DNA from: Clostridia bacterium
GTDB lineage: Bacteria > Bacillota > Clostridia > Christensenellales > UBA1242
Direction of reading: 5' to 3'
DNA: 64,000 bases
Assembly: GCA_017501645.1 (NCBI GenBank)
Contig: JAFVWN010000060.1
Location: 91,063 to 155,062 of the forward strand
The notes under the pieces are model-generated. The model had not been told where the DNA came from, made no database searches, and saw only the letters and a list, made by a program, of their open reading frames with translations. The translations under genes and the position numbers were made by a program. Positions 1-64,000 of this stretch are shown here, in pieces (position 1 is the stretch's first letter; each line of letters begins with the position of its first letter).

Positions 1-1016
1 CATTCATTTAAATTTGTTGTAGAAACATTAATTTTTGAGCGTAGAACATAGTTTGAACCGTTTTCGTGTGAAGCAAATACGAATACACAATCGCTTTCTA
101 TATGCGAAACTATTTGAATATCTACATATTTCCCTTTAGGAAGATTTAGTTTTTGAGGTTTTGTAAAGTTGTTGTTTTTTGAAGATAAATAATAACAGTC
201 TCCATTTTTGATGTAAACAACAATATTGCTTTCTCCAGAAATTATAGGGCTTGGACAAGCGTGAACAGTTGTTACATTAGAATCAATAAATGTTTCAGCC
301 AAATTATTAAAAGGTTTTAAGTGATACAAGTTTCCATCGGAATCAACTCTATAGAGAACAATTTCAGGTAAAATGTTGTTGGTTGGATAAAACTCCTGCG
401 TAAAGCAGTGACTTATTGCTGAAGTTAAAAATGTAAAACTTTCTTTTGGAATACTTTTTTCAGTCTGTTGTTGTGTAGTATAATAAATCTTATTGTCGTC
501 AATATATGATATTAATATAGAGTTATCTTTTTCTAGTTGAATAGCTTTTAACTCGATATCGGTGGATAATTCTGTGTTTTTTGCTCCCAGAACAATAATT
601 TTTGCAGATTTTAGTGTTGTAAGCGGTTGTTCATTTTGGGTATAAAATTCTAAGTAAGTATTAATTGTTTGGTTGGCAACGGGTGTAAATGTTTTGAATA
701 TAACAAAATCATTCTCACCTATATTGAGCTGTTTTATTTCTTCGTGAATAGTGGTGTTATTTACTACAATATTACATCCTATTTGTGTTTCTGTAATAGT
801 TGAAAAATTGACAACAATTTGAAAACAAATAGTTTTTTCGTTTTCAACATCTATTGGTGGTAAATGAACTTTAATGTTGGACAAATTTGTAATAAGTTCA
901 TTAATGTTAGGTTTGCTTATTTCTAAATATGAATTATGAGAATTTTCTGTTTTTGCGAGAGATATTTCTTTTTCTAAATCAACTATTTTAAGATAAGCTG
1001 TTTTACCGTAGTCCAT
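1..1016 (-). CDS. Phage structural-region protein, 5' part only (gene runs off left edge), function unknown
   Basis: Manual reverse-complement translation from ATG 1016-1014 (MDYGKTAYLKIVDLEKEISLAKTE...) stays open to position 1. An AGGAGGG RBS lies at 1024-1030, 7 nt upstream. It is missing from the ORF track because no stop lies in the window. Confidence 0.5.
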   Translation of the reverse strand, partial: MDYGKTAYLKIVDLEKEISLAKTENSHNSYLEISKPNINELITNLSNIKVHLPPIDVENEKTICFQIVVNFSTITETQIGCNIVVNNTTIHEEIKQLNIGENDFVIFKTFTPVANQTINTYLEFYTQNEQPLTTLKSAKIIVLGAKNTELSTDIELKAIQLEKDNSILISYIDDNKIYYTTQQQTEKSIPKESFTFLTSAISHCFTQEFYPTNNILPEIVLYRVDSDGNLYHLKPFNNLAETFIDSNVTTVHACPSPIISGESNIVVYIKNGDCYYLSSKNNNFTKPQKLNLPKGKYVDIQIVSHIESDCVFVFASHENGSNYVLRSKINVSTTNLNE

Positions 1017-1018
1017 TA

Positions 1019-2494
1019 TTATTCCCTCCTGTTAGTTGAACCAAACATAAACTTTAAATTCTTGATATTGCAATCTTTTTGGTTTGAGGACAGTTTAAAC
1101 CCAAAATTTATAAGAGGAATATTTACTCTTTTTATTGTTGTGTTTTTGCATAAAATTTCTGTAGTTTTATTATCGTGATAGATGGTTAAAATTGTTTCAT
1201 TTTCCGCATCAAGAAAAATCTTTTTTAATGTTTTTTGATGTTGGACGCCATTTAGATTGCTTATTGGAGAAGTCCATGTTTTATTGAAGGGTTCACCAAA
1301 ATAACAACCATCATTGTTTATTAGAGATAAACAAAAATCTTGTTCATTTATTGATCTAACAACAGCTAATACTCCTTGCAAATCATCACTTTTTAAACTT
1401 AATAGATTTTTTATTTCAATGTTGCCACATAGATTTTTAATTTGGTATTTATTAATATCAATTTGAAGTAAAGCATTGTTGTGTGAAGGTGTATCTTCAT
1501 CAAAAAATTTATATTTACAAGCAAGATAATAACTACCGTTGTGGTAACATGAGCAAACCAACTCGTTTGTTTGAAATGCTAAATTTTTTGAAATATTATT
1601 TAGTATTTTTGTTGTGTTAAGCCCATCAAATTTATAAAGCCCGTCACTGGCAAGAAAGATTATCTTGTCGCCACAAACACAAACGGAGTTTTCATAAATT
1701 TTCCCAGTAGAAACATAAAGATTGCTTACAGAAAAATTTTTTTGGTCGCCGTATGCTGAAATTCTTGAGATACCATTTTCCCTAAACACATATAAATAAT
1801 CACAGAAAGATACAACTTTTAAAAGAGCTCCCCTTTCATCAATTAATTCAATAAAGCCAGCATCATCAAGATTAATACTCCAATTAGTTGGGTCTAAATC
1901 ATCACTAAACCACACAGCCGATTTTTCTCCATCGACGGTTACAAAAAGTCTTTCGTAATGTATTTCCATTGATGATATTTTTGGTGCGTCAAGAACCTCA
2001 TAAGGAAGATCTTTTCCGTTCCAAACAATCATATTGTCTGTAATACTTGAAAATATCATAACATCTTCACCATTAAGCCTATATTGTTTTGCTACGGGAA
2101 TGCTGGTAAATGTTATGTTTCTTATAGACTTTAACTCAGGGTTTTCATCAAATAAAGAAATATAATAAATTGTCAATTCGTGATTAATAATAATAAGTTT
2201 GTCTTCTCTTGAATTTGTGTCTTTATTATAAATATAAAAATGAAAGACTTTTTCTATACTCCCTATTGAATCAATGTCTCTTTTTAAAGAGGTGTTGTTG
2301 CTTTTTAGTTGAGATATGAAATCGCAAAAACCAATTCCTTGTTTAAGGTTGCCATCATAAAAAGAAAAGTTTTTAATGTCATAAGCATATTCAATCGCTG
2401 TTTTTGATCTATCTGCCAGTGTGTTAACGCCATTATCAAAGGATTTTATTGATAGAAAGAATTTTGATTCGTTTGGGTAACGAGTTTTTGTCAT
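1019..2494 (-). CDS. Phage structural protein, 491 aa, beta-rich/propeller-like repeats (tail or adaptor candidate)
   Basis: Long ORF in the structural operon with an AGGAGG RBS 8 nt upstream. Its start overlaps the upstream stop (TAATG at 2494). It shows a recurring hydrophobic-strand pattern (LIIINHELTIYYISL, RLFVTVDGEKSAVWFSD, YLYVFRENGISRIS, KIIFLASDGLYKFDG). Confidence 0.6.
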   Translation of the reverse strand: MTKTRYPNESKFFLSIKSFDNGVNTLADRSKTAIEYAYDIKNFSFYDGNLKQGIGFCDFISQLKSNNTSLKRDIDSIGSIEKVFHFYIYNKDTNSREDKLIIINHELTIYYISLFDENPELKSIRNITFTSIPVAKQYRLNGEDVMIFSSITDNMIVWNGKDLPYEVLDAPKISSMEIHYERLFVTVDGEKSAVWFSDDLDPTNWSINLDDAGFIELIDERGALLKVVSFCDYLYVFRENGISRISAYGDQKNFSVSNLYVSTGKIYENSVCVCGDKIIFLASDGLYKFDGLNTTKILNNISKNLAFQTNELVCSCYHNGSYYLACKYKFFDEDTPSHNNALLQIDINKYQIKNLCGNIEIKNLLSLKSDDLQGVLAVVRSINEQDFCLSLINNDGCYFGEPFNKTWTSPISNLNGVQHQKTLKKIFLDAENETILTIYHDNKTTEILCKNTTIKRVNIPLINFGFKLSSNQKDCNIKNLKFMFGSTNRRE

Positions 2495-3063
2495 TAAGAA
2501 AGCCTCCTAGAATAGAATCGTCTTTCTCCATGTTTGCTTTTAATGTTTTCAAGTGAGTTTTTGAACTTACCCTCCCACATATCAGCCTCGTCATATAGTA
2601 GTCTTGACAAAGCATATTCACTAGCAACTCCATAAGAAACTGTCTCGTATCCAAGACCAAAAGGTAAGTCTAATTTCTGTTCTATAGTTTCAATTTTATT
2701 AGGAATGTAGTTGTATGTGATTTGATATTGTTGATTTGGAAAACCAACTTTAACAAATGAAGGGTAAAGATTAAAAGTTACGGGTTGATATGATTGGTTT
2801 TTGATTGATTTTATCGCAATTGGTGTTTTTGAAAAGTTGATAAAAGGAATTTCACAATTTTCGTTCGAATAAATATTTTCTGTATGTGATAAAGGTAAAT
2901 AGTTTTTTGTTATTTCTCTTACAACAAAATTTGTGAAAAGAATTAAATCTTCAATTTTATCACTTGTTTCTTTTGCTGTATTGTTGGTTGGTTCTTTGAT
3001 TTGATCAATAACATCAGTAAGTCCAAGTAAGGTTGCTGAAAGTTTAATAATATCTTTTGTCAT
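2494..3063 (-). CDS. Phage head-completion/connector-region protein, 189 aa (function unassigned)
   Basis: The ORF sits downstream of the coat gene in the same operon and is translationally coupled to the next gene. No diagnostic motif was found. Confidence 0.55.
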   Translation of the reverse strand: MTKDIIKLSATLLGLTDVIDQIKEPTNNTAKETSDKIEDLILFTNFVVREITKNYLPLSHTENIYSNENCEIPFINFSKTPIAIKSIKNQSYQPVTFNLYPSFVKVGFPNQQYQITYNYIPNKIETIEQKLDLPFGLGYETVSYGVASEYALSRLLYDEADMWEGKFKNSLENIKSKHGERRFYSRRLS

Positions 3064-3069
3064 TTTGTG

Positions 3070-3456
3070 TTAGTTCCTTATAATTTTTTGAATATCTTCT
3101 CTTGATAGAGACTGATTTTTAGATTGAGCAAATGTCATAATTTCTTTAAACATTTCATTTGCTTTATCAAAAGTTTTCGACTGCTTGTTTTTTTCGATTT
3201 TTTTGTTGTGAGCTTCGATTTCGTTCATTAGAGTTTTTATGTTTTTTGTGTTTGTTTTGATAAGTTGTTCAATTATTTTTGAGGTTGGATAATTCTTTAA
3301 TGTTAAACAAAGAGAATTTCTGCCTTTTGAAATGTCGTGAACTTCATATCTGTTTTTGATTATGTTGTAAAAAAGATAATAATATTTATTAATTTCTTTA
3401 ATTCTTTCGTTTATAAAATAAACATCATTGATTTGTTTAAGGTAAGGTTTTATCAT
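3070..3456 (-). CDS. Small K/E-rich helical phage protein, 128 aa
   Basis: ORF with an AGGAAG RBS. It lies directly after the coat gene and has lysine-rich, coiled-coil-like composition. Confidence 0.5.
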   Translation of the reverse strand: MIKPYLKQINDVYFINERIKEINKYYYLFYNIIKNRYEVHDISKGRNSLCLTLKNYPTSKIIEQLIKTNTKNIKTLMNEIEAHNKKIEKNKQSKTFDKANEMFKEIMTFAQSKNQSLSREDIQKIIRN

Positions 3457-3480
3457 AATTACTTCCTAAAACAACCATTT

Positions 3481-3501
3481 CCCCCGCAAATTTTGCGAGG
3501 G
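3481..3501 (-). terminator. Stem-loop immediately downstream of coat gene (possible partial terminator / mRNA stabiliser)
   Basis: The minus strand reads CCCTCGCAAAATTTGCGGGGG, a GC-rich hairpin with one bulge in otherwise AT-rich DNA. It is not followed by a clean U-run. Confidence 0.3.
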
Positions 3502-3516
3502 ATTTGGTTTTATTTA

Positions 3517-4713
3517 TTAAGATTCTTTAATTCCTGTCAACATTGCTTGACCGCTTGGTTTGTCACAAATGATATCTGCGTATTTTACGAGGGTAGCATT
3601 GTATGTAGGCTTATTTTGAGTTTGTTTAATTACTCTACCATCTTCACCTTCTAGCCATTGCCAATCGCAAAGTTGATGAAGATTAAAATCTTTTGTATTA
3701 AGCAAATACATTGTGTTTGGAGCGACAAATCTGTCACTTACTAAAGGGATGCCGTTGTAAGACATTGCTTTATAACCGCCTGCAAGTTCCATAATATCAA
3801 CATTTGTTCTATAGCTTGTAAAGTACTCTTGATAATTTCTCTTTACTCCTGCTGAACAAACAATAAAGTCAACCTTGCTATCTGCAACTTCTTCAAGTTG
3901 GTCAATTGCTGTTTGCATAACAACATCACTGATATCAGTAAATGTTGAATCTTTTGAAATGTCTTTAATGTAAGGAATCATCCAGCTATATGTAGAACGA
4001 TTGAGTCCATATAAAGAACCTGAATCTTTAAAGATTGCAGAAAGACCTGTGATTTCTTTGCCATATGAACCTTGTACGCAAAGTGCATATGTAGTAGAAT
4101 CAGGTTCTAAGCTTCCAGCTGATAAAATACCGGAAACCGTCGCTGTTTTTGTGGCTCTGTTAATTGAAGTGATTCTTAGTGAAGTTGCGTTTTGCACAGG
4201 GGCTCCAGTTGATGCATCAACAACATCAACTAACATTCCTTCAATAATGTTTTTTACATTATCAACTGTGATTGTGTTAGTTGTATTAGCTGTGATATTT
4301 GCCAAGATGCCAGAGCCGTCACCATAAAGCATTCTGCCAAAGTTGAAAGCACTTGCTTTGATAAGACCTTCCATTTCTGCGTTAAGCAAGTTTACGAATG
4401 CGCCTGCTGAACTTTGAGAAGCTCTTACTGCTTTATCACTAATTTCGATTTTTCCGTATAGGTTTTTTAATTCAAGAACAAATTGAGCATAAGTGTTGCC
4501 GGCGGCGTTTGGAAGTTGTCCGTCTTCATCCCCCGCACCAATACCTCCGTTAATTCCATATGGGGCAAGTTTACGGATTTCTTTACCCCAAACATCACTT
4601 GTTGTTTGATTAATTCTAGCTAAAAGAGGATTGATTGAGGTGTTAAGTTGATCTGCAACAACACCAAGATAAACCTCTTTTAAAGCATTATCTGCTGTTT
4701 GTAAAGTTACCAT
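3517..4713 (-). CDS. Major capsid (coat) protein, HK97-fold / P22-coat-like, 398 aa
   Basis: It sits after portal and scaffold and has a strong AAAGGAGA RBS. Its size and sequence character are typical of coat proteins (MVTLQTADNALKEVYLG...GRMLYGDGSG...). Confidence 0.7.
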   Translation of the reverse strand: MVTLQTADNALKEVYLGVVADQLNTSINPLLARINQTTSDVWGKEIRKLAPYGINGGIGAGDEDGQLPNAAGNTYAQFVLELKNLYGKIEISDKAVRASQSSAGAFVNLLNAEMEGLIKASAFNFGRMLYGDGSGILANITANTTNTITVDNVKNIIEGMLVDVVDASTGAPVQNATSLRITSINRATKTATVSGILSAGSLEPDSTTYALCVQGSYGKEITGLSAIFKDSGSLYGLNRSTYSWMIPYIKDISKDSTFTDISDVVMQTAIDQLEEVADSKVDFIVCSAGVKRNYQEYFTSYRTNVDIMELAGGYKAMSYNGIPLVSDRFVAPNTMYLLNTKDFNLHQLCDWQWLEGEDGRVIKQTQNKPTYNATLVKYADIICDKPSGQAMLTGIKES

Positions 4714-4778
4714 TATTTCTCCTTTAAATAATAAATATGTCGTGTTTTTTAATTGTTTTTATGTTAATTTTGCGTTTT

Positions 4779-5465
4779 TTATGATTGTAATAGTTTTTTG
4801 AATATTTGAGAGGCCTCTTGTAAATTTTTAGGTTTTTCAGTTTTTTGAACCAAAGAAATTGAGTTTGGTTCACCACTGATTATGTGCAGATTGTTTTTGT
4901 TTGAATTTATCTTTAAAAGATAATCGTTGATTATTTTTGCTTTTACTTTTTCATTGTTAACAATCTGCTCAAAGTATTCTGGATTATCTAAAGAATTAGC
5001 AGGTTTTACTTTTTCGCTTTCAGCTAAAGCTTTTGCAAAAGCGTATTGTAAACAGTTTTTATTTTTAGCAAGTTCCTTATCATCAATAAGAATTTTAGAA
5101 ATTTCTTTTGCATACTCTCGAGCATTAGGTACAGTATTAAAAAAACTAGAGACATTAGTGTGCCAATCTTTTTGTTTATAAACTTCTGTAATTTTTACCT
5201 CTTGCTCTAAGTTTTTGGTGTCTGTTGTTTTTGTTTCGTTTGTTGTATTTTCTTTTAATAATGCTGAAAGTTTTTGGCTTTTTCTTGTAAATTCTTTTTC
5301 AAGATTTTCATATGCGTTGAGTAAACTTGTTGCGTCTTTAAATTTTCCAAAACTGGAGCTGTTATTGTTGGTCATAAAATTGTCCTTTTCTATTTCGATT
5401 GGTTCGTTTACCTCGACCTGTACACCAACATCTAACGGTTGTTCCATTGTTTGATTGTTTTCCAT
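4779..5465 (-). CDS. Scaffolding protein (putative), 228 aa
   Basis: It lies between the portal and coat genes and has an acidic/lysine-rich helical composition. No protease motifs were seen. Confidence 0.5.
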   Translation of the reverse strand: MENNQTMEQPLDVGVQVEVNEPIEIEKDNFMTNNNSSSFGKFKDATSLLNAYENLEKEFTRKSQKLSALLKENTTNETKTTDTKNLEQEVKITEVYKQKDWHTNVSSFFNTVPNAREYAKEISKILIDDKELAKNKNCLQYAFAKALAESEKVKPANSLDNPEYFEQIVNNEKVKAKIINDYLLKINSNKNNLHIISGEPNSISLVQKTEKPKNLQEASQIFKKLLQS

Positions 5466-5469
5466 ATTG

Positions 5470-7428
5470 TTATTCCTTATTAAATTTTAATTTTAAATAG
5501 TTTTCTTTTTCAATTTGGTCAAGAGCATATTTCATTGATTTATGTGCTAAAATATGACTATATAATTTTTTAATATGTTCACTTGATGCGGATTTTGCTT
5601 CGTTTGATAATACATATTTTGTGTGTTCTTCAATATGAATGTCGTGGTCATCTATTTCAAGAGGGGTTATTTCTTCAATACCCAAGTTTTCTTTTGTTGC
5701 TTTTTTGATATGTATATTAGAAACCTCGCTTAAATTTTCCCAGACTCCTAAACCAAGAGCTTCGATTAATTTTGCTCTATTCCTGTTTGAGAGTTTTCCG
5801 TTTTCATCATAGAATAGTCCATTTCTGTAAAGGTCAAGAAGCATATTTTTTCGTTGTGCTGGAGATTCCGTTAATTCATTAATTGTATCAAGAACTACAT
5901 CATCACTAGTAAGTTCACTACCATTCCAGTAATACAGTTCAATATCTCCCCTGTCATCACTGGTTTTGCTGAGTCTTTGTGTATTTGCAAATTGTTTGTA
6001 AAGACGAATAATAAATTGAGCAATTTTCTTCACAGCGTTTCTTATATATTCAGCAGTTACAGAGAGTCTTGTTTCATCTTGCTCAATAATTAAGCTTAAT
6101 GCCGCTCCGCTTGTTATTGATGACGGAATCGAGCTGTCACGCATAAGTTCACTGACGCCACTAACTGTTATAAATTCATTTAGCAGTCTATCTTCTTCAT
6201 TATTAAACTCGTTTGGTATTGAGCCACCGTCAATAAATCTTGGAGGAGTGCTCCCATTTCTGTAAACAACAATTTTTCCAGGAGCTAACCCCTCTTCTTC
6301 TATATTATCAATATCAACAGAGCCATCTTCTACAGCTAGCACACCTGCTGAAAGTCTTGCCATAAATTCGTGTTTTCTGTTCTTTATGGCGTTATAACTT
6401 CTTTGAATTGGTATACACCTTTCAATTACGCTTGTACCCCAGAAACTCCCTATTTGATTAATTGATACTTGTTTAATAAAAGGAAAAGTTTTAGTGTTAT
6501 TTTCTCCAATACTAAATGGTAAAACGCCATCATAAACAAGCTTATCTCCGGCGATAATTGTGAGTCTTCCATCTGGGTGTTTTTCGGTTGGTTTTTGATA
6601 TTTTTCAATCACTAAAATATGATCGTGTTTTAATGAATGAGCAAGCTTGGTGATATTACTATTGCCAGTCACTGCACCACGGGTTAAAATATTCTCAAAA
6701 GATAATATGTCTATATCTTTTCCTTCAAGTTTAACATTCCATAATTCTTCAACCTTTTTTGAGGGGTAAGCCCTTGCGTGGATTATACTTTCACAATTAT
6801 CAACATCAAGAGACCCTGAAGAATCTGGATATATTTCAAAAGGAGGACAAACTGAAACTGAGATGTCTCCGTTGCGAATTTCTTTTCCGTTAGTTGATGC
6901 CACTGGATCGCCGTAATTGTCATTCCAAATCACCTTATAAAATGCGGTGCCTGTTATTTCACTCCACACCGTTGCGTTTGATATAAGTTCACTTAGATTA
7001 ATTTTGTTTGTGGTGTTTGAAAGAATGGCTTTTGATAATTTAGCACAATATATATCTTCTTGTTCATTGCCAATAGGCCTCACAGAAACGGTTGGCCTGA
7101 CCTTGTTAAGCTTTGCAAGTCTTGACTCAATAATTGGTGCAATGTGGTTGTAAACTTCTCGCTCTTCCCAATAATAATTTTTTGGAGATTGTTCAATTTC
7201 TCCTGTAAGATTAATGCAAGAATATTGGTTTCCAAGCATAAAGTTCATATTAAGTTCCCATGTTAATTCGTGGGGTCTTCGTTCCTCTTTTCTTCTTTCA
7301 AAATCCTCTAAAATATCACTAACAATTAATTTGTCTTCGTACTCATTGTAATAGTAATTTTCGTTTTTTTGATTGTTTTTGAGGTTGTTTTTAGTTGTTT
7401 TTGCGTTTTTTGTTGTGTTTTTCATCAT
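5470..7428 (-). CDS. Portal protein, 652 aa
   Basis: Size and position fit a portal. The N-terminal segment ...ERRKEERRPHELTWELNMNFMLGNQY... resembles portal families. It is coupled to the upstream ORF (TAAATGATG). Confidence 0.75.
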   Translation of the reverse strand: MMKNTTKNAKTTKNNLKNNQKNENYYYNEYEDKLIVSDILEDFERRKEERRPHELTWELNMNFMLGNQYSCINLTGEIEQSPKNYYWEEREVYNHIAPIIESRLAKLNKVRPTVSVRPIGNEQEDIYCAKLSKAILSNTTNKINLSELISNATVWSEITGTAFYKVIWNDNYGDPVASTNGKEIRNGDISVSVCPPFEIYPDSSGSLDVDNCESIIHARAYPSKKVEELWNVKLEGKDIDILSFENILTRGAVTGNSNITKLAHSLKHDHILVIEKYQKPTEKHPDGRLTIIAGDKLVYDGVLPFSIGENNTKTFPFIKQVSINQIGSFWGTSVIERCIPIQRSYNAIKNRKHEFMARLSAGVLAVEDGSVDIDNIEEEGLAPGKIVVYRNGSTPPRFIDGGSIPNEFNNEEDRLLNEFITVSGVSELMRDSSIPSSITSGAALSLIIEQDETRLSVTAEYIRNAVKKIAQFIIRLYKQFANTQRLSKTSDDRGDIELYYWNGSELTSDDVVLDTINELTESPAQRKNMLLDLYRNGLFYDENGKLSNRNRAKLIEALGLGVWENLSEVSNIHIKKATKENLGIEEITPLEIDDHDIHIEEHTKYVLSNEAKSASSEHIKKLYSHILAHKSMKYALDQIEKENYLKLKFNKE

Positions 7429-7623
7429 TTATTTGTTTCCTTTTATTTCTTTAGCTGAATATTCTTTTTTTATTTTAAGCATAAGATTATATAAGTTTTT
7501 AAAACACTCTTCGCAAAGGTAAATTGAACCTTTGTATGAAGAAGTATTAATGTTAAACATTGCCATTTTATGACAAGAGGCTGTGTCGCATCTTATGTTT
7601 TTTAATGTTTTTTCAATCAGCAT
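7429..7623 (-). CDS. Small zinc-ribbon-like protein, 64 aa
   Basis: It carries C-x4-C ... C-x2-C (CDTASC ... CEEC) and has a strong GAGGAGG RBS. Confidence 0.5.
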   Translation of the reverse strand: MLIEKTLKNIRCDTASCHKMAMFNINTSSYKGSIYLCEECFKNLYNLMLKIKKEYSAKEIKGNK

Positions 7624-7624
7624 A

Positions 7625-8017
7625 TTAATCCTCCTCTTTTAATTTTTCAATTAATTGGTTTTTTAAATTAATTAGTTCTTGGTATTCTAGTTTTTCTAAT
7701 TCGTTGCCAGAGTCTATCTTTTTCCCATAAATTTCAACAAGCATTTTAACAGCAAGCAGATCAGGCGGAATATAGTGCGTGGTAACTTTTTTCTTAGATA
7801 AAGTAAGTTTATTTTCTTTGTTTTGTTCTCTTTCACATCTTGTTTCGCTCTCCATTTTGTTTGTTTTGTTTTCAGCATCTTCAGTTGTTATTACTTTTTT
7901 TGTCTTTCCGTCTTCAGTTGTGTATTCAAGAATCTCTTCATTGTAGAAAAAGCCTTCAGCTTTTTTTATAAGGACATTTTTAATTTTTTCATATAAATCC
8001 GTATTTTGTTTTTTCAT
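7625..8017 (-). CDS. Hypothetical 130-aa protein, possible small terminase subunit
   Basis: The segment ...HYIPPDLLAVKML... weakly resembles the PPD..A..(F)WLKNR motif of some small terminases. The C-terminus is coiled-coil-like. It is preceded by the 16-nt element plus a -10-like hexamer. Confidence 0.3.
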   Translation of the reverse strand: MKKQNTDLYEKIKNVLIKKAEGFFYNEEILEYTTEDGKTKKVITTEDAENKTNKMESETRCEREQNKENKLTLSKKKVTTHYIPPDLLAVKMLVEIYGKKIDSGNELEKLEYQELINLKNQLIEKLKEED

Positions 8018-8050
8018 AATTTCTCTTTTTGTTGCTTTTTATATAAGTCC

Positions 8051-8091
8051 ACTATACAACAACATTTTTAAAAGCGAGCTCAAGTGTGACA
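8051..8091 (-). promoter_or_regulatory. Conserved 16-nt element (plus strand GAGCTCAAGTGTGACA, 8076-8091) + -10-like TATAGT (8051-8056), copy 1
   Basis: This is an exact 16-nt match to 11619-11634, and the spacing to the -10-like hexamer is the same 19 nt. It lies about 60 nt upstream of the 8017 start codon. Confidence 0.5.
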
Positions 8092-8107
8092 GTTTTGAGC
8101 AAAAAAA

Positions 8108-9565
8108 TTAAGAAAAATATTTTCTTTGCCTTAAAATCTGTTTGTATAGTTTTTCTTTGTTTCTTTGGATTTCGGTTTTTTCTTTGTTTACTTGAGGAGG
8201 CTCAGGTCTACTCATAATGTAATAGCGAAGTTCGTCTAATGCGTGATCATCTAGTTTTATTGGTTTATCCCCGTCTCCCCAATAATAACTTTTTAGTTCT
8301 CTAATGAGATTTGTACAAGATGAAAAAATGAATAATTTAGATTGGCCTTGAGCATTTTTTAAGTAGGTTTTTACTCTAGATATTCCTGCGAATAAGTCTT
8401 TATTTACATTGGGATTTACTGCTATGCCGTTTTCAAAAAACAACTCTGTTACACTTTTATTTGATGCTAAAGTTTTTTGGTTTGCAGCACTATCAATAAG
8501 AGCTTCAAGCCTTCCGTCTTTTCTATGCTTCCAGTTAAGATTTTTTGCAATTTCTTTTATTTTTTGTGCGTGATAATCAACGGTTTTTCCAGCTTCAAAA
8601 TGTTCAGCTATAACATAAATGTTTCCGTCATAGTCGCAAGCGTAAAAATGTGCAGATAAAGGATTGTTGAGACCTGGGTCTATAGAAATTTGGTCGTGGT
8701 ATTCTGGTGGTATTTCAAAAGGTTCTATTATATGAATGTTTGGGTCGAATTCTTTATATACAGCACTTTTGTTGTTTGATAGAAATTTTCCGTATCTTCT
8801 TGCTGTTAACTCTTCTTGGCTCATAGAGGCTGTCAGTCTATTTAATTCGTCATTACTAAGATATGGATTGTCTGCCCATTCCATAAAAATACAATATACT
8901 TCAGGATCATTTTGACTGTTTAGATATATTTGGTCATAAATATAAGTTTGGCCTTTGAGCGGTGTCATTGTTCCAAAAATATCACCACACTTATCAAGCA
9001 CCCTCATCTTGCATTCGTTATAAATATCTTCAGGAGGCTCTTCGTCAAACCACACAAAATCAAGGGATGTTCCTTGAAATTTTTCTCTTCCCTCTTCGCA
9101 AGATTTGAATGAAATTCTTGAGAGTCCGCCAAAAACATTTTTAATCACAATTGTGTCAATTACGCCAAACTCTGGACTATTCTTTTTCCCTGTATTCATA
9201 ATTATTTCTTCTATATAAGACTTGTCGAGATATTTCAAAATTTTATCTTGAGCTACTTCTTTTTGTACTTTTGTAGACAGGCTGACAACCCACCCGAAAA
9301 CATCTTTCTTATTTGTTCTGTAAGGATGGTTTCCCCTTGCTAGCCAAATGCTTTCAACAGCTCCACATTCAGTTTTCCCGCTTCTATTTCCTCCAAAAAC
9401 CCAGCGATTTCTTTTTGTATTTTTATGAAAATCCACTTGTTTTTTATGGACAATTTTCCCTGTATTATATTTTGATAAAGGGTTGTTTTTTCTTCTGTAT
9501 ATCTCTTGTGAAATGTTTGATATTTGATTAATTTGTTCAATAATTTTTGCTTTGTTTTGTTCCAT
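8108..9565 (-). CDS. terL: Terminase large subunit
   Basis: It has Walker A GGNRSGKT, Walker B LDFVWFDEE, and nuclease Asp motifs (ISIDPG, LIDSAANQ, DDHALDELRYY). The ORF is open to a TTG at 9622, but ATG 9565 (MEQNKAKII...) is preferred. Confidence 0.85.
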   Translation of the reverse strand: MEQNKAKIIEQINQISNISQEIYRRKNNPLSKYNTGKIVHKKQVDFHKNTKRNRWVFGGNRSGKTECGAVESIWLARGNHPYRTNKKDVFGWVVSLSTKVQKEVAQDKILKYLDKSYIEEIIMNTGKKNSPEFGVIDTIVIKNVFGGLSRISFKSCEEGREKFQGTSLDFVWFDEEPPEDIYNECKMRVLDKCGDIFGTMTPLKGQTYIYDQIYLNSQNDPEVYCIFMEWADNPYLSNDELNRLTASMSQEELTARRYGKFLSNNKSAVYKEFDPNIHIIEPFEIPPEYHDQISIDPGLNNPLSAHFYACDYDGNIYVIAEHFEAGKTVDYHAQKIKEIAKNLNWKHRKDGRLEALIDSAANQKTLASNKSVTELFFENGIAVNPNVNKDLFAGISRVKTYLKNAQGQSKLFIFSSCTNLIRELKSYYWGDGDKPIKLDDHALDELRYYIMSRPEPPQVNKEKTEIQRNKEKLYKQILRQRKYFS

Positions 9566-9757
9566 ATTTTTCCCGCTTTTTTTACTAAAAATATCTACAT
9601 ATGTTTTATTAAAAAAATGCAAAATGAAAATAAAATAGTTAAAAAATCAACAAATATGATGTATTTTTACAAAATATAACAATAAAAATGCATTTTTTTA
9701 TAAATTAAAATATTTTTTTATTAGTGTTTGTTTTATATATTTAGACAAAATACTTTT

Positions 9758-9785
9758 TTGAAAATATTTATTATTTTGATAATAT
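9758..9785 (+). promoter_or_regulatory. Sigma-70-like promoter TTGAAA-16-TGaTAATAT, -10 ends 6 nt before ATG 9792 (leaderless candidate)
   Basis: The -35 is at 9758-9763 and the extended -10 TG at 9777-9778 with TAATAT at 9780-9785. There is no Shine-Dalgarno before 9792. Confidence 0.35.
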
Positions 9786-9791
9786 ATATGT

Positions 9792-10874
9792 ATGAAAAAA
9801 ATAATATCAATTTCATATATGTCATTTATGCTGGTCTTTGCTCCATTCTCTTTTGTTTTAGGAACGGCAAGTGTTATTAGATTAATTACAAATCGACCTA
9901 TATTTTATCACGCAATTATGATTACAAATAAAAGCTATGTAAATGATAATAAAGAACTTTTGAGTATTGTTTCAAAGGATGGTTTTACATACGCAAAAAT
10001 AAAACAAAATGCTTGTTTATATAAAACAAGTGATATCTCTAACCATTCTTTTAATAATGTATATTATATTTTGCCAGAATCTTACTTTGTTGTAATTCTT
10101 GACAAAATCAACTCTTTAATATATAAAGCTCAATACATAAATCAAGTTGGGTATATCTCTAGTGAAGATGTTGAAATTGTAGACTTTATTCCTACAGTTC
10201 AATTTTTAGAAAATATAACTTTTGATATACTTGAAAATGTAGGAACGCAACTAAGACACTTACCTACCGCATCAGCTAACGAAAATATAAAAGTATACTT
10301 GCCTGCTGGTACATCTAATATTACATATATCGCTTCAATCAATGGAGAAATCCCTACCGGTGGGTTTTCTGGTATTTGGTATTATTGTTTGTATAGTCCA
10401 AACAACGACCCCACTAGTGTTTATGATGGATATGTTTATAGTGAAAAGACTAGAAATTTATCTACAATTCCTCCCAATCTTGAAGGGGAAATATCTATTA
10501 ATACTAAAGATGATACATATGAAAATAAGGTTTCAATAAATAAGACAATAAAGAGCATTTTAATTATCTTCATTTGTTTGCCAATAATTTTAGTTTTTGT
10601 TTTGCTTGTCCTTCAAAATAAAAGAAATAAAAAGAAAACAGGTTCTACAACTGAAGATTTTTTAGATAAAAACTTTTTATCAAAGAATGAAAATGAAAGT
10701 AAAAATGATAATGAAAACATTACGCTTAAGAAAAATGGCAAATTTTGTAAAGTTGATGAATTAAGAGGTTGTTCATTATCGAGAAAAACAACAAAACATA
10801 AATTTGTAGATATTGATGAGCAATTACCGTCATTTCCGGCGTATGAGATTGTTGATGATGACGATTTGTTGTAA
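9792..10874 (+). CDS. Membrane protein with N-terminal signal/TM, two SH3b-like repeats and a TM helix plus an acidic C-terminal tail
   Basis: SH3b-like endings are present (...YKAQYINQVGYISSEDVEIV; ...GIWYYCLYSPNNDPTSVYDGYVYSE). The TM helix is SILIIFICLPIILVFVLLVL followed by KRNKKK. It lies on the opposite strand to the phage genes. Confidence 0.5.
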   Translation: MKKIISISYMSFMLVFAPFSFVLGTASVIRLITNRPIFYHAIMITNKSYVNDNKELLSIVSKDGFTYAKIKQNACLYKTSDISNHSFNNVYYILPESYFVVILDKINSLIYKAQYINQVGYISSEDVEIVDFIPTVQFLENITFDILENVGTQLRHLPTASANENIKVYLPAGTSNITYIASINGEIPTGGFSGIWYYCLYSPNNDPTSVYDGYVYSEKTRNLSTIPPNLEGEISINTKDDTYENKVSINKTIKSILIIFICLPIILVFVLLVLQNKRNKKKTGSTTEDFLDKNFLSKNENESKNDNENITLKKNGKFCKVDELRGCSLSRKTTKHKFVDIDEQLPSFPAYEIVDDDDLL

Positions 10875-11540
10875 CTATAAAAGTGATTTTAATTCTTTTT
10901 TTAATTTTTCATTAAAGATTTCTTCAAGCCAAGGCTCATTTCCAATCTGTGTTTTTATAAAGTAACTAGTCCAATTGTTTTTTAATGCGTTAGTTGCAAG
11001 CTTTTCAAGTGCTGAATTTATTCTCCTATAAATTGTTCTTGTTACAGACTTTGTTTCTTCTGCAATTTCTTCAGTTGTACATTTTTTTACATATTTCAAA
11101 ATTATTATTTTTCTATCTTTATCGATTAGAGAGTCTAGAAGTTTCTCAATCATTACATATAAATTTAGAAGCTTGTTTTTTCTTTCTCCCAAATCTATTA
11201 CCTTGTCAATACTTCTATATGTTGCAAGATATGAGTCTCCGTAAATATAAGATGTTGGTAGCGTTGATGCTCTATTTTCTATAATTTTGTCTATTGTGTG
11301 AATAATGTTCGGTAAATTTTTATAAGCTTCAAGAAGTGTTTTTATATACACAATCAAATTTGTTTTTCTTGCTTCTTCTAAGAGAAGCTTGTTTTCGTTT
11401 GTTGTAGAAAAATTGTCATATTTGATTATTTTGGTGTTGTTTTTGATATTTTTTTGTGTTATTTTGCGTTTTTTGTCACCATTACTAATTTTGTTTAATT
11501 TTAAATCCATTTCGTTTTGTTTGATTTTAACTGTCATCAT
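10875..11540 (-). CDS. Sigma-70 region-4-type HTH regulator (ArpU/RinA-like late activator or small sigma factor), 221 aa
   Basis: The C-terminal segment ...RKIIILKYVKKCTTEEIAEETKSVTRTIYRRINSALEKLA is a typical region-4 HTH. It has a GAGGGA RBS. It lies upstream of terL and is divergent from the giant gene. Confidence 0.55.
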   Translation of the reverse strand: MMTVKIKQNEMDLKLNKISNGDKKRKITQKNIKNNTKIIKYDNFSTTNENKLLLEEARKTNLIVYIKTLLEAYKNLPNIIHTIDKIIENRASTLPTSYIYGDSYLATYRSIDKVIDLGERKNKLLNLYVMIEKLLDSLIDKDRKIIILKYVKKCTTEEIAEETKSVTRTIYRRINSALEKLATNALKNNWTSYFIKTQIGNEPWLEEIFNEKLKKELKSLL

Positions 11541-11593
11541 TTATTCCCTCTCGTTTATTATTTAACCGTTCGCTTTTCGCCCCGTCTGTTTTG

Positions 11594-11634
11594 ATTGTAT
11601 TACAAAAAAATCAAATTTGAGCTCAAGTGTGACA
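11594..11634 (-). promoter_or_regulatory. Conserved 16-nt element (11619-11634) + -10-like TACAAT (11594-11599), copy 2
   Basis: This is an exact 16-nt match to 8076-8091, with the same 19-nt spacing to the -10-like hexamer. It lies about 80 nt upstream of the regulator start at 11540. Confidence 0.5.
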
Positions 11635-11673
11635 CTTTTTATAAAAAAAGTTTGAAAAATTTTTTAATCACAT

Positions 11674-11702
11674 TTCAAACATTTGTTTTACGAGGTTATA
11701 AT
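11674..11702 (+). promoter_or_regulatory. Candidate distal promoter of giant gene: TTCAAA-17-TATAAT
   Basis: Hexamers lie at 11674-11679 and 11697-11702, which would give a 5' UTR of about 180 nt. Confidence 0.35.
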
Positions 11703-11775
11703 ATACTATAAAAATAGACAGCACTCTGTCCACTTTTAAAAATTAAAAAAAATTTTTTTTATTGCTTAAATTCGT

Positions 11776-11804
11776 TTGGCATAAACGACATAATATGATA
11801 AAAT
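11776..11804 (+). promoter_or_regulatory. Candidate proximal promoter of giant gene: TTGGCA-17-TGaTAAAAT
   Basis: The -35 is at 11776-11781, the TG at 11796-11797 and the -10 at 11799-11804. The UTR would be about 80 nt, with a GGGAG RBS 8 nt before ATG 11890. Confidence 0.45.
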
Positions 11805-11889
11805 AAACTATAGTTATATTTAATATATATTAAATCGTTTGCTCAAACTAATAAAAAAGTTTGGCTTACGAAATTAGGGAGTTTATTTT

Positions 11890-12003
11890 ATGAGCCTTGT
11901 AAAATCCAAAAAAATAGCAAATAAAAAATCATCAAAGTCTTTAGCAAGATTTATTTTAATGCTACTTATTTCATTTGTAAGCATTTTAACTTTTTCTGCT
12001 TGT
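11890..12003 (+). other. Lipoprotein signal peptide with lipobox (..LTFSAC, Cys codon 12001-12003)
   Basis: Positively charged n-region, a 15-aa hydrophobic core, then F-S-A-C. Confidence 0.6.
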
Positions 12004-15000
12004 GATTGGACTAATGACCCAGATACACCTGAGTCTAATTTTGACAAAGATGGAAATCTAAGGATTCAAGCCCCTTATATTCATTTTAATCCCGAAACAA
12101 AAAGTGCCTATGACGACACTTCTATTATTGATGATGTTTCAGGAAGTTTCACTTGGGAACTTGCTTATTTTGTTAATGATGGAACTAAAGATGTAAATTA
12201 TGACCAAACTTACTATCTTGAAAACTATTATACGGACAGTAAGTATGAAAACATTTACAATTACTATGACCACAGTAACGGAATAAAACCAAAATACTTC
12301 TCTACTTCTGCTGATGCTGTAGAACATTTTGGAATATCAAATGTTGAAGGAAGCGGTTCTGGTTTTTACGCAATCGACCAAAGTGATCCTATAGGAACAA
12401 AGCTCATTAAAGTTTATACTCCTGCCGAAAAAATTATAAACGGTAACAAATCTATATCTTTCCCTAGTTTTGAAGTTGTTGTTGATGGTAAGTATTATAC
12501 ATTCAAAGTAACTTTACATCCTTACTACTTAGGCAAAAAGATTTATGAAGAAACTCCGTTTGTGGATAATAGTTTTGATTATGACAAGCGAGAGTTCAAA
12601 GAGATTGATGCTGAGGGTAACCCTGTTAAATCTTTATTCAGTTTTAGCTATAGAGTAGGAAAAGCTTCAACAGGCGCCGGCGATTTCCTCCCTTGCCCTG
12701 ATGGATTTATGACATACTATATTGATGAAGACAACAAGTTTATGATAAGGTTTAATCCTAGACTTGAAGAAGGTTCTACTAATAGATATATTAAGGTTAA
12801 GGCCTTAACAGAAACCGACAATGGAAGAACCAGCTCTCTTTATTCAAACACAGCTTCATATGAAGCTTATACTATGACTTTCTCTGCTTATAGTCCAAAC
12901 TCAACAAGTGTAGATTATGGCTCATTGATTTATGACGAAAGTGATTACTACTTCCACACTGTAAAAAAGGTTTATAACAACAGAACGAAAGAAAATGATA
13001 TTTCTTCAATGGTTGGTGTATTCCCTGAAGGAAGAAGAGTTATTGTTTCTCGACAAATCGAGTTTGCAGACGATTATGATTATGCCCTTCAATCTTGGAC
13101 AATGAATACTAAAGCTGAAAATTCAATATCAATTGCCAATGCTTTTCCATCTACAACTATTGAAGATTCTAAATTTAGTATGCTTGAATATGTTGCCACT
13201 GGTACAGTTGATGATTATTACAAAGATTTATTAAGAATAACAACAAGTGATTCTTGTATTCCAAACGCGAAAAAAACAGGCTCGGAAGCTTTTGCTGAAG
13301 TTGAAAACTTCTATAAAAGCACTGTCTGTACTCAATGTTCAGGAACTGGAATTGATGCATCAAGTGCTTCGTGTGAAAATTGTGGTGGAAAGGGATATGC
13401 TTATCCTAAAGCCCCAACATTTAATTACTATACTAAAGGTCAAATAACTGAATTAAACACTCCTAGTAAGTATGTAAAAGATACCATTTATAATATGTTT
13501 GATAACACAGATAAAATTGTTGCTGTAAGAAGCGACCTTGCAGTAGTATCACACAATAAAGTAAATGGATACAAATTCTATGCAAACTTTGCTAAAGTAA
13601 GAAATTTCTCTTTAAGTGGAACATTCTTTGCTGGAGACAATTTCTTTAACGGAGGAAACCAATATTTAACTGATGTTACAGTTTCTGTTTTTGATAAAAA
13701 AGGAAACAGATTATGTATTAGTAATGTTAATAGAACTTTCAATATTATTCAACTTAATGTAAATGAAGATAAAGATGGCAATGGAGAACCTGATGCAACA
13801 GGAGATAAATTATCTTCTGTTTATAGAGTTAATGACATTAGTTTTATTTTTGATGGTTCTTATTTTACCGTAACTGGACTAGAAATTGGAGACTACTTGA
13901 TGTTTGAAAAAGTTGGTGCTCCCCTACTTGATGACCCAATTTTTGATGACGCAACCAATTTACCTTATGGGTTCCACTCTACTCAAATGGTGAGACTAGA
14001 TATTGCTTCTATTGGTATAAACACTAAAGTCCTTTGTGTAAAAGAAACTGATGATCTTTATACTGATAGACAAGATATAGGAATTATTGGTACTCAATAT
14101 GCTGAAGAAAGTAGCTTGATGGTTAACCTCTATCAAGTTGATGACCTAACTGGTGAAAAAACAGAAGTTGAAGGAGGCATTAAGCTACTAAGCGAAGGCA
14201 ATGTTTCTTATGAAGTTATTAAAAGCGTAAGTTCATATGAAGATAAGTATGGCTACATAACAACTAATATTATTATATCTATATTGCTACCATCAAATGC
14301 GACTTTGGTTGGTTATAATGCTGAAACAGTAAATGATAATCAAGCCGTATATTACTCTTTAGGCAATAAAAATAACGAACCAACATTTATCTTGAAGAGA
14401 ACTTATGATAAGTTAAAACAAGAATATTCAATGAATTTTGAAAAAGATTTATATTCATTCTACACAGTCCCTGTAAATGAAACCGAAGTAACTACAGTAA
14501 CAGCGGGTACATTCGTGTTATATAATGGAGATACTTATTCTTACTCACACAATACAACAAGCGACCTTCCATCAGGTCTTACAACTACCTCATTCTATAA
14601 TAGATTGAATGAACCAAACGAAAATGAATATCAAGTACTTGCAAAAGTTGTTACCGGTTCTTCAACAAGATGGGAGTTAATAAAATACACTAAAGTAGAT
14701 GCATCAAGAATCACTGGAGATATGATGGAAGATGGAACTGGTGCTAGCCAAATTAAGTTCCCTGTGTTCTGTGTTGATGGTGATAGACTTTATCAATATG
14801 AAGGCAAAAACGAAATTGCCAGCGGTGAAGCAAACGAAGTAAGCACTGTAGTTGGTGTTTATAAAACAGAAATGGTTCAATCTACAGCTGATGGCACAAA
14901 TAATATTTATGCATATTATGATGTAAAACAAGCTCACGAAAAAGTTTACTATACATCCCCTATTGCAAAAGAACATTATGTCGAAAGTGACAAGCCCGGC

Positions 15001-18000
15001 GAAGAAGGTTTAATTACTGTTGATATTGCTTACTATTTTGCAGAAATTACAAACTTTGATTCTTTAAAATCAGCAGGCAAAATAATGCTTGGTAGTCAAA
15101 TATTGGCAGGTAGCACTACTCTAGCAAGGCAGTTTAGAGAAGTTCTTGGTGCAAAAATTGTTCAAAGTTGTTATTACTATATTGAACCAATTGGTGAAAC
15201 AATAAACGGTAAAGCACATCAACCAATTACAGTATTGGCAAAACAATACTTGCAAACCATACAAGGTGTTGGACAACAACAAGTTAACACAACCTATTAC
15301 TATAATGATGGTGGGCTTAAAGTTTTTGCCGGTAGTATAAATGGCGCAGATCTAATTGCTAATGATACCGTATTTGCTGCTTATAATATGAATGGCGCAG
15401 TAATTGATTTGGAAAAATATTCAAATATTTCACGAGGAGAAATGTTTGATGCTTCAGGTATTTTAAATTATGATGTTGGTTATAATGTAATACTTGGTGC
15501 ACATAATTATATGTCTTCTCATACAATTGTTGAAACTGATACTCTTGGACCAGAAAATCAAAAACCAGGTTTTATGTTTGTTGAAAATACAGAACAAACA
15601 ATTAATGGTTTAAAAATAAGATATGCATATACTTTATATGAATTAAATCCAGATGGAACAATCTCTTCTACGGCTTTATACTATAATGCAGATGAAGGAA
15701 ATTTTTATAGAATACTTGATACCTACCCTATTTCTTATCCTATTGTTATAGACGAAATTGAAACAATTGAAACAAAAACAATTTGTGAAGTTGAAGAAAA
15801 TACAGGATTTAAAATAGAAGTCAAAAATTCTAGTGGTAATTTACTTGATAGATTTAGAGTTACAAAGATTGCAGGAACATCTACTGTAAAAACTTATACT
15901 CAAGAAGAAAAAGTTGGTACTAGCGTTGTTACTAAAACTTATACAACATATGAAGCATTTTTAGTTCCATCATTCTATGTTACAAACCAAGATGGTAACA
16001 CAGAAACTCAAATATATAATATGGTAAGTGATGGTTCTACTCAATCAGTCCCTTGTACCTTTGCAGTATCTTCAAATCCTGTGTTCAAATATACAGGAAC
16101 TTTAGCTAGTGGTGCTTCTGTTTCATTGATTCCTGAAATCACAACAACTTCTGTTGCTTCAAATGAAACAGCTCTTGTAAGAACTGCTCAAATTGCAAAC
16201 ACAAACACTCAAGTTACAATGCTTGGTAAATATATTCAAACTGGCGATTCAAGTGAACCAATAGTTTACCCATCATTCTCTAATCTTAATAAATGGTCAT
16301 TAGATGAAGCATTCATTTTAAAAGGTAATGGCTCAACCCAAGCAGATATGTTTGACCATTACTATGAACTTGATTATACTAGCAAAAAACTTGTTATTGA
16401 AGGCTTCCCTGGTGTTCGATTGCTTGCGGGTGCTCCATACCCTAACCCTGTAATTTATTTGTCAGTGAGACATAAAAAGACAGAAGATGCAGTTGTTAAC
16501 CTTAGCTTTGATATTAAAAATGCATACTTTGTTGAAATTATGGGTACTCAAATAAAAACAGAGGACTCAAACTTAATAAGAGACTTTACAACCTATGCAT
16601 TTAAAGACACAGTAACAAACTTATCTCTTAATGATTATATTGATAAATCTTATTGGATTTTAGATGCTGTAACATTGAAACCTGTTATTCCTTATATATA
16701 TAAGGATGGAAAATATCAACCAAAACTTGTTGATGAAGATGATAATCCAATTGAATTATCTATTCAAGATGTTGGTCTAAATGAAGATTCAGTAGAACTC
16801 TTCTATTCTGATACAATATCAGCAACTGGCATATATAAAGAAAAAATTTATATGCAGTATGTAAAGAACGATGGAAGTATTGGCTATAAAACTATTAACT
16901 ATGAAGAAGATGTAATTTTGTGGCGTACTGATGCAACAATGGTTGAAAGAGTTCCTATGTATGATATCCACTCTTATACTCAAGGAAAAGACGGAATTAT
17001 ATATTTTGACTCTGGTACTGATACTGACGATAATGTTCTATGTATTGGTCTTGAAGGTATTTCTTCAGGTGCAACTCAACAAGAAGATTCAATGTTTAAC
17101 TATGATAAAGTTCTTGTAAGTGGTGTTACTAGTGCGTATAGAACTAAAACAACCGAACTTAATATTTCGGATTCTATGTATTATGGTTACTGGTTCGATA
17201 AAGGCTTGAATGTAATGAATGCTTATGATAGTAATGATGCGTACTTCTTAAGCGGAAAAGAATCAGTGGTAATTATGGCAAGTCCAACCGTTCAAGTAAA
17301 TGCAGAGAATGGAGACAACTATATATATAGATTTAAAGAGTGGCAAATTTACTCACGATACAACAGTGAAGTTATGTACTACAATAGAGGTTTAACAGAG
17401 AACCTTATTGATAGAGAAAATGCTATTTTAAGATTTTCATCAAATGAAGCTGGCTATTTTGTAATATTACCAGTTTATCAAAGAGTTTATAAGATTGATT
17501 TAGGTACTGCTGTTATTGATGGTGCTATTAACCAAGGTGGAGATATAAGCGTTCTTTATAGCGGTGGTGCAGATGTTGATGTAGAAAATGCAACTAAAGA
17601 AGAGTTATATTTGATTGAATATTTCAAAACCGAATTTAACAATCAAGAGGGCTACTACTACTCTAATATTCTAGGTGCTCCTTACTTATGGTTTACAGGA
17701 GAACTTGATAGAGATACATCAATGCCAATCTTTGAGAAAAAAGAAAACATTTATGCTATAAGATACAACCAAACTTATAAGAGATTTTTATCTACCCATT
17801 CGACCGGTGATATTATTCTCTACTTTGAATTACTTATGAGTGGAGATTATGTTACAGGCGTTAAACCAGTGAGAGTGCTTTCAAATATTGCTGTTGGGTA
17901 CCCAGGCCTTGTTCCTATCGTTAACGACAACGGTCAATATCATATTTGTGGGACAGCATATATAGAAAGTTTTGATGAGTTTAGATTTAAAACAGGTACT

Positions 18001-21000
18001 GCCGTTGATGAAATAGGTCAAACTTATTCTACTAGTGAACCTATGAGATTGAAAGATCTTGTATGTCACACATTTACTGGTGAATTCTTCTATGATTCAA
18101 TATTAAGTGAAACAACTGATAATAGCGTTAGTATTGTTGTTCACTATGATGAAGATTCAAAAAGATTCAGTGGTTTAGACTTAACAACACTTAACTCAAG
18201 GGTTGAAAACGCATTAAAGGCAAGAGATAAATGGTTCTTTACCCCAGTAAAATCATTGCTTGAGTATGTTCTTTATTGGAATATGATTTATAATAGCCAC
18301 ATCTTCTCAGATGCTCAAGTGTTTGAAAAGATTGGTAAAAAGTATGACGGAAACTATCTTGATAATCCAGACTTAGAACAGTTAACATTTAGTTCATTTA
18401 ACTTAAATAATTCTTTAACAGAACCAATAGCAAGAAGTGTTACAAATTATCACACTGTAATGTTTAAGTATAGTGATGATATTATGGTTGGTGAAGACTT
18501 CTACAGAAGCACATACGCTTCTCTTGATGGAGGTGAACTTGCTTATGATGAAGAAGGAAACCTCTACTCTGCTATTCAATTTAAAACTGCTTATATAGAC
18601 AGAGACACAACTGTTAAACTTGTTGCTTCTTCTGGTCACGGCTATCGTGTCGAAGGTTGGTATCAATGTATTTATGATGAAGAAGCTGGTGTTTGGTATA
18701 CAACTGACGAAAAAGTTAAAAATAGTGACAATGTTTACGGTGATGAAATTTTACTTGCTGAATATAATGAAACATTAAAAACTTATTTCTATATAACTCA
18801 ATACTTTGAAGAGCGTGGTGTTGGTAAGATTTACTACTTTGACGAAGAAAAAACCGAAGAGGCTGAAGTTCCTCAAAGAATGCTTGACAAAGTAAGAGGC
18901 TATTTTGTAAATCAAGGCACTGAAACCAATCCAAATTGGATTCAGGTTTATAAAAAAGGTAATGGAGACGAAACTGCCTATTACTATGATAGACAATTCA
19001 GCAGGCTTGTTGATTTGCAAGTTTATAAAGTAGAAGAAAAAAGTTTCTATGAAGCAATAAGAAAAGTTGTTGATGGTGAAAACACTCATTACACATTAAA
19101 CAACATAACTATTTATAGAAAGACTGATGAAGAAGGAAATAATGAGCAATTCTTTAGAACAATGTCAACAGGAAATATTGTAGTTGACGGCAATACACTC
19201 ATTATTAATAAACTTCATAGCAACTTAAGGTATGTAGCTAAATTTATTGAAGTTTATACAGAATACATCTTCGCAGAGCCTCCAGAGGCTTCAGGAATTG
19301 AGGTTAAGGCTGTATACTATACAACTACAGACAATGAAAAAGTTGAACGAGATGGCGAGTTTACAATTATAAGAACAGACTTAGAAGGGCATAATTTAAC
19401 TGGCGAATATCACGCAGACTTCAATGCTCACGGAATTGATGAATCAGTTACTGGCCTTGATGAAAACTTCTTCAATCTTTATGAACAAGAAGAAGCTAAA
19501 ACAGCAGTTGCAAAAGCTGGAAAAACTGGAAACTTAACACCTCAAATTATGAGAACAACCGTAACTAATCCAAATACGGGTAAAACATTTACAAAGTACA
19601 CTGCGGATAGTTACACAAATTACTCAAAACTTCTAAGCGGAGACTTTGGAAGTGATAATAAGGCTTATCTTGTTAACGCAGAAAAAGATGAACTTCTAAA
19701 AGGCGAATTAACGCTTAGAAATATGTATTTTGATGTTCACACAGATGTATATATTGTTGTTGGCGTAAAATCAGATGCCGAATTAACTGTTCACTCACTT
19801 GGCTTCTCCCCTTCTTATAATATTGAACCAATCATTGAACCAAGCGAGGAATTTATTAATCACAACCAATCAGCTGACGCTGACGAAAAATATGATTATT
19901 TGTATTATATGTTCAAAATATCATATGATAGAAATCCTCAAAACCCATTAGCGCCTTATGAAGTGCATTCAAAAAGATATACTTCTATCGCAAGTGATGT
20001 TCTTGCAGGTAACTACACAGAATTTTATCAAAATCACTTTGATATTTATGATAACTTTGGTAATCGTATTAATTATCAGTCAATTGCAAATACAGAAAAC
20101 AATACTGGAAGAAAAGTTAGATTATCTTCATATTTACAAACTTTAAGAAATAAAAAAATCATTTCAAATGAAATTTATGCAAAGTATAGTTCGGAGATAT
20201 TTGATAATGTACGAGATTGTTTAGAGGCTGTAAGTAGAGAAGCAAAAAATCCGGGACTTCTATATGTTGATTACGCTATTGCTAAAAATGGCGAAGTTGA
20301 TGAAGAAGGTAATGCTATTATTTTAAGATCTGCGGATGACATCTTTAGGGCTGTTAGAGATATAAAAGTCAAAGACCCAGATGACCCAGATAAAATGATT
20401 TATTATTTCAAGACACCAAGATTAATAAGAACTGGCTCACAAAATACTGTTAACTTGTCATCTATTCCTATTTATAGTTATACAATTCAAGCTGTTACAG
20501 TAGATGATTATACTTATGATAAATCTGGAAATCTTGTATTTACAGAACCTGAAGAAGTTGAAGTACCTAAAGACTTAGAAGAAGGCGAAGAAGTGCCAGA
20601 CCCAGAAGAACCAAGACTTATTTTAAACAATAGTAAAAAACATTTCTTGAAAAACACAATTTACACTGCTGCCGGAACTAATAAGTATACTTATCTTGGC
20701 TACGGAGATTTGTTTGAGCTCCCTACTCCACTTATTTATGTTGATGATAAATATAGTGAAAATGTAGAACTTCACTTTAAGGATAGTTATATTAATCTTG
20801 AATATGGTGAGGAAAATGAAGATAAGACAATACTTGCAGACCTTCCAATTGCAGCCAACACAATTATGTTGCTCGAAGGTGCAGATATGGCACAAGAAGG
20901 TTATGCTTTTGTTGGTTGGTTTGAGCAAAAGTATAATAAGAAAAGCAATGTTTGTCTTTATAAAGACCAATACAACTGTACTTGTTCCCCAGATGTAGAG

Positions 21001-24000
21001 TGCGAGTGCGAAGACCATGAATGCGAATTTGGTAAAGAGGGTTGGTCTGAACTTACTCTTATGAGTAATGAGCTTGAACATCCATACCTCACTCTATCTA
21101 CTGCAGACACTGTTATAGTTGCAGTATATAAGAAAGTTGTTGATGTAAGTATTACTTATGACAATAGAGAAATGAATATTGAGCTTCCTACCGGAAATAT
21201 GGATAGTTTAGGTAAAGATGTTTTAATTACGGTAGACGATACAAAACATACAACAACTATTTCTGGTAAGTTCTATTTTGATACTTATCAACAATTCATT
21301 GTTTCCCCAGTTGGTGGTTACAGATTTGATGGATTTGAATATCAAGTAAGTAAAGATGGTGAATGGTCAGCTGTTTACACAACTGGTTATGACGATAAAC
21401 ATATCCATTATATTGATAGAAACAATGAAGTTAAAGATCATTATGACATATCACTTAATAGTGTTATTGGCGTAAGTTATGCTATGAGTGAGTGTATTGT
21501 TGAGTGTGAAAAACACAAAGACCCTTATGAAAAAGTAAGAATAACTATCAAGGCTAAGAAAATAACTCTTGTTCATATTGAGGTTGAAAACTTTTATGCA
21601 TTTAATGAAGGCGAATATACTTTCAGTGGTTGGAATTTTGCCTTATATGATATAGGTTTACAGCATGGTAGCGAACCACAATTAATAGTGAAAACTATCA
21701 ATAGTGAAGACCAAGAAAAGATTGAAGTTTTACTTGAGTATAACGACCAAGTAAGAGAAGGTAAATCTGGTGAAAAATCATTCCATCATTATTATGTCAA
21801 AGATAGTGCAGGAAATCTTGTTCAAGGAAATATTGACCAAGGCACTTTGAAACTTTATGGATATTTTGATGTGGAAATGTCTGGAAACTTATTGCTCGTT
21901 GCATTTGATGGCTCTTCAGTAATAAGAAAATGGTATATTAACGGTCATCCAAATACCACAGATACTTATGAAAACTTATCTTCATATGGAATACCAGAAC
22001 AAAGAAAATCTTTTGCAGCACAATTTGATGCAGCATTTAACATTCACTTCCACTACCCTGAAAGCATTGATAACGGTAAGGGTTCAACTATTGATTATAA
22101 TACTAACAACTATTTTGCATTAGATAAAGATAATGATGTCTATTATGCAAGAGCCGTTATTGAGGCCGCTTCAAGCGTTACTATCACCCACACCTTTATT
22201 GAATCAATTGAGGGAGATGGTGCGACAAGAGTTGGTGTAGAAGCAGGAACAGGTTCATATAGTAGTGTTCAAGCATACTCAATTCTTGCTTATAATGGTA
22301 GCTTCTCATATATTGACGGTGCTGGAAATATGGTTACCGAAAATAATGGTACATTTGCTGTTAAAAACAAAGGTGAATATAAGTTTAGTGAGGACACAAC
22401 ACTTAACATAAGCGTTCAAGCAGAGTTCATTACAATTGATGGAAAACTCTATAAATTCCTTGGTTGGTTTGACTCATACGGAACAGCAGGCTCTGCATCT
22501 TCATATATAATTTCTCGTGAGATGTCTCTTTCAGCAATGGAACCTAAGGGTGTTTATGAGGCTAAATATGTAAGAGTTCATAGAGTTGAACTTGACTATA
22601 ATGCTTTTGGACAGATTGAAGTTGATCCTTATAATGAGATAGAAGCACTTAGCCCTGATTATAATCAAAATGTACCTACTGAGGTATTTGGATATTATGA
22701 CGGTGGTCACTATTACATTATGAGTGGTGCAGAATTGATTATTAATGCATATGCAACTGAAGGTTATGTTCTTCCTGACTTCACTGTTACCCCACTCGAG
22801 GATGCACCTGGTGAGTTAAAACACGAAACTGAAGATAACATTGATTACTTAAAATTAACCGTTCACGAAGTTGACAGAGCGGTTCGTGTCTCAGCAAACT
22901 TTGATGAAGGTTATGATATTACAATTAACCAAATGTTACATTCTTCTGTTGATATGGCTCAAGATGCGGAGTATTTATCAACAGTTTATAGCTATATAAC
23001 ATACAGAGATAGAGAATTAAAGACAACTAGATATGCGGTTCCAAAAAATAGTACAGTTAAGTTCTCTGTTAAAGGTGAAGAAGCTGAAGAAAATGAATTT
23101 CCTGAATACTTCTTCCTTGGTTGGTATATTGATGATGTTCTTATGTCAAGAGATATTACCTCAGGTGCAATTTTATACGATTACGAACATACATTAACAA
23201 AAGACCTTGTTATTGAAGCTAGATTTGTTCCTTATGTGAATGTCGTTGTCAGCAGTAGAGTTGTAGGAATAAATACTACAGTAAACAAATTTGCTTATAC
23301 AATGACATATAAAGATTTAAGAACAAATACTGAATGTACTTATTCAAAAACAACTCAAATATCATTACCAATGGGTCTCGTTGTAAACTTAGTGGCTAAT
23401 GATGAAAATGTAAGTAATGCTTATGAGTTTGTTGGATGGAAGATGATGCAAGGTACTACAGTACTTAAAACATTTGCTTCTGAAAAAGACGCTAACATTA
23501 CCCTATCTTCAGATTTGATACAAAATGATAAAATATATATTTATGCTTTGTATGGTCGAAAGACAACGCTAAATTTATATAAGAATATAACAATTCGTGA
23601 AGAAGACCGTGCTACATATTTAGTAAATGGTGAACTTAGTGATGAATTTATGTCAATGTTTGACTTAGTTGTTGAATACATTGATATTTTTGGAAACACT
23701 AAGACTATAAGACTTGGAGCAAATGAGTCTATTCTAGATATTTCAGCATCTCAATACACATCAGTTAAGATTAAGTATGAAATGTCAAATGTGGTAGCTG
23801 ATAGATACTATTTAGATAATATACTTGTCAAGAGTTCTGGAAACACAAAATATACTTATACTGCTACTTATTTTGAAGACCAAGAATGGCAAACAGTAAG
23901 CTTAAGCAGTAATGTTTCAATGAACATAACTGCAACATTTAAACCATCAAGTGCAATCACTATTGCAACTGAATTAAATGGTACAAAACAAGACATATTT

Positions 24001-27000
24001 AGTTCTAGAAATGATGTTGTATATGAATTTGGTACTGGAGATAGTGCAATTAAAGGAACTGTTGATAATGGTTCAAAGGCTATAAAAGTTCCTGCAATTT
24101 CACAATTTACAGTTACAGCTACTAGCCCAGCATATGGAAATGGTGGCGAAATTTATTATAAGTTTGTTGGTTGGTATAATGGTGGTACATTAATCACAAC
24201 AGATTTAGTGTTAACAGAAGCAAAAGCTTCAGGAAAAATAGTATTTGGTACAAATATAAACCTAACAGCAAGATATGTTGCGGTTGTAAACAATATTACA
24301 ATCAATAGAGTATTTGATGGTTCAACACCAGATATTGAAAAAGCAAATGCTCTTGAGGTTAGTGCAACTGCTAATTTCTATAGAAACAACATAAATACTG
24401 GTACCGGTGATATCAAATTGTTTACTCTTGCAATTGAAGATGGTAAAACTTCAGCGCAAGACGAACTTATTGTTGCTAATCAAAAAGTTATTTTGATAGC
24501 CACTCACCTAGCTGGTTATGATTTTGTTGGTTTTGAAGTTGTCCAAGGCGAGTTATTAGATGATGGTGCATATGTAACAAACAGCTTTAATACTGTAAAA
24601 CATATTACTCCTGCCCCATGTCAATCTCTAGTAATAAATGCAATATATAAAGAAAAAACATATTCTGTAAACTATGTGGTTACATCTTATAACAGTACAT
24701 CAAATGAAGGTGGAGCTATCTCTAACTATACCGAATATGTTGGTCCAAGCGAAACATCAATTTCATTTGCTATATCAAATGCAAGTTTTAAAGCTTATAT
24801 TAACGGAAATGCTGTTTCTCACTACTCTACTGGCGGAACATATACAATAGCAATTCCAAGTTCTTGTAGAAATTGCGATTTGACAGTTGAATTAAGGTAT
24901 ATTGCATCGGAATCATATTCAACAATTAATGCAGGTTCAGGAAAGAGTTGGTTTGTAAAAGATGCTCACGAAGAGATGTATGCAATTTCTCATATGAGTA
25001 ATCTAAAAATTCTTTCAAGCGATTATGCTAAACTCAATTTAGTTTCAGCTAAAGACCCTTATTCAGGTACTCTATTTAATACAACTTATAGAATTGATTA
25101 TTATGATGGAAACACTACGAATCCTGTTTCAAGCTCTGCAGTAACAACAAATAAACCAACCGACAAAATAATTGTTGGTGCAGACAACAAAAAATATGTA
25201 TTTGAAGGATATTGGGCAAGAATTGGTACTGCTTCATCATATACATTTATCAAAGTTGGAAGCACAATTGATGCAAATGTTGGTGGATATTGGTCAAATA
25301 TTATTGCTAAATATAGAAGAGTTGAAGAGGTAAACCTCACTCCTTCTGTAAAAGGTGCGAGTCATACCGTTTCATATGTAAGAACTCCATTTGCTATAAA
25401 CCCAACTTATGTTAATACTGCTATTGGTGATGGAAGTCAATCTACATATTATGCATTTGTAAGTGGCTCTAACTTGACACTCAGTGTTAATCCAAAAACA
25501 GCATTAGATATTTCAACAAAGAAAGCAACTTATGTTTTAGTTGATGGAATAACAACTTCTTATAGTTCAAGAATTGATTCAATTATTGATTCTTATACTC
25601 TAGCAAGAAACAATGTTCAAACAACTATAAACTTGCTTGGAACAAAAATAAATGGAGCTGTATGTTCTATCTCTGCAAACACAGGAAAAACAGCAATTCC
25701 AAGAACTGCCTCAACAAACGGAGTTGGAGACTCTGTGGCAATAAATCCTATTAATGAAGAAATTAATCTATCTCTCAGCATCAATGTAACTGGTGCTGAA
25801 GAGGTAGATAGAATTTCTACAATGTATGTAAATATCTATTCTACTGATGGTACATACTATGAACCTTTAGCTATAACTAAAGCAACCGGAATAACGACAA
25901 TCACTGTTAAAACGGGTAGCACAATTTCATTAAGTTATAGCATTGGTGACCACAAACAATTCTTGTATTATTCAATAGCTGGAGTTCAATATAAAGACAT
26001 TACTTATAACTATACAATAGCCGATGGCTACGGCTCAAATATAACTATTGTTGGTTATTTTACAGGAAAGTATACTGCTTCTATTGAAGAGAATGATACA
26101 ACAAAGGGTGTTGCTTCATTGATGCAAACGACATCAACATCCTCAACATACAACCTTTCAATAACTAATAAAGATAGCTTTATGATTTCAGGAATCTACT
26201 TTGCAACAGTTGAAAGTGGTAATGATGGAACTTATGATTATTCTCCATTGTTCTTAAACAGTTTACATCTTAGCTATTCAAATAAGCAGTTGTCATCAAT
26301 CTCTGGAATGGTTAGTTCAGTTTCTTACACATTTATAAAATCTTCTCCAGATGATGACAGTAAAACATATAATACTGCCCTAACCTTAAGATTTACAGCA
26401 TTAGACAATGTTGTTATCAAGATTGAATATATGCATGTAACAAAACTCATAATTGAGGTTAAGGAAAAGAATGCCGTTCAAGGTCAATACACATTCTATT
26501 TGAGTGAATTTGCAGACCCTGAATTAAAAGTGGCTGATGAATTGACTTTAGAAAAACTCAAGGCGAGAATTGATGGAATTTCAAGTGCTACACTAAGAGA
26601 TGCGCTAGTGTATCTACCTGAAGATTTGTGTACATTCTCATTTGAGGGAAATACCTTTGATGACACAGTGTCAATCAATCACACTAAGAGAGATAATGTG
26701 CTAGTTACTCTTAATAGATTAACTCAAGTTGAGGTTACTGTTTATATAATTATGAATTTTGAAAAGACTGACGGAGGTGCAAATTTATATAACACACCAA
26801 AAGAAGGATTGCAAATTTCATATGATGACACTACTGTAGCAAAATATAATAGTTCAACAAAGTTTACTTATGTATCAGCAAAATCAAAACCAATAGTAGC
26901 CGAAGATACAAATGGTTTCTTTAAATTTGATGGTTATTATGTTGGTGATGACAAAGAGGAAGATTTACAAATCTCAAGTTCGAGTGACTATGTTCTTCTT

Positions 27001-30000
27001 TCTACAGACTTTGGTGGTACAAAGTTTAAAAAGCAAGCTGATGGTTCATATGCTGTTTACGCAATATTTACAGAAAGTTTATTAACCATCACAATTGATG
27101 CCGACTTTGGTAATAATCAAGCATCATTTGCGATTTCTCAAACAGATACCGAAGACGGTTATAAGAATTTCACCGAAACAAAACAAACATTATCCTTTGT
27201 TAACGCAAGCGGTGAAGATATAGGAAACTTGACATATTTCTTTAACACAGAAACTGAGCAGTATGAAATGACCTACCCTGCCAGCCTTGTTAAAAATAGT
27301 ACTCAAATTTACATTAAAGCAATTGACTTTGACGAAGAAGTAACTGATGATGTTTATATTACTGAAGTTTTATCTGCTCAAGGTATAACTAAGTTCTATC
27401 AAAAGACAATAAAAACAGAGGGTAACTCAGTTGATAATGAATATTATAGATTCTATAGATTCGTTGATGCGGGCGGATTGATGGTTGGTAATCTATACAC
27501 AAACTTTACAGCTGTCGACCTTGGAGGTTACGAGACAGGTACAAGCCTTACTGCAGAAACCAAAGAGCTTTATATGATTGAGTACACATATAACTATTTA
27601 CCTGATTTGTTCTATATTGATATGACAATGACTGTTCTAAAAGGTTCAACATTGTCTACAATCACAATAGGAACAACACAAGGTCAATCATATAAAGAAT
27701 TTGATAAAGCACTTATAAGATATCTTGCAGAAAAAGATATGAACATAACCGTTGGTACACACTTCTTACCTGGATATGATTACGCTTTGTATGCAGATTT
27801 TGAATCAATTGTATACTCAAAGAGTGTAATGATTAGTGATATACTACTCAAAGAAGGTAATGAGTATGTTCTTGGCGAAAACGGAGTCCCTGGAACACCA
27901 ACTAAACTTCACAATAAAGATAATGTTGCACCTTGCGGATATTATATTGATACCGCAAAAGAATATTGGGATACACTACTCAATGAAGGAGTAACCGGTG
28001 TTTATACAGCTAAGTTCCTCCCTGTTGCAAATTATTACAAGAGTGAAAATGCATATTCAAAATTTGAATCATTCAACTTCTTAGCAAAAGAAAATACTTC
28101 TTTTGTTGCAGACTTCTATAATATTGCACAAAATATTAAATATTTCATATTCTCTATTCTTTCAAACTATGATTATGATGGATTTGTGAATAATGAATTT
28201 AAGACTTCTGGTCACGATTTCAAAGTGTCATTCAGTTCTGGAAAAATGGGACTTGGTTATTTCTTCACAATTACCGCTGCTAATACTGATTATGAAATAA
28301 CTACTCAAGCCCCATTAACAAAGGACCTTGATTCAGGAAAAACTAGAAATTATGCTCAAGACTTCTTTGATGATGAGGCAAGTATAAAAGCAGAAGATGA
28401 TTCATCTCTTGTAAAAATAACACCATATTTCAAAAATAGTCCTTTTGATGAAAGAATTCGTGCTGAACTTCAATATAAAGGAACAACACATGCTATTACA
28501 ACAGACAAATCTGCAAGTGATTTACAATATTCACAAACTAATATCCATATGATGATTAGTAATGTAGCATATCTTGACTTCTCGGCATTAAAACTTATTA
28601 AACACTATCAAGAAGAAGGAATTTTATACGGTTCTAACGGAATGCCAGAAAAAGAAACAAAAGATGCATTGTCGTATTATGTTGAGGGAGATATTCCTAC
28701 ATATAAAAACTACAATGATTATATTGTCAAATATGAACAAAAACCATATGCATATAGCGGAATTGGTTATAAAGTAAAAGCAGAAATTATTGAAGGTTAC
28801 TATTTTAAAGGCTTTATAATGGTAAGTTCTGGGTATGATGCGACCTATGACTTAATGGGCTTTGGTGGAGAAACAGTAAGACCTACAGGCAAAACATTCA
28901 CCTATATCCCACACAAAATGAATACAGATATTGACGAAGATGGTAATGAATATTATACTTCTGCTGAAACTGTAGACTTCTTTACATTGGAGTATGCAAC
29001 AAAAATATATGCTCTTTATGAAGCAAGAGTATATGTAATTAATGTTAGCACTTTTGAGTTCAAAGAAGACAATGAAAAACTTTATGCTGAACACAACTCA
29101 GGTGAGCAAAAAGGTGAAATTGATAACGAAAAATCAATGATGACTACACTTGATGTTGAGTCTTCAATAATTAAAGGTTCATTAATTGTTGAACACGGTG
29201 AAGATGCGAAATTAACTTCTCAAAACTTGCTATTTATGCAATTTGTTGGTTGGGCAACCACTAAAGAATTTGATAATGATAGTTTATCTTATGACGACAA
29301 ATTCAAAGTTGCATTTGATACAGGTTTGGGGCTTAAAGGAAATTATGATTTGCATGTTGATGAAGAACACTTAACCACTCTTAAATATAATGATGTTAAA
29401 GTTGGTTACTATGATAAAGATGGTGCTTATCACGGAGATATTCAAGGTTATAATGTTGAAAAAGATGAGTTTGCAGTATCAACAGCAAGAAACAATATTT
29501 ATATCTATGATATGAATAGAGATATAGATATTATTGCCTACTATACTTATATTTCATATAGAATTACTATTAATTTAGCAGACATTATACCAACATACTA
29601 TTATGCAGATAAATATGCAACTGATCTTCGAGGAACAACAACCTACCTCACCTATCCAGATTATATAAGAGAGACACCAGGATGGACGAACCCTTCTGCT
29701 GGTACTTATAATCAATCTTGGGATTGGGGCACAAACGAATTAAATGAACGAGAATTTACTAGCAGTGTATACATTGACTCTCACGACCCTTATGTTTACA
29801 CTTATGTTGATAATGAAGGTAATGCATTAACTTACCCTACAAAAATCCAATATAGTCTTATAGATATTTCAAAGAGCCAACAAACTGGCAATTTGGTTTA
29901 TAAAAAGATAAGTAAATCAGGAACATATCAAAATGTATTATGTGCAAAAAAATACGGAGCAGGTACTCCTCTTCCTTACTATGATAGAGCTGAAGATATT

Positions 30001-31701
30001 AAAAAATATCTAGATGTTGATACTTTAGATGGTTATAACTTTGATCAAGTTTACAGAAATGGTTATTCTTATAACCAAGCAGAGTATGTTACAACAAATA
30101 CTGCAGGAAAAATCAAACTTGATGAAAATGGAAAATTGATTCCAAAATTAAATAACATATTTAACTATGTAAACATTAATAAAGTTGGAACAACAACTGT
30201 TGCTACAGTTAAAGATAATCTTTTTGAAATCACTGTTGATGGAGAAAAAGTACCTGTTTCCGATTTCATTGATGTTGAAATTGACACAGCATTAGGAACA
30301 GTTAAATTTGATATAAAAGTTAGAGCTTCTAAGACAGGTTTGCCTGATGTTAAAATCACAATGAATAAAAAGACTGGTATAAATGGTGTTACAGCCCATA
30401 CTATTGAGGTAACAAAAAGTAATGACCACACTGTTAAGAGAGGTCCAACAATTTCAACAACTGTTAAAGGATTTAACCTTGAAGCATTTAGTAATAGTGA
30501 TTTTATGACCGACCCTAACTACGAATTACCAGACTTAGATGTTGGATTAATTCTTAAGTGGCAAGAAAAAGCCATAGCAATTGATACAACTGTAAAAATT
30601 TCTGGCAAAGAGGTACACTTAAGTGGCGAACAATCATTAAAAGCAGATCTATCTTCATTGAAGTGTCAAACACATAAGTATTGTAGTAAGTGTAAAGGAC
30701 TAAAAAATGCTGCAACTTGTCAAGATTATGAAATTATGGCTTATTTCATAGTTGTTGTTGAAAATGGTTTATATTATCAATATTTACTTGAAGATCTCTT
30801 GGGCAATAGTAAATTAACCAAGAAAGACAAAGAAAACCTTAATAACTACATTGCAGCATTCCTAGGGGAAACTCCAGGAAACACAACAGATACTGGTGCT
30901 GTATATAATGTTGCAGACAGGTCAACTGGAAACTTCTTGGATAGCGATACAAGAAAAGGAATTTTAAGTATTTTAAATAAATATTATGACAACAGGTTTG
31001 CAGGAATTAGTCATAATGATATCTTAAAATACAAAGTGTATGATACTTTCCACAACTTTAGAGAAGGTGTAAACATCAACTTCTACCCTGTTATAATGAA
31101 TACTCAAGATATGATCCTCAATATGCCTCTTCTTCAAGAACACGCTAGAGGACAACATAATAACTGGCCAGAAAATTGGAAATTCCCATTAACAGGCGAT
31201 AAAGGTTTCAACTATTACAGAAATGCATATACTGGATATCATTCAAATATTGATACAGGTCTAATGAAGTTCGTTTCATACGAGAATTACAATTGTACTC
31301 CAGATGACAATAAAGACAAAGTTGGTTTATGGAAAAAGTTTACAAACTATGTTACAGGTATCTATAATGGTGCAAAAAAATATGCAGCAACATATCATAG
31401 ACTGCTTCACAGTATGTTAGTTTTAGACTCTTCGATTAATATGGATAGACTTGTTACTCTCGGTGCATCTTTAACAATTACGGTAAATACCTCTCCAGAA
31501 CAAGACACTAAATCTATAATTCTTAGTGGCTTGCATGACTGGGAAGTAATCCCAATTCAAAATGCAGCACACGCTTTTTGGGAGATTACAACTGGAGGAA
31601 TAGCTGTAACCCTTATCAAGTTTATTATTGTAAAATGTGTTGACAGCGAAGCTTCATTATTCGACAAGATTGCAAACCAAAACCATTGGGGTATGTATTA
31701 G
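11890..31701 (+). CDS. Giant (6,603 aa) predicted surface lipoprotein with degenerate Listeria-Bacteroides / InlB-B-type repeats and Cys clusters
   Basis: The frame is 19,812 nt and uninterrupted in AT-rich DNA. The N-terminus MSLVKSKKIANKKSSKSLARFILMLLISFVSILTFSAC has a K-rich n-region, an h-region and a lipobox Cys38. There are at least 12 Y/F-x-F-x-G-W/F motifs. Confidence 0.9.
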   Translation: MSLVKSKKIANKKSSKSLARFILMLLISFVSILTFSACDWTNDPDTPESNFDKDGNLRIQAPYIHFNPETKSAYDDTSIIDDVSGSFTWELAYFVNDGTKDVNYDQTYYLENYYTDSKYENIYNYYDHSNGIKPKYFSTSADAVEHFGISNVEGSGSGFYAIDQSDPIGTKLIKVYTPAEKIINGNKSISFPSFEVVVDGKYYTFKVTLHPYYLGKKIYEETPFVDNSFDYDKREFKEIDAEGNPVKSLFSFSYRVGKASTGAGDFLPCPDGFMTYYIDEDNKFMIRFNPRLEEGSTNRYIKVKALTETDNGRTSSLYSNTASYEAYTMTFSAYSPNSTSVDYGSLIYDESDYYFHTVKKVYNNRTKENDISSMVGVFPEGRRVIVSRQIEFADDYDYALQSWTMNTKAENSISIANAFPSTTIEDSKFSMLEYVATGTVDDYYKDLLRITTSDSCIPNAKKTGSEAFAEVENFYKSTVCTQCSGTGIDASSASCENCGGKGYAYPKAPTFNYYTKGQITELNTPSKYVKDTIYNMFDNTDKIVAVRSDLAVVSHNKVNGYKFYANFAKVRNFSLSGTFFAGDNFFNGGNQYLTDVTVSVFDKKGNRLCISNVNRTFNIIQLNVNEDKDGNGEPDATGDKLSSVYRVNDISFIFDGSYFTVTGLEIGDYLMFEKVGAPLLDDPIFDDATNLPYGFHSTQMVRLDIASIGINTKVLCVKETDDLYTDRQDIGIIGTQYAEESSLMVNLYQVDDLTGEKTEVEGGIKLLSEGNVSYEVIKSVSSYEDKYGYITTNIIISILLPSNATLVGYNAETVNDNQAVYYSLGNKNNEPTFILKRTYDKLKQEYSMNFEKDLYSFYTVPVNETEVTTVTAGTFVLYNGDTYSYSHNTTSDLPSGLTTTSFYNRLNEPNENEYQVLAKVVTGSSTRWELIKYTKVDASRITGDMMEDGTGASQIKFPVFCVDGDRLYQYEGKNEIASGEANEVSTVVGVYKTEMVQSTADGTNNIYAYYDVKQAHEKVYYTSPIAKEHYVESDKPGEEGLITVDIAYYFAEITNFDSLKSAGKIMLGSQILAGSTTLARQFREVLGAKIVQSCYYYIEPIGETINGKAHQPITVLAKQYLQTIQGVGQQQVNTTYYYNDGGLKVFAGSINGADLIANDTVFAAYNMNGAVIDLEKYSNISRGEMFDASGILNYDVGYNVILGAHNYMSSHTIVETDTLGPENQKPGFMFVENTEQTINGLKIRYAYTLYELNPDGTISSTALYYNADEGNFYRILDTYPISYPIVIDEIETIETKTICEVEENTGFKIEVKNSSGNLLDRFRVTKIAGTSTVKTYTQEEKVGTSVVTKTYTTYEAFLVPSFYVTNQDGNTETQIYNMVSDGSTQSVPCTFAVSSNPVFKYTGTLASGASVSLIPEITTTSVASNETALVRTAQIANTNTQVTMLGKYIQTGDSSEPIVYPSFSNLNKWSLDEAFILKGNGSTQADMFDHYYELDYTSKKLVIEGFPGVRLLAGAPYPNPVIYLSVRHKKTEDAVVNLSFDIKNAYFVEIMGTQIKTEDSNLIRDFTTYAFKDTVTNLSLNDYIDKSYWILDAVTLKPVIPYIYKDGKYQPKLVDEDDNPIELSIQDVGLNEDSVELFYSDTISATGIYKEKIYMQYVKNDGSIGYKTINYEEDVILWRTDATMVERVPMYDIHSYTQGKDGIIYFDSGTDTDDNVLCIGLEGISSGATQQEDSMFNYDKVLVSGVTSAYRTKTTELNISDSMYYGYWFDKGLNVMNAYDSNDAYFLSGKESVVIMASPTVQVNAENGDNYIYRFKEWQIYSRYNSEVMYYNRGLTENLIDRENAILRFSSNEAGYFVILPVYQRVYKIDLGTAVIDGAINQGGDISVLYSGGADVDVENATKEELYLIEYFKTEFNNQEGYYYSNILGAPYLWFTGELDRDTSMPIFEKKENIYAIRYNQTYKRFLSTHSTGDIILYFELLMSGDYVTGVKPVRVLSNIAVGYPGLVPIVNDNGQYHICGTAYIESFDEFRFKTGTAVDEIGQTYSTSEPMRLKDLVCHTFTGEFFYDSILSETTDNSVSIVVHYDEDSKRFSGLDLTTLNSRVENALKARDKWFFTPVKSLLEYVLYWNMIYNSHIFSDAQVFEKIGKKYDGNYLDNPDLEQLTFSSFNLNNSLTEPIARSVTNYHTVMFKYSDDIMVGEDFYRSTYASLDGGELAYDEEGNLYSAIQFKTAYIDRDTTVKLVASSGHGYRVEGWYQCIYDEEAGVWYTTDEKVKNSDNVYGDEILLAEYNETLKTYFYITQYFEERGVGKIYYFDEEKTEEAEVPQRMLDKVRGYFVNQGTETNPNWIQVYKKGNGDETAYYYDRQFSRLVDLQVYKVEEKSFYEAIRKVVDGENTHYTLNNITIYRKTDEEGNNEQFFRTMSTGNIVVDGNTLIINKLHSNLRYVAKFIEVYTEYIFAEPPEASGIEVKAVYYTTTDNEKVERDGEFTIIRTDLEGHNLTGEYHADFNAHGIDESVTGLDENFFNLYEQEEAKTAVAKAGKTGNLTPQIMRTTVTNPNTGKTFTKYTADSYTNYSKLLSGDFGSDNKAYLVNAEKDELLKGELTLRNMYFDVHTDVYIVVGVKSDAELTVHSLGFSPSYNIEPIIEPSEEFINHNQSADADEKYDYLYYMFKISYDRNPQNPLAPYEVHSKRYTSIASDVLAGNYTEFYQNHFDIYDNFGNRINYQSIANTENNTGRKVRLSSYLQTLRNKKIISNEIYAKYSSEIFDNVRDCLEAVSREAKNPGLLYVDYAIAKNGEVDEEGNAIILRSADDIFRAVRDIKVKDPDDPDKMIYYFKTPRLIRTGSQNTVNLSSIPIYSYTIQAVTVDDYTYDKSGNLVFTEPEEVEVPKDLEEGEEVPDPEEPRLILNNSKKHFLKNTIYTAAGTNKYTYLGYGDLFELPTPLIYVDDKYSENVELHFKDSYINLEYGEENEDKTILADLPIAANTIMLLEGADMAQEGYAFVGWFEQKYNKKSNVCLYKDQYNCTCSPDVECECEDHECEFGKEGWSELTLMSNELEHPYLTLSTADTVIVAVYKKVVDVSITYDNREMNIELPTGNMDSLGKDVLITVDDTKHTTTISGKFYFDTYQQFIVSPVGGYRFDGFEYQVSKDGEWSAVYTTGYDDKHIHYIDRNNEVKDHYDISLNSVIGVSYAMSECIVECEKHKDPYEKVRITIKAKKITLVHIEVENFYAFNEGEYTFSGWNFALYDIGLQHGSEPQLIVKTINSEDQEKIEVLLEYNDQVREGKSGEKSFHHYYVKDSAGNLVQGNIDQGTLKLYGYFDVEMSGNLLLVAFDGSSVIRKWYINGHPNTTDTYENLSSYGIPEQRKSFAAQFDAAFNIHFHYPESIDNGKGSTIDYNTNNYFALDKDNDVYYARAVIEAASSVTITHTFIESIEGDGATRVGVEAGTGSYSSVQAYSILAYNGSFSYIDGAGNMVTENNGTFAVKNKGEYKFSEDTTLNISVQAEFITIDGKLYKFLGWFDSYGTAGSASSYIISREMSLSAMEPKGVYEAKYVRVHRVELDYNAFGQIEVDPYNEIEALSPDYNQNVPTEVFGYYDGGHYYIMSGAELIINAYATEGYVLPDFTVTPLEDAPGELKHETEDNIDYLKLTVHEVDRAVRVSANFDEGYDITINQMLHSSVDMAQDAEYLSTVYSYITYRDRELKTTRYAVPKNSTVKFSVKGEEAEENEFPEYFFLGWYIDDVLMSRDITSGAILYDYEHTLTKDLVIEARFVPYVNVVVSSRVVGINTTVNKFAYTMTYKDLRTNTECTYSKTTQISLPMGLVVNLVANDENVSNAYEFVGWKMMQGTTVLKTFASEKDANITLSSDLIQNDKIYIYALYGRKTTLNLYKNITIREEDRATYLVNGELSDEFMSMFDLVVEYIDIFGNTKTIRLGANESILDISASQYTSVKIKYEMSNVVADRYYLDNILVKSSGNTKYTYTATYFEDQEWQTVSLSSNVSMNITATFKPSSAITIATELNGTKQDIFSSRNDVVYEFGTGDSAIKGTVDNGSKAIKVPAISQFTVTATSPAYGNGGEIYYKFVGWYNGGTLITTDLVLTEAKASGKIVFGTNINLTARYVAVVNNITINRVFDGSTPDIEKANALEVSATANFYRNNINTGTGDIKLFTLAIEDGKTSAQDELIVANQKVILIATHLAGYDFVGFEVVQGELLDDGAYVTNSFNTVKHITPAPCQSLVINAIYKEKTYSVNYVVTSYNSTSNEGGAISNYTEYVGPSETSISFAISNASFKAYINGNAVSHYSTGGTYTIAIPSSCRNCDLTVELRYIASESYSTINAGSGKSWFVKDAHEEMYAISHMSNLKILSSDYAKLNLVSAKDPYSGTLFNTTYRIDYYDGNTTNPVSSSAVTTNKPTDKIIVGADNKKYVFEGYWARIGTASSYTFIKVGSTIDANVGGYWSNIIAKYRRVEEVNLTPSVKGASHTVSYVRTPFAINPTYVNTAIGDGSQSTYYAFVSGSNLTLSVNPKTALDISTKKATYVLVDGITTSYSSRIDSIIDSYTLARNNVQTTINLLGTKINGAVCSISANTGKTAIPRTASTNGVGDSVAINPINEEINLSLSINVTGAEEVDRISTMYVNIYSTDGTYYEPLAITKATGITTITVKTGSTISLSYSIGDHKQFLYYSIAGVQYKDITYNYTIADGYGSNITIVGYFTGKYTASIEENDTTKGVASLMQTTSTSSTYNLSITNKDSFMISGIYFATVESGNDGTYDYSPLFLNSLHLSYSNKQLSSISGMVSSVSYTFIKSSPDDDSKTYNTALTLRFTALDNVVIKIEYMHVTKLIIEVKEKNAVQGQYTFYLSEFADPELKVADELTLEKLKARIDGISSATLRDALVYLPEDLCTFSFEGNTFDDTVSINHTKRDNVLVTLNRLTQVEVTVYIIMNFEKTDGGANLYNTPKEGLQISYDDTTVAKYNSSTKFTYVSAKSKPIVAEDTNGFFKFDGYYVGDDKEEDLQISSSSDYVLLSTDFGGTKFKKQADGSYAVYAIFTESLLTITIDADFGNNQASFAISQTDTEDGYKNFTETKQTLSFVNASGEDIGNLTYFFNTETEQYEMTYPASLVKNSTQIYIKAIDFDEEVTDDVYITEVLSAQGITKFYQKTIKTEGNSVDNEYYRFYRFVDAGGLMVGNLYTNFTAVDLGGYETGTSLTAETKELYMIEYTYNYLPDLFYIDMTMTVLKGSTLSTITIGTTQGQSYKEFDKALIRYLAEKDMNITVGTHFLPGYDYALYADFESIVYSKSVMISDILLKEGNEYVLGENGVPGTPTKLHNKDNVAPCGYYIDTAKEYWDTLLNEGVTGVYTAKFLPVANYYKSENAYSKFESFNFLAKENTSFVADFYNIAQNIKYFIFSILSNYDYDGFVNNEFKTSGHDFKVSFSSGKMGLGYFFTITAANTDYEITTQAPLTKDLDSGKTRNYAQDFFDDEASIKAEDDSSLVKITPYFKNSPFDERIRAELQYKGTTHAITTDKSASDLQYSQTNIHMMISNVAYLDFSALKLIKHYQEEGILYGSNGMPEKETKDALSYYVEGDIPTYKNYNDYIVKYEQKPYAYSGIGYKVKAEIIEGYYFKGFIMVSSGYDATYDLMGFGGETVRPTGKTFTYIPHKMNTDIDEDGNEYYTSAETVDFFTLEYATKIYALYEARVYVINVSTFEFKEDNEKLYAEHNSGEQKGEIDNEKSMMTTLDVESSIIKGSLIVEHGEDAKLTSQNLLFMQFVGWATTKEFDNDSLSYDDKFKVAFDTGLGLKGNYDLHVDEEHLTTLKYNDVKVGYYDKDGAYHGDIQGYNVEKDEFAVSTARNNIYIYDMNRDIDIIAYYTYISYRITINLADIIPTYYYADKYATDLRGTTTYLTYPDYIRETPGWTNPSAGTYNQSWDWGTNELNEREFTSSVYIDSHDPYVYTYVDNEGNALTYPTKIQYSLIDISKSQQTGNLVYKKISKSGTYQNVLCAKKYGAGTPLPYYDRAEDIKKYLDVDTLDGYNFDQVYRNGYSYNQAEYVTTNTAGKIKLDENGKLIPKLNNIFNYVNINKVGTTTVATVKDNLFEITVDGEKVPVSDFIDVEIDTALGTVKFDIKVRASKTGLPDVKITMNKKTGINGVTAHTIEVTKSNDHTVKRGPTISTTVKGFNLEAFSNSDFMTDPNYELPDLDVGLILKWQEKAIAIDTTVKISGKEVHLSGEQSLKADLSSLKCQTHKYCSKCKGLKNAATCQDYEIMAYFIVVVENGLYYQYLLEDLLGNSKLTKKDKENLNNYIAAFLGETPGNTTDTGAVYNVADRSTGNFLDSDTRKGILSILNKYYDNRFAGISHNDILKYKVYDTFHNFREGVNINFYPVIMNTQDMILNMPLLQEHARGQHNNWPENWKFPLTGDKGFNYYRNAYTGYHSNIDTGLMKFVSYENYNCTPDDNKDKVGLWKKFTNYVTGIYNGAKKYAATYHRLLHSMLVLDSSINMDRLVTLGASLTITVNTSPEQDTKSIILSGLHDWEVIPIQNAAHAFWEITTGGIAVTLIKFIIVKCVDSEASLFDKIANQNHWGMY
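13327..13395 (+). other. DnaJ-type zinc-finger pair CTQCSGTG-x8-CENCGGKG inside giant protein (aa 480-502)
   Basis: There are two exact matches to the CxxCxGxG motif of the DnaJ cysteine-rich domain. Confidence 0.5.
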
Positions 31702-31730
31702 CGTGCCTCAAAAAAATAAAGGACAATAAA

Positions 31731-33641
31731 ATGAAAAAATTAATCAAAAGAATAATAACAACTTGTTTATCATTACTGTTTATAGTTCTTAGTTTAATTA
31801 CTGTGACTGCACTGGAAGCTAAAACTTCCAGTGCTTCCCTGTCCTTTTCTGCTTCAGCAATAGATAATACTATTGGTGGAGTTCAAACTCGAGCTATGGA
31901 TGACACTATGTTTTTGATAGAGCCAGACATTGTGAGAACTTCAGGGAAATATATATATGTTTATGATAAAGCAGAATCAACTATAAAAGTTATTGATAAA
32001 GATACAAATACTTATAAAGAAGCTAATAATCACTATATAACAGCGTTAGGTGTTGATGATATTTTAATAAGTAATGATGCGCTATTTTTATTCAATAAAC
32101 AATCTGGGAGTTTCACTTGCATAGATGCTGAGGATTTTGAATCTTTAACATTTGAGCATTCTTCACTCTCATACCTTTCTTCTGCAAAATTTATTAAGCA
32201 TATAAAAATTGGTGAAGACGATTATATGCTCACCTGCCCAGAAAATCCAATTACTGCAGATTTTGAATTTGCAAAAATAACAAGAACAGATAATTCATTA
32301 TCTATTGATTCTGTTTCAAAATTTAGAATTAGTTCAAACTTCCAAGACTCATTATCTTCATATAATGAGATATTTGTTGATAGTAATGATGAAAAACTAT
32401 TCTTAATGCTAATTAATGAGAGTAATAATATATTATCTTGTCAAATTGATCCTACTAGCGTAGAGACTGTGCAAGTACAAATGACAGGCGTAACAGGTTT
32501 TGATTCTGTAAACAACATATTAGATGTTTCCTCTGTTAAAATTACAGATAAAGATAAAGTTGTTGCAGTAACCACTCAAAATACAATTGAATTTTTTGAA
32601 TTAAGCATTAGCTCTAGTCAAGTTTCAATGACACCAATTACAGATATGCAAATTAGTATCGAATCAGGTTTTGTTCCAACTGATGCGCACGGAACAAACA
32701 AAACATTAGCTCTTGTATCCAATTCATCTCAAGAGTTAAAAATTATTAATTTCGATAAAGAAATTGCTCCTTATTACTATAAACAAGAAATAAAAAATCC
32801 AACTATAAATCGTTTTTTATATTCACATAATGATTTCACATATTTAAAAGTGATTAATGACACCCCTATCCTATCTTTACCTTATAGTAAAGAAGGACAA
32901 ATTGAGGCAAATGTTAATGACGAGGTGGTTGTAATTGGTGAAGGTCAAGATGAAAATCAAAACAAGGTTTATGGATGGTATTATGTACTTTATTCTAAAG
33001 ACAATGTCAACTATTACGGCTATATTGCAAGTATTGACACAAATCAAAAAACAGAAACAAGTTATGAAAAGAATTATGTAACAGTTATTGCGTACACAAA
33101 ATTGTACACATATCCTAGTAAAATAACAGATGAAATCAATGTTGCAAAACCTAATCAAAACAATGTTAATGATCCGTATATCACAAAATACTCTAGAATT
33201 GAAGTTCTAGACAGTTTATGTGATTATACCTCACTTGGTACAAAGTATTTAAAAGTAAAAGTCAATGGCGTTGATATTGGTTTTATTGATCGAGAGAGCG
33301 TGATTGTGTCTAGCGATAATTCAGGAAGAATCATCCCAAATGCTACAGTTACTCATAATAATAGTGAAATATTTACTTCAACTGATACTAATAGACAAAC
33401 TATTGATTTATTAGATAAAGGCAAAAGAGTAAAAGTAATAGGCAAAAGAGATACAAAAACAAACTTTACTTTAATTACCTACAATGACAATGAAGGCAAT
33501 GAATGTACAGGGTATATTTATACTTATAATCTAGAGACTGATTCTTGGACAATGCTCCAAACAATAGGAATTTTGCTTGTAATTATTAATGTAATATTGC
33601 TTGTCATAATCATTTGTCTTAAAAACAAATTTACTAGATAG
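31731..33641 (+). CDS. Exported protein: signal peptide, beta-propeller-like region, three SH3b-like repeats, C-terminal TM anchor (636 aa)
   Basis: ATG 31731 has an AAGGA RBS, whereas the ORF-track start at 31686 overlaps the giant gene. The protein begins MKKLIKRIITTCLSLLFIVLSLITVTALEA. SH3b endings are present (GWYYVLYSKDNVNYYGYIASI; VKVNGVDIGFIDRESV; ECTGYIYTYNL). The TM helix is GILLVIINVILLVIIICL. Confidence 0.6.
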   Translation: MKKLIKRIITTCLSLLFIVLSLITVTALEAKTSSASLSFSASAIDNTIGGVQTRAMDDTMFLIEPDIVRTSGKYIYVYDKAESTIKVIDKDTNTYKEANNHYITALGVDDILISNDALFLFNKQSGSFTCIDAEDFESLTFEHSSLSYLSSAKFIKHIKIGEDDYMLTCPENPITADFEFAKITRTDNSLSIDSVSKFRISSNFQDSLSSYNEIFVDSNDEKLFLMLINESNNILSCQIDPTSVETVQVQMTGVTGFDSVNNILDVSSVKITDKDKVVAVTTQNTIEFFELSISSSQVSMTPITDMQISIESGFVPTDAHGTNKTLALVSNSSQELKIINFDKEIAPYYYKQEIKNPTINRFLYSHNDFTYLKVINDTPILSLPYSKEGQIEANVNDEVVVIGEGQDENQNKVYGWYYVLYSKDNVNYYGYIASIDTNQKTETSYEKNYVTVIAYTKLYTYPSKITDEINVAKPNQNNVNDPYITKYSRIEVLDSLCDYTSLGTKYLKVKVNGVDIGFIDRESVIVSSDNSGRIIPNATVTHNNSEIFTSTDTNRQTIDLLDKGKRVKVIGKRDTKTNFTLITYNDNEGNECTGYIYTYNLETDSWTMLQTIGILLVIINVILLVIIICLKNKFTR

Positions 33642-33649
33642 AGGCAAAA

Positions 33650-34966
33650 ATGTACAATAAAATTTATAAATTTCCAAACGGTGCGACAATAATTTACAAA
33701 AAAAGAAAAAGCAATAAAGCAACTGCAATTAATGCCGGTTTTTATTGTGGTCATCAGTATGCAAATAATGGTCTCCCTCACTTCTTTGAGCATATGTTCT
33801 TTAAAGGAACAACTAAAAGAAGTATGGAGCAAATTATTGATGACAGGTCTGCAATAACTTTTTTAAACGCTTACACAAATAATGATTTAGTTTGTGTAAC
33901 ATTTTATCAATCAAATAAAAGACTTGAACAAAGTTTTGAATTTGCAAGTGATGTTCTTCTAAACTCAACTTTTGACGCAGAAAAATTAAGCAATGAAGTA
34001 AAGGTTGTTCAAGAAGAAAAAATAAGATACATTGATAATAGTCGAAAAAGTCATATGGTGATGCACGAAATGTATATAAAAAAGAATTTTAAAAGCTTAG
34101 AAACTCAAGCTGATAGAATTTTTGGCACTGATGACTTTTTAAATACTATCACACCAAAAGATTTAGAAAATTATAGAGACGAACACTTTGTGACTGATAA
34201 ATTCATAATCTCAGTAACAACAAATCTCTCTTTTTCTAAAATCAAAAAACTTGTTAAAAAATATTTTCTTAATCATATTAAAACCCCTGAAACACCATCT
34301 ACAATACTTCCAGTTGAAGTTTATGAAATAGATAGAGAGTCTGGTGTTAATTTGGTTCAAAATAATGACAAAGGTTATAAAGCTGTTATAACAATTAAGA
34401 TGGATGCGGATGGTCATAACTACAGATATGACTATAATCTAGATTGTTTAAGCGACAGTCTCGGGGATAGAAAAGATTTGTATCATTATGAAGTGAGACG
34501 ACAAGGTCTTGCCTACTCTTGTAGAACAGGTGTTGATTATAATAATTTCAAAAATACTTTATGGATTGGCGTTGATTTCACAACAAGCAGTATTGAAAAT
34601 ATATCCAAAATACTAAGCGTTCTTGGCGATTCAATACAAATACTAAAAAAAGACGGTCTATCACAAGAAGACATTGATTTATTTAAAGAAAATTACATCA
34701 TTTCTAGGGACACAAGGAGGCCTTCAAGCCATAAAGATTTAGTTTATGATAATTTACTCAAATACTTAAGATATGGCGAAGAAAAAGCCAAAACAGCGAA
34801 ACAAATCGAAAAATTCTATGACAAGATAACTAAAGAATCAATAATGGAAAACATCACAAAATGTTTCAACAAAGACAATGATGTTCACATTACAATTATG
34901 GGTGATTTTACTAATGCACAAGTAAAAACCATAGAAGAATACAAACAATTAGTTTTTAAAAATTAA
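33650..34966 (+). CDS. M16 (pitrilysin/insulinase) family zinc peptidase, no signal peptide
   Basis: The HxxEH motif sits in GLPHFFEHMFFKGT. The 438-aa size is typical of M16B. The start is 8 nt after the previous stop, with an AGAGG RBS. Confidence 0.75.
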   Translation: MYNKIYKFPNGATIIYKKRKSNKATAINAGFYCGHQYANNGLPHFFEHMFFKGTTKRSMEQIIDDRSAITFLNAYTNNDLVCVTFYQSNKRLEQSFEFASDVLLNSTFDAEKLSNEVKVVQEEKIRYIDNSRKSHMVMHEMYIKKNFKSLETQADRIFGTDDFLNTITPKDLENYRDEHFVTDKFIISVTTNLSFSKIKKLVKKYFLNHIKTPETPSTILPVEVYEIDRESGVNLVQNNDKGYKAVITIKMDADGHNYRYDYNLDCLSDSLGDRKDLYHYEVRRQGLAYSCRTGVDYNNFKNTLWIGVDFTTSSIENISKILSVLGDSIQILKKDGLSQEDIDLFKENYIISRDTRRPSSHKDLVYDNLLKYLRYGEEKAKTAKQIEKFYDKITKESIMENITKCFNKDNDVHITIMGDFTNAQVKTIEEYKQLVFKN

Positions 34967-35006
34967 TTTTTTAAAAATTAAATTGTATATTTTTATATTA
35001 TTTTGC

Positions 35007-35030
35007 CACATTTTATACAAATGTGTTTTT
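35007..35030 (+). terminator. Weak AT-rich hairpin + U-run after M16 gene
   Basis: CACATTT-tatac-AAATGTG followed by TTTTT. Confidence 0.35.
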
Positions 35031-35055
35031 GTTATGCATTTTTATGTTGATTTTT

Positions 35056-35079
35056 AGAACTTTTTAAGTTCTTTTTTTT
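35056..35079 (+). terminator. Rho-independent terminator closing the giant-gene operon
   Basis: AGAACTT-ttt-AAGTTCT followed by T7. Confidence 0.55.
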
Positions 35080-35105
35080 GTTATACAAATATATTTTTAA
35101 TAAAT

Positions 35106-35139
35106 AAAAGCAATCTCTCTAAATATAGATTGCTTTTTT
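35106..35139. terminator. Bidirectional terminator between convergent operons
   Basis: AAAA-GCAATCT-(10 nt)-AGATTGC-TTTTTT. It is usable on both strands. Confidence 0.5.
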
Positions 35140-35198
35140 ATGTTTTCTTTCAAATTTTATTATTTATTTTGTAAAAATACTATAAATTATATAACTTT

Positions 35199-35915
35199 TT
35201 AACAAATGTTTTCGCCAATATTTATATTATAATTTTGATTATCCTCAATAATCACATTATCATAATGTTCTTCAGGAAAATCCTCTTCTTCCTCATTTTG
35301 GTCGCAAACAATACTCATTATTGTTGCAACTGAAACTTCATACGCTGTTCTTGTTTCACTCTCGGTTTCATTAATCTTTTTTTGATATTTTCTGCTTTGT
35401 ATTCGACCGGTAAGTTCAATCTTTTCACCAACCTCTAAGTCTCCGGCAAATCTTGCATTTCTTCCCCAAGCAATACAAGGTAAATAATCGCTTTTATTAT
35501 ACGCTCTGTTTACAGCAACAAGCAGGTCAGTAATTTCTCTACCAAATGGTGTTGTTCTATATATTGGCTCTTTGCAAACATAGCCTGTTATAGATATTTG
35601 GTTGGTAGAAGAAATCTGCTCACTATCTAAAATTTCTCTAGCAAAAATTGTTAGTATAAGTCTACTTCTTTCACCCTCTAGTTTATTATAACTTCTAAGT
35701 TGTCCATTGATTGCAACTTCTCCATCATTTTTAAGCTCTCCAAGAAGTCTTTCTGAAATGGTTATTGGAAGCAAATCCACCTCGTTAGAAAGTCTTGGTA
35801 CGCTAAGTATAAACTCATAAAACCCTTCTCCCATTACACTGTGAGAATATGTTGGCGTTGTTGAGACCTTTCCTTTTAGTATTACTTGATTGTTTTTTTC
35901 TAAATTGCTATTCAT
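35199..35915 (-). CDS. Single-stranded DNA-binding (OB-fold) protein paralogue with two OB folds
   Basis: Two SSB-like halves are present (VILKGKVS...INGQLRSY...; ISITGYVCKEP...LPCIAWGRNARFA...ELTGRIQSRKY). There is an internal acidic EEEEDFPEE stretch. An AGGAGA RBS is present. Confidence 0.55.
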   Translation of the reverse strand: MNSNLEKNNQVILKGKVSTTPTYSHSVMGEGFYEFILSVPRLSNEVDLLPITISERLLGELKNDGEVAINGQLRSYNKLEGERSRLILTIFAREILDSEQISSTNQISITGYVCKEPIYRTTPFGREITDLLVAVNRAYNKSDYLPCIAWGRNARFAGDLEVGEKIELTGRIQSRKYQKKINETESETRTAYEVSVATIMSIVCDQNEEEEDFPEEHYDNVIIEDNQNYNINIGENIC

Positions 35916-35924
35916 TTTTTTCTC

Positions 35925-36707
35925 CTATTTTATTTTTTTTTGTATCCCATTATTATCTATAACATAGTCGCTATCATAAATAAGCTCACTTAATTTCACC
36001 ATTGAATACCCTTCACTTTTTAGAAATGAAATCACTAATGGAAGAGCTTCTACAATATTATCTGCATTATTGTGAAATAAGATAATTGCTCCGTTATGTA
36101 CACCAACCTTAATTCTAGTTAATATTTGTTCTGCAGTTAGCCCCTTCCAATCAAGAGAATCTACTGACCATTGAATTGTTTTAAGTCCTAAGCTATCAGC
36201 AGTAATTATTAATTGGTCATTATAATCCCCATATGGCGGTCTAAAGTACTTAACTGGTTTGCCAGTGACATCAGTTATATATTTCATACTTGTTTCTAAT
36301 TCATATTTTGTTTGAGAGGCGGAAAGAGTACTCATTTTTGGGTGTGTATTTGAGTGTGTTCCAATATCAAATCCAGCCTCGTCAATTTCTTTGATTTTGT
36401 CTGTATATTTTTCACTCCAAAAGCCAACAAGGAAAAATGTTCCTTTTATATCATTTTGAGTTAATATTTCTATTATTTTACTAGTTTTATCAGCACCCCA
36501 CGCAGCATCAAATGTCAAAGCAACCTTCTTTTCGTTTGTTTCAACACTATATATTGGAACTTTCCTAGAAGCATAACCAAAATAAACTGTTTGAGAAGAT
36601 GTTGACACCAACATAAACCCTAGACATATACAAACTAAAAATAATGAAAAAAATATTTTTAACGGTTTTATAGAAAAGCACGAAATTTTCATATTGAACG
36701 GAAACAC
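35925..36707 (-). CDS. Polysaccharide deacetylase (NodB family), membrane-anchored/secreted
   Basis: NodB motifs are present (TFDAAWGAD, GTHSNTHP, FRPPYGDYN) along with an N-terminal hydrophobic segment. The start is either GTG 36707 or ATG 36692. Confidence 0.8.
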   Translation of the reverse strand: MFPFNMKISCFSIKPLKIFFSLFLVCICLGFMLVSTSSQTVYFGYASRKVPIYSVETNEKKVALTFDAAWGADKTSKIIEILTQNDIKGTFFLVGFWSEKYTDKIKEIDEAGFDIGTHSNTHPKMSTLSASQTKYELETSMKYITDVTGKPVKYFRPPYGDYNDQLIITADSLGLKTIQWSVDSLDWKGLTAEQILTRIKVGVHNGAIILFHNNADNIVEALPLVISFLKSEGYSMVKLSELIYDSDYVIDNNGIQKKIK

Positions 36708-36883
36708 TCCTATAATATAATAATTGTGTCCTTTTCACCTAAAAAAAGTATGACTTTTTATTAGAGAGATGGTCTTTTTATGTAGAATTTTGAAATCTCC
36801 AAATCAACCTAAGAACAATAAACTTTATTCATTAAACCAACAATTTATAACCAATTAGTTCTCAAACTAAAAATTTGCAAAAG

Positions 36884-36912
36884 AAAAACGGAAGTAATAC
36901 TTCCGTTTTTTT
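36884..36912 (-). terminator. Rho-independent terminator after the 961-aa gene
   Basis: CGGAAGT-aat-ACTTCCG flanked by A- and T-runs. Confidence 0.6.
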
Positions 36913-36934
36913 ATTTAAAAGATAAATTCAATTA

Positions 36935-39820
36935 TTATACTTGCTTGATATTTATATTCACTGTTGTTGAGTAAGATAAATTATTATGCAAATATTCAAT
37001 TTTAAGTTCGTATATACCCACATAATCACCAGGAACCATATATCCTAATTCATTAGCCTGAAAAACCAATCCATTAATAGATAATTGGCAATCTTTTGAA
37101 TCAATTCTTACTTTCTCTCCAGATACGGTATTAGCCAATACTAAGAAATTGTCAAAACTAATAACCTGTCCAACACTAAATGATTGACCTATAAGTTCTG
37201 CAGATATACTTTCAATTTCTATTTTTGTAATCCTAATATCGAGTTTTGCTTCAAATCCATTTACTGCAAAATAAACGAATGTGGACTTATTTGTACCTTC
37301 TGGGATTTCAAAATCTAAATTATCATAATCTTGTATAATATTATCTTCATCAATATTTAGACTTTTTCTTGATATCATTTCCTCTGTTATTTTAACTTTG
37401 CGTATTGAACCATCACTATATTTACAGTTTGCATAAAGGCCTCTAATATCAAGTTCATCACCAACATATTGATAGGTGTAAGTTTGTGAAAGACTTACAG
37501 ATGACATTACCACAGGAGGTGCTGGCCTGTTTATAATAAAGTAACTAACGACACCAACAACAAGTAAAAACGCAAGCACTGAAGCAACTGCAATGATAAT
37601 AGGCTTTTTAGGTGGTTTTACCCTAAATCTTTTAATGCTAGTATTAATAGAGAAGTCAAGATTCTTTCTATAATCACCCTCTCCTCCAGACTGTGAAGCT
37701 TCTTTAGTATTATATCTAGCTTTAAGTTCCTGAAGTTTCCTTTTTCTTTGTTTTGCAATAGCAATTTCCTCTTCCGTCATACCCTTGTATTCAGCGAGGT
37801 CTTCTTCTTCAATCTTCTTTTGTTCTTCTTCCTCTTGTGCTCTAAAGTGTTCTTCAATTTCCTCATTAGTTATATCATCAGGCAAACTTTCTTCAGGAGC
37901 AATATAAGTATCATCTTTTCTTTTAGAAGCTTTTTTTATTTCTTCAAGAGCTTTATTTTCTTCCTCTTCTTCGCCTAAATCTTCATCTGTCTCTTCACTA
38001 AGTTCATCAATGGTCTCTTCTACATCTTGAGGTTCTAAGTCCTCTTCAAGTTGAGACTCACCTGCCGTATCTTCTACAGAATCTTCTTCAATATCAGCGT
38101 GGCTCTTAATCCAATCAAGATACTCCTGCTCTGTGATTTCGCCTCGTTCAAAGGCTATTTGCTTTTTCATTGCCTCAATTTCATAGTTAGAAACTTTTGA
38201 AATGTGTTGATTTGTATCTTTATTTTCTTCTGCTACTTGTTTAGGAGTTTCTGTTTTTTCAAGTTCAACAGCTTCTGTAATTGGTTTTTCTAAAGCAGTT
38301 TCTTGATTGACTTCATCTTTAACAGCTTCAGTTTTTTCATCCAAAACATCTTGACGGAGTTCTTGTTTAGGCTCATCCTTTTTTTGCCCAGCAAGATATT
38401 CATCTTCTGTAATTTCACCTCTTTCAAATGCAATTTGCCTTTTCATTGCTTCAATTTCATCATTTGAAACTTTTGAAATGTGTTCGTTCGTATTAAGTTC
38501 TTGAACTTCAGGTTTTTCAGGAACAATTTCATCTTTTTGTTGCATTTCAACAGGTGCTTGAGCAGAGTCTTCAATTTTTTCTTCTACAACCGGCGCTTCT
38601 TGTTTGGCTTTTTCTTGTGAAAGTGCATTAGCTCTTGCTGTGTTTTCCTCAATTGATGTTAATATTCTTTCAATACTGCTTAAATCAAAATTTTGACTAT
38701 TGTTAACATCATTTTCCTGCTTAATTTCGGCTTTTTCTACACCAAACTCAGCAAGTGCATTTCGAGTTTTATCATCAATAACATTTACACTGTTTGTGTT
38801 ATCATTGATATATGTTTCGACTCTAGTATTAGTAGGTTCTCCTTCGTGTCTTATAACAGTTTCACTTGATTGTACTCCTTCAGGAATTGAAATACTGATA
38901 TTAAGATTTAGATTTGAAGGGATTGGAGAACCATCAGCCATTGTAACATTAATGTTGTGTTGAGGCTTGACAGGTTCTACCTCTTCTATTGGAGTTTCCT
39001 CTTCTATTGGTTCTGTGATTGCAGAAACCTCTTCTGCTGATTGCTCTTTTTCATTATCATCAACCTTAGATAAATCAAAAGAAAAAGGTGTATCTGTTGT
39101 TTCTTTTTCTTCAGCCTGAGACAGGTCAAAAGAAAAATTATTTTCTGGTTCTTCAACTTGAGATAAGTCAAAAGAAAAATCTTCGGTATTTTCTTCACTT
39201 GGAACATTAAATGAAAAATCTTCTTCTAGTTGAGATTCTTCATTCTTTTCCAAACCGCTAAAGTCAAAGGAAAATGAATTATTATCATTTGCTTCTATAT
39301 TTTCATCTTCAATAACCTCAGGTTGGGTTTCTAGCGGATTAAATTTTTCTGGTTTAGAAAGAGATAATTCTGTTTGACCTTCAGGTTCGGCATCATCAAC
39401 GGTTTTATGATATGAATAATCAATTTCAGGTTCTTCAAAACCTTGTTCTCTTCTTAGTTCTTCTTGAACTTTTTTAAGTTCGTCCAAATCTATATGTGAA
39501 GTTTTTGTATTAGAGTTTTGTTCTTCAATGTTTTGAGAATTTTCTTCTACTTTAATTTCTTCAACTTTAGGTTTCTTCTCTTTAGTTTTCTTTTTTGAAA
39601 CCTCAGGTATTCCTTCGTTTACAATTGGCTCGAGAACTTGAGTTGACTTACCGCCTTTTAACGCTTTTAGTCTTTTTTGTTTCTCTCTATGTTCTCTTGC
39701 TCTACGAGCATACTCTTTTGTCGCTTCCCTTTTTACTTCGGTTGAAACCTTTTTCTTTTTAGAAGAACGAATTTCGTCTTCTTTTGATATAGAATTGTTA
39801 TTATTTGTTTCTTTAGCCAA
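36935..39820 (-). CDS. 961-aa bitopic membrane protein: K/E-rich repeat-containing cytoplasmic part, TM, two C-terminal Big_3-like Ig domains
   Basis: TTG start with a GGAGA RBS. It has FSFD(L/F)S repeats and two SHOCT-like repeats (..IAFERGEITE(D/Q)EYL..). The TM helix is IIIAVASVLAFLLVVGVVSYFII. The C-terminal segment YVGDELDIRGLYANCKYSDGSIRKVKIT is typical of Big_3. Confidence 0.65.
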   Translation of the reverse strand: MAKETNNNNSISKEDEIRSSKKKKVSTEVKREATKEYARRAREHREKQKRLKALKGGKSTQVLEPIVNEGIPEVSKKKTKEKKPKVEEIKVEENSQNIEEQNSNTKTSHIDLDELKKVQEELRREQGFEEPEIDYSYHKTVDDAEPEGQTELSLSKPEKFNPLETQPEVIEDENIEANDNNSFSFDFSGLEKNEESQLEEDFSFNVPSEENTEDFSFDLSQVEEPENNFSFDLSQAEEKETTDTPFSFDLSKVDDNEKEQSAEEVSAITEPIEEETPIEEVEPVKPQHNINVTMADGSPIPSNLNLNISISIPEGVQSSETVIRHEGEPTNTRVETYINDNTNSVNVIDDKTRNALAEFGVEKAEIKQENDVNNSQNFDLSSIERILTSIEENTARANALSQEKAKQEAPVVEEKIEDSAQAPVEMQQKDEIVPEKPEVQELNTNEHISKVSNDEIEAMKRQIAFERGEITEDEYLAGQKKDEPKQELRQDVLDEKTEAVKDEVNQETALEKPITEAVELEKTETPKQVAEENKDTNQHISKVSNYEIEAMKKQIAFERGEITEQEYLDWIKSHADIEEDSVEDTAGESQLEEDLEPQDVEETIDELSEETDEDLGEEEEENKALEEIKKASKRKDDTYIAPEESLPDDITNEEIEEHFRAQEEEEQKKIEEEDLAEYKGMTEEEIAIAKQRKRKLQELKARYNTKEASQSGGEGDYRKNLDFSINTSIKRFRVKPPKKPIIIAVASVLAFLLVVGVVSYFIINRPAPPVVMSSVSLSQTYTYQYVGDELDIRGLYANCKYSDGSIRKVKITEEMISRKSLNIDEDNIIQDYDNLDFEIPEGTNKSTFVYFAVNGFEAKLDIRITKIEIESISAELIGQSFSVGQVISFDNFLVLANTVSGEKVRIDSKDCQLSINGLVFQANELGYMVPGDYVGIYELKIEYLHNNLSYSTTVNINIKQV
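38119..38218 (-). repeat. In-frame ~100-nt coding repeat, copy A (SHOCT-like unit)
   Basis: Roughly 80% identical by eye to 38395-38494, and 276 nt (92 aa) apart. Confidence 0.6.
38395..38494 (-). repeat. In-frame ~100-nt coding repeat, copy B (SHOCT-like unit)
   Basis: It encodes NEHISKVSNDEIEAMKRQIAFERGEITEDEYL, against NQHISKVSNYEIEAMKKQIAFERGEITEQEYL in copy A. Confidence 0.6.
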
Positions 39821-39961
39821 AATCGTTCTCCTTTAAAGTATTATTTGCAAAAATGATTATTAATATGTACCCGCATCTAGTCATATTAAGTTCACATAAC
39901 TTTACGAGATAAGTATATCAAAATTAAAGTGCTGAGGTCAAATAAAAAGTGGCTCAAAATT

Positions 39962-39996
39962 AAAAAAATATAAAAAGGTGACAAATTTTATCACCT
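39962..39996 (-). terminator. Rho-independent terminator after topoisomerase A-subunit gene
   Basis: The minus strand reads AGGTGA-(9 nt)-TCACCT followed by TTTTTATATTTTTTT. Confidence 0.55.
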
Positions 39997-40058
39997 TTTA
40001 TACATTTTTAATTAAAAATCAATTAAATTATCAAACTATATTTGATTATAATTTGTAA

Positions 40059-42659
40059 TTATAAAGTTCTAATATAAGCAGATGCAAGTTGTGCTTGACC
40101 TATAGATAAACATCTACCTCTTGAAGCTCTTGTGTCTTCTTCTATAGAAGATGCAGAAATATTTGAGTAATCTCCTGCAGAATTAATAATTACAACATCA
40201 CTAGAAGCTTTGTATAATGCAGAAGCAATCACTTTAGTTCCACTTGAAGATTCACCCTTAAGATCAAAAATCTTAACACCTTTTCTATATCTTGCAAGAA
40301 CATCAATCTCGTTAACATTTACTCGTTTTGCATATGCAGTATTTGAAATAAGCACTACACTGTCTTCTGGTGAAATTTGAGTAATAAGCACGGCCTCGTC
40401 AGTTTCTGTCATATTGATACCTTTAACGCCACCAGAAATTCTTCCTTGAACTGGAATATCACTCTTTTCCGCATTAAGGCTCATACCTTCCTTAGTTGTA
40501 AAGAGTATTGTTGTGTTAGGTTTATCAAATTCAATATTGATGATTTCATCACCATCTTTGAGCTTCATTGCTTGATAAGCGGTTTTTAGAAGTTGATATT
40601 CATTTACGGCGGTCTTTTTAATCATACCTTGCTTAGTAAAGAATAGAAGATTTTCATTAAGAAGATTGTCACCAAGTTCCATAAAGAATACAACTTTTTC
40701 TTCACTTGATGCAGACGGCATAATCTTGCTAAGAGGAGTTCCCTTATCTCTAAACTTATTGTCAGGAAGAAGTCCTAAGTCAAGTTTATAAGCGTTTCCA
40801 AGGTTACTGAAAGCAAGAACCGTCTTGTCGCTTGATGAAGTAAGGCTAGCAGTAATCACTTCGTGAAGACCTGAACGCTCGTTCCAGACCTTTGAAACTT
40901 GAGCAAAGTGTCTTGTAGTCATACACTTAACAGCTCCTGAGGCGGTTGCAACAATAGTTACATTTTCAACAGGTCCTTTAACTCCAGTGCCTGCTGTTGT
41001 CTTAACTTCATAGTCAGTAAGAGCATCTATAATATCACTTCTTCTGCCGTCTTTATACTTTTTCTTAATCTCGCCCATTTCTTCTTTTACAAGTTCAAAT
41101 TGAGCTTTTTTACTACTTAAAATTCTTGTAAGTTCTGCAATTCTCTTCTCAAGTTCAAGAAGTTCTTGCTCAAGTTTAAAGATTTCAAGACTGGTAAGTC
41201 TAGCAAGACGCATATCAAGAATTGCTTGAGCTTGTCTGTCACTCAATGTAAATCTTTCTTTTAATCTTTGCTTAGCAACTGTTACAGACTCACTTGTTTT
41301 AATAATTTTAACAACCTCATCAATATTGCGTACAGCGATTACTAAACCTTGTAAAATGTGTTGACGCTCTTTAGCTGCATCAAGGTCGAATTTTGTTCTT
41401 CTATAGATAACTTCTCTCTGGAAATTAACATAGTACGCTAGAATATCAAGAAGTCCCATTTGTTGAGGTCTACCATCAGCGATTGCAACCATATTGATAC
41501 CATAAGAAACTTGTAAATCCGTATATTTGAATAGGTATTCAAGAATCTTTTTGTAATCAGCATCCTTTCGAATTTTGATAACAATTCTCATACCAGACAT
41601 ATCACTTTCATCAAGAATTTCAGTTATTCCACCAAGAACATCTTTTTTACTTTCTCTAACTTCAAGAATCTTTTGTTGAAGTTTAGCTTTATTAACTTGA
41701 TATGGGATTTCGGTTACAACAATATTTTTCTTTTCGCCATCTCCACCCTCAATGTGGACTTTAGCTCTAATAATAATTTTTCCCTTACCTGTTTCATAAG
41801 CTTGACGAAGTTCTTCTTTTCCAACAATAAAGCCACCGGTTGGAAAGTCAGGAGCCTTAATAATCTTCATCATTTCATCAAGAGAAATGTCTGGATTATC
41901 AATATATGCAATTGCACCATTAATAGATTCAGCAAGATTGTGCGGAGGAATATTTGTCGCCAAACCAACAGCGATACCAGTAGCACCATTAACTAAAATA
42001 TTTGGAAATCTACTTGGAAGAAGCACAGGTTCTTCTTGAGAGTCATCATAAGTAAGCATCCAAGGAACAGTGTCTTTTTCAAGGTCACGAAGCATTTCAA
42101 GAGCAAGTGGAGTCATCTTAGCTTCTGTGTAACGCATAGCCGCCGCCCCGTCTCCGTCAATAGAACCAAAGTTACCTTGACCGTCAACTAGTGTCGCTCT
42201 AAGGTTAAAGTCTTGAGCTAAACGAACCATTGCATCATAAACAGAGGTATCACCGTGAGGGTGATAACGAGCAAGACAATCACCTACTACCTTCGCAGAC
42301 TTTTTGTGAGGTTTATCAGGGGTTAATCCTTGTTCGTGCATAGTATAAAGAATACGCCTTTGAACAGGCTTAAGTCCATCTTCTACTCTTGGAAGAGCCC
42401 TGTCTAAAATAACATGTTCTGAGTACGGCAACATAGATTCGTGCATAATGACATCAAGGTTTTTGTCAATTACATTTTTGCCGAGGTTTGCAGAAACAAG
42501 AATTTGTTGTTTGAGTTTTTTCTTGTTTTCTTTTTTTTCTTCCTCTGTTGCGCCAGAAACCATTTCATCACTTACGCCATTATCAAGGATGTCTTCAATA
42601 TCAATTTGAGAGACATCTTTACCTAAAATTTCATCATTGTTTTCAAATTCATTATCCAT
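40059..42659 (-). CDS. Type IIA topoisomerase subunit A (GyrA/ParC family), 866 aa
   Basis: Conserved segments include DGLKPVQRRILY, YHPHGDTSVYDAMVRLAQDF and GNFGSIDGDGAAAMRYTEAKM. No GyrA-box was seen by eye. There is an acidic N-terminal extension of about 65 aa. Confidence 0.85.
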   Translation of the reverse strand: MDNEFENNDEILGKDVSQIDIEDILDNGVSDEMVSGATEEEKKENKKKLKQQILVSANLGKNVIDKNLDVIMHESMLPYSEHVILDRALPRVEDGLKPVQRRILYTMHEQGLTPDKPHKKSAKVVGDCLARYHPHGDTSVYDAMVRLAQDFNLRATLVDGQGNFGSIDGDGAAAMRYTEAKMTPLALEMLRDLEKDTVPWMLTYDDSQEEPVLLPSRFPNILVNGATGIAVGLATNIPPHNLAESINGAIAYIDNPDISLDEMMKIIKAPDFPTGGFIVGKEELRQAYETGKGKIIIRAKVHIEGGDGEKKNIVVTEIPYQVNKAKLQQKILEVRESKKDVLGGITEILDESDMSGMRIVIKIRKDADYKKILEYLFKYTDLQVSYGINMVAIADGRPQQMGLLDILAYYVNFQREVIYRRTKFDLDAAKERQHILQGLVIAVRNIDEVVKIIKTSESVTVAKQRLKERFTLSDRQAQAILDMRLARLTSLEIFKLEQELLELEKRIAELTRILSSKKAQFELVKEEMGEIKKKYKDGRRSDIIDALTDYEVKTTAGTGVKGPVENVTIVATASGAVKCMTTRHFAQVSKVWNERSGLHEVITASLTSSSDKTVLAFSNLGNAYKLDLGLLPDNKFRDKGTPLSKIMPSASSEEKVVFFMELGDNLLNENLLFFTKQGMIKKTAVNEYQLLKTAYQAMKLKDGDEIINIEFDKPNTTILFTTKEGMSLNAEKSDIPVQGRISGGVKGINMTETDEAVLITQISPEDSVVLISNTAYAKRVNVNEIDVLARYRKGVKIFDLKGESSSGTKVIASALYKASSDVVIINSAGDYSNISASSIEEDTRASRGRCLSIGQAQLASAYIRTL

Positions 42660-42712
42660 AAATATCCTTTTCCTTTATATGGGTAAATTTAGTAAATAAG
42701 TTAAAATAAAGT

Positions 42713-44701
42713 TTAAGATTTTTTCTTATGTCCAGTCGCTTCCATAACTTCATCAACATTTTTATTAAAGTTTGCGTTTTCAGTTATATAAGCTTTACGA
42801 GCCTCAATGTTATCACCCATAAGTACAGTTATCATTTTTTCAGCCTCGTGAGCATCATCAAGGGTTACCCTAACTAAAGTACGATTTGCAGGGTCCATAG
42901 TAGTTGCTCTAAGTTGCTCTGGGTTCATTTCACCAAGTCCCTTATATCTTTGAATTTCATAAGGTTTTCCACCTATCTTTTCAATGGCTTCTGGAAGTTC
43001 AGCATCACTATAAACATATTCAACCTTACCTCTCTTTGTAAGCTTATATAGCGGTGGTGTTCCAAGATATACATGTCCTTCACTAATAAGTTCTTTCATA
43101 TAACGATAGAAGAAAGTAATTAAAATTGCTCTAATGTGTGCACCATCTTGGTCAGCATCCGCAAGAATAATTACCTTGTGATATTTAAGATTTTCTAAGT
43201 TGAGGTCATCACCTATACCAGCGCCAAGAGCAGAAATGATTGTCCTAATTTCCTCATTTTGAAGAACTTGGTCAATTCTCTTCTTTTCAGCATTTAGAGG
43301 TTTACCACGAAGAGGTAATATTGCTTGGAACTTATTATCACGAGCCTGTTTAGCACTTCCACCCGCAGAGTCCCCCTCAACAATGAAAAGTTCATTGTTT
43401 ACATAGTTTTTTCCAGTACAAGCGGCAAGTTTACCTACTAAGGTATAGTTTTCAACGCTATTTTTTTGTCTAGCGAGTTCTTTTGCTTTCTTAGATGCTT
43501 CACGAACTTTAGCTGCACCAATAGCTTTATCAATAATTGCTGAAAGAGTCTTGCTTGTTCCACGAAGCCCAAAGAACTCACTTAACTTGTTTACTGTTAC
43601 AGTTTCAACTGCTGGTTTTGCTTGCGGATTACCTAATTTGGTTTTTGTTTGACCCTCAAATTGAATATTTTTCATTTTGATAGAAATTATTGCTGTAAGA
43701 CCTTCTCTAAAATCTTCACCCATAAGGTTGTTATCTTTTTCTTTAAGCGAACCACTTTTACGAGCAAGATCGTTAAGAACTCTTGTAAGACCAGACTTAA
43801 ATCCAACTTCGTGAGTACCACCCTCAGTAGTTGAAATGTTGTTTACAAAAGAGAAAACACTTTCCGCATAGCTGTCTGTGTGTTGAATTGCAATCTCTAC
43901 TTTAATTTGGTCCTCTTCTCCTTCAAAAAGAATTGGATCGTCATATAAAATATTTTTACCTTCATTAATATACTTAACAAAATCTTTAAGACCGCCATCA
44001 TATTTGTATGATTTATAGACAGCATTTTCTTCACCCTGTCTTTGGTCAATAAGACAAATTTCAAGTCCTTTATTTAAAAACGCAAGTTCCTTAACTCTCT
44101 TTTTTACTGTTGCATAATCAAATTCAACTGTTTCAAAAACAGAGTCATCAGGAAGAAATGTTACAGTAGTTCCAGTTGTTGTAGCTTTGCCAAGTTCAGT
44201 AAGCGGTTTTGTACATTGACCGCACTTAACCTTATCTTTGGTTTTTACAGTCTCAAAACCAATTTCATATTTTTTACCGCCACGACAAACTTCAACTTTA
44301 CACCATTTTGAAAGTGCATTTACAACTGACGCACCAACACCGTGAAGACCACCAGAATAAGCGTAGTTGTCGTTATTAAATTTACCACCGGCGTGAAGTT
44401 CAGTATATACAACCTCAACAGCACTCTTTTTAAGTACTGGGTGCATATCTACAGGGATACCACGACCATTATCTTCAACAGAAACAGAGCCATCTTTGTT
44501 TAAAGTTACAATAATACGATCACAATGACCATTTGCAGCTTCGTCAATAGCGTTATCTACTATTTCCCAAATAAGGTGGTGAAGCCCTTTAGGCCCAGTT
44601 GTACCAATATACATACCAGGGCGAAGACGAACAGCATCAAGTCCTTCTAGAACTTGAATATCCTTAGCATCATAGGATTTTTGATTTACACTTTTTGCCA
44701 T
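42713..44701 (-). CDS. Type IIA topoisomerase subunit B (GyrB/ParE family), 662 aa
   Basis: Conserved segments include IQVLEGLDAVRLRPGMYIG, GLHHLIWEIVDNAIDEA, EGDSAGGSAKQ, DADQDGAHI and RYKGLGEMNPEQL. Confidence 0.9.
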   Translation of the reverse strand: MAKSVNQKSYDAKDIQVLEGLDAVRLRPGMYIGTTGPKGLHHLIWEIVDNAIDEAANGHCDRIIVTLNKDGSVSVEDNGRGIPVDMHPVLKKSAVEVVYTELHAGGKFNNDNYAYSGGLHGVGASVVNALSKWCKVEVCRGGKKYEIGFETVKTKDKVKCGQCTKPLTELGKATTTGTTVTFLPDDSVFETVEFDYATVKKRVKELAFLNKGLEICLIDQRQGEENAVYKSYKYDGGLKDFVKYINEGKNILYDDPILFEGEEDQIKVEIAIQHTDSYAESVFSFVNNISTTEGGTHEVGFKSGLTRVLNDLARKSGSLKEKDNNLMGEDFREGLTAIISIKMKNIQFEGQTKTKLGNPQAKPAVETVTVNKLSEFFGLRGTSKTLSAIIDKAIGAAKVREASKKAKELARQKNSVENYTLVGKLAACTGKNYVNNELFIVEGDSAGGSAKQARDNKFQAILPLRGKPLNAEKKRIDQVLQNEEIRTIISALGAGIGDDLNLENLKYHKVIILADADQDGAHIRAILITFFYRYMKELISEGHVYLGTPPLYKLTKRGKVEYVYSDAELPEAIEKIGGKPYEIQRYKGLGEMNPEQLRATTMDPANRTLVRVTLDDAHEAEKMITVLMGDNIEARKAYITENANFNKNVDEVMEATGHKKKS

Positions 44702-44735
44702 AATATAGTCCTTTTAATTATATTTTTACTTCTTT

Positions 44736-44764
44736 AGTATACCAAATTTCCTGTGTAACCGCAA
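44736..44764 (-). promoter_or_regulatory. Candidate promoter of topoisomerase operon: TTGCGG-17-TGgTATACT
   Basis: On the minus strand the -35 is at 44759-44764 and the -10 at 44736-44741, preceded by TG. Confidence 0.4.
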
Positions 44765-44944
44765 ACAAAATAACAAGTTTTTCAACGAAAAAACCAATTT
44801 TAATTAAATATATAAGCTATTACTTATATATGTTACACAAAAAGACAATCTTTATAAGCAAAACTAATTTATTTGGTTTAATTTTTCCTTTTTATAATAA
44901 AAAAATAAAATCACCATATAATAACTATAAGGAGAATTTTTTTT

Positions 44945-45997
44945 ATGAAAATTTTATTAACTGGCGGAGGTACAGCTGGTCATGTTATGCCCCACCTTGC
45001 ACTTTTAAATGATTTTAGAAAACACTTTAATGAGATTATTTACATAGGTCAAGAAAACGGAATTGAAAAAGACATAATTCACGAACAAAAAGATATAAAA
45101 TATTATCCAATAGAGGCAACCAAATTTGTAAGACGCAAGATACTTAAAAACCTACTAATTCCATTCAGGTTGCTAAAGAGCATACACTCTGCAAAAAAGG
45201 TAATAAAACAAGAAAGGCCTGATATTATTTTTTCAAAAGGAGGATTTGTTTCATTACCAGTCGTTATTGCTGGAAAGAAATTAAAAATACCTATTGTGGC
45301 TCACGAAAGTGATTTGGAAATGGGTCTTGCAAATAAACTTTCAAAACCCTCTGCAACAGTAATTTGTACAACATTTGAAAAGACAGCATCATCTGTAAAA
45401 AACAAAGGAAAATACACCGGCTCACCTATGAGAGATGACCTTTTCAAGGATAAAAAAACAAGCCGAGAAAAGCTTGGTATTCATACAAATAAGCCAGTTC
45501 TTTTAGTCACTGGTGGAAGCCAAGGCTCAAAATCTATAAATAATAAAATCCGTGAAGAACTAAAAGAAATTACTGACAGATTTTATGTTATTCATTTGAC
45601 AGGTAAAAATAATATTGATAATAAAATAAATATGAAAGATTATAAACAAATTGATTTTACTCTTGATATGGGTACAGTCTTATCTTCTGCAGACATTGTT
45701 GTTTCAAGAGCCGGTTCAAATACCATTTTTGAACTTGCAGTATTAAGAAAACCAATGCTATTAATCCCTCTTCCAAAGGGAACATCAAGAGGAGACCAAG
45801 TTGACAACGCTAAATACTTCAATAGTCTAGGTTATGCAAATTTTGTTACTGAAGACCAACTTGAAGACACTCCACTACTTCCGTATATAATAGAAACATA
45901 TAAAGAGTCTCCATTACTCGTTAAAACTCTTGAAAAATCTAACATTCAACCGGGAAATAAAGTTTTGGTTGAAACAATTTTAGAGTTAGTAAAATAA
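44945..45997 (+). CDS. murG: UDP-N-acetylglucosamine--N-acetylmuramyl-(pentapeptide) pyrophosphoryl-undecaprenol GlcNAc transferase
   Basis: The N-terminus is MKILLTGGGTAGHVMP. The C-terminal motifs GGSQGS and RAGSNTIFELA are present. An AAGGAGA RBS precedes the start. Confidence 0.9.
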   Translation: MKILLTGGGTAGHVMPHLALLNDFRKHFNEIIYIGQENGIEKDIIHEQKDIKYYPIEATKFVRRKILKNLLIPFRLLKSIHSAKKVIKQERPDIIFSKGGFVSLPVVIAGKKLKIPIVAHESDLEMGLANKLSKPSATVICTTFEKTASSVKNKGKYTGSPMRDDLFKDKKTSREKLGIHTNKPVLLVTGGSQGSKSINNKIREELKEITDRFYVIHLTGKNNIDNKINMKDYKQIDFTLDMGTVLSSADIVVSRAGSNTIFELAVLRKPMLLIPLPKGTSRGDQVDNAKYFNSLGYANFVTEDQLEDTPLLPYIIETYKESPLLVKTLEKSNIQPGNKVLVETILELVK

Positions 45998-46010
45998 ATA
46001 AGAACAAAAA

Positions 46011-46040
46011 AAGATGACGGTTTATTCTTCGTCATCTTTT
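46011..46040 (+). terminator. Hairpin + U-run after murG (overlaps 3' end of convergent gene)
   Basis: AAGATGACG-(10 nt)-CGTCATCTT followed by TT. Confidence 0.45.
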
Positions 46041-46375
46041 ATATGTGTCATTCCTGTAACATAAGAAACAGGAAGAGCAAAAACCATACCTCTTGCACTA
46101 GATTTATAGTCAGTTACTGAATAAATTGCCTTCATAATTGGAACAACAAGTTCTTCTTTTACAAGCATCATAACAACTTCATTTTCAGGATCAATTCTAA
46201 ACCCAAAGAATTTTCTTTCACTAGAGCCTGCACCTTTACCCTGAAGAATTACAGCTCCTTTAGCCCCTGCAGATTTTCCTGCAAAAACAACCTCATCAGC
46301 GTAGCCTCGCTGAACAATAGTAACAACAAGTTTATATAAGTCATCATCAAAAATATCTTCGTCAAAAATTTCCAT
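46022..46375 (-). CDS. P-II-like small regulatory protein, 117 aa
   Basis: Its beta-alpha-beta pattern and G-rich loop (VILQGKGAGSSERK) resemble the P-II family. It is paired with a second copy downstream of a DUF1538-type membrane gene. Confidence 0.45.
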   Translation of the reverse strand: MEIFDEDIFDDDLYKLVVTIVQRGYADEVVFAGKSAGAKGAVILQGKGAGSSERKFFGFRIDPENEVVMMLVKEELVVPIMKAIYSVTDYKSSARGMVFALPVSYVTGMTHIKDDEE

Positions 46376-46383
46376 ACAGCCTC

Positions 46384-46770
46384 CTATTCAATAAATAGTG
46401 CTTTAGCACCAAGGTATCCATCTATATCAATAGTAAAACCTTTGCCATTTCCAGGTAAAGAAAGTTCAAATTTTTCACTTATAAATTGCATAAAATCCTT
46501 AACATCTTCAACTCTCGCCACCGCAAAAAACACAGCCATTTCGTGAGCACCCATATTGAGAGCTTCAAAAGCTGAACTACGAGAGACACCTTTCGCCTTA
46601 ACCTCACTTAAAATTTTTCCACCAAGCTGATTTATGGTTTCTCTAAGTTTAAGTGAGTTTTCTTTTTTTATGATAAATACCGCAAGTGTAAGTTCATTGA
46701 TTTCACTAAGTTTTGGTTTTCTCCTAGGAGGAGTTTTTTTAAGTTCGTGTCTAACTTGTAATTTCGCCAT
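46384..46770 (-). CDS. P-II-like small regulatory protein, about 128 aa
   Basis: A GGAGG RBS lies 6 nt before ATG 46770. It overlaps the end of the upstream membrane gene. It has a P-II-like loop (EVKAKGVSRS). Confidence 0.4.
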   Translation of the reverse strand: MAKLQVRHELKKTPPRRKPKLSEINELTLAVFIIKKENSLKLRETINQLGGKILSEVKAKGVSRSSAFEALNMGAHEMAVFFAVARVEDVKDFMQFISEKFELSLPGNGKGFTIDIDGYLGAKALFIE

Positions 46771-48385
46771 CATTTTCCTCCTTTATTGCTTTAATCACTT
46801 CTAGTTGCTGAGCAATCATAATCTCTTCTGCAATATTTTTTTCTCTTTCTTCTTCCATTTCTTTAAGTGCTTTTCTACGATTGTAAGCCTCTTCAAGAGA
46901 ATCAATATTTGAATACATATCCATACCATATGCAATTCTAAGATTTTTCTTATATTCTTTAGCTGAAATATCATATAACTTGATTTTATAAACAACACCG
47001 ATTATTTCAATTACTAATATAGGCATCATACCAACAATAGCAATAAGTCCAAAGCCTTCAACCGCCCCGCCCTTAGATGAAGCAAAACCAAGCATAAGCG
47101 GTAAAATAAACGCCGCACTCATTGGTCCAGAGGCAACACCCCCTGAGTCAAAAGCTATTGAAACAAATGTTGTGTTTGAAAATGGCATCAATAAAAGAAT
47201 TAGTCCATAGCCAACACCCAAAATATACCAAATTGAAATATCAAAAATTATTTTTACTGTTGAAAGAGATACTGCCAGCATCATTGCAACAGCAATCGCA
47301 ATTGTTACAAAACCTTTCCTAATATTTCCATTTGTAATTTCTTCAACTTGACTACCAAGAACTCTAACAGATGGTTCAGTAAATGTAATTAAAAAGCCAA
47401 TAATCACAGATAAAATAATAGAAAAAGTCGGGCTTCTTGTGGTTAAGAACTTACCTACAGCAGACCCCATTTCAAGCATTCCATAATCTATTCCAAACAA
47501 GAATAAATATAACCCAAAGAATGTTACAATAATACCAAATATTAAATTTTTCTTTTTCTTTTTTGAAATCTTTAAGAACAAAGCATCAAAAATAAAGAAA
47601 ACTGCAACTAAAGGAATTAAACCAACTGCCGTATCAACTAAAACACTAATAAAAATATTAAGAGACTCAGCTGTTTCAACAACATTTGCTCCATTTCCTG
47701 CCGTTAAAAGAGATAAGAATAATATTGCAAGAATTGGACCACTTGAAGCAATACCAATAACACCAAAATTATCACTATGCGAAGATGAACTTTTTTTACT
47801 TGCAATACCAGAAGCTAGAGCTAATAAAAAAGGTGATGTTATAATTCCTGTTGTAGCTCCGCCAGCATCAAAGGCTATTGCCATTAAGTTTTCAGGAACA
47901 AATACTGCAAGAATAAAAGCAACAAGAAATATTACAAACATAACAATTTTATAGTTAATGTTCTTTAATATTCTAAAAAGTGAAAAAGCTATAAGTGCCC
48001 CTACACTTGCACCAACAACAAACACAAACAAAAATTTAGGTATGTTGATTAACTGTGAGTTTTGTACTTGAGTAGCAAGAACATTAAGGTCTGGTTCTGC
48101 AATTGTTGCACAAAGTCCAAATATAAAAGCAAAGAATAACACTACGGCAAGCTTAGAAAATTTATTAACTGAGTTACCAACAAAATCCCCCATTGGCATT
48201 ATTGAACCATCAACACCAGACAAAAAAAGCACTTCGCCAATAACAATTATAACAATTGAAAGAACGAATTTCCACATAAGAGACGAGTCAAAATCCGCAA
48301 AACCAAAATGCAGAACAAGAACTACCAAAAGAATTGGTAGCAAAGAAAGTCCAACATCTTTAATTTTAAGAAAGAAATACTTCAC
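46751..48385 (-). CDS. Polytopic membrane protein, internally duplicated (DUF1538-like)
   Basis: It has at least 12 hydrophobic segments in two similar halves (..AFDAGGATTGIITSPF.. / ..AFDSGGVASGPMSAAF..), and its genetic link to two P-II-like genes is as recalled for DUF1538. Confidence 0.5.
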   Translation of the reverse strand: MKYFFLKIKDVGLSLLPILLVVLVLHFGFADFDSSLMWKFVLSIVIIVIGEVLFLSGVDGSIMPMGDFVGNSVNKFSKLAVVLFFAFIFGLCATIAEPDLNVLATQVQNSQLINIPKFLFVFVVGASVGALIAFSLFRILKNINYKIVMFVIFLVAFILAVFVPENLMAIAFDAGGATTGIITSPFLLALASGIASKKSSSSHSDNFGVIGIASSGPILAILFLSLLTAGNGANVVETAESLNIFISVLVDTAVGLIPLVAVFFIFDALFLKISKKKKKNLIFGIIVTFFGLYLFLFGIDYGMLEMGSAVGKFLTTRSPTFSIILSVIIGFLITFTEPSVRVLGSQVEEITNGNIRKGFVTIAIAVAMMLAVSLSTVKIIFDISIWYILGVGYGLILLLMPFSNTTFVSIAFDSGGVASGPMSAAFILPLMLGFASSKGGAVEGFGLIAIVGMMPILVIEIIGVVYKIKLYDISAKEYKKNLRIAYGMDMYSNIDSLEEAYNRRKALKEMEEEREKNIAEEIMIAQQLEVIKAIKEENDGEITS

Positions 48386-48470
48386 GAAAGTCCGTCCTTA
48401 TATAATGAAATATAAAGAGCGGTCTTATCTTTATTATTAAAACCGCCCTTTAGGTAAAAGCTAAATTAAA

Positions 48471-49391
48471 TTACTTTTTTGATTTTTTCCAGTTGACAGC
48501 AGAGATAACATCCGCATCAAAACGCTTCTTGCTCTTTCCTCTAGGCTTTCTAGTTGTTGTCCTTTTAGTTGTAGGCTTTGGTGTAGCTTTAACAACAGTT
48601 TTCGGCTGAGGCTTAACCTCAACCTTAGGTTCACTTTTGGGTTCTTTCTTTTCCTCAACCTTAGGCTCTTCTTTAGGAATAGGTTTTGGAGAGAGAACTT
48701 TTTTAGGCTTATCAAAATCAACAACTTCAACTTTGATTCTAGTTTCAACAGCTTTTTTCTTTTCCTCATCAATGATTTTCTTTTCTTCCTCTTTTTTCCT
48801 GTTTTCATAATTTTCAACAGTATCAGGAGCAATTGATGTAAGCATATCACGAAGAGACATCTTGCCAAATTCTTTTCTAGCATTATCTTTGATGTAAGAA
48901 GAAGCATTCATATCCTTTTGTTCTTTACTAGAATTAGGATAGATTTCTCTAGCTAGATCAAGAGTACTTACTGGCTCTGCAGATGGTTCTAACTCTGGGT
49001 CAGGTTTTTTAAATTCTCCACCAGGTAATTTTTTCTTTGGTTCATCAAATTCTTCTTCCAAATAAACATCATCATAGTCTGGAGCTCTCTTAAATTCAAG
49101 AGGAGGCCTTTTATCAATATATTTAGGTTGTTTACTTTCAACCTTGTCAACCTTTCTCCAATCTTTGAAGTGTTTAAGATCAATAGCAGATGTCTCTGGT
49201 TTAGAAAGTGGAGACTTTATTTTATAAGTCCCAACAACCTCTTCCTCTTTCACCTCACTCTTATAAACTCTTTGAATAGAAGTATCCCTAGTTTGTTTTT
49301 CACGAGAAGTCGAAGTAGTCTCTTGCTCTACTTCTTTTAACGCTTGTTCAAAAGTTTTTCTTTTTAATCTGTCTTTGAAGAAATCCAACAT
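48471..49391 (-). CDS. K/E/P-rich low-complexity protein, about 306 aa, unknown function
   Basis: The ORF has a GGTGA RBS before ATG 49391 and is open to GTG 49400. No motif was recognised. Confidence 0.5.
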   Translation of the reverse strand: MLDFFKDRLKRKTFEQALKEVEQETTSTSREKQTRDTSIQRVYKSEVKEEEVVGTYKIKSPLSKPETSAIDLKHFKDWRKVDKVESKQPKYIDKRPPLEFKRAPDYDDVYLEEEFDEPKKKLPGGEFKKPDPELEPSAEPVSTLDLAREIYPNSSKEQKDMNASSYIKDNARKEFGKMSLRDMLTSIAPDTVENYENRKKEEEKKIIDEEKKKAVETRIKVEVVDFDKPKKVLSPKPIPKEEPKVEEKKEPKSEPKVEVKPQPKTVVKATPKPTTKRTTTRKPRGKSKKRFDADVISAVNWKKSKK

Positions 49392-49556
49392 ACAAATCAC
49401 CCGTTTGATAATTTTTATAAATCTATTATAAACTATATTTTGTATATTTCAAAACATTTTGAGGTGTTTTTTTCAAAATAACTAAAATTTTTTTTATAAC
49501 ATACCATAAAGAATATTATTTAAAATAAATTTATCAAACAAATGTTTGACATTTGC

Positions 49557-49585
49557 TTGATTTGTTATTCTTTATTGTATATAAT
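49557..49585 (+). promoter_or_regulatory. Promoter of WYL regulator gene: TTGATT-17-TATAAT, next to overlapping palindromes
   Basis: The -10 TATAAT is at 49580-49585. An upstream TTGACA lies at 49546-49551. The inverted repeats CAAACA/TGTTTG and CAAATG/CATTTG lie at 49535-49555. Confidence 0.45.
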
Positions 49586-49608
49586 ATAGATTATCAAGGA
49601 GAATAGCT

Positions 49609-50565
49609 ATGAAAAAATATGTATCACTAGGAATAATGATGACTTTATATTCGGGGAAAAGATATACAGCCCCAATGCTTGCTGAAAAATATGAAACCTC
49701 TGTAAAGACTATTTATAGAGCAATTGATACCCTATTAGAAGCTGGTATGCCAATCAGGTGTATATCAGGTAAAGGTGGCGGTTACGAGATTATAAAAGAA
49801 AGTAAAATTGACACATCATTTTTCACATTAAGCGAACTCGGCTCTTTCATCTCTTTTGTAAATTCGACCAAGGGAACAATATTTGCTGACGATTTGACAA
49901 CTTTAGAAGAAAGAATTAATTCTCTTCCAGAAAGCAAACTTAAGTATGATTTATTACTTGAAACAAACTCGGTTGTTTATGATACGGAAAATTGGGGTTC
50001 TACTTGTAATAATGGACTCATTAATAAGCATATCAAAGAATCAATACTTGAATGTAGAAAACTGGAAATCGAATACCTTTCCGCTTCTTCCAGCTCAGCA
50101 AAAAGAATTATTCATCCATATACAATAGTTTTTAAGTCAGGGGTTTGGTATTTATACGCATATTGCGAAACAAGAAAAGCATTTCGCCTCTTTAAATTTA
50201 CAAGAATAAAAACAATCAACAAACTTAACTGTTCTTTTGAAAGAATTGAAATTGACACTCATTCAAAACCATGGAATAAAGATTTTCATAATAACTTAGA
50301 AAAAATCAAAATTAAGATTTTGGCGCATAAGGAAATTATGCCTGAAATTGTTGATTGGCTTGGAACAAACAACATCAAAATTCACACTCAAAATTATAGA
50401 CAAAACAGCGACAATATATGCCTTGAAAGTGAAGTGATTTTTTCTAAAGGATTAATTCATAAACTTATGCAATTTGGCGATAATATAACAATTTTGTCTC
50501 CACAAAAATTAAAAAATGAAATAGCTAATGAATGTTACAATATTTATAAAACATATACAAATTAA
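49609..50565 (+). CDS. YafY-family transcriptional regulator (wHTH + WYL domain)
   Basis: The N-terminal HTH is ..APMLAEKYETSVKTIYRAIDTLLEAGMPI... The WYL core is IHPYTIVFKSGVWYLYAYCETRKAFRLFKFTRI. Confidence 0.8.
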   Translation: MKKYVSLGIMMTLYSGKRYTAPMLAEKYETSVKTIYRAIDTLLEAGMPIRCISGKGGGYEIIKESKIDTSFFTLSELGSFISFVNSTKGTIFADDLTTLEERINSLPESKLKYDLLLETNSVVYDTENWGSTCNNGLINKHIKESILECRKLEIEYLSASSSSAKRIIHPYTIVFKSGVWYLYAYCETRKAFRLFKFTRIKTINKLNCSFERIEIDTHSKPWNKDFHNNLEKIKIKILAHKEIMPEIVDWLGTNNIKIHTQNYRQNSDNICLESEVIFSKGLIHKLMQFGDNITILSPQKLKNEIANECYNIYKTYTN

Positions 50566-50570
50566 CACAC

Positions 50571-50616
50571 AAAAAAACGCATTTTAACATAAAATCATTG
50601 TTAAAATGCGTTTTTT
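50571..50616. terminator. Bidirectional rho-independent terminator (11-bp stem)
   Basis: A7-CGCATTTTAAC-(11 nt)-GTTAAAATGCG-T6, between the convergent WYL and ddl genes. Confidence 0.65.
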
Positions 50617-50639
50617 AATTGTGTTTTTGGTGTTTTTTA

Positions 50640-51800
50640 CTAAATAATGTTTGTTATATATTCATTTTTAACAATTGTCAAATTTTGCTTATGAAATATT
50701 GCTTCTTCAATCAAACAGTCAATATATTCGCCCATTGTTTTAAAAATTGAAGGAACAAAAAAGTAATATGCTAAAGACCCAGGAACACTATTAACTTCAT
50801 TTAAAAAAACATTATTATTTTTGTCTAAAATGAAGTCAAATCTAACCACTCCACAAAGCCCTAAATTTTCATAAATTTTATATGCATATTTTTGGATTTT
50901 TTTCTTGATTTTTGATGGAATTTTTTCCCACTTTTTTTGTTCACTTACAAAACTGCCACCCTTTCCCATATGATTTTTTTTGAACGCAAATTTATCACAA
51001 GAAGTAGAATCTTCTCCAATATATTTATCCTTAAAAGAAAAAATTTCATCTGTCTTTTTCACTACATCTATCGGAGAAAAAATAACCTTTCCATTTTTCT
51101 TCATAAGAGCGATATTATACTCTTTCATATCTTCTAAAATCGCCTTTTCAACCAATATATTATTATCAAATTCTAATGCAACTTTTACACTTTCTATAAA
51201 TTCTGTTTCATTATGAGCCACTTTAATTCCAATACTGCTACCAAGTTTGCTCGGCTTTAATATCACTGGATAAGCTAATTCTTCAGCCATCGCAAGAACA
51301 GATTTTTTATCTTTTATAAATTCATCTTTTGTAAAACTAAAATAGTCAACAAAAGGAACATTTTGACTCTTAAAAAAATATTTACTTAAAATTTTATCCA
51401 TACAAATTCCAAGAGCAGTAGAACTTCCTGAAGTTACACTTAAATCATTTGCCTCTAATAAAGCATTTAAACTTCCATCCTCACCGAAGCCCCCGTGACA
51501 ACAATTTAAAACACAATCAATTTTAAGTTTTGTTACAGAAAATAACGATTTATAACATAATTGATCTTTTTCAAGACTTACTTTTTTGAATCCATTTTTC
51601 TTATATTCAGCATCAAAATTTTTAAATAAAGTAATAGACAAGTCATTTTTTGGATAAAAAAACCACTCTTGATTTTTGCTAATATAAACAGGTAGTAAAT
51701 TATACTTTCCCCTGTACTTTTTTAGCACAATAAGAGCGGTTATGATTGATATATCATGTTCAAAAGACTTTCCACCAAAACATAAAACAACATTTTTCAT
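50640..51800 (-). CDS. ddl: D-alanine--D-alanine ligase
   Basis: Motifs present: VVLCFGGKSFEHDISI, ATP-grasp YPVILKPSKLGSSIG, and EVNSVPGSLAYYF. ATG 51800 is preferred over TTG 51812. Confidence 0.85.
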   Translation of the reverse strand: MKNVVLCFGGKSFEHDISIITALIVLKKYRGKYNLLPVYISKNQEWFFYPKNDLSITLFKNFDAEYKKNGFKKVSLEKDQLCYKSLFSVTKLKIDCVLNCCHGGFGEDGSLNALLEANDLSVTSGSSTALGICMDKILSKYFFKSQNVPFVDYFSFTKDEFIKDKKSVLAMAEELAYPVILKPSKLGSSIGIKVAHNETEFIESVKVALEFDNNILVEKAILEDMKEYNIALMKKNGKVIFSPIDVVKKTDEIFSFKDKYIGEDSTSCDKFAFKKNHMGKGGSFVSEQKKWEKIPSKIKKKIQKYAYKIYENLGLCGVVRFDFILDKNNNVFLNEVNSVPGSLAYYFFVPSIFKTMGEYIDCLIEEAIFHKQNLTIVKNEYITNII

Positions 51801-51864
51801 ATAAACCACCAAATATAATGTTGGAAGGTGCTAATGTGTTTTTTTGTTTTAGCAATATTAAATT

Positions 51865-53538
51865 CTAGTTGTAGTTATCAGGCAAATCATTTTCAAACAA
51901 GACAACATCTCCAGGCTCAGTAATATCATAAAGTTGAGTTACTGCTTGCTTAAGACTGCCAGCACGAAGAATTTTTTCTTCAGGCATTCCACCCTCTTTC
52001 AATCCTTCTTCTAAAGCCTCGAAGTTTGTTGTTCCATTAATAATAATGTAATCAGCTTTTTCAGCAATCAATAAGCCAAGTTGTTTGTTTGATGAGTACT
52101 GCTCTTTACCCAGTTCAACAAGTCCTGGGGTAATAACTATTTTTTTAGTATTATAAGACGCCAAAACTTCCAATGCTGCTGTAGCACCTTCCACACTACC
52201 ATTATATGCATCATCTATAATAGTTAGTGCACTAGAAGATGGAACTAATGCAAGTCTATGTGCAGACGGAACAAGTTTTTGTATTCCTTTTTCAATTTCC
52301 TCAACTGTAAGTCCTAACATTAAGCAAACATTTGCACATAAAATAATATTTGAAATATTATGGAAACCAAGTAATCTTGCTGAAGTTTTTATTTCTTTTT
52401 TTCCACAAACTAGTGTAAAGTTAACCCCAGCCCTGTCATATTCAAAATCTTTTGCATAAATAATTTCATTCTCTTTAAAAGCTGAGCTCAAAACCTTTTC
52501 GCAAGTGTAAGAACTTGCCATATTTTTACACTCTTCATTATCTGCATTGAAAACCATTTTTCCATTGTTTTTGCTAACATAATCAGCAAGTTCAGCTTTT
52601 GTTTTTATAAGGTTTTCTTTAGTACCAAAAGATAACAAATGTTGATTCCCAATTCCAGTTATAATACCTATTTCAGGTTCAATCAAATCACATAATGTTG
52701 TAATGTCTCCAACAAATCTAGCACCCATTTCAGCAATAAAAATCTGGTCTTTATCAGTTAGGTTATTAAGAATGGTTTTTGATAATCCAAGAGGAGTGTT
52801 GTAACTCATAGGAGAACTACATACATTATATTTTTCACTAAGTAATGTTGTAAGAATATTTTTTACTGAAGTTTTACCATAACTGCCAGTAATACCAATT
52901 TTTATGAGGTTTTTATGATTTGACAAATGTTTTTTTGCTTTCTTCACAAAGGATTTGTTATGTAAAACCTCAAATGGGTATGTAATATAATATGCAAGGC
53001 AGACCAATAATGGGATAAACATAGGGGTTAATCCAATTGCTCCATATTGGAAATATGGGATATAAAGGAATGAAAAATTCAAAACAAAAATTGAAAGAAC
53101 AAACACTAAAATTGCGTAAACAACTACAAGCCTTGTCATTCTTGAAGTGTATTTAAGAGGTGTTTTTTGAGGGGCTGAATATTGATTAACAATATATACA
53201 ATACAGAAAATCAAATAAAAAACTAAGCCAAGATAGGTCATAATTTTATAAGCAAAAAAATCTTCAAGTAAAACATTAGTGATAAGAAGTGCTGCAGAAC
53301 TTAAAAATGAAAGCATTATTAATCTGCCCCACCAACTTCCTTTAGTTTCTTTAATCCAACCAAAATAGCCCTTCATTCTATATGAGGATAGTTGGACAAC
53401 TTGAAGGAATTTATATCCAGCAAAACACATAAGAATTGCATTAGTAACAGAAATAGCAAACACCAACCAAAATGTTATCCAGTTATCAAAACCAAGAGGT
53501 GCAGGAACTTCTTTAAAAGCATTAAGAAAAATATTCAT
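51865..53538 (-). CDS. murF: MurF-type Mur ligase (UDP-MurNAc-tripeptide--D-Ala-D-Ala ligase) with N-terminal polytopic membrane domain
   Basis: Motifs present: IGITGSYGKTSVKN, NTPLGLS and EMGAR. It is adjacent to ddl. The first ~195 aa form about 5 hydrophobic helices. An AGGAGA RBS lies 6 nt before ATG 53538. Confidence 0.75.
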   Translation of the reverse strand: MNIFLNAFKEVPAPLGFDNWITFWLVFAISVTNAILMCFAGYKFLQVVQLSSYRMKGYFGWIKETKGSWWGRLIMLSFLSSAALLITNVLLEDFFAYKIMTYLGLVFYLIFCIVYIVNQYSAPQKTPLKYTSRMTRLVVVYAILVFVLSIFVLNFSFLYIPYFQYGAIGLTPMFIPLLVCLAYYITYPFEVLHNKSFVKKAKKHLSNHKNLIKIGITGSYGKTSVKNILTTLLSEKYNVCSSPMSYNTPLGLSKTILNNLTDKDQIFIAEMGARFVGDITTLCDLIEPEIGIITGIGNQHLLSFGTKENLIKTKAELADYVSKNNGKMVFNADNEECKNMASSYTCEKVLSSAFKENEIIYAKDFEYDRAGVNFTLVCGKKEIKTSARLLGFHNISNIILCANVCLMLGLTVEEIEKGIQKLVPSAHRLALVPSSSALTIIDDAYNGSVEGATAALEVLASYNTKKIVITPGLVELGKEQYSSNKQLGLLIAEKADYIIINGTTNFEALEEGLKEGGMPEEKILRAGSLKQAVTQLYDITEPGDVVLFENDLPDNYN

Positions 53539-53623
53539 CACAAATCTCCTATATAATATATTATTTTATAGTATGATAATAATAAAATCAACCAAATAAC
53601 AAACTTTTAAAACAAAAAGTCTA

Positions 53624-54349
53624 TTAAACATTTAAAATAAACTCTTTAAGTACTTCAAAAAATGTTATTCTGTCTTCTAAATAAGAAAAATGACCGGCAT
53701 TTTTAACAATTATCAAAGCCGAATTTTTTGTCAATTTCTTTATTTTTTTTGCCATATACAAAGGGGTATCTTCATCTTTTTCGCCCCAAAATAAAAGCAT
53801 AGGACAATTGATTTTTTTATAGCATTTTTTCAAATCTTCATTAACAATATTAACAAAAGTTTGTTTCATAACATTACTTAATAATTTATAATCGCTAGAA
53901 CCATAGTTTTCAAGTTCTTTTTTATCAATTTTCCCTTGTTGAACTTTTCTTTTCAACCTCTTATATTTGTAAATTTTACAATAATATTTGATAGACCTTT
54001 TAGGCTTAATACCAGCACCATCAATTATCATAATTTTATTAACTAGCTTTGGATATAAATTTGCAAACTTAACAGCAACTCTTGCCCCGAAAGAGTGACA
54101 AACAAAAATCACTTTTTCATTTGTTAAATTAGAAATAAGTTCTTTTAGTTCATTTGCATAGTCTTCAACAGTATAAGGTTTTTCAGGTTCTTTACTTTCT
54201 CCAAAGCCTGAAAAAGAAACAAAAACCATATTGCAAATTAATGCAATATGATTTTTTACTAAGTAAAAGCTTTCCTTGCTACCACCCCAACCATGCAAAA
54301 AGAAAACAAATGGTTGATTAGGAGCGGAAACTATTGAATAATCTATCAT
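53624..54349 (-). CDS. Alpha/beta-fold hydrolase
   Basis: It has an HGWGG oxyanion region, the nucleophile elbow VCHSFGA, and a C-terminal NAGHF. Confidence 0.7.
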   Translation of the reverse strand: MIDYSIVSAPNQPFVFFLHGWGGSKESFYLVKNHIALICNMVFVSFSGFGESKEPEKPYTVEDYANELKELISNLTNEKVIFVCHSFGARVAVKFANLYPKLVNKIMIIDGAGIKPKRSIKYYCKIYKYKRLKRKVQQGKIDKKELENYGSSDYKLLSNVMKQTFVNIVNEDLKKCYKKINCPMLLFWGEKDEDTPLYMAKKIKKLTKNSALIIVKNAGHFSYLEDRITFFEVLKEFILNV

Positions 54350-54371
54350 AAAAAAGATAAAATGCTAAAAA

Positions 54372-54809
54372 TCATAAGTTTTTACTCATTACAATGGCTG
54401 TTTTTTTACCATAATAATTTTTTCTTTCGCTTATTTTATCAAAACCAAACTTAAGGTAAAGGTTAATAGCTGGAGTATTATCCTCTTCCACCTCAAGAAA
54501 CATAGTTTTTACACCCCTTTCAGTTGCATTTTTTAAAATTTCAACCATAAGACCTTTAGCAAGTCCAAGTTTTCTGTATGACGGATTGACGCAAACTGAA
54601 AGAATGTCCCCTTGTTCATATGATATGCTAATTCCTGCGTAAGCGATAATTTCTTGTTGGTTATTAAGAACAACTAAATAGATATAATTGTCATTTTTTA
54701 ATACAAAATCAAAGTTTTCCCTTATGTTTATATCAAAGCATTTCTCCTCAAGTTTCTTTAACTCAATTTCATCTTGAGGCTCAGCTTTTCTCATTGAAAA
54801 CATTTTCAT
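54372..54809 (-). CDS. rimI: Ribosomal-protein-alanine N-acetyltransferase (GNAT)
   Basis: The GNAT core is RKLGLAKGLMVEIL...LEVEEDNTPAINLYLKFGF. It sits in the tsaE-tsaB-rimI gene order. Confidence 0.7.
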   Translation of the reverse strand: MKMFSMRKAEPQDEIELKKLEEKCFDINIRENFDFVLKNDNYIYLVVLNNQQEIIAYAGISISYEQGDILSVCVNPSYRKLGLAKGLMVEILKNATERGVKTMFLEVEEDNTPAINLYLKFGFDKISERKNYYGKKTAIVMSKNL

Positions 54810-54815
54810 AACTGC

Positions 54816-55409
54816 CTACCCTTTTAGTTTGTTTTCTCTTTGAAGTTCTGCCTGTGATTTTCTTAAATATAAAGGAATTAATTCTTTTGCAGACACCTCT
54901 TTCGCTCGGTCTAAAACTTCTACAAAGCTCATTGGTAACATATGAAAAACAGTATAACCCTGAAGCGTTAATCTCTCAGCCAATTGCTCGCTTGATGTTA
55001 TATATTTCTCAGTTTTAGAAAGACTAGAAATTTCTACACAGTCAGGTTTTCTTCGTTTTGATTTTTTGTAAACAAAATTTGAAAAAGCTTCCAATAAAAT
55101 TGGTAAATCGGCATCTTTTAAATAATCAAAACTAGTAAAAGCTTTAAACTTTATTTTATCGTCAAAACCAAAAGCTTTTGCAATTGTTACAGCAACTCGA
55201 AGCCCAGTAAAACTACCGGGACCAAGGTTTACAGCAATCTCATCAATATCATTTATAGTTAAATTTGCTTTCTTTAAACACTCATCAACAAGTCCCATAT
55301 AATTATCACAACTTCTTTGATTATCACTTACAAAACTAGCAAGCACCTGCCTGTTTTTCGCAACAACTACAGTAGGATAAGACGAACAATCCAGCAACAA
55401 AGTTTTCAT
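54816..55409 (-). CDS. tsaB: tRNA t6A37 threonylcarbamoyl-transfer complex dimerisation subunit TsaB
   Basis: It carries the NLGPGSFTGLRVAVTIAK motif and sits in the expected gene context. Confidence 0.75.
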   Translation of the reverse strand: MKTLLLDCSSYPTVVVAKNRQVLASFVSDNQRSCDNYMGLVDECLKKANLTINDIDEIAVNLGPGSFTGLRVAVTIAKAFGFDDKIKFKAFTSFDYLKDADLPILLEAFSNFVYKKSKRRKPDCVEISSLSKTEKYITSSEQLAERLTLQGYTVFHMLPMSFVEVLDRAKEVSAKELIPLYLRKSQAELQRENKLKG

Positions 55410-55493
55410 TTTTTCTCCTCACTTATGTAAAAATACACTAAATTTTAATATATTTTATACAAATAAAATTTTCATTTTATAATTTTTTAAATT

Positions 55494-55919
55494 TTATTCA
55501 ATTTCTTCAAACTTAATTTTCCTTGAAGTCTCACCTGTTTTTTCAATGGTGATTTTTTTGTGACTACCAACAAAAAGTTCCTCTGCCCTCTCTGGCCATT
55601 CAATAAAACAAATACCTACGGAATAAAAATATTCTTCAATACCTATATTAAAAAGTTCTTCAACAGACTCAATTCTATAAAGGTCAAAATGATAAATTGT
55701 TTTACCTAAAACATTATACTCGTTTACTATTGTAAAAGTTGGGCTTGTTACTTGAGATTCATCTCCACCATAAGCCTTTATAATACCTTTTACAAAAGCT
55801 GTTTTACCAGCCCCTAAATCTCCTTCAAGTAAAACTATATCACCTGCGGTGAGTTTTCTTGAAATTTGAAGAGCAATTTCTTTTGTGTCCTGTTCATTGT
55901 TTGAAATATATTCTTCCAT
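55494..55919 (-). CDS. tsaE: tRNA t6A37 threonylcarbamoyl-transfer complex ATPase TsaE
   Basis: It has Walker A GDLGAGKT, SPTFTIVNEY and HFDLYR. Confidence 0.85.
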   Translation of the reverse strand: MEEYISNNEQDTKEIALQISRKLTAGDIVLLEGDLGAGKTAFVKGIIKAYGGDESQVTSPTFTIVNEYNVLGKTIYHFDLYRIESVEELFNIGIEEYFYSVGICFIEWPERAEELFVGSHKKITIEKTGETSRKIKFEEIE

Positions 55920-56593
55920 TATAACACCTTACTTGTTCCAATTCTTGAAGCCCCGGCACGAATAAGTTCTTCGGCCTGAGCTCTTGTCCTTATTCCTCCA
56001 GAAGCTTTTATCATACATTTATTTCTTACTGTTTCATTAATAAGTGAAACATCTTCAACCCTTGCGCCTGCTGTACCATAGCCAGTTGATGTTTTAATAA
56101 AATCCACTTTTGCTTTTTCACAAACTTTACAAACAGACTTTATTTCATCTCTAGTCAAATAGCAAGTTTCTATAATCGCTTTCACGATTTTTCCCTTAGA
56201 AATCCTTACAATTCTACTTAACTCATTTTTAATGTGTGCATAGTCACCATCTTTTAATTTTCCAATATTAATAACAACATCTAGTTCATCTGCACCATCA
56301 GCAAGAGCCTGTTTTGCCTCAACCACCTTTGTTTGAATTGAGTTTGCGCCAAGAGGAAATCCAACAACCGTTACAATTTTTGTTTGAGACTTAACAATAT
56401 TATCAATATAATCTCTCGCAAATTTTACATTACAAGGATTTACACAAACACCATAAAAATTGTTTTTAATTGCTACATTTATAAGTGTTTGAATATCTTT
56501 TTCAACAGCTCTTGGGTCAAGCAATGTAAACTCAACCATCTCTTGTATTGTTTTAACAGGCTCTTCTTCCACCCGTTTTCTTTTAAACCACAT
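55919..56593 (-). CDS. deoC: Deoxyribose-phosphate aldolase
   Basis: Motifs present: FIKTSTGYG (Schiff-base Lys region) and IKASGGIRT. An AGGAG RBS lies 6 nt before ATG 56593. Its stop overlaps the tsaE start (TAATG). Confidence 0.85.
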   Translation of the reverse strand: MWFKRKRVEEEPVKTIQEMVEFTLLDPRAVEKDIQTLINVAIKNNFYGVCVNPCNVKFARDYIDNIVKSQTKIVTVVGFPLGANSIQTKVVEAKQALADGADELDVVINIGKLKDGDYAHIKNELSRIVRISKGKIVKAIIETCYLTRDEIKSVCKVCEKAKVDFIKTSTGYGTAGARVEDVSLINETVRNKCMIKASGGIRTRAQAEELIRAGASRIGTSKVL

Positions 56594-56680
56594 AGTCAAC
56601 TCCTAATACAGTATAACACACTAATTTATATATTTTAATATAGTTTTATAAAATTATATATTTTATACAGAAGAACCTTA

Positions 56681-57985
56681 CTATACTATAACTTTATAAA
56701 ACACATTATGAAGCACTGGTTTTTGTTTAGACATTTTAACAGCTTCTTTAATCAAATTTGTTGCTTCAGGAAAATTTTTATTACTGATACTATAAAATAT
56801 TCTAACTATTTTATCGCCATAATTAACTTTTGTCCCTTCACGCGCAAGAAGTACAATTCCCGCATTTCTATCAATAGTCCGTCCCTCACCATCAAGTTTA
56901 TCGTGCGCTTCATTAAGTTTACTTATCATAATATCACTTATATATCCACTATCTTTAGCAGTGATATACGAAACCGCCACACCATCAAGTAACGAATTTG
57001 ATTGGTGTTTCAAATCTTGATACTCACCATTATATTCTGCTATTATCTCTTTAAACTTATCAAGTGCTTTGCCTGAAGAGATAGCCTCTTCAAACATTTC
57101 AAAAGCTTCATTTCTACCCTTTACCACATTCATAAGACACAAAGAAACTATAACAAGTTCTCTTGAAACATCTAAAAGTTTGGCATCATAAAGAACTCTA
57201 TCGCTTCTAAGAACGGCAAGAACCTCTTCCATTTCAGTTCTTTCACCAATGCACGAACCAAGAGGTTGGTCGAGATTGGTTATAACACTCGCACAAGTAA
57301 AACCCGCAAGTTTACCAACCTCAACCAAATATGTAGCTAGTGTTTGAGCATATTTTGGAGATTGAGTTAGTGCCCCCTCTCCTGTTTTTACATCAAAAAC
57401 CAACACACTTGATCCCATTGCAATTTTTTTAGCAATAATTGAAGAGGCTATAAGAGGAATACTTACTATTTTCGCTCTTTTCCTTAATTTATATAGCATT
57501 TTGTCAACAGGAGCAATATCTTCTCCTTGCTCTATTAAACCAACTCCAACCTTTTTGATTTTTTGATAATATGACTTTGGAGATATGTTTGCATTAAATC
57601 CATTAAAAACTTTAAGTCTATCTAAAGAGTTTCTGTAATCACCATATTCACTTGCAAGCAACTTTACATTTTGAACTCCAAGTGATGCCATAACAGACAT
57701 AAATATTAATGATGTTGGGTCACTTACAAGGCCTGCACTATGTTTTTCAACCACCAAACCAACATTGTCTGCAGTTCTTAACATATGCCCACTCCTCGCA
57801 ATTGCATCAGCCAAATAATAGGTTTCTTCAAAAGAAAAATTAGACTCATCAATTATCTTCATAAAGTCTATCATTTTCCCATCGCTAACTTTACCGGTCT
57901 TATAACCGTAAATAATAAAATCAATCTCTTCTTTAGAAAGAGACACCCCTGATTTCTTTTCGTCTAAAATTTCATTTATGTTCAA
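56681..57985 (-). CDS. Pyrimidine-nucleoside/thymidine phosphorylase family protein with degenerate phosphate-binding motifs
   Basis: Family-level similarity runs throughout (SIPLIASSIIAKKIA, DVKTGEGA, DQPLG). A TTG start at 57985 with a GAGGTG RBS gives the canonical 434 aa, although the ORF is open to 58033. The motif reads HSAGLVSD in place of HSTGGVGD. Confidence 0.7.
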   Translation of the reverse strand: MNINEILDEKKSGVSLSKEEIDFIIYGYKTGKVSDGKMIDFMKIIDESNFSFEETYYLADAIARSGHMLRTADNVGLVVEKHSAGLVSDPTSLIFMSVMASLGVQNVKLLASEYGDYRNSLDRLKVFNGFNANISPKSYYQKIKKVGVGLIEQGEDIAPVDKMLYKLRKRAKIVSIPLIASSIIAKKIAMGSSVLVFDVKTGEGALTQSPKYAQTLATYLVEVGKLAGFTCASVITNLDQPLGSCIGERTEMEEVLAVLRSDRVLYDAKLLDVSRELVIVSLCLMNVVKGRNEAFEMFEEAISSGKALDKFKEIIAEYNGEYQDLKHQSNSLLDGVAVSYITAKDSGYISDIMISKLNEAHDKLDGEGRTIDRNAGIVLLAREGTKVNYGDKIVRIFYSISNKNFPEATNLIKEAVKMSKQKPVLHNVFYKVIV

Positions 57986-58079
57986 AATCTTACACCTCAA
58001 TAATAGTATATCAATTTCTTTTGTTTGACGCAAGCAATTTTAGTTGTATAAATTATTAATTATTAGCAATAATTATGTT

Positions 58080-58931
58080 ATGGAAAGAAGTAAATTCGCT
58101 CGTTTTATAGACAACACATCAATAATATTGATTGCCGATATATTATTTTTTTTCACACTTAAAAAATATTTAAGAAATAATTTGTTATGCATAACAATTG
58201 CTTTTGTTTTTGGATTTTTTTTGCTGAAAATTCTATTATATTTTCAAAACAGAAAATATTATAAACTGAATATTCAAAAAGAGGAAAAAAGACATATAGA
58301 GGAAATAAACTTTATATTAAGGACCATGGATAGTGTTGAACAAGTTTCTTTTTTTGCACAGCTCCTCAAAAATCAAAAGACAGAAAAACTAAAAGGCGGA
58401 CTATTAGTCAATGGCTCTTTATTTATGTTTTTTAATTTTTATGAGGATTCTCTATCCTCTTCGTTTATTATTAACACTTACCTAAAAATTAAAGAATTTC
58501 AAAAAGTTTTTCCTAGCAATAACATTCAAGAAGTTGTACTTATTTGCAATAGCATCAATGATGAAACAAAAATATTTTTAACAAAATTTACCGATATAAA
58601 ATTCACAATTTTTACCCCAATAGAAACCTATGCAATTATGAAAAATAACAACATATATCCTAACGGTTTCTTAACAGAAAAACCGCAAAATGCAAAAAAA
58701 ATAATAAAAATAAGCAACATTTTCAATCAAAACAAAGCAAAAACCTTTTTTAAGAGTTCTGCATTAATTTATTTTTCAAGTCTATTTATCCCCTTTACTA
58801 AATATTATTTAATTACCGCAGGAGTATTATTTATTTTGGGAATACTCTGTCTTTTAAAAAATAAACCTTTACCAATTTCTTCGCTTTCTAAGTCAATTCT
58901 TTTAGAAAACAACTTATCAAATCGTACCTAA
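58080..58931 (+). CDS. Membrane protein of unknown function (about 283 aa)
   Basis: The ORF has two N-terminal and two C-terminal hydrophobic helices. The start is uncertain (TTG 58044 or ATG 58080), and no clear RBS was found. Confidence 0.45.
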   Translation: MERSKFARFIDNTSIILIADILFFFTLKKYLRNNLLCITIAFVFGFFLLKILLYFQNRKYYKLNIQKEEKRHIEEINFILRTMDSVEQVSFFAQLLKNQKTEKLKGGLLVNGSLFMFFNFYEDSLSSSFIINTYLKIKEFQKVFPSNNIQEVVLICNSINDETKIFLTKFTDIKFTIFTPIETYAIMKNNNIYPNGFLTEKPQNAKKIIKISNIFNQNKAKTFFKSSALIYFSSLFIPFTKYYLITAGVLFILGILCLLKNKPLPISSLSKSILLENNLSNRT

Positions 58932-59007
58932 CATTTTACATTAATTTTAAAATCATAAGAACAGAAATTTTACCTAATTGTTTATTTATGACATCAACTT
59001 TTTACAA

Positions 59008-59036
59008 CAAAAAAAACACCCGACATTTCTGTCGGG
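59008..59036 (-). terminator. Rho-independent terminator after pheT
   Basis: The minus strand reads CCCGACA-gaaa-TGTCGGG followed by TGTTTTTTTT. Confidence 0.6.
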
Positions 59037-59043
59037 CATAAAT

Positions 59044-61416
59044 TTATTTTCTAATTTCAAGTTTGTTTTTTACAAGATGAGCAATCAAACCATTTAAAAA
59101 TTCATCAATTTCTTTTCCTTCTAAAGTATGGTCTTTTCCACTTAATTCGTAAGAAATTGTAACACTCTTTTTATCACCTAAAGCTTCACTTGTATAAGTA
59201 CCTACATATTCATAACCACTCATAATCTTTGAACGATATTTGTTAAGTACTTGTTCAAGTTCTCCATAAGTCATAGAGATTGGAGCTAGTATGCTTACAT
59301 CTAAATCAACTGATTGGAACTTTGATGGAACTTTTGCCTTTTTGAAATAACCCTCTTTTGAAGAAAGCATACCAAAATTAATTTCCATAGCAACAATATT
59401 CAATCTCTTATCAATTGCTGTAGCTGTTTTTGGATGAACAACGCCAACATAACCATAATCACCTTCACGGCTTGTAATTCTAAATGTGTTATATGGGTGC
59501 ATAAAGTTAGGCTTATCACCTTGCTTAAGAGTTATGTCAATAGCAAGGTCTTGTTTCGCATAGTCAACGATAAACTTTTTCATTTGTTCAAACAACTCTT
59601 CTTTTGTTTGAGTTTGGCTAGCAAATACAACAGCAAGCCTTTTTTCTTCATCAACAAGATTATTTTCATCAAGTCTTGGAGCTACTCTACCAACCTCAAA
59701 CACTCTAATATCACTAAGCATATTTCTATTTTCGCTAACAACTTTAAGCATTGTTGGAACAAGTTCGCTTCTTATACCACTTTGACCAGCATTTGAGCTA
59801 TCTTGAAGTCTAACAACAGGCTCCGTTTTAATATAGTGAGCATCATTGAAATCTTGATAATTCCATATATATGAATGAATTTCGACAGCATCAAACTTGC
59901 TTGCTAGCATTTTCTTTACTTCATACTCTTCTCTAATAGCTTTGTTAAGAGGAGTTGGAACAGGCTCAAAAGCAAGAGGCTTTGGAGTAATATTGTCATA
60001 TCCGTACATTCTTGCAATTTCTTCAACAAGGTCCTCTTTCATAGAAACATCTTTTGTTGCTCTATAAGAAGGAACTGTTGCAATAATTTCTTCACCTTTT
60101 GTCTCAACAGCAAAACCAAGAGCTTTAAGTAATGAAACAATTCTGTCCTTTGGAACTCTTTCACCAATTCTGCTTGCAATAAAGTCTTCAGTAATAGTAA
60201 TTACACTCTTATCATATTTCTTCGTATACTCATCAGTGAAAGCACTTGAAACAACAATATTTTTATCAATATTTTTTAGAACTTCTAAAATTCTACCAAG
60301 AGCAACAGGAACAAGTTCTGGGTCTAAAGATTTTTCATATCTTTGAGAAGCATCTGTAACAAGTCCAATTCCTCTGCTTGTTTTTCTTACAGAAACAGCA
60401 TCAAATGTAGCACTTTCAAATAAAACATTTGTTGTTGCATCTGCAATAGAAGCTTTGAGACCACCCTTGATACCAGCAATAGCAACAGGGACTAAATTAT
60501 TATCAGCAATAACAACAGAGCCCTCAGGAATTTCGTGCTCTTCACCTTCTAAAGTCAAAAGCTTATCACCTTCTTTAGCTTCAATAACTTCTATACCTTC
60601 AACCACATTATGGTCGAAAGCGTGCATTGGCTGACCAAGTTCAAGCATAATATAGTTAGTAATGTCTGCAAGAAGATTAATATCTCTCATTCCTGCATAA
60701 TAAAGCCTTACAGCCATCCACATAGGAGATTTTTTAACGGTTACATTATCAACTGAAATAGCTCCGTATCTGTAACAATTTTTAGCATTATTTTTAATAT
60801 GGAGTTTTTTAAGGCCATCAAATTTTGCAAGATCAACAGTTTCAAGAGGTTTTAATTGTCTGTCGAAGATTACAGCAAATTCACGAGCAAGACCATAGTG
60901 TCCCCAAAGGTCAGGGCGATTTGTTAATGTTTTGTTGTCAATTTCAAGAATAACATCATCTACAGGAAGATATGTTTTGATATCTTCTCCAAGAGGAACA
61001 TCTTCAGTAATATCCATAATGCCCTCATCATCAGCACCAATACCAAGCTCAAAAGCACTACAGCACATACCATTACTTTCAACACCTGCAAGTTTAGCTT
61101 GTCCAATTTTGTGTCCTTGAACAGCACCGCCAACAGTTGCAACACAGGTAACCATACCCTCTCTTACATTTGGAGCACCACAAACAATTTGTAAAACCTC
61201 ACTCTTAACATCAACTTTCAAAATATGAAGCTTTTGAGATTCTGGGTGATTTTTTACTTCTAAAATTTTACCAAATACAACTTTGTATGTATCTTTACCT
61301 TTATATTCTACTCCCTCGATTTCAGCAGTTGAGAGATTAAATCTTTTAACAAGTTCATCTGGCTCAATACCATCAAGGTCTACAAATTCTTTTATCCAAT
61401 TAATTGATATTTTCAT
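59044..61416 (-). CDS. pheT: Phenylalanine--tRNA ligase beta subunit
   Basis: 790 aa. The N-terminus is MKISINWIKEFVDL and a tRNA-binding domain is present (GKILEVKNHPESQKLHILKVD). It lies directly downstream of pheS. Confidence 0.9.
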   Translation of the reverse strand: MKISINWIKEFVDLDGIEPDELVKRFNLSTAEIEGVEYKGKDTYKVVFGKILEVKNHPESQKLHILKVDVKSEVLQIVCGAPNVREGMVTCVATVGGAVQGHKIGQAKLAGVESNGMCCSAFELGIGADDEGIMDITEDVPLGEDIKTYLPVDDVILEIDNKTLTNRPDLWGHYGLAREFAVIFDRQLKPLETVDLAKFDGLKKLHIKNNAKNCYRYGAISVDNVTVKKSPMWMAVRLYYAGMRDINLLADITNYIMLELGQPMHAFDHNVVEGIEVIEAKEGDKLLTLEGEEHEIPEGSVVIADNNLVPVAIAGIKGGLKASIADATTNVLFESATFDAVSVRKTSRGIGLVTDASQRYEKSLDPELVPVALGRILEVLKNIDKNIVVSSAFTDEYTKKYDKSVITITEDFIASRIGERVPKDRIVSLLKALGFAVETKGEEIIATVPSYRATKDVSMKEDLVEEIARMYGYDNITPKPLAFEPVPTPLNKAIREEYEVKKMLASKFDAVEIHSYIWNYQDFNDAHYIKTEPVVRLQDSSNAGQSGIRSELVPTMLKVVSENRNMLSDIRVFEVGRVAPRLDENNLVDEEKRLAVVFASQTQTKEELFEQMKKFIVDYAKQDLAIDITLKQGDKPNFMHPYNTFRITSREGDYGYVGVVHPKTATAIDKRLNIVAMEINFGMLSSKEGYFKKAKVPSKFQSVDLDVSILAPISMTYGELEQVLNKYRSKIMSGYEYVGTYTSEALGDKKSVTISYELSGKDHTLEGKEIDEFLNGLIAHLVKNKLEIRK

Positions 61417-61433
61417 TTCTTCTCTCTCCTTTT

Positions 61434-62465
61434 TTAAATCTTAGTTCCATATTGTTTTAAAAGTTTAACATTTCCGCCGTTAAGATGTCTAATATCATCA
61501 AGGCCAGTTTTAATCATAACAAGTCTGTCAAACCCAAGACCAAAAGCAAAACCGTTATACTTATCTGGGTCAATGCCCGCCTCTCTTAATACATTAGGGT
61601 GAATCATTCCGCAAGGGCAAAGTTCCATCCATCCAGTATGAGAGCACGCACCACAGCCTTTACCTGCACAAAGAGGACAAGTTGCATCAAGCTCAAATGA
61701 TGGCTCTGTGAACGGGAAGAATCCAGGACGAAGACGAACATTTACATCTTTTTTGAATACGCCCTTAAGCATCTCTTTCATAAAATAGATAAGATTTGCA
61801 ACGCTTACATTTTCATCAACAACAACGCCTTCAATTTGGAAGAATGTATTTTCGTGAGTTGCATCTAAAGACTCATTTCTAAAACATCTTCCCGGAAAAA
61901 GAACTCTACACTTTGGACCGTGAGTTCTTAAGATTCTGTTTTGAGCTGCTGAAGTTTGAGTTTTTAATACTTCACCATTATCAAGCCAGAAAGTATCTTG
62001 CATATCACGAGCAGGATGGCTTGCAGGCACATTAACCGCATCAAAGTTATTGTACTCAGTTTCAATTTCATTACCATCTTCAATAGTAAAGCCCATACTA
62101 ACAAACATATCTACAATTTGCTTTTGAAGAATTGTTCTTGGACTAAGAGCACCTGTACCAGTTTTTACTGGAAGTGTGCAGTCAATCCTTGGCTCACTTT
62201 CAAGTTTTTTGTTAAGCTCTTCCTCTTCAATCTTTTCTTTAAGTTCAGCAACAGAAGACTCTACATTTTGTTTTGCTTCATTAATAAGCATACCTATTTC
62301 TCTTTTTTCTTCTGCAGGAACATTTCTAAAATCTTGCATTAAAAGAGTAATAAGACCTTTCTTACCAATAAAATCCAAACGAAGTGCCTCTACTTCTTCT
62401 TTTGTTGAAACAGTTGCTTTTCTTTGCTCAAAATCTTTAATAAGCTGTAAAATTTTCTCTTTCAT
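61434..62465 (-). CDS. pheS: Phenylalanine--tRNA ligase alpha subunit
   Basis: Class II motifs are present (HPARDMQDTF, FRNESLDATHENTFFQIEG, GFAFGLGFDRL). ATG 62465 has an AAAGGAGA RBS. The ORF-track extension to 62498 would run into the T-box terminator. Confidence 0.9.
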   Translation of the reverse strand: MKEKILQLIKDFEQRKATVSTKEEVEALRLDFIGKKGLITLLMQDFRNVPAEEKREIGMLINEAKQNVESSVAELKEKIEEEELNKKLESEPRIDCTLPVKTGTGALSPRTILQKQIVDMFVSMGFTIEDGNEIETEYNNFDAVNVPASHPARDMQDTFWLDNGEVLKTQTSAAQNRILRTHGPKCRVLFPGRCFRNESLDATHENTFFQIEGVVVDENVSVANLIYFMKEMLKGVFKKDVNVRLRPGFFPFTEPSFELDATCPLCAGKGCGACSHTGWMELCPCGMIHPNVLREAGIDPDKYNGFAFGLGFDRLVMIKTGLDDIRHLNGGNVKLLKQYGTKI

Positions 62466-62483
62466 TTTTTTCTCCTTTAATAT

Positions 62484-62712
62484 AAAACGCCCCAGCAATG
62501 CTATGCACTGCTAGGGCGTTGTTTTTACGCTGTACCACCTAGGTTTACTTTACTTTTGTAAAGCCTCATTAACTTTTGTTACATGTTTAGTCACGGCTTG
62601 CCATTTCCTGCAAACAGCTCTTGTGATGAAATTCGCCAGTTAATTAAATCTTAATCAACAAATATATCCTTTCATATATCCGCTTACAGCCTAGGACGGA
62701 TACTCTCTTGAT
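62484..62712 (-). promoter_or_regulatory. T-box leader (Phe specifier) controlling pheST
   Basis: The minus strand carries a stem I AGAGAG, a specifier region GCGAAUUUCAUC (UUC at 62628-62630), and the T-box AAACCUAGGUGGUACAGCG (62528-62546). The terminator AACGCCCTAGCA...TGCTGGGGCGTT + TTTAT lies at 62484-62520. A promoter-like TTGACT lies at 62737-62742. Confidence 0.8.
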
Positions 62713-62794
62713 GAGTAATATACGCTACTTTGTCACAGTCAACGCTTTTATTAACTATTTAATTATAAAATAAAACTCAAATTTGTCAAGTGTT

Positions 62795-63133
62795 TTAGAT
62801 AAGTTGCACTTTAATAGCAACTACGCCATATTGCTTTTGCTCTTGAATAGAATAAAACTGATTCATATCATCACTACTAGCAACCTCATTTGGCTTATAA
62901 CCTAAAGCAACCTTATCATTATTAAGATAAAGTTCTTCAAAATTTTTATAAGTTGTAAGCTCTTTTACTGCGCAAAGTATTGTTTGAGTTTCATCATCTC
63001 TTAGAGCAAACTCAATCTTGTCCCCAACCCTAATCATTTGACGCTTTTCATCATAAAGACGCATTTCAATGGTTTTCATACCTGACTTTATTGAGTCAAA
63101 AGGTTCTTTGTTTAATCTTAATTTATGAATCAT
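62795..63133 (-). CDS. ASCH domain protein
   Basis: The N-terminus LRLNKEPFDSIKSGMKTIEMRLYDEKRQMIRVGDKIEF is typical of the ASCH beta-barrel. 112 aa. Confidence 0.65.
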   Translation of the reverse strand: MIHKLRLNKEPFDSIKSGMKTIEMRLYDEKRQMIRVGDKIEFALRDDETQTILCAVKELTTYKNFEELYLNNDKVALGYKPNEVASSDDMNQFYSIQEQKQYGVVAIKVQLI

Positions 63134-63163
63134 AAAAACCTCACTTTTAAAATGTTTAACAGA

Positions 63164-63457
63164 TTACTTAACCTCAAGAATATGCTTAACATTTTTCTTT
63201 GAAGAATATCTATAAACAACCAACTTTTTCCCAATTGAACAAACTGGCTCTGCGTGAACCTTTTGTGCAACCTCATTTAAAAGAGCTTTATAATCAAGGT
63301 CGCTCTCTAGAACAGTTATTTTAACAAGTTCACGAGCTTCTAAGTCCATATTAATTTGCTTTACAACATTTTCAGTTAATCCGTCTTTGCCAATGATAAC
63401 TGATGGTTGAATTGTACTTGCAATACTTCTAAGTTTTGCTCTTACTTTACTATCCAT
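63164..63457 (-). CDS. yhbY: Ribosome-assembly RNA-binding protein YhbY (CRM domain)
   Basis: The sequence reads LRSIASTIQPSVIIGKDGLTENVVKQI...ELVKI. ATG 63457 has an AGGAGA RBS, although the ORF is open to 63517. It lies downstream of obg. Confidence 0.8.
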   Translation of the reverse strand: MDSKVRAKLRSIASTIQPSVIIGKDGLTENVVKQINMDLEARELVKITVLESDLDYKALLNEVAQKVHAEPVCSIGKKLVVYRYSSKKNVKHILEVK

Positions 63458-63473
63458 TATTTTTTCTCCTATA

Positions 63474-64000
63474 CTAAATTTCTTCATCAAAGTACTCAAA
63501 ATCCATATCTTTAACACGGATAATACTTCCGTCTTTAAGTCCTCTGCGTTTAAGTTCTTTCATAATACCCTTTTCCTTCAACACTTTTTGGAAGTATGAG
63601 AAAGAAGTGTAATCGTCAACAACAATATTTCTTACAAGCTCATCAATAAACCCACCAGAAAGAACATATGCGCCATCATCCTCACGAGAAATCTCATATC
63701 TGTTTGAATCTGGTCTAGTATAAACAAATGGCTCAAACTCAAGAGGCTTCTTTGGAGAGAGTTCGTCAAGTTTACGAGACACAACTTTTAAGAGTTCATC
63801 CAAGTTCTCTGCAATAATCGCAGAGACTTCAACAACTTCATATTTAGTCTTTAATCTATTAAGTTTTTTCTTGAATTCTTTGATTTGTTCTTCTGTTGCC
63901 ATATCGCATTTATTAAGAACAATTATTTGAGGAAGTTCCCCAACTTCTTTTGCATATTTTTTAAGCTCATTATTTACAATCTTAAAATCTTCGTAAGGAT
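63474..64000 (-). CDS. obg: GTPase Obg, 3' part (gene starts beyond right edge)
   Basis: The frame is open to the window edge. The G4 motif LNKCD lies just upstream of MATEEQ. An Obg C-terminal (OCT) domain-like tail is present (..YVLSGGFIDELV..). Confidence 0.8.
   Translation of the reverse strand, partial: PYEDFKIVNNELKKYAKEVGELPQIIVLNKCDMATEEQIKEFKKKLNRLKTKYEVVEVSAIIAENLDELLKVVSRKLDELSPKKPLEFEPFVYTRPDSNRYEISREDDGAYVLSGGFIDELVRNIVVDDYTSFSYFQKVLKEKGIMKELKRRGLKDGSIIRVKDMDFEYFDEEI

Follow-up and report, generated by a model that had tools for sequence, protein, structure and literature searches.

The window examined here, a stretch of DNA of 64,000 nucleotides, contains a 23-kb block of plus-strand genes that is conserved and predicted to be an envelope operon. 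The lineage carrying it is an uncultured group of low-GC gut Clostridia, whose relatives are labeled in NCBI as Clostridia, Christensenellaceae, or Christensenellales MAGs. Taking all observations together, we consider it reasonably probable that this operon, which encodes a giant lipoprotein and a predicted wall partner, lies in the regulatory hub of a resident phage-derived gene cluster and that the giant gene was inserted there in one subclade.

Organization of the Locus

The block comprises a giant lipoprotein gene (11890–31701, plus strand; a single ORF of 6,603 aa), gene2 (31731–33641, plus strand; an ORF of 636 aa with an ATG at 31731), and a gene for an M16B-type zinc peptidase (33650–34966, plus strand; an ORF of 438 aa). 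The gaps between them are 29 nt (31702–31730) and 8 nt (33642–33649), with AAAGGA and AGAGG, respectively, as ribosome-binding sites. A sigma-like regulator gene (10875–11540, minus strand; ORF call, 221 aa) is transcribed divergently from the giant gene across a 349-bp regulatory region (11541–11889). All of these genes, gaps, ribosome-binding sites, and the divergent region lie where the earlier note had placed them. Convergent with the sigma-like gene is p351 (9819–10874, plus strand; gene call in locus L001), which encodes a membrane protein. The whole arrangement consists of a leftward structural cluster running from holin through tail, capsid, and portal genes to TerL, followed by rightward p351, the leftward sigma-like gene, and the rightward giant gene, gene2, and, in some loci, the M16 gene.

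Seven giant-bearing loci were compared, with the upstream flank recovered in six; L002 has only ~2.3 kb upstream, and neither a sigma-like gene nor a phage module was found within those ~2.3 kb. Gene2 directly follows the giant gene in all seven loci, and the sigma-like gene adjoins the giant gene upstream, in divergent orientation, in each of the six loci with a recovered flank. The M16 gene is present in four of the seven and is missing from L007, L008, and L009. Thus, the suggestion that these genes travel together holds for the giant gene, the SH3b-containing gene2, and the sigma-like gene, but not for M16. SSB and gyrBA adjoin the block at the same chromosomal site in six of the seven loci; in L007 the right-hand flank differs, and the gene order of the upstream cluster is unchanged.

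A single transcript for the block is compatible with the sequence. Six terminator-like sites were detected inside the giant gene versus 7.5 expected by chance, and only one, a poor site, is on the plus strand. The tandem hairpins proposed as the end of the operon are indeed present at 35007–35079 but are weak (−4.7 kcal/mol each), and the first folds no more stably than shuffled sequence. A stronger hairpin at 35106–35139 (−10.3 kcal/mol, z = −3.8), which is followed by a U-run, is by fold energy the best candidate for the operon terminator. The A-run/stem/U-run form of this site could also terminate the convergent SSB gene.

The Giant Lipoprotein

The giant protein begins with a signal peptide containing a lipobox (LTFSA|C), and the pattern L[TS]F[STAG][AG]C is kept in all 24 giant homologs. 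One hydrophobic segment (aa 6566–6584) is located at the C-terminal end, and the long body between the termini is mostly β-strand. Using a custom HMM, we detected at least 13 Flg_new-like repeats of ~80 aa, each with a GY.F.GW motif, at aa ~1750–5650; the number of such repeats per homolog is 7–13, with 13 in the window protein. No match to the window protein was found in Pfam (E ≤ 1) or among PDB sequences, and four of its homologs have faint precomputed Pfam matches to Flg_new.

Intact relatives of 6,320–7,181 aa, forming 24 clusters at 90% identity, were recovered from ENA, Logan, NCBI, and JGI assemblies. A search of 1.84 billion representatives returned only 72 matches, and the full-length ones were all of 6.3–7.8k aa. 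Remote matches in this exhaustive search were multi-repeat proteins aligned at the GY.F.GW motif, and outside the family the best-conserved core (aa 1480–2680) gave only short matches at this same motif. Judged by these searches, the giant is an orphan family known only as proteins of 6.3–7.8k residues.

Blocks of ~60% identity at aa 1500–1900 are shared across the 24 giant sequences. In pairwise comparisons, the giant averages 31% identity and gene2 35%, compared with 71% for gyrA. Structure prediction for the 1,200 best-conserved residues reached a pLDDT of only 45; since this prediction failed, reading the protein as a fiber draws only on its repeats and β-strand content. The giant is probably a fast-evolving surface fiber or an adhesin-like coat protein.

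Gene2 and the M16 Peptidase

Gene2 has two hydrophobic segments, at aa 4–22 (a signal peptide or N-terminal segment) and aa 605–623 (a C-terminal membrane anchor). The SH3b match of the window copy is weak (E = 0.007), and SH3_3 was detected in six of the seven orthologs, with a best E-value of 9e-10. SH3b domains are typically peptidoglycan-binding, and gene2 may hold or organize the giant at the cell wall. For the region described as a propeller, the support consists of weak matches to β-propeller repeats only.

The third protein matches Pfam M16 and M16_C (each ~1e-15), and its best PDB match is 3hdi, a "processing protease"; mitochondrial processing peptidase β (MPP-β) was also matched. 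The HxxEH motif is kept in all four M16 orthologs. No signal peptide and no membrane or hydrophobic segment was predicted for this protein. Because it is absent from three of the seven loci and lacks such segments, it is not a core member of the operon, nor is it an evident candidate for processing an exported lipoprotein, in contrast to what the earlier note had proposed. The M16B peptidase is best described as an accessory, optional third gene whose product is predicted to be cytoplasmic.

The Sigma-Like Regulator and the Phage-Derived Cluster

The N-terminus of the sigma-like protein is K/N-rich and disordered; it precedes a helical domain (aa 44–136) and a sigma-70 region 4 (aa ~130–183). 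The protein matches Pfam Sigma70_r4_2 (E = 1e-6) and phrog_36, "transcriptional regulator" (7e-12), and its homologs bear PF08281 or PF05263. All NCBIfam matches were under the cut-off, including PRK06930, "positive control sigma-like factor" (E = 0.0035), and no sigma region 2 was detected in Pfam or NCBIfam searches. In Foldseek comparisons of the AF2 model (pLDDT 76), the top matches were ECF sigma factors at E > 0.01, with region 4 superposing at 0.8–1.0 Å rmsd.

In the neighboring p351 protein, a hydrophobic segment at the N-terminus, SH3b-like motifs, and a membrane segment (aa 240–258) are followed by a ~90-aa cytoplasmic tail. The protein matched no Pfam family and shares a short SH3b-like motif (GWYY..Y..YGY) with gene2. 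It accompanies the sigma-like gene and TerL in each of the six loci with a recovered flank and also in many giant-less loci, and the sigma-like gene and p351 adjoin TerL in at least 13 loci without a giant match. The occurrence of the sigma-like gene in such loci indicates that it is not specific to the giant, contrary to the idea of a dedicated regulator; its affiliation appears to be with the phage-derived cluster, not with the giant gene.

The in-window part of this podovirus-like structural cluster (1019–9565, minus strand) was identified by PHROG and Pfam matches and contains genes, all on the minus strand, for TerL (8108–9565), a P22-type portal (5470–7428), a scaffold-like protein (4779–5465), the major capsid protein (3517–4713), and a virion protein (1019–2494). 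Extension along the contig to the left of the window added, in order, a tail protein (793 aa), a tail fiber (665 aa), a holin-like protein (252 aa), and the chromosomal RNase J gene. The head, tail, and holin cluster, p351, and the sigma-like gene occur upstream of the giant in the same order in all six loci with an upstream flank, and this synteny holds across giant orthologs of 26–43% identity. No integrase, repressor, excisionase, or replication gene was found between RNase J and SSB.

Identities between the window cluster genes and their orthologs are 61–83% (71–76% for the capsid protein of the other loci), compared with 63–78% for gyrA, and they track those of host genes (r = 0.98). Between pairs of loci, TerL is on average 76% identical and the portal 67%. 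At least 535 TerL matches were found among species-representative genomes. The closest sequenced phages have a capsid identity of only 26–28%, and IMG/VR lists 31 fragments of the cluster as viral contigs. We also observed that tail genes and surface proteins are both fast-evolving. The 793-aa tail protein and the 665-aa tail fiber were detected only in giant-bearing loci or in loci without the upstream region (L011, L014, L016, L048, and L074).

By its synteny and rate of divergence, the cluster is judged to be ancient, vertically inherited, and resident, not a chance prophage neighbor. With no genes for integration, repression, or replication, it looks like a GTA-like or domesticated podovirus-type element, known here from gene content and evolutionary rate. 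The choice between prophage cargo and an independent island was therefore one between wrong alternatives: the cluster is syntenic with the operon, diverges at the gyrA rate, and has no integrase, repressor, or replication genes.

The Divergent Regulatory Region

The divergent region was analyzed by alignment of six and then eight orthologous regions. A degenerate LexA-type box, TCAAACATTTGTTTT (11675–11689), has three mismatches to CGAAC-N4-GTTCG; in relatives this box reads TCGAACATATGTTYGA or AGAACAnnTGTTCT. It overlaps a rightward promoter found by promoter scan, TTCAAA-17-TATAAT (−10 at 11697–11702), which is followed by a palindrome in the sequence, GACAG-N4-CTGTC (11715–11733), and by a second rightward promoter with an extended −10 from the same type of scan, TTGGCA-17-TGATAAAAT (11776–11804). 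To the right of the latter, ortholog alignment revealed a conserved CAAACTAA in the leader. The box is conserved ahead of the sigma-like gene, being located 1.0–2.4 kb upstream of TerL in 30 of 63 loci versus ~5 expected. A search for a motif common to the TerL-upstream and giant-upstream regions found none, and thus the sequence gives no sign of one factor driving both. The operon would be transcribed rightward from both promoters, the first of which overlaps the LexA-type box, and the sigma-like factor may add further control.

Giant-Less Relatives and Origin of the Operon

In giant-less relatives, the sigma-like gene faces a gene2-like protein of ~800–850 aa that carries NHL-like repeats and SH3b domains between a signal peptide and a C-terminal anchor. 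An hhalign comparison with gene2 gave 94.9% for the SH3b region only. We infer orthology from position, architecture, and this SH3b-confined profile match. Since these relatives keep the sigma-like gene in this arrangement, in most cases preceded by a LexA-type box, the giant looks like a subclade insertion into an SOS/sigma hub, and the giant operon is, by this comparison, embedded in the regulatory hub of the phage-derived cluster. The sigma-like gene and p351 would primarily be parts of the phage cluster, in the style of a late-gene activator; the ancestral partner facing the sigma-like gene would have been the ~800-aa propeller/SH3b protein; and in one subclade the giant would have been inserted between the sigma-facing promoter region and gene2.

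Several other explanations were weighed. One is a self-contained four-gene system in which a dedicated sigma factor of the TcdR/UviA/BotR type switches on the giant and M16 processes it. The divergent position of the sigma-like gene in all six loci with a recovered flank, its true region 4 and its Foldseek alignment to ECF sigma factors over the whole length, and the 8-nt gap and intact active site of M16 would suit such a system, as would the LexA-type box upstream of the regulator in relatives, which recalls UV-inducible uviA. This box is the part of the TcdR/UviA analogy that stood; no NCBIfam or Pfam match to a TcdR-type family was found and region 2 was undetected by sequence. Considering also that the sigma-like gene and p351 accompany TerL in many giant-less genomes, and that M16 is missing from three loci and has no export signal while the giant is a lipoprotein, we regard this system as unlikely. 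A temperate phage, active at present or until recently and extending from holin to M16 (~41 kb), with the giant operon as lysogenic-conversion cargo, is less likely still. Its head, tail, and holin gene set is complete, the total length would suit a P22-sized head, and fragments occur as IMG/VR viral contigs. Such a phage is difficult to reconcile with the lack of integrase, repressor, excisionase, and replication genes, the shared site by SSB and gyrBA across 26–43% giant identity, head genes diverging at a housekeeping rate in step with host genes, the number of TerL matches, the distance to sequenced phages (≤28% in capsid protein), and a GC content of the stretch that is the same as that of its flanks.

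It is also conceivable, though improbable, that the giant and gene2 are working parts of a GTA-like element, either as a recipient receptor limiting adsorption and DNA transfer to close kin or as proteins co-induced with particles by SOS/sigma control. This would account for their association with the cluster wherever an upstream flank was recovered, even in L007 with its different right flank, for the common divergent hub with its LexA-type box, for the restricted distribution of the two tail genes, and for the fast evolution shared by tail genes and surface proteins. The tail-gene co-occurrence is confounded by phylogeny, as the giant-bearing loci are the closest relatives; moreover, no common promoter motif was found, and such parts are without precedent. 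Finally, nothing other than the unusual length and the lack of Pfam/PDB matches suggests that the giant ORF is a pseudogene, a frame left open by chance, or an assembly artifact. Against this, four independent data sources yielded relatives that are intact and comparable in length, the lipobox is conserved, and the ~60%-identity blocks are shared; we also reason that chance cannot give a 19.8-kb open frame in DNA of 30% GC. The probability of this explanation is negligible. An envelope operon in the hub of the resident cluster, with the giant gene as a subclade insertion, remains our preferred reading.

Comparison with Known Systems

As the earlier note had supposed, our literature search found no described system with this gene combination. 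PBSX of Bacillus subtilis is SOS-inducible, and uviA is UV-inducible with a LexA-type box upstream. Like PBSX with its Xpf, the window has a small sigma-like activator gene next to a terminase operon and a LexA-type box; however, the match of the sigma-like protein to the Xpf-type model is 17 bits against a cut-off of 136. To our knowledge, no giant surface-protein operon has been reported in the hub of PBSX or of FpGTA, the GTA of Faecalibacterium. FpGTA is a demonstrated podovirus-like GTA, and GTA-like packaging of ~6.3-kb fragments was described for Christensenellaceae genera, for which no gene cluster was given (PMC12946183). The resident short-tail head-tail-lysis cluster with a P22-type portal and no replication or integration genes resembles FpGTA and PBSX in gene content.

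As with the group-5 sigma factors TcdR, UviA, BotR, and TetR, the neighbor of a very large gene for a secreted protein is a small sigma-like gene transcribed divergently. Unlike that group, the window regulator shows no family-level match and also occurs without the giant, and unlike the toxin and bacteriocin genes of the group, the giant encodes a membrane-anchored lipoprotein with no toxin domain detected.

Very large extracellular proteins of 3,000–8,000 aa (Giant1–5), of which Giant1–4 have a β-solenoid head, are described for Apilactobacillus kunkeei, a small-genome Firmicute (PMC12863079). The window giant resembles them in that a single huge gene of a low-GC Firmicute encodes it, it bears an export signal, its body is long and repetitive, it diverges rapidly, and its lineage range is narrow. 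In contrast to these proteins, to which a search detected no sequence relationship, it is a lipoprotein with Flg_new-type repeats, encoded by one gene that is followed by an SH3b anchor protein gene inside a phage-derived regulatory hub. With the Flg_new and Listeria-Bacteroides repeat surface proteins (PF09479, PF18998) it shares a ~80-aa repeat ending in GY.F.GW, in 7–13 copies, but it differs from them in having no Pfam match at E ≤ 1 and in that the repeats account for just part of its 6,603 residues. The peptidase resembles other M16B enzymes (PDB 3hdi, mitochondrial processing peptidase β) in its two-domain M16 fold, as judged by sequence, and its HxxEH motif; it differs from them in its unusual context, being dispensable for an operon that retains it in four of seven loci.

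Gene Organization of the Giant Lipoprotein Operon

The gene arrangement described in the earlier note is real: its ORFs, intergenic gaps, divergent region, and most of its domain assignments were found again. On the plus strand, an uninterrupted ORF of 6,603 codons encoding the giant protein (11890–31701) is followed by gene2 (31731–33641), whose ATG lies at 31731 and whose ORF reaches back to a TTG at 31686 in the automatic ORF listing, and by a gene for an M16 peptidase (33650–34966). As read from the sequence, gaps of only 29 and 8 nt separate these genes, with AAAGGA and AGAGG preceding gene2 and the M16 gene, and 349 bp lie between the giant gene and a divergent gene on the minus strand for a 221-aa sigma-like regulator (10875–11540). 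The sigma-70 region 4 and M16 domain calls were borne out by Pfam. The SH3b domain of gene2 also stood, being weak in the window copy and clear in the orthologues; its proposed propeller is suggested only. With regard to transcription signals, terminator-like sites inside the giant gene were not more common than in shuffled sequence. The pair of hairpins which the note had taken as tandem terminators (35007–35079) proved weak (−4.7 kcal/mol each), and a good terminator candidate is located at 35106–35139 (−10.3 kcal/mol, z = −3.8). The sequence is compatible with one transcript for the whole block.

To examine the proposed co-occurrence of these genes, we compared the surroundings of seven members of the giant family, which are 26–43% identical to the window giant. 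Gene2 follows the giant in all seven loci, and the sigma-like gene and the block containing TerL precede it in each of the six loci with enough upstream sequence. The M16 gene did not follow this pattern, being found in four of the seven loci and missing from loci L007, L008, and L009. Gene2 has a mean identity of 35% among loci, and a homologue search returned five close relatives only. The SH3_3 model matches its window copy weakly (E = 0.007) and six of the seven orthologues, the best at 8.9e-10, which identifies gene2 as an SH3b protein. The peptidase matches both PF00675 and PF05193, carries the zinc motif HxxEH (HFFEH, aa 44–48) that is kept in all four orthologues, and resembles M16B processing proteases; it can thus be placed in family M16 (subfamily B-like). 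A search for a signal peptide and a membrane segment in this protein detected neither. Its presence in four of seven loci and the absence of an export signal rule it out as a core member of the operon. Judged from sequence, M16 is an accessory gene with a predicted cytoplasmic substrate.

The Giant Protein Family

In lipoproteins processed by SPase II, the n-region carries positive charge, the h-region is hydrophobic, and an invariant cysteine (Cys) closes the lipobox. The giant begins with MSLVKSKKIANKKSSKSLARFILMLLISFVSILTFSA, directly followed by the Cys, and thus has both the signal and the lipobox Cys of a lipoprotein. The lipobox L[TS]F[STAG][AG]C, which conforms to the Gram-positive pattern, is present at the same position in 24 of 24 homologues, and these relatives have hydrophobic C-termini. 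The giant is a real protein, predicted to be exported and lipid anchored; its conservation across multiple data sources rules out an artefact.

Searches with the window giant gave no match at E ≤ 1 in Pfam, including the Flg_new models PF09479 and PF18998, and no match at E ≤ 1 among PDB sequences with either half of the protein. Faint precomputed Flg_new-type Pfam matches exist for four giant homologues. Self-BLAST at 1e-3 did not find internal repeats; a seeded custom HMM alone recovered them, revealing 13 copies of a repeat of ~80 residues in the window giant (consensus ...LTA.P..GY.FvGWy) and 7–13 copies per homologue. The repeat ends in GY.F.GW, the signature of Flg_new/Listeria–Bacteroides repeats. 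Surface proteins with Flg_new repeats are one of the closest kinds, with the reservation that the window giant has no Pfam match of its own. The giant extracellular proteins of small-genome Firmicutes, such as Giant1–5 of A. kunkeei (PMC12863079), are another.

Conservation of the giant peaks at aa 1500–1900 and 2200–2700 and is low (about 20%) in the C-terminal half. An exhaustive search of 1.84 billion representatives with a profile built on the conserved core retrieved 72 proteins; the full-length ones all have 6.3–7.8k residues, and the remaining weak matches are other repeat proteins aligned at the GY.F.GW motif only. A structure model of aa 1480–2679 based on a seven-sequence alignment reached a pLDDT of only 45. 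By these comparisons, the giant is a member of an orphan family restricted to one lineage. The mean pairwise identity of the giants among loci is 31%, and the family diverges more than twice as fast as its neighbors. Such fast divergence suggests that these proteins may act at an interface with the host, phage, or other bacteria. Giant-family lipoproteins (6,300–7,800 residues) are uncharacterized and without Pfam or PDB relatives, and each member of this lineage of uncultured gut Clostridia spends about 20 kb on one.

A Resident Phage-Like Cluster Upstream of the Operon

The left 9.6 kb of the window (minus strand) encodes a terminase, a P22-type portal, the major capsid protein, and virion proteins. 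Farther left on the source contig are genes for a tail protein, a tail fiber, small ORFs, and a holin-like protein, and then the chromosomal RNase J gene. The head–tail–holin cluster, which is complete, occupies window positions 1–9565 and about 9 kb further left (2930–19204 in L005, the source contig extended leftwards). The interval from RNase J to SSB consists of a 309-aa ORF, the holin-like gene (252 aa), a DUF7934 protein, small ORFs, tail fiber, tail protein, virion proteins, capsid, scaffold-like protein, portal, TerL, the membrane protein p351, the sigma-like gene, and the giant operon. No integrase, repressor, or replication gene was found between RNase J and SSB, so that the cluster has the gene content expected of a GTA or domesticated phage-like element, i.e., structural and lysis genes without those for integration, repression, or replication.

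The same order was observed in six loci: toward the giant, virion proteins, capsid, scaffold-like protein, portal, two small ORFs, and TerL (minus strand) are followed by p351, a gene of 290–350 aa (plus strand), and then by the sigma-like gene (minus strand). L007 keeps this upstream block despite a different right flank, where DegV and PolA replace SSB and gyrA. Because the phage-like genes lie upstream of the giant in six of six loci, L007 included, they belong to the conserved neighborhood.

The earlier note had considered that the block might be the cargo of a prophage. The neighboring head, tail, and holin-like genes might speak for such a reading; a recent prophage was rejected in view of the gene content, the synteny, and the rate of evolution. 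Compared with the other loci, the window copies are 71–76% (capsid), 61–71% (portal), and 70–83% (TerL) identical, and the host genes 63–78% (GyrA) and 60–77% (SSB and deacetylase). Mean identities among loci are 76% (TerL) and 67% (portal) versus 71% for gyrA, and across all ten pairs of loci the identities of head genes correlate with those of host genes (r = 0.98). By TerL alignment against one genome per species, at least 535 confirmed relatives were found. The best 80 of them are 62–87% identical and all come from MAGs of uncultured gut Clostridia, Christensenellaceae, or Christensenellales from humans, ruminants, and rabbits. The synteny in six of six loci, the rates, their correlation, and the at least 535 matches are evidence of the vertical inheritance under purifying selection across a host clade that is expected of a GTA or domesticated phage. 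In addition, the closest capsid among 50,697 sequenced phages is only 28% identical. Considering synteny, host-like rate, number of relatives, and distance to phages, the cluster looks like a domesticated, GTA-like resident element rather than a prophage. An origin of the whole window from a jumbo phage, to which gyrase-like and SSB PHROG matches might point, was ruled out by the presence of pheST, murG, ddl, murF, tsaBE, and an Obg C-terminus.

In IMG/VR, 31 contigs (L090–L120), most of them short (4–19 kb), encode capsids 46–95% identical to that of the window. They are probably chromosomal pieces of the resident cluster that have been entered as viruses, and virome catalogues should be used with caution in this respect.

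In some relatives (L034:7111–12800, and also L025, L026, L029, L042, L055, L058, L063, and L068), the sigma-like gene, p351, and TerL are present and portal/capsid genes were not detected downstream; in L034, deacetylase and SSB come directly after TerL. In such lineages, the cluster may have been split up or replaced, or may be in decay.

The Sigma-Like Regulator and Relatives without the Giant

In sigma-70 factors, region 4 is a helix-turn-helix that binds the −35 element, and region 2 contacts core polymerase as well as the −10 element. The regulator matches Sigma70_r4_2 with 28.6 bits (Pfam cut-off 25.7) and therefore possesses region 4, which superposes on SigD, SigE, and related factors with 0.8–1.0 Å rmsd (Foldseek). 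No sequence match to region 2 was found in Pfam or NCBIfam. A helical domain (aa 44–136) is confidently modelled, and whole-length Foldseek alignments with ECF factors have high rmsd and E > 0.01. The regulator also matches phrog_36 (7e-12), and some homologues match PF05263. All 16 NCBIfam matches are sub-threshold; they include a PBSX Xpf-type model and no TcdR/UviA/BotR family. Together with its presence in genomes that lack the giant, this leaves the regulator unsupported as a TcdR/UviA/BotR-type factor, which would show a family-level match and dedicated control of the adjacent toxin or bacteriocin gene.

We then analyzed the 80 loci of the best TerL relatives (of at least 535) by tblastn with the window proteins. 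The giant was detected only in L013, L014, L016, L018, L048, L072, and L074, and its ORF is open to the locus end in each. The sigma-like gene and p351 adjoin TerL in many loci without the giant, and in several giant-less loci SSB and deacetylase, or gyrA, are located just 4–6 kb from TerL. In giant-less loci, a protein of ~800–850 aa with a signal peptide, NHL-like repeats, SH3b, and a C-terminal anchor faces the sigma-like gene. Profile comparison linked it to gene2 with 94.9% probability, in the SH3b region only. The simplest reading of these comparisons would be that a gene2-like gene is the ancestral hub partner and that the giant was inserted upstream later in one subclade. Mean identities among loci are 44% for the sigma-like gene and 42% for p351; these two genes, the giant, and gene2 diverge much faster than head or host genes.

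The p351 gene (9819–10874, plus strand) encodes a membrane protein with SH3b-like motifs and an acidic cytoplasmic tail of ~90 aa. It is convergent with the sigma-like gene, touching or overlapping its 3′ end, and is kept with that gene and TerL even without the giant. It might function as a sensor or as a partner protein of the regulator.

Conserved Elements in the Intergenic Region

Alignment of the 350–450-bp intergenic region from six giant-bearing loci revealed four conserved elements. The first is a TCGAACATATGTTYGA box between the −35 and −10 elements of a rightward promoter, which has the Gram-positive form of the LexA operator. The second is a palindrome, GTGGACA-N5/6-TGTCCAC (window 11715–11733), which folds at −5.3 kcal/mol (z = −3.4) and may serve as an operator or as an attenuator hairpin. 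The third is another rightward promoter, whose −10 is extended (CGACATAATATGcTAAAAT; window 11776–11804), and the fourth is the leader motif CAAACTAA. The palindrome and the second promoter are conserved in sequence in giant-bearing loci only. LexA-type boxes also occur at the homologous place, ahead of the sigma-like gene, in giant-less relatives, amounting to 30 of 63 loci (about 5 expected), and are perfect or near-perfect (CGAAC-N4-GTTCG) in relatives such as L007:9780–9795, L037:8280–8295, and L083:8476–8491. That of the window (11675–11689) is degenerate, with three mismatches (CAAAC-ATTT-GTTTT).

A motif common to the regions upstream of TerL and of the giant, which would favor control of both by one sigma-like factor, was sought and nothing convincing was found; control of the giant operon by the sigma-like factor is therefore put forward as a hypothesis. 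The one find was a AAAACGCA-type element ahead of TerL, restricted to some of the loci. Between the divergent TerL and p351 genes, several loci have AAAA(A)CGCA / AAATGCA repeats (window ~9566–9800; L007:7890–8087; L009:6156–6338), which may be binding sites of a late activator; they were not found upstream of the giant.

Possible Function and Comparison with Known Systems

The direct observations are the order of the genes and how it is conserved, the lipobox, the repeats, SH3b, the rates, the lack of mobility genes, and the enrichment of LexA-type boxes. In the model proposed here, the giant would be a long surface fiber or adhesin-like coat protein held by a lipid anchor and possibly also by a C-terminal anchor, and gene2 would tie it to peptidoglycan. 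Transcription of the operon would start at two rightward promoters, of which SOS would control the first, and the sigma-like factor would primarily activate the phage-derived late operon.

A 2026 study reported GTA-like packaging from Christensenellaceae, with fragments of ~6.3 kb (genus QANA01) and whole-MAG enrichment (HGM11616), and demonstrated a podovirus-like GTA in Faecalibacterium; it gives no gene cluster for the Christensenellaceae packaging (PMC12946183). GTA particles package random host DNA in pieces too short to hold the GTA cluster itself, and in this respect the Christensenellaceae data would lend the window cluster indirect support. FpGTA and PBSX/Xpf are the closest Gram-positive GTA-like kinds for context. 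We consider it unlikely, but worth stating, that the giant and gene2 are parts of an unrecognized GTA-like system widespread in Christensenellales-type gut Clostridia, either as a kin-restricting receptor or as a module co-induced by SOS and the sigma-like factor. In the former case, both proteins would be species specific, coevolve with tail fibers, and limit capsid-mediated DNA exchange to kin; in the latter, the SOS/sigma hub would induce them together as a surface module. Under both versions, the window cluster would be the gene set behind the packaging reported for Christensenellaceae.

Our literature search found no paper on the giant family or on a Christensenellales GTA cluster. What is new is an orphan giant-lipoprotein family whose operon lies within the SOS/sigma hub of a domesticated phage element that is widespread and undescribed. 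The locus is more interesting for this context than as the four-gene system of the earlier note. It offers candidates for a GTA cluster, for an activator, and for an SOS operator, and hundreds of gut species carry the cluster.

Chromosomal Neighbors

On its right, the window ends with 30 kb of ordinary bacterial chromosome that carries SSB (two-OB PRK05813 type), polysaccharide deacetylase, gyrA/gyrB, murG, ddl, murF, tsaE/tsaB, and pheST. GC content is about 30% throughout the window, with no break at the giant block.

A 961-aa protein (36935–39820, minus strand) is encoded between deacetylase and gyrA. Its cytoplasmic part is very acidic and rich in repeats, it has a single membrane segment, and its C-terminal region is extracellular. 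It matches no family, and its position is kept in relatives, where its length is 365–961 aa and its identity only 27–41%. An HTH-WYL-WCX regulator (49609–50565, plus strand; phrog_13105, 2e-31) lies among housekeeping genes and opposite to its neighbors. After the gene for a DUF1538 membrane protein (46022–48385, minus strand; 4.7e-109) come a 129-aa ORF that matches no family and then a P-II-like gene, a group which may represent a transporter-plus-regulator set.

Follow-up and report, generated by a model that had tools for sequence, protein, structure and literature searches.

The giant gene and its neighbors

The window, that is, the whole 64,000-nucleotide stretch of DNA that was analyzed, contains a single ATG-start frame of 6,603 codons plus stop, which we refer to as the giant gene. 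Its features and those of the neighboring genes are listed in Table 1. The frame has no internal stop codon, and the other five frames of the same DNA contain 370, 403, 447, 495, and 942 stops. The probability of 6,603 open codons arising at random is about e^-380 when it is calculated with 5.6% stops per codon, which is the lowest stop rate among those five frames. The sole other ORF of at least 150 amino acids within the gene is a reverse-strand frame of 152 amino acids (20623..21081). An earlier note on this DNA had called the long frame coding and had stated that the alternative and antisense ORFs inside it do not exceed 152 amino acids, and both statements are confirmed by these counts. 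The GC content of the gene (0.32-0.335) is that of its flanks. A promoter scan of the upstream region returned eight sites compared with 6.6 +/- 2.5 in shuffled sequences, which is no excess.

The sequence comes from a metagenome scaffold built from short reads, and mis-assembly is a general risk with giant genes. Both points could be taken to suggest that the frame is an artefact of assembly, a fusion of gene calls, or a pseudogene in decay. However, a self-BLAST of the giant protein revealed no internal repeats, so there are none that could have collapsed during assembly. Gene callers give the identical 6,603-amino acid product on a 166-kb ENA scaffold (XIEF21-1_SAMN15830035 scaffold_65), and the same product is obtained from a 26-kb Logan contig. 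The last 1,298 residues of the protein are also encoded, without any difference, on a contig from another study (SRR31077498). The existence of at least 23 collinear full-length orthologues, and of one cluster with 46 members of near-identical length, argues further against an artefact, as does the chance estimate for an open frame of such length. The probability that the ORF is artefactual or decaying is negligible, and this explanation is already effectively refuted. It is practically certain that the 19.8-kb frame is a genuine single gene.

The giant gene is followed on the same strand by orf636 and by a gene for an M16 metallopeptidase. Based on the intergenic gaps of 29 and 8 nt, the lack of any terminator-like site between the three genes, and their conserved order, the giant gene, orf636, and M16 probably form an operon. 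Past M16, the opposite strand encodes a single-stranded DNA-binding protein (SSB), a polysaccharide deacetylase (PDA), an acidic membrane protein (orf961), GyrA, and GyrB, and beyond gyrA and gyrB there are ordinary housekeeping genes. These flanks indicate that the window is chromosomal. Upstream of the giant gene, the reverse strand encodes a sigma-70 region-4 protein, which is followed by orf360, a protein with a signal peptide, SH3b-like sequence, and a transmembrane (TM) helix. The products of orf360, orf636, and orf961 are all membrane-anchored envelope proteins, and two of them contain SH3b-like repeats of the wall-binding type.

A comparison of neighborhoods, which the earlier note had proposed, shows that the order giant gene, orf636, M16 is repeated in four related loci (L042, L043, L124, and L125). 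In L042, L124, and L125 these genes are followed by SSB and PDA on the opposite strand, an order that extends to gyrA where the contig reaches, and in L043 the contig ends after M16. The M16 gene is present in all five giant-bearing loci with a visible downstream region, and it has no match in loci that lack the giant gene. The context of the giant gene, namely the probable operon with orf636 and M16 and the position beside a phage-derived module next to gyrBA, had been missed in the earlier note.

Table 1. Positions of the giant gene, its segments, and the adjacent genes in the window (aa, residues of the giant protein)
Feature	Positions	Strand	Basis or remark
Sigma-70 region-4 protein, divergent from the giant gene	10875..11540	-	Part of the ancestral locus, outside the giant gene unit
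Promoter-like TTGGCA-17-TAAAAT with TG extension	11776..11804	+	Indistinguishable from chance
Shine-Dalgarno AGGGAG, 8 nt 5' of the ATG	11876..11881	+	Sequence reading
Giant gene, 6,603 codons plus stop	11890..31701	+	ORF scan; collinear full-length homologues
Predicted lipoprotein-type signal peptide, aa 1-38, lipobox T-F-S-A-C	11890..12003	+	Cys38 at 12001-12003
N-terminal ~2,860 aa (aa 39-2900), best conserved, non-repetitive	12004..20589	+	
DnaJ-like CXXCXGXG zinc-finger-like insertion, lineage-specific, aa 480-503	13327..13398	+	Sub-threshold profile matches
Most conserved block, aa 1500-1900 (alignment A1)	16387..17589	+	Essentially exclusive to the giant family
Tandem array of strongly diverged beta domains, aa ~2960-5100	20767..27189	+	Y-x-F-x-G-W signatures, HMM repeats
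Modeled segment, aa 3690-4250	22957..24639	+	AF2 and Foldseek
Conserved C-terminal domain, aa 6255-6562, no known family	30652..31575	+	
C-terminal hydrophobic segment, aa 6563-6584, putative membrane anchor	31576..31641	+	Followed by a 19-aa tail
orf636: signal peptide, SH3b-like repeats, C-terminal TM helix	31731..33641	+	29 nt past the giant stop
M16 metallopeptidase, HFFEH at residue 44, without signal peptide	33650..34966	+	8 nt past orf636

Architecture of the giant protein

The N terminus of the giant protein reads MSLVKSKKIANKKSSKSLARFILMLLISFVSILTFSAC(38)DW. It consists of a K-rich n-region, an h-region at residues 21-34, and a lipobox, with seven K/R residues ahead of the h-region in the window's protein and three to seven in nearly all members of its family. 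A hydrophobic Kyte-Doolittle window covers residues 15-41 with a score of 2.17, and an equivalent window is found in 23 of the 24 members. The segment SFVSILTFSAC fits the core of the PROSITE pattern PS51257, {DERK}(6)-[LIVMFWSTAG](2)-[LIVMFYSTAGCQ]-[AGS]-C. This core is present in 22 of the 24 members with the cysteine at positions 15-39, compared with six chance matches in 156,277 other residues. The n-region, hydrophobic core, and lipobox that the earlier note had read from the single sequence are therefore features of the family. The PROSITE lipoprotein rule expects the cysteine within residues 15-35. In most homologues the lipobox cysteine is at positions 33-36. In the window's protein the lipobox has F at -3, and its cysteine, at position 38, just misses the expected range, a marginal deviation that is caused by the long n-region. 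Cys38 is predicted to be lipidated.

The only hydrophobic window besides the N-terminal one is at residues 6563-6584, with a Kyte-Doolittle score of 1.86. A hydrophobic segment is found within the last ~130 residues of 21 of the 24 members, where it often extends over 40-55 residues, and apart from the N-terminal window such segments occur almost nowhere else in the family. The copy in the window's protein is short, with two lysines, and the equivalents in several homologues are amphipathic and do not clearly span the membrane. The tail after the segment is acidic or neutral. At the level of the family a C-terminal membrane anchor is likely, although not certain, and because of it the giant protein may be tethered at both ends and not just at the N terminus. 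The earlier note had seen no convincing C-terminal TM helix, a view that is revised here, and it had reported the absence of LPXTG, which holds for the whole family, as no LP.TG sequence occurs in the last 80 residues of any of the 24 members. To our knowledge, anchoring at both ends through a lipid and a hydrophobic segment differs from the usual solutions, which are LPXTG or type I secretion. Taken with the signal peptide, these features make it likely that the giant protein is an exported, membrane-tethered surface protein.

Pfam and NCBIfam were scanned with ten 800-residue tiles of the giant protein. For residues 39-2900, nothing was found in Pfam, NCBIfam, or the PDB sequences. The profile of the most conserved block within this part, alignment A1, gave nothing below E = 0.4 against PDB sequences. 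An AF2 model of the block had a pLDDT of 51.6 and gave nothing with Foldseek (E > 0.1, TM < 0.1), and it was left uninterpreted. The zinc-finger-like insertion at residues 480-503 is situated in a gap-rich, poorly conserved region of the alignment and is absent from P0002, and a second Cys-rich, lineage-specific insertion is present at residues 3022-3045. Matches to the DnaJ zinc finger, HECT, coproporphyrinogen oxidase, RhoGEF, and phage TTP were below threshold and at chance level, and these candidates were rejected. The Pfam matches to phage domains were likewise sub-threshold and at chance level only. The motifs HExxH, HxxEH, GDSL, RGD, and LPXTG do not occur in the giant protein, which agrees with the earlier note in lacking any catalytic signature. 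On the basis of these profile searches, half of the giant protein appears to resemble no known domain.

The central part of the protein has a different character. Of 11 Y-x-F-x-G-W signatures found between residues 3005 and 5637, 10 are within residues ~2960-5100 and the 11th is at residue 5637. Weak internal repeats are confined to the same region; they are detected by window HMMs only, and the self-BLAST found none. An AF2 model of residues 3690-4250 has a pLDDT of 83.1 and a pTM of 0.61. The model is all-beta and consists of five ~110-residue beta domains joined by strands of 16-20 residues. A Foldseek search of the PDB with this model identified PitA (2e-9) and SpaC (2e-7) as well as RrgB, Spy0128, PitB, and SpaD, and these pilin and adhesin matches span 2e-9 to 1e-4 with a probability of 1.0. 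Matches of an equally generic kind were obtained in the Foldseek viral library, where the model resembles tail and decoration proteins of gut phages that are likewise built of tandem beta domains. The central part can therefore be described as tandem Ig-like (CnaA/CnaB-type) domains in the sense of a predicted fold resemblance only, and the pilin-like match is to a generic fold class that is also common to phage tail and decoration proteins. The extracellular location proposed in the earlier note fits this pilin- or adhesin-like fold.

The Y-x-F-x-G-W signature is also a feature of the Listeria-Bacteroides or InlB B-repeats (Flg_new, PF09479, and Flg_new_2, PF18998), to which segments of the orthologues show matches. 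Flg_new_2 was identified in 5 of 16 orthologous segments (best 3e-5) and Flg_new in 2 of 16 (best 1.3e-7), and precomputed matches to one or the other exist for 5 of the 24 full-length members. The copy in the window remains below the Pfam thresholds, with 18.7 bits for Flg_new (cut-off 27) and 12.7 bits for Flg_new_2 (cut-off 23.6), and the modeled segment has no match to either at E <= 0.01. The repeat units of the giant protein are ~105-120 residues long compared with 65-73 positions in the two Pfam models, and such repeats make up at most one third of the protein.

The C-terminal domain at residues 6255-6562 is characterized by the family motifs YRVID..Y, LQEH, W-x-ADKGY-x-YY, GTYNR, and D-Y-x-P-x-P-x-x-N. 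Its profile, A2, gave nothing below E = 0.4 against PDB sequences. A word-indexed profile search with A2 returned one fragment only and missed known members of the family, and is hence uninformative. A narrower alignment, A3, retrieved just two genome-contig loci.

The homologue family and the adjoining phage-derived module

A homologue search with the first 5,000 residues of the giant protein identified 23 full-length homologues of 6,320-7,181 residues that are 26-43% identical. None of these is named, and Flg_new or Flg_new_2, in five of them, are the sole precomputed Pfam matches. A MAFFT alignment of the 23 homologues and the window's protein is collinear end to end. The best conserved blocks in the alignment are residues 1500-1900, 2200-2500, and 2600-2700. 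There are 317 columns with at least 95% identity, mostly G, Y, F, D, N, or P, and 277 of these columns are within residues 1-3500. Single 90%-identity clusters of the family comprise 46-70 member sequences each, and none of the clusters carries any name. One such unnamed cluster consists of 46 members of 6,422-6,428 residues from many independent assemblies.

The block at residues 1500-1900 was used for an exhaustive HMMER search of 1.84 billion representative proteins, which retrieved only 44 proteins. The complete ones are 6,320-7,789 residues long, and the short ones resemble fragments truncated at contig ends. This core is essentially exclusive to giant proteins. Among species-representative genomes, 20 MAGs contain the block. 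All of them represent uncultured Clostridia of the gut, with human, rabbit, and roe deer among the sources, and the longest contig that carries the block measures 721 kb. In three distant relatives the frame is open over the whole 21.7-kb locus, which corresponds to more than 7,250 residues. Overall, ~40 species-level lineages have the giant frame open and conserved over its full length, at only 26-43% identity and with a length held at ~6,300-7,800 residues. The taxonomy of the relatives was taken from NCBI record titles, in which they are labeled Clostridia, Clostridiales, or Christensenellaceae. A literature search found no description of the protein family. The family to which the giant gene belongs is small, has no name, and occurs in uncultured Clostridia of the gut. 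The earlier note had been unable to place the protein in a named family, as is borne out by the Pfam, NCBIfam, PDB-sequence, and homologue searches, and the orthologue search that it had suggested shows, with 23 full-length collinear homologues, that the protein is not a one-off.

The closest relative of the window's locus is L124. The identity between the two is 96% for GyrB, 94% for GyrA, 89% for PDA, 79% for M16, and 75% for SSB. Lower values are obtained for orf636 (72%), the giant gene (61% over the C-terminal 3,355 residues of its product), and orf961 (49%). Compared with its housekeeping neighbors, the giant protein changes many times faster, yet its frame, length, and collinearity are kept. 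An exposed surface protein under continuing selection would be expected to show this pattern.

Past orf360 there is a leftward-transcribed phage-like module that contains a large terminase subunit (TerL), a portal protein, a scaffold-like gene, and a major capsid protein (MCP). Beyond the edge of the window, the module continues with a 793-residue tail protein, a 665-residue tail-fiber protein, and a holin-like gene, and RNase J marks its end. The module spans ~16 kb, in which neither an integrase nor a replication gene was seen. The order portal, TerL, orf360, sigma, giant gene is syntenic in at least 15 species-level genomes. A TerL profile detects relatives in more than 581 species-level genomes, many of which are labeled Christensenellaceae. 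Among the best 80 of these TerL loci the relatives are 62-81% identical, and the gene order of the module is constant. Where the contig reaches, the layout is gyrB, gyrA, (PDA, SSB), an opposite-strand slot that we call slot X, sigma, orf360, and TerL.

Among the best 80 TerL loci, 49 with at least 4.5 kb visible upstream contain no giant ORF. Slot X of these giant-less loci is occupied by a signal-peptide protein of 600-960 residues with weak similarity to the C-terminal portion of orf636, and the slot contains no M16 gene. In three loci gyrA directly abuts TerL. The true giant-bearing loci number 14 in a TerL tree, and 13 of them group in a single clade from which giant-less genomes are absent. 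No relatives of the giant core were found among the 2.9 million contigs of IMG/VR. More than 581 species carry the module beside gyrBA, and the majority of them are giant-less, so that the giant gene together with M16 is a clade-specific insertion into an older conserved locus. The giant gene adjoins the ancient phage-derived cluster and does not appear to be part of it. The idea of a prophage cargo or tail fiber, which was suggested by the neighboring TerL, portal, and MCP genes, was discarded on the basis of the distribution, the tree, and the IMG/VR search.

Proposed role and alternative explanations

Giant surface proteins of the Ebh/Embp type are known from staphylococci. Ebh and Embp fall into the same size class and have an N-terminal export signal, a C-terminal membrane-spanning anchor, and a rod of small domains, which in Ebh consists of dozens of near-identical FIVAR/GA helical repeats behind a YSIRK signal. 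In contrast, the giant protein is all-beta where it was modeled, has no repeats at the sequence level and no FIVAR/GA domains, and starts with a lipoprotein signal. RTX, Rhs, and LXG domains were also looked for in the giant protein, and none were found. The Gram-positive pilins and MSCRAMM adhesins PitA, SpaC, RrgB, Spy0128, and SpaD resemble it in their chain of Ig-like beta-sandwiches, as predicted for the giant protein, and have an extracellular rod-like architecture in common with it. They differ in that the giant protein has no LPXTG motif, and the structural alignments give 8-14% identity, which amounts to no sequence similarity. The giant protein is also a single polypeptide of 6,603 residues with an N-terminal lipobox, unlike the pilins, which are polymers of subunits, and the global TM-scores are ~0.2.

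Bacterial proteins of at least 5,000 residues are mainly NRPS/PKS enzymes or surface attachment proteins (PMC11573180). No NRPS/PKS domain was found in the giant protein by Pfam or in the precomputed matches of its homologues. In Omnitrophota, giant proteins encoded by rare long ORFs in metagenomes are mostly predicted to be extracellular and have been implicated in attachment (bioRxiv 10.1101/2023.11.21.568195). Giants of this type have numerous TM regions and mostly SecA-DEAD domains, and a Clostridia example in the same study consists primarily of RCC1 repeats; numerous TM regions, SecA-DEAD domains, and RCC1 repeats are all lacking in the giant protein. The proteins Giant1-5 of Apilactobacillus kunkeei are reported to be extracellular, elongated, and largely unannotated, with 3,000-8,000 residues, and they are fast-evolving and clade-restricted in a small-genome, host-associated Firmicute (PMC12863079). 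In that description, Giant1-4 have an N-terminal beta-solenoid similar to that of serine-rich repeat proteins, and the five proteins are encoded by consecutive genes. The protein studied here is set apart from them by its single gene, its lipobox, and a different N-terminal module, and none of Giant1-5 appeared among its homologues. They are its closest analogue in lifestyle and size. By analogy, the mode of action of the giant protein is probably that of the giant fibrillar surface proteins found in Gram-positive bacteria, yet it belongs to no named family. What seems to be new is the combination of a lipoprotein-type N-terminal anchor, a probable second anchor at the C terminus, the absence of repeats at the sequence level, and a large conserved part that matches no known domain.

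The product that best explains these observations is a cell-envelope protein of ~730 kDa, which we consider to be probably a giant membrane-tethered surface fibril or adhesin. The precursor would be exported by Sec, and Cys38 would be modified with diacylglyceryl and cleaved by signal peptidase II, so that the N terminus is attached to the cytoplasmic membrane on its outer side. The conserved, non-repetitive N-terminal part of ~2,900 residues may serve as the functional module, either for binding or as a structural element, and ~25 or more diverged beta domains would form a long stalk. The C-terminal domain and the hydrophobic segment might provide the second membrane attachment. In this model the protein would form a tethered fibril or loop of great length that extends through the wall and beyond it. 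Its most likely role would be in adhesion or cell-surface architecture, such as contact between cells or of the cell with particles or mucus. That the role is adhesion specifically is a tentative reading, taken from the architecture only. Probable accessory factors are the product of orf636, whose SH3b-like repeats are of the wall-binding type, and the M16 peptidase, which is cytoplasmic. The short C-terminal tail would also be located in the cytoplasm if the hydrophobic segment crosses the membrane, and M16 could then process it.

A related possibility is that the protein is a non-adhesive envelope scaffold, a double-anchored megaprotein that organizes or spaces the wall or an outer layer and has no external ligands. 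The hydrophobic segments at both extreme ends would suit such a function, as would the narrow length range of the family, the overwhelmingly structural nature of the conserved residues (G, Y, F, D, N, and P), and the membrane-anchored envelope proteins encoded by orf360, orf636, and orf961, two of them SH3b-like. However, the giant gene is found in one clade, and sister lineages with the same locus do without it, which argues against a core component of the envelope. The protein also evolves much faster than its housekeeping neighbors, as do proteins that face ligands or are exposed to immune systems or phages. We consider a pure scaffold unlikely. In the case of a delivered effector or polymorphic toxin, the beta-rich body would be a delivery stalk and the C-terminal domain of ~310 residues the active module. 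This domain does contain polar residues that are conserved throughout the family and the motifs LQEH, W-x-ADKGY, and GTYNR without belonging to a known family, and contact-dependent toxins are often giant and carry an N-terminal export signal. Polymorphic toxins, however, have a variable, swappable C-terminal tip that is followed by a small immunity gene, whereas the C terminus of the giant protein is collinear and orthologous in all members, leads into a hydrophobic anchor, and is followed by the gene for a 636-residue membrane protein. No Rhs/YD, LXG, hemagglutinin, or pretoxin domains were detected with Pfam and NCBIfam, and the C-terminal domain was found in no other architecture, although this comes from the A2 search that missed known members. 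A toxin is accordingly quite improbable.

The synteny of portal, TerL, orf360, sigma, and the giant gene in at least 15 species-level genomes raises the question of whether the giant protein functions within a prophage or an element resembling a gene transfer agent (GTA), as a giant fiber, a receptor-binding protein, or cargo. The sigma-like regulator between the module and the giant gene would be compatible with such a connection, and so would the matches of the central fold to tail and decoration proteins of gut phages. Against it, the same module resides beside gyrBA in the 49 inspected genomes that lack the giant gene and has TerL relatives in more than 581 species, it possesses its own tail protein, tail-fiber protein, and holin, and the giant core has no relative in IMG/VR. 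A Sec/SPII signal is furthermore incompatible with assembly onto cytoplasmic particles. Synteny extends over the whole region, with gyrA, SSB, and PDA included, so the adjacency of the giant gene and the module is explained by vertical inheritance. We regard membership in a phage-derived element as very improbable, and a tethered surface fibril or adhesin remains the preferred explanation.

Giant surface proteins decide how bacteria attach to hosts, to food particles, and to each other. The family described here has been recovered repeatedly from human, rabbit, and ruminant gut metagenomes, in uncultured Clostridia, and an unnamed gene of 20 kb with ~2,900 residues that contain no known domain represents a sizeable blank in the surface biology of the gut microbiome. 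Because of its strict 1:1 collinearity, the family is a clean target for tile-wise structure prediction.

GTA-like DNA packaging has recently been observed in Christensenellaceae, in a study that names no gene cluster. A functional coupling of the giant lipoprotein to the neighboring domesticated GTA-like particle system is a speculative idea to which we attach very little weight. It may take the form of a shared sigma-like regulator, or the giant protein may act as a clade-specific structure on the cell surface for docking of the particles or recognition of recipients, or as a shield against the particles. If this were true, a surface megaprotein would govern who can exchange DNA. The module beside gyrBA in hundreds of species is itself a candidate for the GTA-like packaging observed in Christensenellaceae.

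The phage-like module adjoining gyrB-gyrA

The compact phage-like module beside gyrB-gyrA is bounded by RNase J. It contains the genes for the terminase large subunit (TerL), portal, major capsid protein, a 793-aa tail protein and a 665-aa tail-fibre protein, together with a scaffold-like and a holin-like gene. Neither an integrase nor a replication gene was seen within its ~16 kb. The same module, with its gene order kept, adjoins gyrB-gyrA in many genomes, and relatives of TerL are present in more than 581 species-level genomes. The conservation of TerL (63–69% identity) is on par with that of GyrB (62–67%). The module looks like a vertically inherited, domesticated element resembling a gene transfer agent (GTA). 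GTA-like packaging has been reported in Christensenellaceae, where the gene cluster behind it was not named (PMC12946183), and the module is a candidate source of this packaging. At one related locus (L010:1653-2994), the tblastn match to TerL is broken into a pair of pieces that overlap but are read in separate frames; the cause is either an assembly error or a frameshift, the latter meaning decay of the module in this relative's lineage.

Features of the window and of locus L039; positions refer to the window unless prefixed
Feature	Position	Strand	Remarks
Phage-like module, ~16 kb	1-9622, extending past the left edge; L039:2930-19204	- (window)	
orf360	9792-10874	+	Signal peptide, SH3b-like, TM-anchored
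Sigma-70 region-4 protein, 221 aa	10875-11540	-	Pfam 1e-6; PHROG 'transcriptional regulator'
Cys-rich insertion, DnaJ-like CXXCXGXG zinc-finger-like motif	13327-13398 (aa 480-503)		Inside giant gene
Cys-rich insertion, C-x-C-rich cluster	20953-21024 (aa 3022-3045)		Inside giant gene
orf636	31731-33641	+	Signal peptide, SH3b-like, TM-anchored
M16 metallopeptidase	33650-34966	+	HFFEH motif intact; no signal peptide
SSB, 238 aa	35199-35915	-	Pfam SSB domain limited to aa 105-196
orf961	36935-39820	-	Acidic N-terminal part, one TM helix, C-terminal part

Genes between the module and gyrB-gyrA

The sigma-like protein has a sigma-70 region-4 helix-turn-helix as its sole domain. Its gene is conserved in genomes with and without the giant gene alike, with the phage-like module on one side and slot X on the other, and the protein may regulate one or both of these sides. 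Slot X is the position on the opposite strand between the sigma-like gene and the SSB, polysaccharide deacetylase and gyrBA genes. Where the giant gene is absent (L065, L066, L068, L090 and other loci), slot X, which elsewhere holds the giant gene, orf636 and M16, is occupied by a secreted protein of 600–960 aa, and this protein is weakly similar to the C-terminal part of orf636 (25%, E = 3e-6). The order giant gene, orf636, M16 is found in all five loci in which the downstream region is visible, and no M16 match was found in the inspected loci lacking the giant gene; this distribution suggests a dedicated processing role for the peptidase.

Across the clade, the SSB gene is kept next to the polysaccharide deacetylase gene and gyrA, and the SSB domain is preceded by an N-terminal extension of ~100 aa. 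The fastest-evolving gene of the region is orf961, with 49% identity compared with 94% for GyrA, and its length among relatives varies widely (365–961 aa). A highly acidic, low-complexity N-terminal part of ~730 aa is followed by the single TM helix, and the C-terminal part of ~200 aa would lie outside the membrane.

Insertions in the giant protein and its larger relatives

Both Cys-rich insertions of the giant protein are lineage-specific, and its closest homologue, P0002, contains neither. Three loci (L022, L023 and L024) encode distant relatives of the conserved core. In each, the frame is open over the entire 21.7-kb locus (>7,250 aa), and over 3,300 residues separate the core block from the N terminus; still larger members of the family therefore exist. 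A different large ORF of at least 1,912 aa, which leaves the end of the locus, is found downstream of TerL in a genome lacking the giant gene (L092:15613-21348, + strand), at a position unrelated to that of the giant gene.
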